Shown one piece after another: positions 1-64,000 of a DNA stretch of 64,000 nucleotides. The stretch is from Paragordius varius (Eukaryota; Animalia; Nematomorpha): NCBI GenBank assembly GCA_964247055.1, contig OZ176058.1, forward strand, positions 186,001 to 250,000, read 5' to 3'. The notes under the pieces are model-generated. The model worked only from the letters and a program-made list of their open reading frames with translations, was not told where the DNA came from and did not search any database. A program made the translations under genes and the position numbers. Every line of letters begins with the position of its first letter. Position 1 is the first letter of the stretch.

Positions 1-323
1 ATAAATTTTTAATTTTTATAAAATATTAATTTTTATAAATTATATTTTTTTTAAAATCTATAAATTTTTATTTAAATTATTAAAAAATATATAATTTATA
101 AAAAAATTAAATATTTTTTATAAAAAATAAATTTTTTATTTAAATATATATATACTATTTATAAAAATTTTTAAAAATTTTAATTTTTATTTTTTTATAA
201 ATTTTATTTTTATAAAAAATTTTTTTATAAAATATTTTTATAAAAATTAAATTTATAATTTTTAATATAAAATTTTTAATTTTTATAAAAAAATTTAAAA
301 ATTTTAATAAAATATTTTTTTAG

Positions 324-3300
324 AGGAAGTACCCATTCCACCTGTATAATTGTAAATGAAAAAGGAAATCTTTTAATTGAAGAACCCGTTATTGGGCCCC
401 CCATTAATCCTTGGGTATAATTTAGTTTTAAAAAATAATTTTTTATAAAAATTAAATTTTTTTATAAAAATTAATAATTTTTTAAAATAAAAAATTAAAT
501 TTTTAAAAAATTAATAATTTTTTTAACATATTTTTTATATATATTATATTATAAAAATATTAAATTTTTTAAAAAAAATTTATAAAAATATATTAAATTT
601 TTAAAAATATTATTTTTTTAAATTTAATATAGTTTTTGAAAAAATTATAAATTTCATAAAAAAATTTTAAAAAAAATATTTTTTTAAAAAAAAAAAAATT
701 ATAAAAAATTAATATATTAAAATATTAATATTATAAAATAAATATAAAATTAGTATATAAAATTATTAAATATAAAATAATTTTAAATTTATTATATTTT
801 TAAAATATTTTGAATAAAAATAATTATGTTGAAAATATAAAATATTAATAAAAAATATTTTTTTTAATTATAATTTTTTTTAAAAAATTTTAAAATTTTT
901 TTTATATATTAATTTTTTTTATACTTTATATAATTTTTTTTTAAATATAATTGATTTTTTAAATATTTTGATTAAAAATAATTAATAAATATATTTTTTT
1001 ATTTTTTAAAAATCTAATAAGTATAATAATTTTTTGATGTTTTTGGAACTAAATTAAATATGAAAAAATAATTTAAAAAAAATTGATAATATTAAATTAA
1101 TTGAAAATTTTAAAAATTAAAAAATATTAACAATTTAAATCTAAAATTAAAAATGTTTTATAAAGAATAAAATAAAAATATTTTGAATAAGAATTAAAAT
1201 AATTTTTAAAATGTTCTTAAAAAAAATAATTAATAAAAATATATTATTTTTTAACTAATTCTATTTTAATTTTTTAGGAATAAAATATTTTTAATTATAT
1301 ATTAAATTATAAATTATTTTAACATTAATTTGTGTTTATTTATTTTTTTATTATTTATATATTTTTTTCTTTTTTTTTTATTTCTCTAAAGTTTTTTAAA
1401 TTTTTTTATTTAATATTTATTTACTTTTTTTGTTTTTTTTAGTTAAATTTTTTTTAAATTCATTCTTTATTTTTTAATAAATTTTAATTTTTTTTTAATT
1501 TATTTATATAAAATTAAATATAGTTATATTTTTAAATTATATATTTATAAAAATAATTTTATTTTATAAATTTTATAAAAATAATTTTTTTTTATAAAAA
1601 ATTAAATTTAAAATATTAATATGTTTAAATTATATTATATAATTTAAAAATTATAATTAATATTTTTAATTTTTTTTTATTTTTTTTTATTTTTTTAGTT
1701 ATATCCAAATGAAGAATTATGGGCAAATCAAGTGGAAAATATTTTAAAAGAAGCTTTAAAACAATTTATTTTACAAAATAAAAAAAGTAATTTTAATTTA
1801 TTTTTTAATTTTTTTAAAAATATTTAATAAAATAAAAATATTATTTTTTTAAGATTTATAATTATTTATTATAATATTTGGTAAAGTTTTATTGTTTATA
1901 AATTAAATTTTATAATATTAAAATTCATATTTTATTTAAAATTTATAATTATTTATTATATATTTTTGGATAAAAGTATTTATAATATTAAAATAATTTA
2001 TAAATTTTATTTTATTCTAAATTAATAATTATTTATTATAATTTTTGTAAAAAAAAATTTTTTTATATTAATCTTATATAATATTTTTTAAAAAATTATT
2101 TTTTTAATATTATTTATTTATGAAGTTTATATTTTTTATTTTTTTTAAAATAATATTTTTTAAAAAATTATTTTTAATATTTTTTATTTAAGTTATTATT
2201 TTAATTTTTTTAAATATTTTAATATTTTTTAAATAAAAGTAATTTTAATATATAAAAAAAGTTTTTAAATTTTTTTAATTTTAAAATAATGTTTTTCATT
2301 TTATACATCAATATTATTCGAGAATTATTAATTTTTAATTTTTATTGTAAAAGATTTAATTATTTCTTTATTAATTTTTAAAAAAAGTAAATTAAAGGTT
2401 TTATTAAAATTTTTTTTAAAATATATAAATTTTTTTTTTAAATTAATTTTTATAAATAATTTTATAATAATTTTATTAATTTTTTTAATTTTTATTAATA
2501 ATATTCTAGAAAATTCTGAAAAATTGCCCATTTTAGATGCCCTGGTATAACTAAATTTAATTTTTAATAAAAAAAATTTTTTCTTTTTTTTAATATTAAT
2601 TTCATATATTGAATATTTATTTTTTAATTTTATTTTTTTAATATTAATTTATTTATATATAAAAACTTATTTTTTGAAATTAATTTTATTATAAAAAATT
2701 AATTTTAATTTGAATAATTTCGGTTTTATAAATATATTAAAAAATTGATTTTAAATAATTATTGCTTTTAAAATAATAATTAAAATTTAATTAAATTATG
2801 CTTCTAAGAAAATTTTTTTTAAAAAATTAAAGAAAAATAAATATTTATATTATATATTTATCATTTATTTTTAAAATTTAATTTAAAAATAAATAATAAT
2901 TTTATTATATTTTTTTAATTTATCAAAAAATTATATTTAAAAAAAAATTAATTAATTATTTATATTTTTCTTTAAAAAAATTTAATTAATTTAAAATTTA
3001 ATTATATATTTGTTATGCATATTATATTTTTAATTTTAAATAATTAAAAAAATATAATTTTATAAAAAATATTATTTAAAAAAAAAAAAATTATATATTT
3101 AAATTATTATAATTTTAAAAAATTATTTAAATTTTTTTTTAATTTTATTTTATTTTTAGGGAATAAGTACAAGTGGATCAGAACAGGCAGAACACGTGAT
3201 CAGATTGAGTCAGCTGCTCGAGTCTAGACTCGGACCCAATCAAGTAAATACTCGATTTTTAATTTTTTTGAAAAAAAAATTTTTTTTAATAAAAAAATTA

Positions 3301-6300
3301 ATAATTAAATTAATATTTTTAATTATATTTTTGATATTTTTTGATAATATAAATATTTTTGATTTTTTTATTTAATAAATTTTTTTTTAAATATTTTAGA
3401 ATTTTTTTGATTTTTATTAAATAAAATAATTAAATTCTTAAAAATAAGTTTTTTAAATAAAAAATGAATTATTTAAATAAAATTAATAAATTTTAAACGA
3501 ATTTTATATAAGTTAAGTAAAACTTTTGAAAACAAAATTAAAATAAAATTTATATTATAGAAAAAAAAAATAAAAATGTTAAAAAAATATTTTAATTAAG
3601 TTTTTAAAAAAAATATATAATTAAAATCATAAAAAATAATAAAAATTTTGATTTATTTTTTTTAAAAAAATAAATATAAAATATTTTTTGAAACCACAAA
3701 ATATTTATAATTATTGAAATAATATATTACTTTTTTTATCTTGAATAAAAATAATTTTCAAATTTTAAATTTTAAAATATTTTAAAATTGTCTAAATAAA
3801 TTATTATTTTAATTTTCTATTTAAATAATTATTCTAAAAATATTTTAATAATTTATTTTAGAAAGATCAGTCTTTAGTACTTACACAAAAACTGGTGATT
3901 AACCACGACACAGATGGCGCAATTTTTACCGGTTCTAATAAAGGTGCTTAACAAATATAATTTAACATTTTTTAATATTTTTTTATATACCTTTTTATTT
4001 AATATTTTGTATATTTTTTTAGATTTTTAAATTATTTATTTTTTTAATTTATAAATTATTTATTTTAATTTTTCAAATTTTTTATATTTTATATTATTAA
4101 TTTTACTAATGTAATTTTTGTTTTTACATTTTTCTAAATAATAATTAAATTATAAATATTTTTAATGGTATAAATAAAATTTAAAAATCTAATTTAAAAT
4201 TTTTAAAATATTAAAAAAAAATTATATTTTAATAAATAAATTAAATAATAATAAATCTTATTTTTAAATAAAATTTAATTATCTTTTATTTAAATAATTT
4301 AATTTATATCCTTTTAAAAAATATCAGGTGGTATAGTATTGATTGCAGGGACAGGATCAGCTGCTCAGCTGTTTTATCCACCCGTGTCAATGAATGAATG
4401 CAAATCATGTGATAATGTCATCGATGCCATAAGGACAGAAAAACAGCTGTTAAGCATGTGTGATAAATTCCGTATTGGGGGTTGGGGTTATGCCCTTGGT
4501 GATGAAGGATCAGGTGAGTTTTATAAATTTTTAATAAATAAATTTTTTTTTTAAAAAAAAATATTTTCTAAAAAAATATTATTTTTATTTATTTGGAAAT
4601 AAAAATTTCAAAATAAATTATTAATTATTAAAATAATTAGTAATTGAAAAAATAAATTTAAAATTAATTATTTATTACTTTTTAAATATTTATTTTCGAT
4701 TTTATCATTGATAAATATTTTTTTTTGATATTAAAATTTTTAAACAATTAATTTTAACTTTTTTAAAAATGGAAAAAATTATTATTTAAAAAATATTATT
4801 ATTATTTATTTGGAAAAAAATATTATTTTTAGAAATTTGGAAAATACTTATTTATTAAAAAATAATATAAATTAAAATGAATTGACTTTTACTTTAAATT
4901 CACCCTAAAATAAAATAAATTTTTTTTAAGATTAGAAATTATTTATATTTTTATATATTTTTAAAAAATAAAAATTTTGTTTTAATAAAAATATAATTAT
5001 AAACTATGCCATAAAAATATATTTCAGATTAATATTGAGTTATATTAGTTCAAAAACACATTTTATATTTTTAGGGTGAAATTCGAATTGTAAATGGAAA
5101 TTGATTTTCAAAAATAAAATAAAAATATTATTGAAATTATTTTTTAAAAAATAATTTATTAAAAAATAAATTTAAAATTAAATAATCATTTTTTTAACAT
5201 TTATTTCTTTTTAAAATTTTATTTTTTATTCGAAAATCATATATTTTTTTTAAGTGAAAAATACAGTTTTAAAATATATATGTTTTTTAATTTTAATACA
5301 TTTATATATTATTGATTTAATAATCGTTAAAATATAATAATAAATAGCTTTTTATTAATTTTTAATAATTTTTATTTTATTTTTTTTTAAAATTTAATTT
5401 TAAAATTTTTTTTTATTTTTTTCATAGCTTATCACATTGCCTGGTCTGCTATAAAATACGTTTATGATTCTGAAGATGGCCTCCTTTTAACTTCACCGCA
5501 ATCAGCTGATTTAGATACGTCATATGTTAAGGAGCGCATATATACTTATTTTAAGGTAAAATATTATAAAATTTTTATACAGCTGTTTTATTTAATTTTT
5601 AGGAAATAATACTTTGTTAAATTGTAATATTTCGAATTATCAGCTGTTTTTATTTAATTTTTTAGTTTTATATAATTAAATATATTTATTAGTTTTATAT
5701 AATTAAATATATTATGAAATTAATTGTTTTTACTTATTTGTGATTAACATTAATTATTTAAAATTATTAATTATTCCTTTTATTTTATATTTGCAGTTTA
5801 AAACAATGAGTTATATTTAGAAAAGTGAAATTTAAAACAATAGTATGGTTGGTTTGTCTTTAAGAAAAAAAATTTGTCTTTTTTTATTTGTCCGTATATT
5901 TTCAATTTTTACTGTAAAATTGTATGATCAGCTGTTTATAAACTCAGCTGTTTTTGAATGAATGAATGTTTAATTTAGATGAATCATATGGATGGCACAT
6001 TGGCATATTTTAAATTTTGGATGTTTTTAACAATAAATGTAGATGCTTTTATAAAAAAAATTAGTTTTCCAATATATTAAATTAAAATCACCTGATTTTT
6101 TGTTTTTTAAAAAAACAAATTAGTTAAGTTTTTAATTTTATAATTACATATGATTTGGATGAAATAAAAAACTTAATTCCAGATGTATATTTTTGGATTA
6201 AACTTTACAAATTTATATTTTACTGATTTTAAATTTTGCAACTCAGCTGTTTTATGAATGAATGAATGTTTATTTTAGATGAATTATATGGATGGCACAT

Positions 6301-6665
6301 TGGCATATTTTATAAAAAGTTTGGATGTTTTTAACAATAAATGTAGATGCTTTTATAAAAAAATTTAGTTTTCCAATATATTTAATTAAAATCACCTGAT
6401 TTTTTCGTTTTTTCAAAAATAAATAGGCTTTTTACTTTTTTTGAAAAAACACATATGATTTGGATGAAATAATTAACTTAATTCCTTGAATTATAATAAT
6501 AATGTAAATATATATTTTACTGATTTTAAATTTTGCAACTCAGCTGTTTAATGAATAAATGAATGATTTCTTTAGATGAATCATATGGACGACATCTTGC
6601 CATACTTTTTATTATAATATGATTTTACTAAATCTTTGGCTATAAATAACTGTGTTTTAACATTA

Positions 6666-6697
<32 letters not shown>

Positions 6698-9125
6698 TTA
6701 CTTGGTAAAATTTAAAAAATATTTAATTAAAAAAATCAGCTGTTTATAACTCAGCTGTTTTTAAATGAATCAATGTTTATTTTAGATGATTTATATGGAG
6801 GATATATTGCCATACTTTTTTTTATAATATGATTTTACTAAATCTTTGGCTATAAATAACTCTTTTTAAAATTTATTATATACATTTTATTACTTGGTAA
6901 AATTTGGAATATATTTAATTTAAAAAATCAGCTGTTTATATCAAACTCAGCTGTTTTTGAATATGAATGCATGTTTATTTTAGATGAATCATATGGACGA
7001 TATGTTGCCATACTTTTTCTTATAATATGATTATACTAAAGCTTTTGGCTATAAATAACTCTTTTTTATAACATAATTTATTATATATATTTTTACTTGA
7101 TAAAATTTGGAAAATATTTAATTTAAATGATTAATCAGCTGTTTATATAAAACTCAGCTGTTTTATGAATGAATGTTTATTTTAGATGAATTATATGGAC
7201 TATATATCAGCAGTTTGATAAACCTCTATAAATAACTCTTTTTTAAACATTATTAATCATATATATATTTTTACTTGGTAAAATTTGGAAAATATTTAAT
7301 TTAAATGATTAATCAGCTGTTTATATAAAACTCAGCTGTTTTATGAATGAATGTTTATTTTAGATGAATTATATGGACTATATATCAGCAGTTTGATAAA
7401 CCTCTATAAATAACTCTTTTTTAAACATTATTAATTATATATATATATATATATATATTTACATGGTAAAATTTGAGAAATCTTAAATTTAAATAATCAG
7501 CTGTTTAATCACTATCAGCTGTTTTTACATGAAATGTTTATTTTAGATGAATCATATGGGACGATATTTTGCCATACTTATTATAATATTTTACTAAACC
7601 TTTTGGCTAAAAATAACTGTTTTTTAAACATTATTGATTGTATATATTTTTACTTGATAAAATTTGGAAAATATTTAATTTAAATGATTAATCAGCTGTT
7701 TATATAAAACTCAGCTGTTTTATGAATGAATGTTTATTTTAGATGAATCATATGGACGATATCTTGCCATACTTAAATAACTCTTTTTAAAATTTATTAT
7801 ATATATTTTATTACTTGATAAAATTTGTAAAATCTTTAATTTAAAAAATCAGCTGTTTAATCACTACCAGCTGTTTTTGAATGAATGAATGTTTATTTTA
7901 GATGAATTATATGGACTATATATCAGCAGTTTGATAAACCTTTGGCTATAAATAACTGTTTTTTAACATTATTAATTATATATATATTTTTACTTGATAA
8001 AATTTGGAAAATATTTAATGATTAATCAGCTGTTTATATAAAACTCAGCTGTTTTATGAATGTATTTTTATTTTAGATGATTTATATGGTAGATATCTTG
8101 CTATACTTTTTTTATAATATGATTTTACTAAACCTTTGGCTATAAATAACTGTTTTTTAAACATTATTAATTATATATATATATTTTTAATTGGTAAAAT
8201 TAAATTATTTAATTTAAAAATCAGATGTTTATAACTCAGCTGTTTTATGAATGAATGAATGTTTATTTTAGATGAATCATATGGACGACATCTTGCCGTA
8301 CTTTTATCAGCAGTTTGATAAACCTTTCATTGCCAAATTTTGTATGGAAATTGTTGAAGGTTTTTAATTTTTAAATTATTTTAAATAAAATTATTATTAT
8401 TTTTATTTTAAAAAAAATTAAAAAAAAAATTTTTTTAAATTAATTTTTTATATTTATTTGATTTTATTATATTTAATAATTTTTGATGTTTTTTTATATT
8501 TTTCATTTTTTTAAAATTGAATTTTTTTAGTAAAATTTTTTTTACTTATATAAAAAATAGGTTTGACTTTTTTATTTAAATTAATTATTATTTAAATTTT
8601 TTTTTATTTTTTATGAATATTATAAATAATGAAAATTAAGAAAATTATATGATATTTTTTATAAAGTTATTTTTAAAAAAATTTAATAAAATTTTTATAA
8701 CCTGAAATAATAATTATTTTTGTATAACAAAACAATAATCTGAAATTTTCATTATTTATTATTCGAATTTTATTTTATATTTTATAATTTTTTGTATTTA
8801 ATTATTTTGTTTTATTCTATAAAAATTAATTTAATTTTGTATTTTACTGTATTAAAAAGGCGCGCAAAAAGGCGACAGCTTATGCATTAAACTCCTGGAA
8901 ACAGCTGGTTTCGATTTGGGAAGGCATTTGGTGGCGCTTTTATCAAAGGCTGATTTAGTATAAAATTTTAATATTTTTATAATATTATTCAATTAAAAAG
9001 TAATTGAAGATTATTCTTAAAAATATTTATATATTTTTTTAAGATTTAAATTATTTTTTATATTTAGAAATGATTAAAATTTCTTTTTTTAAATTATTAT
9101 AATATTTTAGATAATTTTGTTAATA

Positions 9126-9162
<37 letters not shown>

Positions 9163-12100
9163 AATAATTGTTTTTTATATTTTTAGAAAATATTATTTTT
9201 TAAAGCAATTCAAAACATTTGTTAAATAAATATATATATATATATATAATAACTTAATATTAAATAAAAAATTTTAGTTAAACTTTATTTTTAATTTAAT
9301 TTAGACCAAATTTTTAAAAAATTAATATTAATTTTAATTTTTTTATAAAATATTATTTTTTAGAGAAATTTAAAATATCTATCAAAAAATTTTAATTTAA
9401 ATTTATTTTTTATTAATAATTTTATTTAAAAAATAAATTTTTGATTTAAAAATGTTTAATTAAAAAATTATGAATTTTGTTTTAAAAAAGACTAATTTTT
9501 AAAAGCCATTTTAAAATATTAAAAAAAAATTAGTTTTTTATATTGATTATTAAATTTTTATTTAGGATTATTTTAAAATAATTTATTTTGTTTAGAAAAA
9601 ATACTAATATATATAAAAAATTATTTAATAATTTTATTTTTAATATAAATATTAATTTTTAAAATATTTTATTTAAATATTTTATTAATTATTTTTATTT
9701 TTAATTTTTTAGAGCAAATTTAATGGTAGTATTCAAGTGGTTTGCGTGGGCGCCGTTTTTAAAAGTTGGAAATTCTTAAGAAATGGTATTTTTTTAAATT
9801 TTTATAATTTTTAAAAAAAAATTTAAAAAAAAAATTTATTAAAAACAGCTGTTTGATATATTTTTCTAATTTTTATTAACTTTTCAAAAAAAATTATTTA
9901 AAAGTTGGAAATTCCTTAAAAATGGTATTTTAAATTTTTATTAAAAAAAATTAATAAAAAATTAAAATTAAATAAAAACAGCTGTGCTTAAATATATTAA
10001 AAATTTTAATTTTTTTAATTTATTTAAAAAAAATATTTATTAAAAAGTTGGAAATTACTAAGAAATTGTATTTTTTTTATTTTTTTAAATTTTTAAATAA
10101 AATAATTTAAAAAAAATAAAATTTATTAAAAACAGCTGTGCTTAAATATATTAAAAATTTTAATTTTTTTAATTTATTTTAATTTAAATTATTTATTAAT
10201 AAAATTTATAAATAATTTGTTTGAATTTATTTTATCAATCATTTTTATTTAATATAAATTAGAATTTATTAAAAACAACTGTGCTTAAATATATTTAAAA
10301 AAATAAAATTTATTAAAAACAGCTGTGCTTAAATATTTTTTATATATAATAAAAATCATAATCTAATATATTTTTGTTTTTTTATCAATCTTTGTTTAAA
10401 AATATTATATATTAAAATAAAATATTTAAGTAATTTTTTTGAATTTATTTTAATGTTTTTTAAATCCTTTTTAAAAAAATAAAATTTATTAAAAACAGCT
10501 GTGCTCAAATATTTTTTTAAAAATTAATAAATAATTTGTATGAATTTATTTTATCAGTCACTTTTTTAAAAGATATGCAAAAAAATTATTAATAAAATTA
10601 AAAAATAATTTTTTTGAATTCATTTAAAAAAAATATAAATTTACCATGATTAATAAGTAATTATTTTTTAGTATAAATTTCAAAATAATGAAAAAATCAT
10701 TAGAAATTTCAGTTTATTAAAAAATTTAAAATAAATAATTTATAAAAAAAATGTAAAATATATTTCACAAAATATTTTTTCAGTTGACTAAAAAAATTAT
10801 TATAACAAAAAACAGCTGATTTTTATAATTTATTTCCAAAACAGTTGTTTGCTAAATATAAAATTAAAACAGCTGGTCTATAAATAAAATATTATTTTAA
10901 TAAACAGCTATTTGCTAAATTTTTACTAAAACAGCTGATCACGATTTTTTCAAACTATTCATTTTTATATAAATAATATTTTTATTTTACAGTTAAACTA
11001 AATTTTTACGGACAAAACGTGGAAAACTATAAAGTAGGATATATTAAGGATTAAAAAAGTAAGATTTTTATAAAAAAAACAAATTTTGTCTTTATATTTT
11101 TACGACGTTTTGTCCGTATAATTTCAATTTTTATTGTAAATTAATATTTTTTTATATCTTAAAATATTGAATTTATTATGTGAAAAATAACTAACAATTT
11201 TATATATTCTAAAATAGCTCTAAAAGTGAATTTTCTTAGAAATGGTAAATTTTTTTTTATAAAAATCTCATTAAAATGTATTTGGTTTTAAAATATAGAA
11301 TATTTTCTTAATTTTTAATTTATATATATTTTTATTATATTTGCAGGTTTTTTTGATTGCCTACGACTTCGCTTTGACATTAAAACATGTGATACATCCC
11401 AAAATATTTCTTCTTTAGAAAAGTCTGCAAAACTTCTAGAAAATTCTTCAAAAACTATTAGTTTAGAACCAAAAAATAGTACAGAAACTTTAAATTTTAC
11501 TAAAAATCCTTTAGAAACCTCGATTTTTCCAGAAAATACTTCTTCTATAGATAAGTCTCTAAAACTTTTAGAAAATTCTTCAAAAACTTTAAATTTAGAA
11601 CCAAAAAATTGTATAAAAGCTTTAAATTTAACACAAAATAGCTCAGAAACTATCATCAATTCTAATAATCTAGAAAATTCTCTGCAAGTCAACAATCCCT
11701 CTTTAAACCAACAAAAAACAGAAAATTTTCAAGATTTAAATGAAAAAATTGTAGGAATTAGTTTAGAAAACAGTTCAGAAAATTCCGATAAAAACTCTCA
11801 AAATTTTGAACAAAAACCCTTAGAAAAAAATTCTATAGAAATTCCAAAATTTCAAAATCCTAAAAGTTTAAAAAGTTCTGAAAATTCTATAGAAATTCCA
11901 AATTTTCAAGATTTAAGCCAAAAAAATACCCTAGAAACCTCTAAAATTACACAAAAATCCGAAAAAAAATCTTTAGAAAAGCAAAATCCTAAAAATTCTG
12001 AAAAAACCTCAGAAAATTGTTTAGAAATTCCAAATTCTGAAAATTTTGAAGAAAAACCCGAAAAAAATTTAGAAAATTTTGAAGATTTAAGTCAAACTAC

Positions 12101-12383
12101 TCTAAACAGTTCAGAAATCTTTAAAATACAAGATTCTGATAAAAACTGTTCGTTTAATACTAAAAATTCTGAAAAAACCTCAGAAAATTGTTTAGAAAAG
12201 CAAAATCCTAAAAATTTAGAAAGTTCTGAATTCAAAATATGCTTGGGTCATTTAAAACAAACAGCTGCTTTTGGGGCGTCTTATATTGCGGCCTTTACCC
12301 TTTTAAAGGGCCTTAAAATACCCCTCGAATATGAAAATATGTTGGATACCTTAGAAGAATTCTATTGTTTTACTGTGAAATAA
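324..12383 (+). CDS. NAGK: N-acetyl-D-glucosamine kinase, 5'-partial (first exon lies upstream of the window), 11 visible exons
   Basis: Exons 324-414, 1699-1786, 2510-2544, 3160-3243, 3862-3943, 4328-4513, 5428-5555, 8272-8359, 8860-8957, 9713-9785, 11347-12383 join in frame with GT-AG introns. Translation has the NAGK motif order: GSTHST, GISTSG, HDTDGAI, GGIVLIAGTGS, GGWGYALGDEGSAYHIA, AQKGD, LGRHLVA, VCVGAVFKSW, LGHLKQTAAFGAS. Stop TAA at 12381-12383. Confidence 0.93.
4880..5100. mobile_element. Degenerate MITE family B copy in NAGK intron
   Basis: aaattcaccct ... agggtgaaattcgaattgtaaatgg with the family interior; left end eroded. Confidence 0.7.
5920..8271 (+). repeat. Acceptor-side echo array of NAGK exon 8272-8359 (about 11 copies)
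   Basis: ctcagctgtttt..atgaatgtttattttag|atgaatcatatggac repeated every 155-300 bp. Confidence 0.92.
10988..11138. mobile_element. Short, internally deleted MITE family A copy in NAGK intron
   Basis: tacagt...tacggacaaaacg on the left; cgttttgtccgtataatttcaattttattgta on the right. Confidence 0.75.
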
Positions 12384-13082
12384 ATCGAAATTTATTAAAT
12401 TTTTGATAAATTTAGAAAAATTTTTTAAATAATTTTAAGGGAAATGAAAAAGAGTTTATAAAAAATTATAAAATGCCTAAATAATATTTTAAGAAAATTC
12501 CGAAAGAATTTTATGTATTTTGCTGAAAAAATTGACATTATTCCATAAATTTTGCAATAAATTTGTTCATTACTTTTTGAAATAAATCGAAATTTATTAA
12601 ATTTTTGATAAATTTTAATAATTTTAAGAGAGTTTAGAAGTTTATAAATGATACCTTAAGGGAATTTTGAAGGAATTTTGAAGAAATTTTATGAAATTTC
12701 GAAAGAATTTGCCAAAAAAGGAAAAAATTGACATTATTACATAAAAATTTGCAATAAATTTGTTGAATTCATTTTTTAGTGAAATAAATCGAAATTTATT
12801 AAATTTTTGATAAATTTTAATAATTTTAAGAGAGTTTAGAAGTTTATAAATGATATTTTAAGGGAATTTTGAAGGAATTTTACGAATTTTATATATTTTG
12901 CTAAAAAAATGGAAAAAATTGACATTATTACATAAAAATTTGCAATAAATTTGTTGAATTCATTACTTTTTATATATACCCTTTGATTATGAAAATATGT
13001 TGGATATATATTACAAAATTTTTACTATATTGTAAAATGAAATAAATTGAAATATATTAAATTTTTGATAAATTTCAAAAAA

Positions 13083-13331
13083 TACAGTAAAAATTAAAAA
13101 AGACCAAAACTTTTTATCTAAAAGACAAGCCCATATACATTTTCAAACCTAAATTAATCCTAATAAAACTATTTAATAATAAGCCAAATATATATAATTA
13201 ATTATTTTACCAATATATACATCTCAGTTTTATACTATTAAGATTTAAAAAGTATGGTTGGTGGTCTTTTAGAAAAAAAAATGTTTGTCTTTATATTTTG
13301 TTTTGTCCGTATAAATTTAATTTTTACTGTA
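13083..13331. mobile_element. MITE family A copy (TA|CAGT..ACTG|TA; long TIR containing TATACGGACAAAACG, AAAGACAAA and AAAAGACAACCCCATAC)
   Basis: Inverted termini tacagtaaaaatt ... aatttttactgta. CAGT ends with TA duplication are typical of Tc1/mariner/pogo-derived MITEs. Confidence 0.8.
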
Positions 13332-13429
13332 AATATTATAATTTAGCAAAATCATGCGTGAATTAACGAAATAAATTGCAATAAATTATATATATTTAAC
13401 TCTGTAATTTTTAAGCATCTATATTGAAC

Positions 13430-14211
13430 ATACAGAAAAAAATTGAAATTATATGGAAAAAACGTGGTATTAAAATAAAGACAAATAATTTTTTAAATCT
13501 TGATTTTTGAGATTTAAATTGATTAATTAATTAATTATGTATTTTACCATTATAATAAATATTTTATAAAAAAATAAAATTTTAAAAAGTATGGGGTGGT
13601 TTTTTGAAAAAAAAATTGTGTTTATATTGTTACGTTTTGTCCGGATAATATAACTTTTTTTTGTACATTTTAGAATAATTGAATTTAAAATAGCTCTGAT
13701 ATATAAAACTACCTACCCTCTAAAGAAAATTAAATTTTAAATTGTTTTTATAAAAAATTCGAGAAAAGCTAAAAATACTAAAAAGTTAAATGTAATTGTA
13801 ACTATAATTAGATTATAGCAAAAATTGAAAATATACGGACAAAACTTAGAATATAAAGACAAATATTTTTTTTTCTAAAAGACAACCCCATTTAAATTAT
13901 GATTTTTTTAAATATAACTCATATTGTTTTAAAATGCAAATTATATAAAATAGAGATGTATATTGGTAACATAATCATTTATATATTTTAGTAAATAATT
14001 GTATTATATTATTCCGTTTTGTCGAATTTTAATATTTGCATATATTATTCAATTTTTAACAATTCTTTATCTATAAAAAAGTAATAGGACATCTATTTAA
14101 GAATAAGTTTAATCTCATTTTTAAATATGTACTTTGAAAGATTATGCAAAATATTAAGGGTCAAATTTTCGCTACAGATATCACACCAAGCTTACACAGT
14201 AAGAATTGATG

Positions 14212-14247
<36 letters not shown>

Positions 14248-15130
14248 GGACAAAACGTAAAAATATTAAAAATTAGATGTAAATTTATAAAGAGTTATAG
14301 TAAAAATTGATATTTTATGCGGACAAAACGTAAAAATATAAAAAAAATTTCAAAAGACCACCCCATACTTTAAAAAATTTTATTATTTTAAAAAATAAAT
14401 CATTGTTTTGAACTCTAAAGTAGGAAATAGAGATGTAAATTCGTAAATCAATCAACATTTTATATAACAATAAAAAATTATATGATTTTTATAGGAAAAA
14501 TTAAGAATTAAAACGTGTGGTTTTCTTGTCTTTGTAAAAAAATTGTTAATTTTAATTTTTACCATACTTAAATAAAACTCTTTGAATAATATGGTAAAGT
14601 GTGAAATATCGATATATTTTACTAACACAATCAATTATGTATTTTACGATTAAAATCGAATGATTTCATAGAAAAAATTATGGTTTTAAAAAGTATGGGG
14701 TTGTCTTTTAGATAAAAATTTATAAGTATCTTTATATTTTTACGTTTTTTTTCATACTATAATTTCAACTTTGATTGTAAATAGTCTTATATTTTAATCT
14801 AATATTATATTTGTTAATTTCCATATATTTTGGCGGCCTATTTTTAAATAGACTGTAAAATTGAAATTATACGGACAAAACTTGTAAATATATAAAGACA
14901 AATATTTTTATCTAAAAAAAACTAACCCATACTTTTTAAAACCTAAATGTTTCCCATATAAGCTATTTATGAACTTAAGATTGTAAAATAAAGAATTCAT
15001 TGTGTTATTATTATATAAACTATTTCAAAAGTGTGATTTATATTAAATATTTAAAACGTATGTTTTTGAAAAAAAATTTTCTCTTTATAATTTTACGTTT
15101 TTCCCTTACGTATAATTCGCTCAATTTTTA
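13430..15130. mobile_element. Cluster of complete and partial family A copies between the convergent NAGK and RAD23 3' ends
   Basis: Repeated ggacaaaac / gttttgtcc and ccccatac / gtatgggg TIR fragments near 13610-13650, 13830-13890, 14245, 14320-14370, 14690-14760 and 14870-14935. Confidence 0.7.
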
Positions 15131-15865
15131 CTTAAAAAAAGTTTAAAAAATATAAAATATAATAAAAATCGTGTACATTTATTATTCACATCATAATATA
15201 GTTATACAAAGATATATATATATATATATATTAGCATTTATCACATATTAGTTTATTATAAAAAAATAAAATAAAAAATAAAAAACGAAAAAAAAAATGA
15301 AAAATATAAAAAATTTTATATTTAAAAAATAAAAAAACATAATTATATATATATATATATATATTAATTAAAATCGGCAAAAATAATAAATTTATAAGAA
15401 AAAAATAAAATATAAATTAAAAATAACAAATAAAAAATTAAACTTAAGAATTTTAACAAAAACAATAATTTTAATTTTTTAATAAATAACTTTTAAGAGC
15501 TAAAAAAACATTCCATTTTTTTAAATTAAAAATTTTATGTATATTAAATAAAAAACAAAAATCAAAAATTTTTGAATTAATAATCTAAAGAGATATTTTA
15601 AATTTATAAAAAAATTATTTTTTTTACCGACTAAAAAAATTAAAATATTTTTATTAACTTTTTAAAATCCAATTTTTTAAATTGAAAAACAAATTAATAA
15701 TTTTTCAAATTATTTTAATCAAAAACCAAAAAAATCAAAAAAAATCCAATTTTTAATAATTTTACAAAATATCAAATATTTAAAATATTATTTTTTATTC
15801 AATATCCAAATATTTTATAATTTTTTTAAAAAATAAAAAAAGAATTTTAAAATTTTTTAAAAATT

Positions 15866-18800
15866 TTATTCTTCATCAAAATTATTTTGTGTGAGCAAAA
15901 AATTTGCGGCGGCATTTTCATCTTTCTCACAAGCAAAATAAGCTTGAACGACAAGAGCTTCAGGAAATCCCATGGCTTTTAACTAAAAATATAAAAATAA
16001 AAAAAAATTAAAAAATTAAAAAAAAAATATTTTTAATTTTTTTAAATATAATTATTTAAAAATATTCATTTATTTGAAAATATATATATTTAAAATATTA
16101 ATAAAATTTAAAATATAAATAAGTTTAAATATATTAAATTTCAAAAAAATAATTTTTTTAAATTATTTAGAATTATATTTAAAAATGAAAAAATTAAATT
16201 CGAAAAAAATTTAAACTAAAAATAAATATTAAAAATATAATATATTAAATATCAAAAAAAAAATTTATAATAAAAAAATATTTTAAAAAATAGGCTTGGA
16301 CTACAAGAGCTTCGGGAAATCCCATGGCCTTTAACTAAAAAAAATTAAAAAAATAATAAAATTTAAAAAAAATATTTTTTATAAAAGCCTAATTATATAA
16401 TATTTTAAATTTTTTTTACTAATTTAAAAAATAAATTTTTTAAAATATATATAGAATATTTTAATTTTTTATAAAAATTAATAAAAAAAAATTAAAAATT
16501 TCATATAATCTTGTTAAAATAAATCTAAAAAATATTAGATATTTATTTTTAAATATAATTTAAAATATTAAGAATAGATTAAAAAAATAAGTAATTATTT
16601 TAGAAAATATAACACAATTTTTAATATTTATATTTTTAAATATTTATGTTTAATGAAATATTTATAAATAAAATATTATTTTAAATTTTAATTTTTAAAA
16701 ATTAAAATAAAAAATTTAAATTTAAATTTGAAATATTTAATTAAAAATGTTTATTTTAAAAAAAATTATTAATTTTCAAATGCTAAAATTAAAAAAAAAT
16801 GAAAAATTTACTTAAAAATATATATAGTATTTCAAAAATTTTAACTGTTTCTTTAAAAATATGATAATTTAAAAAGAAATTATTTAAAATATTTAAATAA
16901 AAATATTTAATATTTTTAATTATTAAAAATAAATATTAAAATAAATTAATTATTTTAAAAAATGTAATAATTTTTGAATATTTTTTTTAAAAAAATTTTT
17001 ATTTAATATTTTAAATAATTTAATAAAAATATTAAAATTTAAAATATTTAATTAAAAATATTTATTTTAATAATTTAATATTTTTAATTTAATTTAAAAA
17101 ATAATTTTAAATTAAATTAAAAAAATATTAATTTAAAAATTATTTTAAATTAAAATTAAATTTATTAAACTCTTTCAATAGCTTCCTTTTCTTGTACAGT
17201 TATTCGAATTGTGTTGGGGGGTGCAACTTGGGTATTTCCCAACCCTGTTTTAAAATAAAAATTAAAAAAAAATATTTTAAAATATATAAATATATTAATA
17301 TATTAAAAGATCAAAAAATACAATATAAAAAAATATCAATAATTTAAAAATATTAATATGAATTATATTATTCGAAAAATATATGAATATTTAAATAAAA
17401 TATTTACAAAATTGTTATTAATAAATCGAGAAAATTAAATTTTTATAAAATTAGATTTATATAATTTGTAAAATATTAATTAAAAAAAATTAATCAAAAA
17501 ATAATTGAAATTAACAAAAATAAATATATTAATATTTTAATTAATTAACTTTTAATATATATAATTGTTAAATATATTAAAAATATTAAAATTAACAAAA
17601 ATAAATAACATATATTTATAATTAATTAAATTTTAAATATTATATCTTTAAAAAAAATTTATATCATAATAAAAAATAATTTAAATTATATTAATTTTTA
17701 AAATTAATTAAATTTTAAAAAAAATATTAAAAATTATATTATTCCAAAAATATATTAATATATTAATAAAAATATAAATATATAAAATTAAAAAAAAGAG
17801 ATATATATATAAAAATATTAATATTAATAATAAATAAAAAAATAAAATATTTTAAAGAATTTTCTTTCTAAAAATTATATATAATTATTAAATAAATTAG
17901 TTTATATATGATTTTTAAAATATTAAATAAAAAATATAAGATATATTACTATAGTAAAATAATCAAAAAAAATATTTTTAAAAAATTTGAATATATTAAA
18001 ATAATTTAAAATTAAAGATAAAAATTAAATAAATTACTAAAAAAATGAAAATAATATATTATTGAAAATGATTATTTAAAAATAATTATATAAAAAAAAA
18101 TATTAAATATTTTTAAAAAATTAAAATAGTTTAAAAACCAGCTGATTGGGGTGTCACGTGTCCAGGATCGGAAGAATCGGTGCCACTTTCGATTGGTTCA
18201 TTCAACATTTGAATAAATCTCTCTTGATTTTCTGTAATTCTCTGTACACAAAAAATATCAAAAAAAATTTAAATGAAAAATATACAATTTCAAAACGATT
18301 ATTAATATAGTTATAATATACACTCTTAGCTTTTCAAAAAACAATTTATTAAAATATTATCAAAGTTGATTTTTTTAATTTTATTATTACTAAAACAGCT
18401 GTTTATTATAAAGTAATTCAGGGGTCCGAGCGCTCAGCTGTTAGCTGTCCAAAATTTATATTGAAAAACTTTTAAAGGAGTAAAATATATCATATGGTTT
18501 AGATTCTCAATATATTTAAATTTGAGGTTTAACAAAAAACAGCTGTTGTCCTTACTTGAAGTAGTTCAGGGTTCTGAGCGCCCAACTGTTGAATAAACAG
18601 TTGTGAAAAATATAAATATTGAAAAACTTTTAAAAATAGTTATTATCAAATTATATTATGTTTATTTTTCATATTCTCTTTATATATATAATATGCTGTA
18701 CTTGAGCGCCCAGTTGTTGAATAAACAGCTGTAAGAAATTTTTAATAAAAAACTTTAAAAATTAAAATACCTCCCAATATAATCGGTAATAATATCAATT

Positions 18801-21800
18801 TTATTTACAAATTATACAGCTGTTTGAGTTTTGACAATATGTTAATGTATAAATACAACAGTTTTATTTCCCTCTCTAATAATGCTTTTAGAAACAGCTG
18901 TTTATCACAAATATTTGAGTATTCTAAACCCCAAAACCAATTAATATAATATAAATTCGAAATTATATGAATATTAAATATTAAAATATTTATAAAACAG
19001 CTGTTGACCTTACTTGAGGTTGTGGAATAAACAGAAAATAAATTTTATATATATTTTTTTTAAAAAATGGATTTTCACAAAAAACAGCTGTTTTGACCTT
19101 ACTTGAAGTAATTCGGGGTTCTGAGCGCCCAGCTGTTGAATAAACAGCTGTAGCAGATTTGGATTGCTTTGAACCAATTCTCGCATTTGGCGGAATTGAG
19201 GGAGTTGCCGTAAAAAACCCAAAGGATCTACAACATATGGTCGAAAACATATGATTGGAAACATATGTTATGATTAATGCATATGTTAATATGATTAAAA
19301 ATACGGTTAAACCATATGTTAAACATATGATTGGGAACATGTGTTTATTAGAAACAAAAAGATTTTTAGTGAATTAAACTGCCTTAAGATCAATTATTGG
19401 ATTGTTCAAAAAAAACATATGATTAATATATAACGTATTATAAAATAGGCAGGTTTGTCATCTTTATTTAATTTGGTGTAAAAAGAAATATGAACAATTT
19501 AAATATTTTTAGTCTAGAGAGAAAATAAACACGTGATTCAAACATACATTCATTCATTCAGAAGTCCTTTCAGTAATTTTGATTCAATTCCAACATATTT
19601 AATTTAAAAAAATAATAAACATTTAATAAGTTATTTTAAAAAATGTTATAAATAAACAAATTGAATTAATAATATAAATTCAGTGTTTAATTTTTTAAAC
19701 AGCTGATTTAGGTAATTTAATTAAACAGATTAAAAATAAATTATTTTTTAATGTAAATCAGCTGTTTTATTTTTTAAAAAAACAGCTGATTTAAAGAAAA
19801 AAATGTATAAACCACTTTTAATATCATCTACTGGCTTTTTCCAAATTAATTTAATAATGGTTATTTATTTAATAAACATACAAAATATATTTTATTATAT
19901 ATAAGCTATTTTTTTAATATCAGCTGATTTAAAAAAAACAACTTTCCATCTTATCTATATCATTAAACTTAACAAAGGTTATGTAATTATTAAACATTCA
20001 AAATATTTTTTAAATAAATAATCAATTATTTTTTAAATTATATATCATAAACAGCTGTTTTCTATTTTTTTGATAAACAGCTGATTTATAAATATATAAC
20101 AACTTTCAATATCATCTACTGGTTCTTTAATATTAATATAACAAAACCTATATAATTTTATAAAACATTAAAAAATCAATTGATTCAAAGATAAATTCAA
20201 ATAAAATCAGCTGTTTAACATAAAATCAGCTTTGATTCAAAAATATAATTTTAAACTCTTACAGATTAATAAAAAATCAATTATTTTATAAAAATATCAG
20301 CTGTTTTTTTATTTTTAAAGATAATCAGTTGATTTATTTAAAATTTTAAACCACTTTCTATATCAGCTGTTTTATCTCAAAAATCAGCTGATTTAAAAAA
20401 CGATTTTAAAAAAACTCAAACCAGTTTCAATATCATCTACTGGTTCTTTAAAATTTATTTAATAATGGTTATTTAATTTTAAAACATTATCAGATTAATG
20501 TAAAAATCAATTATTTTTTCAATGTAAGTCAGCCGTTTTTATTTTTTAGATCAGCTGATTTAAACGATTTTTTAAAATTTTAAACCAGTTTCTACATCAT
20601 CTACTGGATCTTTAAAAATTTAACAGATTAATGAAAAAATTATTTTTAAATGTAAATCAGCTGTTTTTATTTTTTTAAAAAATGAGCTGATTTAAGTAAT
20701 TTAAAATACATTACCAGATTAATAAAAAATAAAGTATTTTTAAATAAAAATCAACAGTTTTTATTTTTTTAATATAATCAGCTGTTTTAAATTTTTGAAA
20801 AAATCAGCTGATTTTTTAAATTTTTCAAACCAGTTTCTACATCATCTGGTTCTTTAAAATTAATTTAATAATTATATTATAACCAACATTCAAAATATTT
20901 TTAATAATCAGCTGTTTTTAATTTTTGAAAAAAACAGCTGATAAATGAATTTTCCAAACCAGTTTCTACATCATCTACTGTCTCGTCTTCATGTTCATCC
21001 CCAGAAGCTATTTGAGATGTGGGTTCGCCTTCTTGGCCTTCAGTCGTCAGCTGTTGTGATTGCATATCAGCTGATGTCTGAGTCGCCGCCAAAGAGTCCA
21101 CGAGGGATGGTGGAATTCCCTACGTAAAAATTTAATTTTAATTTGTATTTATTATATTAGATTTCATAATTAAATGAATATTAAACAATTTTATATATAT
21201 ATAATAAAAAAAATATTCAAAAATGAATTTTATTTTGTATTTGTTGTCAAACGACAAATTAAAGCAAATCAGCTGATGTTTATATCGTTCCACGAAGGAT
21301 GGTGGAATTTCCTGTTAAAAAGATTTTTTACTTTAGTAAAGAATAATTGATTTCAATTTATTTAAAAAATTAAAGCAAATCAGCTGATGTCTGAGTCGCC
21401 GCCAAAGATTCCACGAGGGATGGTGGAATTCCCTAAGTAAAAATTTAAAAAATTTGATAAATTAAATTTTTTTAAAGTATTCGTGTTATATACCATTTAC
21501 AATTCAAATTCACCCTTGAACAATTCAAATTCACCCTCAAATAAATAACATGTTTTTTAAGATTAAACCAATATTTTTATATATTTTAAAAAATAAAAAT
21601 TTTGTTTTAAATTAAAATAATACTGAAAAAAGAAACTACAACATAAATATATATTTCATATTAAAAAAGAGTTAGTTCAAAAATACATAATTTATTTTTA
21701 GGGTGAATTTGAATTGTAAATGGTATATAATATAACTTTAAACAATGAAAATCAGCTGATTTCTAAGTCCGTAAATTCTTAAAAAGAATTATTAAAATAA

Positions 21801-24800
21801 GAATTTTTATAAATTCTAATTGGATTTCAAAATATTTATAAATTAAAGCAAATCAGTTGATGTCTGAGTCGCCGCCAAAGATTCCACGAGGGATGGTGGG
21901 ATTCCCTTATTTTATATTGAGAAAAAAAATATGAGTTTATTTATAGCAAATTTATATAAAAATAAAATTTATATACAAAATAAAAATATTGAAAAATAAT
22001 TGGCATTTGTTAATATAAATGAAAACAACTGATGTTTGAGTCCATGTAATTCTTTTAAATAAATCAATAAATAATGAAATTAATTTATTCAATATTATAT
22101 TAATCTAATTCAGTTCTACAAAATATTTAAAATTAAAGCAATTCAGGTGATGTCTAAGTCGCCGCCAAAAAATATAAAAATTAAACATTTTTATAGATAC
22201 TCACATTAATTTCAAATACTTTTATAGATACTTACACTAATTTCTCAACTTAATTTTATAGATACTTACAGTAACCAAGTATTTCAATTTCATACATATT
22301 TTCATAAATTTTATAGTTATTAACATTTAATTTTATAGATAGTTACATAATTTCAAAACAATTTTATAGATAGTTACATTATTTTCAAATCAATTTATAG
22401 ATATTTACAGTAACAAATTAAAAACATTAAAAAAGTTTTATTTTATAGATGGTTACATTAATTTCAAAATTTTATAAATACTCACATTAATTTCAAGTTA
22501 TAAATACTTACAGTAACCAAGTATTCAACATTTAGATATTTTTTTTTAATTTTATAGATACTCACATCAAATTTATATATAGTTACACAAAATAAAACAA
22601 TTTTATAGATACTTACAGTAACCAAGACAACATTTAGATAATTTTTTTAATAGATAGATACATAATATTATAGTTATTAACATAAATTTTATAGATACTC
22701 ACATAAATTTCCAAATTTTATAGATACTTACACTAATTTCAAAACTTAATTTTAGATACTTACAGTAACCAAGTATTCAACATTTGGATAATTTTTTTCA
22801 ATTTTATAGTTATTAACAAAATTCACATTAATTAAAAAAACTTTTTATAGTTATTAACATAAATTTTATAGATAATTAAGATATTTAAAAACGACTTTTT
22901 ATGGATAATCACACTAATTTCAAATTTCATAGATAGTTACACAGGTTTTATAGTTAACATAAATTTATAGTTATTCACATTAATTTCGAAAAACTTAATT
23001 TTATGAATACTTACAGTAACCAAGTATTCAACATTTAGATATAAATTTTATTGATAGTTATATTATAGATACTCACATAAATTTTATAGATTAACATAAA
23101 TTTTATAGATACTTACAGTAATTTCAAAACTTAATTTAAGTTATTAACACAATTTCAAAAATAGTTACACAAATTCATAGATAGTTACATTAATTTCAAA
23201 CTTTTATAGTTATTAACATAAATTGATTCTTACATTGATTTTATAGATAGTTACATAAATTTTATAGATACTTACAGTAACCAAGTATTCAACATTTAAA
23301 TATTTTTTTTCAAATTTATAGATAGTTTCATAAATTTCATAGATAGTTACATTAATTTCAAACTTTATAGATAATTACATTAATTTCAAACTTTTATAGT
23401 TATTAACATAAATTTTATAGATAGTTACATTAACATAAATTTTATAGATACTTACAGTAACCAAGTATTCAACATTTAGATAATTTTTTTAATAGATAGA
23501 TACACAATATTATAGTTATTAACATAAATTTTATAGATACTAACATAAATTTCCAAATTTTATAGATACTTACACTAGTTTCAAAACTTAATTTTATAGA
23601 TATTCACAATAATTTCAAAACTTAATTTTAAACTTTTATAGATAGTTACATTAATTTTATAGATAGTTACATAAATTTTATAGATACTTACATTAATTTC
23701 AAAATTTTATAGATACTTACAGTAACCAAGTATTCAACTGCCCGGTCAGGGTTATTGAAAGAAGCCCTGAGCGCCAATTTAACTTGATCAGCTGTGAAAC
23801 CCATGGAGGTTAGGTTCCTCGTTACTTTTTCAAGTTCGGTTTCCGATAATATAATGTCAGCTGATGTGGTACTTCCGGTATCAGATGTTGCAATATCAGC
23901 TGTTTGTGAAAAAAAATTTTTTAGAAACTTTTTTATAAAATAATTATCATAAGTATTGTTTTAATTAAAATAATTTAGTATATAATAATAAAAGAAATAT
24001 TAATATCAAAAAATATAATTTTTATTTTAAAATTTATGATAAAAGAAAATTGAATATAATTAAATATTCTAAAAAATTTATAAAAATCAAGAATTAAGAA
24101 ATTATAATTAATAAAAAAATTTTTTTACTAAAAAATTTAATTATTTTAAAAGCTAAAATATTATAAAAAAATATAAATTAAAAATAATTTAAAAACTAAA
24201 TAAAATTAAATAATAAAAATATATTTAACTAATAAAAAAAATGAATAATTGGAATTTCGAAAAAAATAAAAATAAATTCGCAAACCTGCATTTTTTGTAG
24301 AAGAACTTGCAGTTGATTTATCAGCTGATGTGGATTTATCATTTTTTGGATTGGGTTTATCGTTTCTAAACATTTTAAATAAAATCATTTTATTTTTATA
24401 TTTAAAAAATTTTTAAATATTAATTTATAAAAAATAATTTGAAATATAAATTTGAAATTTAATTATAAATTGAAAAATAATAATATTTTATATAAAAAAA
24501 ATAGATTTTAAATAAGTTATTCATAAAAATATTGATTTGGAATTTAATGTTTTATTAAAAAATAAAAATTTATATAATATATAAATATATGATAAATTAT
24601 CTAATTCAAGTAAATATTTAAATAAATTAATAAATAATTATTTTTAAATATCAAAAATTATTGTATTTGTAAAATCTTAATAAATCTTTTTTTAAAAAAA
24701 TATATATAAATTTAAAAAATTCAGCATAACTTTGCTGATCAGCTGTTTTATTAAATTTACGCAAATAAAAATTAAATACTAATTAAATATAATAAAAAAA

Positions 24801-25465
24801 TAATAAATTTAAAACTTTAAAATATATAATTAATTAAAAAAAAAGGTTCAATTTCATAAAATTTATTTATTATAAATATTCATTTTCAATTCAATTCAAA
24901 TTCAAACTTTTTCTGATCAGCTGTTTCAGTGTCAGCTGTTTGTTGCACTTTTTTGGGTTCGGTCCCGACAAGATCAGCTGATGTTGTTTTTTCAGCAGAC
25001 GAAATTATTTTTGGCGGTTTACTAACTATGATTACTAGGAAACCATTTTCATCAATTTTATATTCTTCAAGAGTGACGTCATCTTTTAAAACTTTACCTG
25101 TTTAAAAAAAATATTTTTTATAAAAAAAATATTTTGCAAATAATTTAAATATAATTTTTATATTTAATTATTTAAATTTATATATATATAAATATATATA
25201 CATATAATAATAAAAAAATTAATAAAAATATTTTTGAAAAATCAAAAAAAATTTAAAAAAATTTTTAAATAATTTAAATTTTAAATTAAAAATTATTTAA
25301 AATTATAAATTAATAAATATATATAAAAAATAAATAAAATAAATTTTCATCAATTTTATATTCTTCAAGAGTGACGTCATCTTTCAAAACTTTACCTGTA
25401 AAAATTTTTTTAAAATAAAATAAAAAAATTTTTTTTAAAAATTAAAATATATAATTTTTATATAA

Positions 25466-25499
<34 letters not shown>

Positions 25500-25853
25500 T
25501 TATATATATAATTACCAAAAATATTTTTGTAAAAAAATATAATTTTTTAAAATAAAATTAATAAAATTTTAAAAAATTATTTTAAATTATTCTAAATTGT
25601 TTTTTTTTTAATTATTTTATTTTTTTAAAATATAAATATGTATAATATATTAAAATATAAAAATAATGATATTAAAATATATAAATATTAATAAATAAAT
25701 ATATATAAAAAAAATAAAATATATTTTTATAAATCTTATATTCTGACAGAGTGACGTCATCTTTTAAAACTTTACCTGTCAAAATAAATTTATAAAATTT
25801 TAATTTTAAAAATTAAAAAAATTTTAAAATAAATATATATATATATATATATT

Positions 25854-25891
<38 letters not shown>

Positions 25892-26433
25892 AATTATTTA
25901 ATTTCTAAATATTTTTGTGAAAAATAAAAAATTTAAAAAAATATTTATTAAAATTTTTAATATTTTAAAAAAATATTAATATTTATATTTAAAAATAGTT
26001 ATATATAATTTAAAATAAAAAAATAAATTAATAATTCAAAATTTAAAATAATTTTTATAAAAAAATTTAAAAAAGTCAAATATTGCAAAATTATTTTTTA
26101 AAATTAAAAAAAATATATTCGGACAAGGTGACGTCATCTTTTAAAACTTTACCTGTTTAAAAAAAATTAAAAATAAAATTTTAATAAATTTTATTTTTAA
26201 AAATATTAATTTAAAATTTATTAAAATTAAAATAAATAAATTATAAATTGATGAAAAATAATTTAAAAAAGTTAAAAATTGGAAATATCTAAAAATATTT
26301 ATTAAAAAAATTAAAAAAAAAATTTATATTCTGACAGGGTGACGTCATCTTTCAAAACTTTACCTGGTTAAAAAAAAATTTTAAAATATTTATTTTAAAT
26401 TTTTTAATTTTAAACAAAAAAAATATTATTAAA

Positions 26434-26473
<40 letters not shown>

Positions 26474-28138
26474 ATTTTAAAAATTTCTAAATTTCTAAAT
26501 ATTTTTGTGACAAACAAAAAAATTTAAAAAAAAATATTTATTATAATTTTTTAAAATTTCAAATAAATTTTATTTTTATTAATATTTATATTTAGAAATA
26601 GTTATATATAATTTAATTTTTATAAATATATTATATATAGTTTTATAATTTATAAAAAATTAAAAAAAATCTTATATTCTGACAGGGTGAACGTCATCTT
26701 TCAAAACTTTACCTGTAAAAAAATATTTTTATATTAAAATTTAAATTTTTTTTAAAAATATTAAAAAAAAATTAAAAAAAAATTAAAAAAATATTATTAA
26801 ATTAATTATTATATATATATATATCTATTTTATAAATACTAAATATTCTTGTGACAAACAAAAAAATTAAAAAAAATCTTATATTCTGACAAGGTGACGT
26901 CATCTTTTATAACTTTACCTGCAAAAAAATTAAAAATAAAAAATATTTTTAATTAATTAAATTTTAATTTTAAAAATAAAAATATTAATAAATATATTTA
27001 TATTTAAAAATATTTTTAAAAATATTTAAAAAATTATTAAACATAATGTTAAATTTTTATCATATCTTATATTCTGCCAGGGTTAGGTCGTCTTTTAAAT
27101 TTTACCAGTTTAAAAAAATTAAATAAAAATTTAATTATAAATTGTTTTAAAAAGAAATATTTTTATTAATTTTTTAAAATATAAAAATTAATCAAAAATA
27201 AATGAAAATATATTTAAAATATCATAATTTATTAAAAAAATAAATTAATTATTCAATATTAAAAATTATTTAAAAAATATAATAAATTTTAAATAAAAAA
27301 ACATATTTTAAATCATAAATAATTATTTTAAATATAAATTAAAAAATAAAAATTATTCGATAAAAATATTAATATATTTTTGGCTCTAAATGCGATCTAA
27401 TAAAAAAGTTGAAAATTAATAAAAAACATTTGTTTAATATTTAAATGAAAAATATGATTTTTTATAAAATTTATAAAATATAAATATTTTAAAAATATAA
27501 TAAAAATGTAAATAAGATTGTTTTATAATTTCAATAAAATAATAAAATATAATTTTTTAGTTTTATATTTTTTATAAATAAAATTTCCTAATTATTATTG
27601 TAATTTTAATAAATTTTAAATTTATAATTTTATAAAACTTATTAATTTTATATTTATAATATTATATAAATTTTGTTAAATTATTTTTTAAAAAATTATA
27701 TAAAATTTAAAAACAAAGTTTTTTAAATATTTTTATTTTTAAAATATATTATAAATATAATTTTCGATTTTAAATTAATTTTATTCTTAATTTTATATAT
27801 TCTTAAAAATAATAGCAAATTTAAATTTAATTGTTTCAATAAATTCATTTTTTAATATAAATTTATATTATTAAATTTAATTTTTAATTTTTAAATAATA
27901 TTTTTAGTAATTTGTTTTTATATTTTATAATTATAAATTTAAAAAATTTATATTTATAAAATTATAAAATTTAATTTTTTAAAAAACTTATTTTTATAAA
28001 ATTACAAAATGTATTTTTAAAAAAAAAACTTTATAAAATTTATTTAATTTTCATATAGTTTTTTAATTTTAAATATATTTTTAAAATCTTTATTTAATAA
28101 TTTTTAAATATATTAGCTAGCTAAATTTTTTGTTTATT

Positions 28139-28185
<47 letters not shown>

Positions 28186-29473
28186 TTATAATAAAATTTG
28201 ATTATATATAAATAGTATATTAAAACTTTTCATATTTTTATTTTTTTTGATTTATTATTTAATTATTTATTTTTAAATATTCTCAAAAAATTTTAATAAA
28301 AAGATTTTTTTAATTTTTTAAAATTTAAACATTTAATATATTAAATAATTTTATACATTTTATAAATAATTTTTTAATTAATTTATTTGAAATATTTTAA
28401 TTTTAATAAAATATTATTATTTTTTTGTTTTTTTTTATATAATTAAAAAATAATTTTATACATTTCAAATAATTTTTTAATGTTTATATTTATTTTAAAT
28501 ATTTTCTTATAAATTATTTATATTTATTAATTTTTTATATCATTTTATAAATTTTTAAATAAAAATTTTTTTCAATTTAAAAAATTAAAAATAAATATTC
28601 ACCTGAAAAAACTAATTTTTGTCCGGCAACTGGGAATTCGGCGCCAAATTCCTTCTCAATTTTTTGTTTTAAGATTTGAACCTAAAAATATAAATAATTT
28701 AATTTTTTAAAAATTTAAAAATTTAATATTTTAATAAATTAATTAAGATGTTTAAAATAATTAAAAAATATTAATAACCTTAAGGAATATTTATATATTT
28801 AAATAAAAAAATTTAATTTTAAATTTACATAAAAATGGTAAGAATTTTGATAATTCTAAAAAAATAAAATTAATATTGTTTATATAAAAAATTTAAATAA
28901 AAAAGTTAATATAAAATGTTAATTTAACATGATAGATTAAATAAAAATATTCAAGTTTGAAAAAATATATCAATTAAAGTAAATAAGTTTTAAAAAATTA
29001 AAATATATATAAAATATAAAAACTTATTTAAAATGTTTGAACAGGTAATATTGCTAAGAAAACGATTTCATATATAATTTGGATATAAAAAAGCTTCTAA
29101 AAATTTAAAAAAACTTTTAAAAATAAAATTTATTAAACATATTTAATATTTAATAACTTTTTTAAAAAAAATAAGATTTATACAAAATATTATTAAAAAA
29201 ATGTTTAAATAATTAATAAAATCTATAATTTAGAAATAAAAAATTTTTAAAAAAAGCTTATTATAAAACTAAAAAAGCATATTTCAACATATTTAATTAG
29301 TAAAGGCTTAAAAGCTTTTAAAAATAAAATTTATTAATCATATTTAATTTTTATAAAACTTTTTTTTCAAAAAATATAAATATATAATTTATTCTAAAAT
29401 AATTTACTGTATCTTGAGGTTCGGCTTCCACATTGTAAACTTTGTTTGAAATTGTTTTGATGGTTAATTTCAT
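15866..29473 (-). CDS. RAD23: UV excision repair protein RAD23 homolog (UbL-UBA1-XPC-binding-UBA2), 10 exons, 390 aa
   Basis: Exons in transcript order: 29473-29408, 28681-28603, 25097-24908, 24365-24286, 23899-23721, 21119-20960, 19227-19103, 18241-18139, 17244-17171, 15982-15866 (1173 nt, in frame). Peptides: [11 protein letters not shown] (UbL), SMGF...[16 protein letters not shown] (UBA1), [23 protein letters not shown] (XPC-binding), [35 protein letters not shown] (UBA2). Confidence 0.96.
18395..19102 (-). repeat. Donor-side echoes of RAD23 exon 7
   Basis: Copies of cttacttgaagta.ttc.gggttctgagcgccc at about 18410, 18550, 18700 and 19005. Confidence 0.88.
19690..22170 (-). repeat. Donor-side (19690-20955) and acceptor-side (21125-22170) echo arrays of RAD23 exon 6
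   Basis: Repeated aaaccagtttctacatcatctactg on the donor side; repeated atcagctgatgtctgagtcgccgccaaag...tggtggaattccct on the acceptor side. Confidence 0.9.
21491..21725. mobile_element. MITE family B copy (TIR CCATTTACAATTCAAATTCACCCT, flanked by TA) in RAD23 intron 5
   Basis: TA|CCATTTACAATTCAAATTCACCC ... GGGTGAATTTGAATTGTAAATGG|TA; non-coding AT-rich interior shared with the other family B copies. Confidence 0.85.
22190..23720 (-). repeat. Donor-side echo array of RAD23 exon 5, fragmented into a short-unit satellite
   Basis: atagatacttac|agtaaccaagtattcaac repeated about 8 times, plus many shorter atagata(c/g)tt(a/c)ac units. Confidence 0.9.
25100..27110 (-). repeat. Acceptor-side echo array of RAD23 exon 3 (7 copies)
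   Basis: gtgacgtcatcttt.aaaactttacctg at about 25370, 25750, 26130, 26340, 26690, 26895 and 27085. Confidence 0.92.
28142..28180. repeat. (TA)n microsatellite (representative; others near 6676, 7437, 9129, 14213, 25855, 26440, 35590, 43105)
   Basis: Uninterrupted TA run. Confidence 0.95.
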
Positions 29474-31041
29474 GGTTCAACTCAAATATGAAGCGTGTTT
29501 TACTTTAAAAAGTTAAAACACATGTGGTAAATTATTATAATATTTAAATTATAAAACTGAAATAAATATTTTTATCTGTTTTTACTTTAAATATATATAT
29601 TATAATATTATTATTTTAGCGAATATTACTATAGTGTTTATAATTAATTTTTATAATAGGATTTTTAAAGGTTAAAACACATGTAAAATTTCAAATTTAT
29701 ATTAACATGTAAAATTATTAAACTATTTTAATTTATATAAAAAATTATTTAGATATTACTATTTTTGCAAATATTATATAGTGTTTATAATTAAAATCTG
29801 ATTAATTTGGTTTGTTGTTAAAATCTTAGATATTGTTTAATATTACAATAAAACAGTAAAATCATAAAATTATTATCTGTTAAAATTATAAAATTAAAAT
29901 AAATTATCTATTTTATATAAAATATATAGTGTAACATTACTCTTTTAGCATTATAATATAATATAATAATTTTTAAATTATTCCTATAAGATGGTTTTTT
30001 GTCGTTAAAGTATGAGATTTATATTAAAACTTTGATACAATACATTAATTTCAGTACCCCGATTCAAATATGGGTATTTGTAGAACCCAGGGGCCTGTTT
30101 AAAATCGAATACTTTTTCAAAATACGGAAATTTTAACAATTGCAAGAATTTGCACTTAAAAATTAATTAACTGATATAAAAAAGGATTATTATAAAAAAT
30201 TGATATTATTTTATGGAAACTCAAGGTTAATCAATATAATTTTATTAGTTAAATCTAAATATTGCAAAATGCACTTTTTTTATTTCGCTCAATGTTTGAT
30301 GTAATTTTACCTTTAATCCCAATTATAATGAAAGTTCAAAATTATAAAAAAAACTAAAATAGTAAATACAATTGTTCTATATAACAATGTATAGTAATAA
30401 ATTATTTGGTATATTTTAGAATTCTAATAATAACTATTAGAGATTCAAGATTATTCATTGCTGCTAAATTATTAGCCTTTATATCCATTATAAATGTTTT
30501 CACAGTATAATGTATAATGATATCCACCCTATTTCATGTTATAAAAATGATTTTAACCAGTTTAAAATTTAATTTTAAATTTATTTATACATTCTATTTT
30601 TAGGTTTATATCAATCTAAATTAGTTTTTTCCCAAAAATCTATAACTTATTTCAAAATTCGATATTGTTTAATTTAGTTTTTTCAAAAAACTATTTATTT
30701 TATTTCAAAATTCAATATTGTCTACAATTCCTGTAAACAAAAAACTCTCTGAAATCTCCCCTCCTCTACGATTACTAAAATAATTTAAACTATTTCTTTT
30801 GTTCTTTGGGTATATATAAAAGTCTTACCATTTGCAATCTACAGTATGTTTAAAAATCTAAATCCCTTTTTGATATGATTCCCACAAAAGGTAAAAACAA
30901 AAAAAAACAAATAATTTTTAAAGGAAACCCGTACATTCATTTGAACTGAAATATTTTATGTCCGATGAATTTTCTAGAATTAATCTCCTTAAAAGAAATT
31001 TATTATAACATGTAACTCAAAGTACAATGGTATTTAAGATA

Positions 31042-31320
31042 TACCATTTACAATTCAATTTCACCCTTAAATAATTCGAATTCATCCTTGAACAATTCAA
31101 ATTCACCCTCATATAAAATATATGTGTTTTTTAAAAATAAAAATTACCAATATTTTTATATATTTACAAAAATAAAATATTGTTTCAAATTATAATAATA
31201 CACTATAACATAAACATATATTTCATATTAATAATGAGTTATATTAGTTCGAAAATACATAATTTATTTTTAGGGTGAATTTGAATTGTTCAAGGGGGTG
31301 AATTTGAACTGTAAATGGTA
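31042..31320. mobile_element. MITE family B copy
   Basis: Same TIRs, TA flanks and interior (catattaataatgagttatattagttc) as 21491-21725. Confidence 0.85.
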
Positions 31321-32614
31321 TATGTCTACGAGAAACAGTAAAATTTTATATTGTTTTCGGTTTTTTGTGGCTTTTGATTTACAAAAATTATTTAACGTTT
31401 TTTGCAATAATTTTATATCGAAAATGGCAAATTTTGCCCACATTTTCCCTTATATCAATTTTTTTTGTTGAAAGTTAAAGGCTTTATTTTAATAAATATT
31501 TTTATAAAGATAAACTATATTTAATTAAGATGGCAATATAATTATATTGGCTATACTAGATCTGCGTTAACCAACACACTCAAATAACTTCATGGAGTGG
31601 AATTTTTAAAGAAAAAACTGTTTAACAAATAATTTATATTAGATTTTAAATATAAAACTGTAAAAAAACTATTTATTTTAACATTTTTGGCTAGTTTATT
31701 GCAAAAATTTGCCAAGATTTCATTCAGAAAGTTTGTTTAAGAAACTCAAATTAAGGTATATTTTGTCAAATTTTATATTTGAAATTTCTCGTTGGAGGGC
31801 GACGTGTAGAACACCCCTGGGCTAGTTGATAATATCAAGAAAAGGGATTTTTAGTAAAAAAAATAATATTAATTAAAATTTAAAATGTCTTTATATTTTT
31901 ACATTCTGTCCGTATAAATCCAATTTTTAGTGCACTTACTATATTTTATATAGGAATATCAAGATTTAAAAAGTATGGTTGTCATTTAGATAGAAATGTT
32001 TGTCTTTATATTTTTACATTTTGTCTGTATAAATCCAATTTTTACTGTAATAAACTTGAATTGGTTCTACACATTTCAAATTTTATTAATGCCCCCCAAA
32101 ATAATTAAAAACAATATATTTAAAGAACAAAATTAACGGATTAAAATACAGTAATTTATAATCTAGATACAGTAAAAATTGAAATTATACGAAAAACAAA
32201 ATGAAGAAATATAATTTTTTTTTAAAGATAACCATACTTTTCTAAAACTTAATTTATCCTATAAACTTTAAATTAAAATCATAAAATACATAATTTATTG
32301 TGTTACAATTGACATTTCTATAGTATACTTTGTAGTGTAATACAATGAGTTATATTTATAAAAATTAAATTTAAAAAAGAATCGTTATTTTTTTAAAAAA
32401 ATCTCTTTATATTTTCCCGTTTTGTCCGTATAATTTCAACTTTTTTGGATTTACATAATCTAAGCAAATTCCATTGAAAACGGATATTATTTAAAAGAAA
32501 CCATGTAAAAATTAAAAGACAACCATACCTTAAACCTTATTATTGTGTCTTATTAATGTAAATTGCAAATTAATTAGATATATATATTAAAATACTATTT
32601 TTAGTCAAAATCAA

Positions 32615-33090
32615 CATCTTTTTAGTTGCGTTTACTTAAAAATGTGTTGCGTATGTTGAAAAAATGTTGTGTTTTTTTGAAAAAATGTTGTTTACTTTCA
32701 AAAGTGTTGCGTTTGAATTATAAAATTGTATCTTTAGTTAAATATATGCTTTTTTTAAAAAAAAATGCTGTCATTGGAAAAAATGATGTTTTTGCTTAAA
32801 ATGTTGCGTTTGATTGAAAAATTTTTGCTTTAAAAAGTGTTGTGTTTAATAAATGTTGAATTTTTTTGAAAAAAATTGCATTTCTTTGAAAAGGTGTTAC
32901 AATTAATTAAAATGTTGCACTTGCTTGAAAAAATGTTGCGTTTGCTTGAAATATTGTCTTTCCTTGAAAAATGTTGTTTTTGCTCAATAAAAATGTTTTT
33001 GCCTAAAAATAAAACGCTTGATTAAAAAAATATTGTTTTTGCTTAAAAAAGTGTTGCGTTTACCTAAAATGTTGCTTTTGTCTAAAAAAG
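32615..33090. repeat. Degenerate minisatellite, unit about 21 bp (AAAATGTTGCGTTTGCTTGAA)
   Basis: About 20 recognisable units with a tgttgcgttt core separated by A-tracts. Confidence 0.8.
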
Positions 33091-33348
33091 GGTATTTTAT
33101 TAACTATTTTACGATTGTGATTAAATAATTTATATAGGATAATTCAAATTAAAAAAATTAAAACTGATTCCTTTTTAAAAAATATTTGACTTTTTATTTT
33201 TACGTTTTGTGTATAATTTTTACTGTATTAATAATTTTTGTAGGATAATTCAAGTTTAAATAAACAGTACAAATTATTATTTTTAAAAAATATTTGTCTT
33301 TATATTTTTACGTTTTGTCGGTATAATTTTCAAGTATGTATGGTTACT

Positions 33349-33653
33349 TACATTAAAAACTGAAATTATACGGACAAAACTCGTAAAAATATAAAGACAT
33401 ATATTTTTTTTAAAAGACCTTAACCATAGTTTTTGCAACATAAATTAATCCTAGTTAAATACTTAATTAAAAAAACCTAAAATATATAATTGATTATGTT
33501 ACCAATATACATCTCTATTTTATATAATTTGCAGTTTAAAACAATCATTTATATTTAAATTAATTTAAGATTTAAAAACTATGGTTGTTTAAAAAAAATA
33601 TTTTTCTTTAAATTTTTACATTTATTGTCCATAGAATTTCAATTTTAACTGTA
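33349..33653. mobile_element. MITE family A copy (about 300 bp)
   Basis: gaaattatacggacaaaac ... ttgtccatagaatttcaattttaactgta; interior (ttaccaatatacatctc) shared with the 13083 copy. Confidence 0.8.
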
Positions 33654-34274
33654 TTTACAAATTTAATTTAAAACAATCAATTTTATTGGTAATCCAAATT
33701 TAAAAAATTACAAATTAACTTTTAGAAAAAAATATTTATCTTTATAATTTTAAGTTTTGTCCATAGTTCAATTTTTACTGTATATATGAGATTAAACTTG
33801 TTCTTAATTAGATGTCCCATTTTTTCAATTTTGATAATATTATTTAATATTTTTTTAAGTATTCTGACTTTTTCTTAGTTTAATATAATGGGAATTAAAA
33901 ATTTATTTGGAACTGAAAATTCTTAAATCTTATTAGAGTTATATTTAATATACTTATACTTTTTAAGTATTTCCACTAATTTTTCTCGAATTTTTAATGA
34001 TAAAAAAACAATTTATTTAACATTTTATTACCTTTGGAAGGCGTACTTTAATTAATATCTACAGCTGTATAAAAATTAGATAGTGTAAAAATTGAAATTA
34101 TACTATCAAAACGTAAAATATAAAGACAAATTTTTTTCTCTATAGACCATCTCATATTTAAATCTTATTTTTAAATATTACTCATTATTCATGAAATAGT
34201 GATATATATCATTAAAACAATAAATTCTATATTTTAAAGTAACTAAAAAGGTTATATGAAAAAAATTAAGGTTA

Positions 34275-34545
34275 TAACATTTACTATTCAAATTCACCCC
34301 CTTGAACAATTCATCCAAAAATTAAATTAAAAATTACTTATATTTTAATAGGTATTTTTGAAAAATAAAATTTTTCGTTTAAATTAAAAATTATATACTT
34401 GAAAAAATAATAAACTATGCGCCATATAGATATATTTCATATAAAATATAAGTTATATTAGTTCCCTAAAAACATATAATTTATTTTTAGGGTGAAATCA
34501 AATTGTTTAAGGGAGAATTTGAATTGTTTAAGGGTGAATTTATTA
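34275..34545. mobile_element. Degenerate MITE family B copy
   Basis: ttcaaattcacccccttgaacaattc on the left; several agggtgaa..ttgaattg units on the right; family interior present. Confidence 0.7.
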
Positions 34546-35582
34546 TTGAAATTTATATTTTAAAAATTAAATCAAACTAAAAAACTTAATAATTTTAAAT
34601 TTATTAATTTTTTTTAAATCCAATTTATTTGTGTGCACAAATGTAACATAAAATGATTGCCAATATCAATATAAAGTAAGTATGCGCAGGTGTGAGTACA
34701 AAATTATCATAAAATCATAAAAACAGGTGTGTTAAATATAAAAATCAGCTGTTTAATATAAAATTATAAATTTCAATTGTAAATTAAATTAAGATGAATT
34801 ATAATTGAGAGTAGGTTTTATATAAATAAAACATTTTTGAATCAATTGTTTTTTTCAATATAAAATTTAAATTATAAATTCAATTAAATATATATATACA
34901 TGTTTTTAATTAAATCAGCTGTTTTATATAAAAATCATAATAAAAAGCATAATAAATTATAAATTTCCATTGTATATTAAATTAAGATATAATTGAGAAC
35001 CTATTTTATATAAATAAAACATTTTTGAATCAAATTTTCGTATGTAAAATTTAAATTATAAATTTATGATTTATAATGTTTTTTATTAAATCAGCTGGTT
35101 TACAGATCATCAGGTCAAAAACATGTGTTAAATAAAAAATCAGCTGTGTTTTACAAAAGCATAAAAAAATTTATATAAAATATTTTTATTATAAATAATA
35201 ATATAATAGGATAACCGGTTTTTTAAAAAACATATTTCATAAAGTATTTTATTGTGTAATTAATGTTAACATTGGATTTATTAAATTAAATCAGCTGGTT
35301 ATAATTAATTAAATTATGGAAACATATTTTGATATTGTATCAGCTGTTTAATCTATACTATTGTATAAAATATCAATTTTTTTTAATATTTAGAATTAAT
35401 ATTTGTATAACCGGATTAAAGAAGAAAAACATTTTTTAAATAATTTTTTGATATTAAAAATAAAAACATATGGTTGTATAGCACAGCTGTTTTTACGTTA
35501 TAAATAAAATATAATTTATAATAATTTTTTAGTAAAATAAATTAAAGATAACATTCCAATATTTATATAATATATATATATA

Positions 35583-35627
<45 letters not shown>

Positions 35628-35661
35628 TTAAATAATTTTTTAATAAAATATAAAAAAAAAA

Positions 35662-57306
<21,645 letters not shown>

Positions 57307-58863
57307 TAATTTGCTGACATTTTCTATAAAATAAAAACGCTTGAATTTTGACACAAATGCAAATTAGTCTTTTTCAAGATTTGTGTGGATATGTTTTGAT
57401 GTTTTCACTTTAGTTTTCTGTCAAAAAGTATAAAATATAAAAAAACTTGATTAATTAGTTAGATATGTTTCTAAACTTTTTGTTTTTCTGAGTATTTTTT
57501 ATTTCTTTAGGCGATCTTTGATGACATAAAATTATAATAGAAAAAATACGTCGATTCAAATAATGAATGTAGATGAAACAGTTGATATTTAAAAATTATT
57601 TTGTTGGAAATATTAAAATTTATTAACTTTTAGGATGTTTTTATAAGATTTATAATAAATTGACCTAAAAAATTGCTAAAGGCTTAAAATATTTCTCTTG
57701 TGGGTTTTTTTAAAGATTTCGGACTCTCTTAAATATACCCTTAAATATTTAATGGTTTATTACAATAAATATTGAACTATACGGACAAAACGCAAAAATA
57801 TAAAGACAAACATTTGTTATCGAAAAGACTTTTATACTTTTTAAAACATTAACTTTGTCTCATATTATATATACATTTGTAAAATATTGATTTGATTGTA
57901 TAAGTATTCAATTTCTATTATTTAAAACTATGAGTAATATTGAAATAAATCAAGATTTGAATAATAAGGTTCTTTTATTATCTGATAGGGCATTAAGGTA
58001 GTAACTTTGTAGATTTAAAAGTGAGCTACGCCTAAAATTTTTGCCCCCCCCCTTCCCCCAATAAAATCAGCTGTTTTTTGTTAAAATAATTGCAATTTTT
58101 TTAGATTTGCAATAATATCTCATATATATATATATATATGCTAGATTATTCCATCAAAATTATATTTTTGAAACAATGTTTAATCGATTAACAGGAGAAA
58201 AATACTTTATTTTTTTCAGATAGAATTATTTATTATTTATAGCTTGATTTTTTATTCGCTTAAAACCTAAATTAAAATAGTTGTTTGTTTTAGAATAATG
58301 AAATTATACCATGGACTAAATCTAAATATAAAGACAAAAAACTTTTTTTAAAAACAACCATTTTTTTAATCCTTAATTAGTCCTATAAAAAAACATTTAA
58401 TTACAATCGTAAAATACATAATTGATTGTGTTACCAATTTAAATTTCTTTATTGTTTGAAGTTTAAGATAACGAGTAATGATAAAAAACATGGTTTAAAA
58501 AATATGGTTTTCTTTTAGAAAAAAATATTGGTCCTTATTTTTTTTACGTTTTTTCCGTATAATATTAAATTTTACACTAAAAACAACTAAATTTTAAACA
58601 AAATGGATCATAAAAAATCTTGATTTCATAGACGAACAGATATTCCACTTAAACTAGAGGTAATGAAAATGTTTGCCCCAAATTATATATAAATTTATTA
58701 TATTTTTTCGATAAAAACTTTACTATAAAAGTCGAAAATTAAAATATATATTTTTTTTCTATTTGTACGCATTTCAGCTTAATTTTACTAAAATTCTAAA
58801 ATACAATGCATAATTCTCTCAATTTTTAATAAAATGTTTAAAAATGTTTTTTATATATTTTCA

Positions 58864-59312
58864 CCATGTTGCAAATGACTAAATATGTTAAAGACCGACC
58901 ATATTCTAATTGATATATATTTTAAAAAGCTATTGAAAGAAACAATTCTATTAATTTAAGTTTTTATATACTTATTTCCAAATATTATATAAATATGCAA
59001 AAATATATCTAAATAAATTTAGTTTTGAATAAAAAATCTATATCAAACTAATTCGACGCCAATTTTGCAAAATATCGTGTTTAATTGATTCTAAAATTCT
59101 CCATTTTGCAAATGACTAAATATGTTAAACATATTCAAAATGATATATTTAATAAACTATTGGAAGAAACAACTCTTTTAATTAAAATATATACTTATTT
59201 CAAAATTACAATTATATAAATAAGCAAAAAAAAATCTAAATAAAATTTAGTTTTAATAAAATTCAAATTAATTTAACGCCATTTTTGCAAAATATCGTGT
59301 TTATTTGATTTT
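58864..59312. repeat. Diverged tandem duplication of about 235 bp
   Basis: ttgcaaatgactaaatatgttaaa ... acgcca.ttttgcaaaatatcgtgttta occurs at 58864-59090 and 59101-59312. Confidence 0.85.
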
Positions 59313-60550
59313 GAGATTAAAATAAAGTTTACTTTTTTATTGAAATCAAATCTAACACTAATATAAATGGATTATAGTTTTTTATTTTTTTTTTCACACA
59401 TGTCATATTAGCTAAATATTTTTTGCGTTTTGCTTTTGAATAAAATATAATTTTATTTAAAATTTTAAAGATTTTTTTATATTTCGGTTCATTAAAGTTA
59501 TAAAAGTATATATTTTTTCCATATTTTTAATTTATGACATATTTTTTTAAAAAATATTTAATTTTTAACAGGTTTGGGGTACCCAAAGACCCTTTTTGAA
59601 TCCAAGGACTGAAATTTATACATTATAAATGTTAAAATATAATGAAGGCATTTTTTACAAAAAAGTTTTGTTGGAATAACCTACTAAATGTTAAAAATTT
59701 TAGAATAATATAAACATTTAGTTTTCAAAGAAAAACTTATTATTTTTGTTAAAAAAAATTTAATTTTTCTATTTACCACAAACGCAAAATCTTTCTTGGC
59801 CTATAAGGAAAACCCTAAAAGAATCAAAAAATATTTTGTAAAAAATATAATTTTATGTTAAACACGTATGTTTGAATATTTTTATTTCAAAAAAATAATT
59901 TTTCTAAATGTGTGTATTTCTGATTTTTCTCTATGGAACAATAATCTATAAAATAAAAGCAAAGAAAATAGACTTGAAATTCACAAAAGTTTAAATATAA
60001 GAATTGTAATATATATCAATATAAAAATTTACAATTTGCCATCTTAAAAAAGATATGAATTAAAAAATTGAAATCGTTGAAAATTGCAATAAAAATGTGA
60101 AATTATACCAAATAATATAAATTTGAAAATAATTAAGAAAAAAAGTGGGTATTTCCAGTTAAGAATCAATTAAAAAATAAATAATATTAACTTTAAATTG
60201 CTATTATATTTGCTTTATATCAAATTCGCTGGAGTTTATTTCTATTAACAATACTGATAAAAACATCCATAATATTAAATACAGTAAAAATTAAAATATT
60301 ATACCAAAGGACAAAACTTAAAAATAAAAAAGATCATTTTTTTTCTTAAAGACAACTAACCACACTTTTTAAATCTTGATTTTTTGAATAAAACTCATTG
60401 TTTTAAATAGCAAAGTGTGAAATAGAAATATATATATAATTAAACAATATCAATTTTATATTTAACAATCGTAAATACCTACCTAGCTTATAGACGAAAA
60501 TTAAAAAAGTATGGGGTTGTCTTTTTAAAGAAAAAAATATGGTTGATATA

Positions 60551-60820
60551 TACCATTTACAGTTCAAATTCACCCTTAAATAATTCTAATTCACCCAAAA
60601 ATAAATTATGTGTTTTCGAACTAATATAACTCATTATTAATATGAAATGTATGTTTATGGTATAGTTTATTATTTTTTTCAGTATTATTTTAATTTTAAA
60701 CCAAAATTTCTATTTTTTAAAAAATATATAAAATATAGGTAATTTTTAATCTTAAAAACATGTTATTTATTTGAGGGTGAATTTGAATTGTTTAAGGGTG
60801 AAATTGAATTGTAAATGGTA
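60551..60820. mobile_element. MITE family B copy, opposite orientation
   Basis: Same TIRs and TA flanks; interior is the reverse complement of the 31042 copy. Confidence 0.85.
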
Positions 60821-62399
60821 TATATAAAAAGCCTGAATTTCACTTTTCAGAATATCATATATTTATTTCTGATACTAATTATTTTAGATAAAATTTCTAC
60901 AGTAAAAACTCAAATTATACGGACAAAACGTAAAATATATAAAGACAAATACTTTTTTCAAAAGACAACCCCATACTTAAATCTTGATTTATTTTAATGT
61001 AACTTAGTGTTTTAATTGACAAAGTTAAAATAGATTTATAAATAAAAAATTTGCCTTACATAAATATATTGATCACTCAAAATAATAAAATAAAAAAAAA
61101 TTAATTCACTTTTCTGGATATCATATATATTTCGTGTGATACTAATTATTTTAGATAAATCGATATTTCTACATTAAAAGTTGAAATTGTTGAATACGGA
61201 TGGACAAAACTTAAAAAGCTTAAAGACAAAAATTTTTTTTAAAGACAACATACTTTTTATTTGAATTAATTTAATATATTTCTGATTGTTTTAAATTATA
61301 AAATAGATTTAGTTACCAATAAACATCTTTGTTTTTATGGACATAAGGTAAAAATATTTAGACAAATATTTTCAAAAGACAACCATAGTTTTTAAATCTT
61401 AATTAAACATAATATATATCTGATTGTTTTAAATTGCACATTATATAATAGATTTCATTAGCAATAAATATTTTTATATCTATAAACAAAAGATAAAAAT
61501 ATAAAGACAAATATTTTTTTCTAAAACGCAACCCTATACTTTTTAAATCTTGAATTATATCAATATAAATCATTGTTTTGAATTACATTATAATTTAGTT
61601 AGCAATAAACATTTTTATTTCTATGAATAAATGTAAAAATATAAAGACAATTATTTTTTTTTCAAAAGACAACCCTATACTTTTTAAATCTTGATTTATA
61701 TCAATATAAATTATTGTGAATTATATTCTAATTTATAAACATTTTTATTTCTATGGACAAAACGTAAAACACATAAAGACAAATATTTTTTTTAAATACT
61801 TTTTTAATCTTGAAATAATTTACCGATTGTTTTAAAATGAAAATCATATTATGATTGTGTTACTAATATACATTTTTGTTTTCTAGTTTATAGTTTGAAA
61901 CAATAAGTATAATTTAGAAAAAAAATGAAGGTTTTTAAAGGTAGGGATTTGTCTTTTGAAAAAAAAATTACGTTTGTCCTTCCGTATAATTATAATTCCA
62001 TTACTTAATCATGCGTTTTTTAGATTTGGAAAAATTTTGCCATAAATAAAGACTTGTAAAAAAATTTTGTAAAAATTTTTATAATTATAATATTTAATTT
62101 TTAATATAAGATTGAGGACGAAGGAATATCCTAATCAAATACATATATTTATATCTAAAAGATAATCCTCCATACTTTTTCAATGCTTAATTTTTCTTGT
62201 ATAATTATTTATAATATTTTCAAGTTTTGTCCGTATAAATTCAATTTTTACTGTATATATAGATATATAAGCAATCGTCTTCATCATAAAATTTAAAGAG
62301 CATTTAAAAATATATTACTGGTCTAATATAAATTTCATAACTGTTTAATAAGATATTTATACTGACAATAAATACCTCAAAAAAATTTAATATAATATC

Positions 62400-62960
62400 T
62401 ATAACTTAAATTCACCCCCCTTGAACAATTCAAATTTACTCTTGAACATTGTAAATTCACGCTTGAACAATTCAAATTCCCCCTTAAACAATTCATTCCT
62501 TGAACAAATCGATTTCACCCTTGAACATTTCAAATTCACCCTTGAACATTTTAAATTCACCCTTGAACAATTCAAATTATTTACCCTCGAACATTTCAAA
62601 TTCACCCTTGAACGATTCAAATTTACCCTAAAATAAATAAGTTTTTTATGATTAAAAATTATTACTTTTATATTAAAATAAATTCTGTGTTTAATATTTA
62701 TATAATGCTGAAAAATATTAACTATATCATAAAAATATATTCATATTAATGAGTTATATTAGCTGCCCGAAAATAATTAATTTATTTTCAAGGGTGAATT
62801 TATATTGTTCGAGGGTGATTTTAATTGTTCGAGGGTTATTTGAATTGTTCAAGGGTAAATTTGAATTATTCGAGGGTTGAGTTGTTTAAGGGTGAATTAG
62901 AATTGTTAAAGATTGAATTATAAGTGAAAATTTAAATTTTTCAAGGATGAATTGAATTTT
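62400..62960. mobile_element. Family B element with expanded inverted arrays of the 21-bp subterminal unit (foldback-like)
   Basis: About 11 copies of TTCACCCTTGAACAATTCAAA at 62405-62630, family interior, then about 8 inverted copies at 62790-62960. Confidence 0.8.
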
Positions 62961-63489
62961 TTATGGAAATGTATAGCTTAGGGCCAGAAAAAGGCAATAT
63001 TACAGGGGTACTAGGTCATCAAAAATGCCTTGAATTAACTTTTTGATATGGTTAAATGGCAGAAAAAGGGAAATTTTCCAAATAACTAAGTTTGAGTTTA
63101 AATCTCATATATCTTTGAAATTCTGAACATAATTATCTACATTTCAAAATCCTCCGTATATTATATTTTTTTGTGTAAGTGTTTTATATATATAAGTATT
63201 TTAGAACTAAATTCCTACAATATAGCCAAATTATTAGGCATTGTTAGTTTAACTGATAAAATTTTATATATAATTCCCTTATCATTTTTACTGAAAAATA
63301 GCGCTTTTTAAATAAAATTTAAAATTATTAACGGGTTAAAATACGCCAAATTTAATTAATCTAAAGTCGTCGTAATATTCACTCTGCGTTAAGTTTTTTA
63401 ACTTTAAGTTTTGATTTAAAATCTAAAAAATATATTTTAAAAAAAAATTAACAAAATATTATAAAATTATTCAATGTTTATATGAATGT

Positions 63490-63691
63490 ATGCCATCTCA
63501 ACAGCAAAAAAATAAGTTGAGGCAAGTTGAAAAGCAAAAACAATTGCAGGAACGACAAACCAAGTTAAATGAACGCAAAAAAGATCGAGAAAATTCTGAA
63601 TCAGACGAAGAAAATTTGCAAACAGACGAAAAAAATTTGAAAGAAAATTTAAATTCAGAAATAATTCATTCTCATCAAGCAATAAATAAAG
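63490..63691 (+). CDS. Probable first coding exon of an unidentified gene (K/Q/E-rich, coiled-coil-like N-terminus)
   Basis: ATG at 63490 opens MPSQQQKNKLRQVEKQKQLQERQTKLNERKKDRENSESDEE. GC and purine content are raised over the flanks. Plausible donor AAAG|GTTTTC at 63692 matches the weak donor type used by the other genes. Confidence 0.55.
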
Positions 63692-64000
63692 GTTTTCATA
63701 TATAAATTTAATTATATTGTGTAACTTTTACCTAAATACTATTCAAATAATTTATTTTTATTAAGTAGCAATTTTTATTTCTATATTAATTTAAAGCTTA
63801 TTATAGGAATTATATATTTCATTTTTTAAAGTTTTCCCGTTATTTCCACATAAAATCTCAATGTTTTTATTTATAAAACTCAAAAAAAAAATTTCGAAAA
63901 CCATAAAAAACCAAATAGCCTTTAAAATCCGTTCAATATAATCTTCATTTCATTATAAAACACTAAACTTTTTTTAGGTATTTTTCAAAAAATTTATAAT

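Follow-up and report, generated by a model that had tools for sequence, protein, structure and literature searches.

Gene content and distribution of CAGCTG

The analysed stretch of DNA, here called the window, comprises 64,000 nucleotides of Paragordius varius (contig OZ176058.1 of assembly GCA_964247055.1, positions 186,001 to 250,000) and contains three genes. An N-acetylglucosamine kinase-like gene (NAGK) lies on the plus strand at 289..12380, with exon cores at 325-414, 3160-3246, 4327-4515, 5427-5558, 8272-8361, 8856-8957, 9725-9787 and 12246-12365. The best PDB match of its product is human NAGK (2CH5/2CH6), which is a weak match (E = 0.04), and a search for relatives of the C-terminus gave no match. 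A RAD23 gene follows on the minus strand at 15869..28681; Pfam recognises ubiquitin, UBA, XPC-binding and UBA domains in its product, and the matches of a RAD23 exon query were limited to two marine-metagenome eukaryote fragments. The third gene, also on the minus strand (35665..55434), had been labelled GPT and is identified here as an alanine aminotransferase gene (ALT), on the basis of 11 exons aligned by tblastn of the homologues P0010 and P0002 and of the Pfam domain Aminotran_1_2. The RNA runs assigned to this species by their labels (X8 and X10) do not cover the locus. No RNA family of Rfam matched within the window, and the upstream motif of nematode piRNAs (Ruby-type, CTGTTTCA) was discarded as a candidate, since it occurs only once per strand.

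The hexamer CAGCTG occurs 172 times in the window, first at 3211 and last at 58068 (span of all sites 3211..58073, unstranded, consensus AAWCAGCTGWTT). Dinucleotide-shuffled versions of the window contain 0.54 copies on average and 2 at most, and the observed number is 398 times the composition expectation. Apart from a few near-pure G/C hexamers with 4-8 occurrences each, CAGCTG is the most over-represented hexamer of the window. The count by eye in an earlier note on this DNA, well over 100 copies with less than one expected by chance, is thus borne out. The enrichment also persists when duplicated units are merged, as at least 91 distinct contexts remain (91 clusters if sites with 60 flanking bases at least 60% alike are joined, and 138 under a stricter limit of at least 70%). 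Two further studies (runs X5 and X6) supplied 151-nt contigs that cover several sites; these runs are labelled as other organisms, yet contain the same DNA at low depth. There were 0 differences, and since the sites are identical in independent sequencing runs, they are not an assembly artefact.

The sites are distributed very unevenly. Their density is 8.1 per kb in exons and 5.7 per kb in echo-rich introns, a term used here for introns occupied by exon edges copied in tandem. The same genes also have introns of very high AT content, here called "desert" introns; these contain only 2 sites in 18.3 kb, and the MITE-rich intergenic DNA contains 1 in about 17.7 kb, in agreement with the near absence noted before. 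The MITE-rich DNA at 28682..34061 (unstranded, GC about 20%) and the intergenic DNA at 12381-15868 have 0 sites each, and that at 55435-64000 has the single one at 58068. All intergenic DNA together holds 9 sites in 19.3 kb, 8 of which follow the ALT stop codon at a distance of at most 1.6 kb. They belong to a loosely repeated sequence with a period of about 175-200 bp (34062..35489, minus strand) that may be 3' UTR or read-through DNA. Intergenic DNA is thus essentially without CAGCTG, although its GC content equals or exceeds that of the site-bearing compartments, and the same near absence holds for the promoter-proximal DNA and the first introns of the window.

Within the genes, NAGK contains 38 sites, RAD23 contains 40 and ALT contains 85, in addition to the 8 downstream of its stop codon. 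All RAD23 sites lie within 18139-24980; intron 1 and the 3' part of this gene have 0. RAD23 intron 1 (25099..28600, minus strand) is a desert intron with 6.9% GC and 0 sites. It carries copies of the acceptor side of exon 24907-25098, and this array (25100-27110) is likewise free of CAGCTG. The short NAGK exon at 3160..3246 (plus strand), which has an AG acceptor, a GTAAAT donor and an open frame, contains the site at 3211, encoding Gln-Leu (SQLL); with its recognition the only apparent site of a desert intron becomes exonic. The description of CAGCTG as enriched in gene bodies therefore holds for exons and for the intronic tandem copies of their edges, but not for the desert introns of the same genes. 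Since the latter are transcribed alike and nevertheless poor in sites, CAGCTG is not a mark of gene bodies as such.

Form of the motif and its imprint on proteins

The true unit of the motif is the ten-letter word AWCAGCTGWT rather than the bare hexamer. It fits 106 of the 172 sites, and the flank AW/WT is present in 80% of the half-sites compared to 37% in the background. The sites had been described as usually extended palindromes, which does not hold, since only 43 of the 172 are perfect palindromes of 10 bp. The two W positions are independent of each other (left and right combinations T.T 58, A.T 35, T.A 32 and A.A 29), and this fits a protein dimer that reads two half-sites, not a nucleic acid that pairs with itself. 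The specificity reaches 10-12 bp with degenerate W positions; the information content ends 4-5 nt outside the core, and neither a TA flank nor a target-site duplication is visible.

Variants that differ from CAGCTG by one base are 5.3-fold enriched if CA..TG is kept and 1.9-fold if it is broken. Among related E-boxes, CACGTG is enriched 32-fold and CACCTG/CAGGTG 22-fold. Such a hierarchy of variants is the pattern of an E-box reader, and AWCAGCTGWT also matches what we take to be the AP-4 consensus. CAGCTG thus has the form of the bHLH E-box that the earlier note had seen in it.

The curated exon cores (3,441 nt) contain 28 CAGCTG, and NAGK exon 3160-3246 adds one more, which comes close to the roughly 32 sites that had been estimated for about 5 kb of coding sequence, with about one expected by chance. 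Codon composition predicts 1.7 +/- 1.2 sites, and 4.9 +/- 1.9 are expected if the same proteins and codon usage are kept, so that the coding sites remain far above what codon usage can explain. The imprint on the proteins is strong: 7 of the 8 Gln-Leu pairs are spelled CAG-CTG, both codons being otherwise the less used ones, and 21 of the 25 tripeptides of the form [STPA]-A-[DEVAG] contain the motif. SAD was observed 8 times (0.36 expected) and TAD 5 times (0.29 expected), which is an excess of about 20-fold for both. Frames 0, 1 and 2 are used by 7, 21 and 0 coding sites, respectively. Even conserved protein motifs are shifted toward the site, as illustrated by GTGS-AAQL in place of the GTGS-NCRL of human NAGK and by FPAD in ALT in place of the FPSD of homologue P0010. 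The motif thus biases the choice of codons and amino acids, as had been proposed.

A frequent location in lineage-specific insertions had also been suggested, and this applies to a few sites only, which are located within or next to short inserted stretches (24 residues in exon 2 of NAGK, 4-6 residues in ALT). Most coding sites are found as substitutions at variable positions of the proteins and align to the homologues without gaps. A string of 12-13 nt, AAATCAGCTGAT(C), which encodes KSAD, recurs in three ALT exons.

Tandem copies of exon edges and retention of the motif

The intronic sites are found largely in arrays that copy the edges of neighbouring exons. In NAGK, units of 178-195 bp at 5929..8242 (plus strand, 21 sites) copy the acceptor side of exon 8272-8361. 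Their CAGCTG are mostly paired at a distance of 15-19 nt, the second being invariant in 12 of 12 units and the first kept in 9 of 10. The units of about 154 bp at 9846..10501 (plus strand) copy the donor side of exon 9725-9787 and have one isolated site each, in flanks of 3-7% GC. The RAD23 exon for XPC binding, which has two Gln-Leu sites, lies with its donor-side copies at 18396..19150 (minus strand), and decayed copies read CAGTTG or CAACTG there. A further RAD23 array (19700..20940, minus strand, 16 sites) consists of units of about 130 bp that copy the donor side of exon 20952-21119. Only in this array do paired sites extend to inverted repeats of 13-15 bp, for which hairpins of the same length are predicted with z-scores of -5 to -7. 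Hairpins or cruciforms as a general explanation of the motif were rejected, because extended inverted pairs are found in this one array family only.

In ALT, all copies are on the minus strand. The intron at 36862..39107 contains copies of the acceptor side of exon 36708-36821 as well as numerous isolated sites whose flanks have 3-10% GC, and the copies of the donor side of exon 46024-46107 (45093..45998) have a site pair each, 13 nt apart. An array with a period of 193 bp (47997..48961) copies the acceptor side of exon 47908-48006, and its pairs, 21 nt apart, place one site on each side of the acceptor AG. The copies of the donor side of exon 50931-51083 (49118..50980) each have CACGTG boxes together with the CAGCTG of the exon, and more CAGCTG are found in the spacers; the intron that contains them has 30 sites, or 10.3 per kb. 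Exon 53490-53594, which begins with KSAD, lies with its upstream copies at 53585..55000.

For the retention of the motif among paralogous copies, CAGCTG was masked before alignment and the expectation was taken from the other bases of the same alignments. The hexamer was kept in 181 of 262 comparisons of non-exon paralogues (69%), which are mutually non-independent, whereas 12% were expected. The states found where it was not retained comprise 20 one-base variants, 26 gapped positions and about 18 other mismatched hexamers, the alignment of A/T runs being unreliable, and clean one-base changes do not predominate among the altered sites. Many CAGCTG in introns are solitary, with only 3-10% GC in the sequence around them. 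Within echo DNA that derives from exons, retention was 93% for the motif and 89% for neighbouring G/C, which is not a significant difference (p = 0.18). In a small sample of echo copies of exons, 6 of 21 sites had changed to CAGTTG or CAACTG, so that 6 losses are opposed by 0 gains. The results from echo DNA count against an active maintenance of the motif.

A proposed protein-read DNA site and its alternatives

We tentatively prefer to regard AWCAGCTGWT as an actively maintained site in double-stranded DNA that is tied to exons and recognised by a symmetric protein, most likely of the AP-4/MyoD bHLH type. A sequence-specific dimer would read the word symmetrically, and the form of the site points to a reader of the bHLH class that prefers CAGCTG. 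Selection would keep the site in exons and in the DNA directly adjoining them. Since the genome duplicates exon edges in tandem, the sites would be carried along into the introns, where they appear to outlive the surrounding sequence. In a genome this rich in AT, the role of the site might be that of an exon-associated chromatin or transcription signal, for instance by slowing the polymerase or by positioning nucleosomes at exons for the purpose of exon recognition. In a more far-reaching form of this idea, which we consider unlikely, an AWCAGCTGWT every 100-150 bp in and beside exons would act as an exon-marking DNA code that separates exons from AT-rich introns and decoy copies of splice sites via chromatin or polymerase pausing, and proteins would be forced genome-wide to carry SAD, TAD and QL. 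Several observations do not fit easily. Sites of transcription factors normally cluster in promoters and enhancers, and the emptiness of the promoter-side DNA, the first introns and the intergenic DNA counts against a protein site, as does the open frame of 354 codons in NAGK (11319-12380), which has only one CAGCTG. Furthermore, weak sites numbering hundreds of thousands would be difficult to keep up by selection, and this favours a molecular drive without a function of the individual site. In such a drive, repair, gene conversion or recombination would favour the strand with AWCAGCTGWT, so that the word accumulates where exchange is frequent (exons and tandem copies) and where the protein tolerates it. 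The very high density and the persistence of sites in apparently useless intronic copies would be explained in this way, and the bias in frame and peptides as well as the placement at variable positions parallel bacterial uptake sequences. However, the echo copies gained no site where the exon has none, and the array of RAD23 exon 2 has remained entirely without CAGCTG. A correction of the very-short-patch type in particular can be rejected, since it would predict a shortage of the transition neighbours CAGTTG and CAACTG, and there is none. We know of no mechanism for a drive that favours such a motif in animals, and altogether we regard this explanation as rather doubtful.

An element acting in the pre-mRNA is quite unlikely. 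CAGCUG might enhance or silence splicing and so help to select the real splice sites among the decoys, or its copies might pair and loop out intron segments. This would agree with the location of the sites in exons and exon-flanking intron DNA, with their travelling together with copies of splice sites, with pairs that bracket or adjoin splice sites as at ALT exon 47908-48006, and with the predicted hairpins of the RAD23 array. However, the symmetry of the flanks speaks against it, as does the lack of a consistent preference for the sense strand in the three genes, one of which is on the plus strand and two on the minus strand. Within a site, the W positions show no complementarity, and between paired sites they are complementary in only 4 of 29 pairs, all of one family. 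If sites up to 100 nt away are counted, only 3 of 28 acceptors and 8 of 28 donors are accompanied by one, and the distance is not fixed; the sites in exons do not favour the edges, and numerous exons between desert introns lack any site in their vicinity. The earlier idea of an exon-proximal mark at the DNA or RNA level is thus retained as far as the tie to exons is concerned, and strand symmetry, independent W positions, lack of edge preference and the scarcity of CAGCTG near splice sites favour the DNA level over the RNA level. Also on the DNA level, CAGCTG could be the target of a specific methyltransferase that marks exon DNA, the modified site being protected from AT-biased decay. CAGCTG is the PvuII sequence and contains two adjacent symmetric CHG sites; it is a perfect palindrome of 6 bp that accounts for 74% of the AGCT and 90% of the CAGC in the window, and it persists against strong AT pressure. 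Nevertheless, this explanation is improbable, since the specificity of 10-12 bp with degenerate W positions is unlike that of known 6-bp methyltransferases, and methylated cytosines usually mutate faster, not slower. In addition, CpG is not depleted (observed/expected 0.83-1.2), so that nothing points to a 5mC system. We consider it highly improbable that the sites are scars or tiny mobile elements, that is, excision footprints (for example of Tc1-like elements with CAG...CTG ends), short palindromic insertions like mitochondrial GC clusters, or breakpoints of exon-edge duplications. The few sites at insertions and the recurrent KSAD string might be taken as hints, and the intron-side ends of echo homology are near a site in 29% compared to 13% of controls; the latter excess probably arises because the conserved motif prolongs alignments. 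On the other side, conservation ends 4-5 nt past the core without target-site duplications or TA flanks, most exonic sites align to homologues without gaps, and the abundant MITE of the window has different ends. Duplication breakpoints were dismissed, since homology ends inside exons are near CAGCTG in 5 of 50 cases compared to 14% of random positions.

Should the motif prove functional, we would know of no earlier case of a single word of transcription-factor type that labels animal exons genome-wide and is dense enough to rewrite proteins, and the finding would bear on exon recognition in a genome where composition gives little other guidance. If a drive maintains the motif instead, it would correspond in a eukaryote to the uptake sequences of bacteria and indicate an unrecognised process of sequence-biased repair or conversion. 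The sites are discrete, abundant and easily mutated synonymously, which makes them a direct handle, and the genome has tandem exon-edge copies and micro-introns as well, so that three oddities can be studied together. Gene finders as well as codon and selection analyses applied to this genome should account for the motif. Our literature search revealed no paper that links CAGCTG with Nematomorpha, deals with such a motif in AT-rich introns or describes the extended consensus.

There are nevertheless known systems that resemble the motif in part. The G+C clusters of yeast mitochondria and the Rickettsia palindromic elements are likewise G+C-rich palindromes in AT-rich genomes, which sometimes lie in frame in genes. 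However, they have a recognisable body of 30-150 bp, whereas only 10-12 bp are conserved here. The PATCs of C. elegans germline genes are also a gene-confined and largely intronic signature that is thought to act on chromatin, but they consist of a 10-bp phasing of intronic A/T runs outside coding sequence and not of a discrete G+C-rich word that shapes proteins. As for bacterial USS, DUS and Chi, a word of 9-12 nt occurs hundreds-fold over expectation, in genes, in favoured frames and with typical peptides at tolerant positions, and uptake sequences accumulate in Neisseria and Haemophilus. By this analogy, an upkeep by drive rather than by a function of each site might be plausible. The present motif differs from them in that it belongs to an animal nuclear genome, is palindromic without orientation bias and is limited to exons and their copies instead of being spread genome-wide, and we know of no uptake or recombination machinery that would drive AWCAGCTGWT. 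With the E-boxes of bHLH proteins (AP-4/TFAP4, MyoD, ASCL) it shares the CANNTG core, the preference for CAGCTG, the symmetry, a flank preference to about 10 bp and the enrichment of other E-boxes. However, the known clusters of these E-boxes are much sparser and belong to promoters and enhancers, whereas the 6-8 sites per kb found here lie in coding exons and in the repeats derived from them, promoter-side and intergenic DNA being essentially devoid of sites. Exonic transcription-factor sites ("duons") are likewise DNA-binding motifs over coding sequence that bias codons and amino acids. Their reported effects are subtle and concern many factors, whereas here one motif alone explains 7 of 8 Gln-Leu pairs and produces the large excess of SAD and TAD.

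Enrichment and distribution of CAGCTG

In the 64-kb window (G+C content 15.7%) there are 172 copies of the hexamer CAGCTG, whereas 100 dinucleotide-preserving shuffles resulted in a mean of only 0.54 and a maximum of 2 occurrences. With 398 times the composition expectation it is the most over-represented hexamer, except for a handful of near-pure G/C hexamers with 4-8 occurrences each, and its one-base neighbours occur 0-13 times each. This excess is not due to duplicated units, since merging of duplicates leaves 91 clusters at ≥60% identity of the 60 flanking bases (63% being the 99.9th percentile of random pairs) and 138 clusters at 70%. It is also not an assembly artefact, since 151-nt contigs from runs of two other studies match several sites with zero differences. 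The strong enrichment claimed in the earlier note was therefore confirmed, and it survives both the collapse of duplicates and the control for codon usage. The null reading, that duplication and codon usage account for the count, is refuted by the 91-138 clusters and by the synonymous shuffles described below.

The window contains an N-acetylglucosamine-kinase-like gene (NAGK; 289-12380, plus strand; best PDB match human NAGK, weak), RAD23 (15869-28681, minus strand; Pfam ubiquitin, UBA, XPC-binding and UBA domains) and an alanine aminotransferase gene (35665-55434, minus strand; homologue alignment and Pfam). Genic DNA (44.7 kb, 14.9% GC) holds 163 sites and intergenic DNA (19.3 kb, 17.5% GC) nine. 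Inside the genes, the distribution is sharply bimodal between intron classes. Only two sites lie in the 14 very AT-rich desert introns (3.5-9% GC, together about 18.3 kb), and 131 sites in 22.8 kb lie in the 11 introns of 10-25% GC that are packed with tandem copies of the adjoining exon edges (echoes). The exon cores, 3,441 nt in total, contain 28 sites, a density of 8.1 per kb. An apparent site of NAGK intron 1 is not intronic, since it lies within a short G+C-rich exon (3160-3246, plus strand; GISTSGSEQAEHVIRLSQLLESRLGPNQ), where it is read in SQLL; this exon is surrounded by a 3.9-kb stretch at 7% GC and is easily overlooked by a 30-codon ORF filter. Since desert introns are nearly empty and echo introns and exons are dense, CAGCTG tracks exons and exon-edge-derived DNA, not transcription or G+C content as such. 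The enrichment ascribed to gene bodies thus has to be narrowed to exons and exon-edge copies, as it does not extend to the desert introns of the same genes. MITE-rich intergenic DNA is indeed nearly empty, as had been claimed. Eight of the nine intergenic sites follow the aminotransferase stop codon at a distance of ≤1.6 kb downstream.

The only far-intergenic site (58068) adjoins a C-rich run, GCCCCCCCCCTTCCCCC (58040-58075). The first aminotransferase exon that was recognised lies about 2.6 kb downstream of this site and has no start codon, and the site may indicate a further 5' exon, as yet unrecognised, or a promoter. Coding DNA has 42% GC, its synonymous positions are no more than moderately biased towards AT, and the introns next to it have 3.5-9%. 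A MITE (21490-21730, also 31020-31345, 34300-34540 and 62380-62900) has terminal repeats containing GGGTGAATTTGAATTG and no CAGCTG. It is present in very high copy number, since its summed contig depth is about 37,000 in the public sequencing run X5 versus tens elsewhere. X5 and a further run, X6, both filed under other organism labels, hold the 18000-23999 locus as identical low-depth contigs, and no RAD23 coverage was found in X8 and X10 (guessed RNA runs under the same species label). This pattern points to mixing or mislabelling of samples, or to a mixture of host and parasite.

Imprint on codons and proteins

Seven exonic sites are read in frame 0 (Gln-Leu), 21 in frame 1 ([S/T/P]-Ala-[D/V/A/G]) and none in frame 2, which would encode Ser-Cys or a stop. 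The 28 observed sites compare with 1.7 +/- 1.2 after shuffling of the codon order and with 4.9 +/- 1.9 (maximum 12 in 1,000 trials) after shuffling of synonymous codons with the proteins kept. CAG-CTG spells seven of eight Gln-Leu dipeptides; otherwise CAA is the preferred Gln codon in these genes, in which CTG makes up 16 of 99 Leu codons. The motif is present in 21 of 25 [STPA]-A-[DEVAG] tripeptides, and SAD (8 observed, 0.36 expected) and TAD (5 observed, 0.29 expected) are in excess. Codon and amino-acid choice are consequently both biased, as the earlier note had proposed. Its statement that the sites often lie in lineage-specific insertions finds little support in the homologue alignments: a few sites lie in or beside small insertions, but most are substitutions at variable positions, including the variable N-terminus and linkers. 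Examples are FPAD in the aminotransferase versus FPSD in its homologue P0010, and DPAV versus DAEV in the homologue P0002. In NAGK, the conserved GTGS motif is followed by two overlapping sites (AAQL versus NCRL in human), and a third site lies in a 24-residue insertion. No preference of exonic sites for exon edges was found.

The aminotransferase exon 50931-51083 (minus strand) has three ACGTG/CACGTG boxes in a 45-nt stretch beside its CAGCTG, and all its downstream copies (49218-50660) start at one of these boxes. A 354-codon low-complexity open frame with 132-nt and 48-nt tandem repeats (11319-12380, plus strand, GC 26%) continues without a frame shift into the last exon of NAGK, which is conserved; its single CAGCTG lies within the conserved part, and a 137-codon open frame overlaps it on the opposite strand.

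Retention in intronic exon-edge copies

In a 12-unit array upstream of the NAGK exon at 8272, the invariant blocks are CAGCTG and the acceptor. For the self-comparison of the window CAGCTG was masked, so that it could not seed alignments. Among 262 paralogous non-exon comparisons, which are mutually non-independent, the motif is kept in register in 181; about 17 more keep it one or two bases off register, 20 have a one-base variant (mostly CAGATG) and 26 are gapped. The other bases of the same alignments (G/C 65%, A/T 82% identical) predict a retention of 12%, so that the effect is large. In agreement with this excess, many intronic sites stand isolated, with flanks of 3-10% GC. Echo DNA that derives from the exons themselves is well conserved throughout, and the motif does not stand out there (93% kept versus 89% for neighbouring G/C, p = 0.18), with 15 exonic sites kept, six lost (mostly to CAGTTG) and zero gained.

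In RAD23, the exon-2 acceptor copies (25100-27110; source exon 24907-25098), which lie in an otherwise 7%-GC intron, form the sole echo array in the window without CAGCTG. Exon-edge duplication therefore neither requires nor generates the motif, and the arrays mostly multiply sites already in or beside the source exon. Unrelated arrays (for example 5929-8242, 9758-10501, 19700-20940, 34746-35489, 45093-45998, 47997-48961) share a unit size of about 130-195 bp, and because of this, pairwise distances of CAGCTG peak at about 175, 365, 560 and 725 bp, a nucleosome-sized period.

A putative E-box and its alternatives

Information in the flanks spans four to five bases per side (AAWCAGCTGWTT). The extended unit AWCAGCTGWT, which matches what we take to be the AP-4 consensus, fits 106 of 172 sites, and the AW/WT flank is present at 80% of half-sites (background 37%). 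As the bases at the two W positions are independent of each other (left.right: T.T 58, A.T 35, T.A 32, A.A 29), no more than 43 sites are perfect 10-bp palindromes. Complementary combinations, which would be expected to prevail under a requirement for self-complementarity of the nucleic acid, do not dominate (67 versus 87); independently varying half-sites are what a protein dimer reads on duplex DNA. The enrichment follows an E-box hierarchy (CAGCTG 398-fold, CACGTG 32-fold, CACCTG/CAGGTG 22-fold, other E-boxes 1-4-fold), and one-base variants preserving CA..TG are enriched 5.3-fold versus 1.9-fold for those breaking it. Core, flanks and hierarchy thus agree with the E-box form recognised earlier. 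No consistent sense-strand bias was found across the one plus-strand and two minus-strand genes.

Several readings were set aside. Of 50 ends of echo homology inside exons, 5 fall ≤6 nt from a site, compared with 14% of random exon positions, which speaks against duplication breakpoints. Sites are often paired at a distance of 13-26 nt (29 intervals), but hairpins were rejected, as extended inverted repeats are confined to the RAD23 array. A fixed-position splice signal does not fit either, as sites lie within 100 nt of 3/28 acceptors and 8/28 donors at varied distances. The nematode piRNA upstream motif, with one occurrence per strand, is as good as absent from the window, which also has no matches to known RNA families.

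The symmetric ten-base unit, independently read half-sites, E-box hierarchy, lack of strand bias and excess non-coding retention together suggest, tentatively and from sequence, that a dimeric protein, judged by form a bHLH of the AP-4/MyoD class, would bind the motif in duplex DNA. The restriction to exons and exon-flanking DNA would point to an exon-linked role in chromatin or transcription. A drive favouring the motif during repair or conversion would account for the sheer number of sites and for their survival in useless copies, but it draws no support from gains of the motif, of which there are none in the exon-derived echo DNA, and we regard it as unlikely; T:G mismatch correction toward the motif was rejected, since CAGTTG and CAACTG are not depleted. 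An element acting at the RNA level seems slightly less probable still. We give little credit to a modification target; a cytosine-methylation system was discarded, as CpG is nowhere depleted in the window (observed/expected 0.83-1.4). A scar or mini-element is hardly credible, and a larger mobile element was dismissed because conservation stops a few bases beyond the core.

That the motif represents a novel kind of DNA code for marking exons appears doubtful. CAGCTG is a known E-box sequence; new with respect to the literature searched, in which no counterpart was found, are its distribution, its density and the strength of its coding imprint. The nearest functional analogues include bacterial uptake sequences and Chi, the PATCs of C. 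elegans and exonic transcription-factor sites ('duons'), each of which shares only part of the picture.
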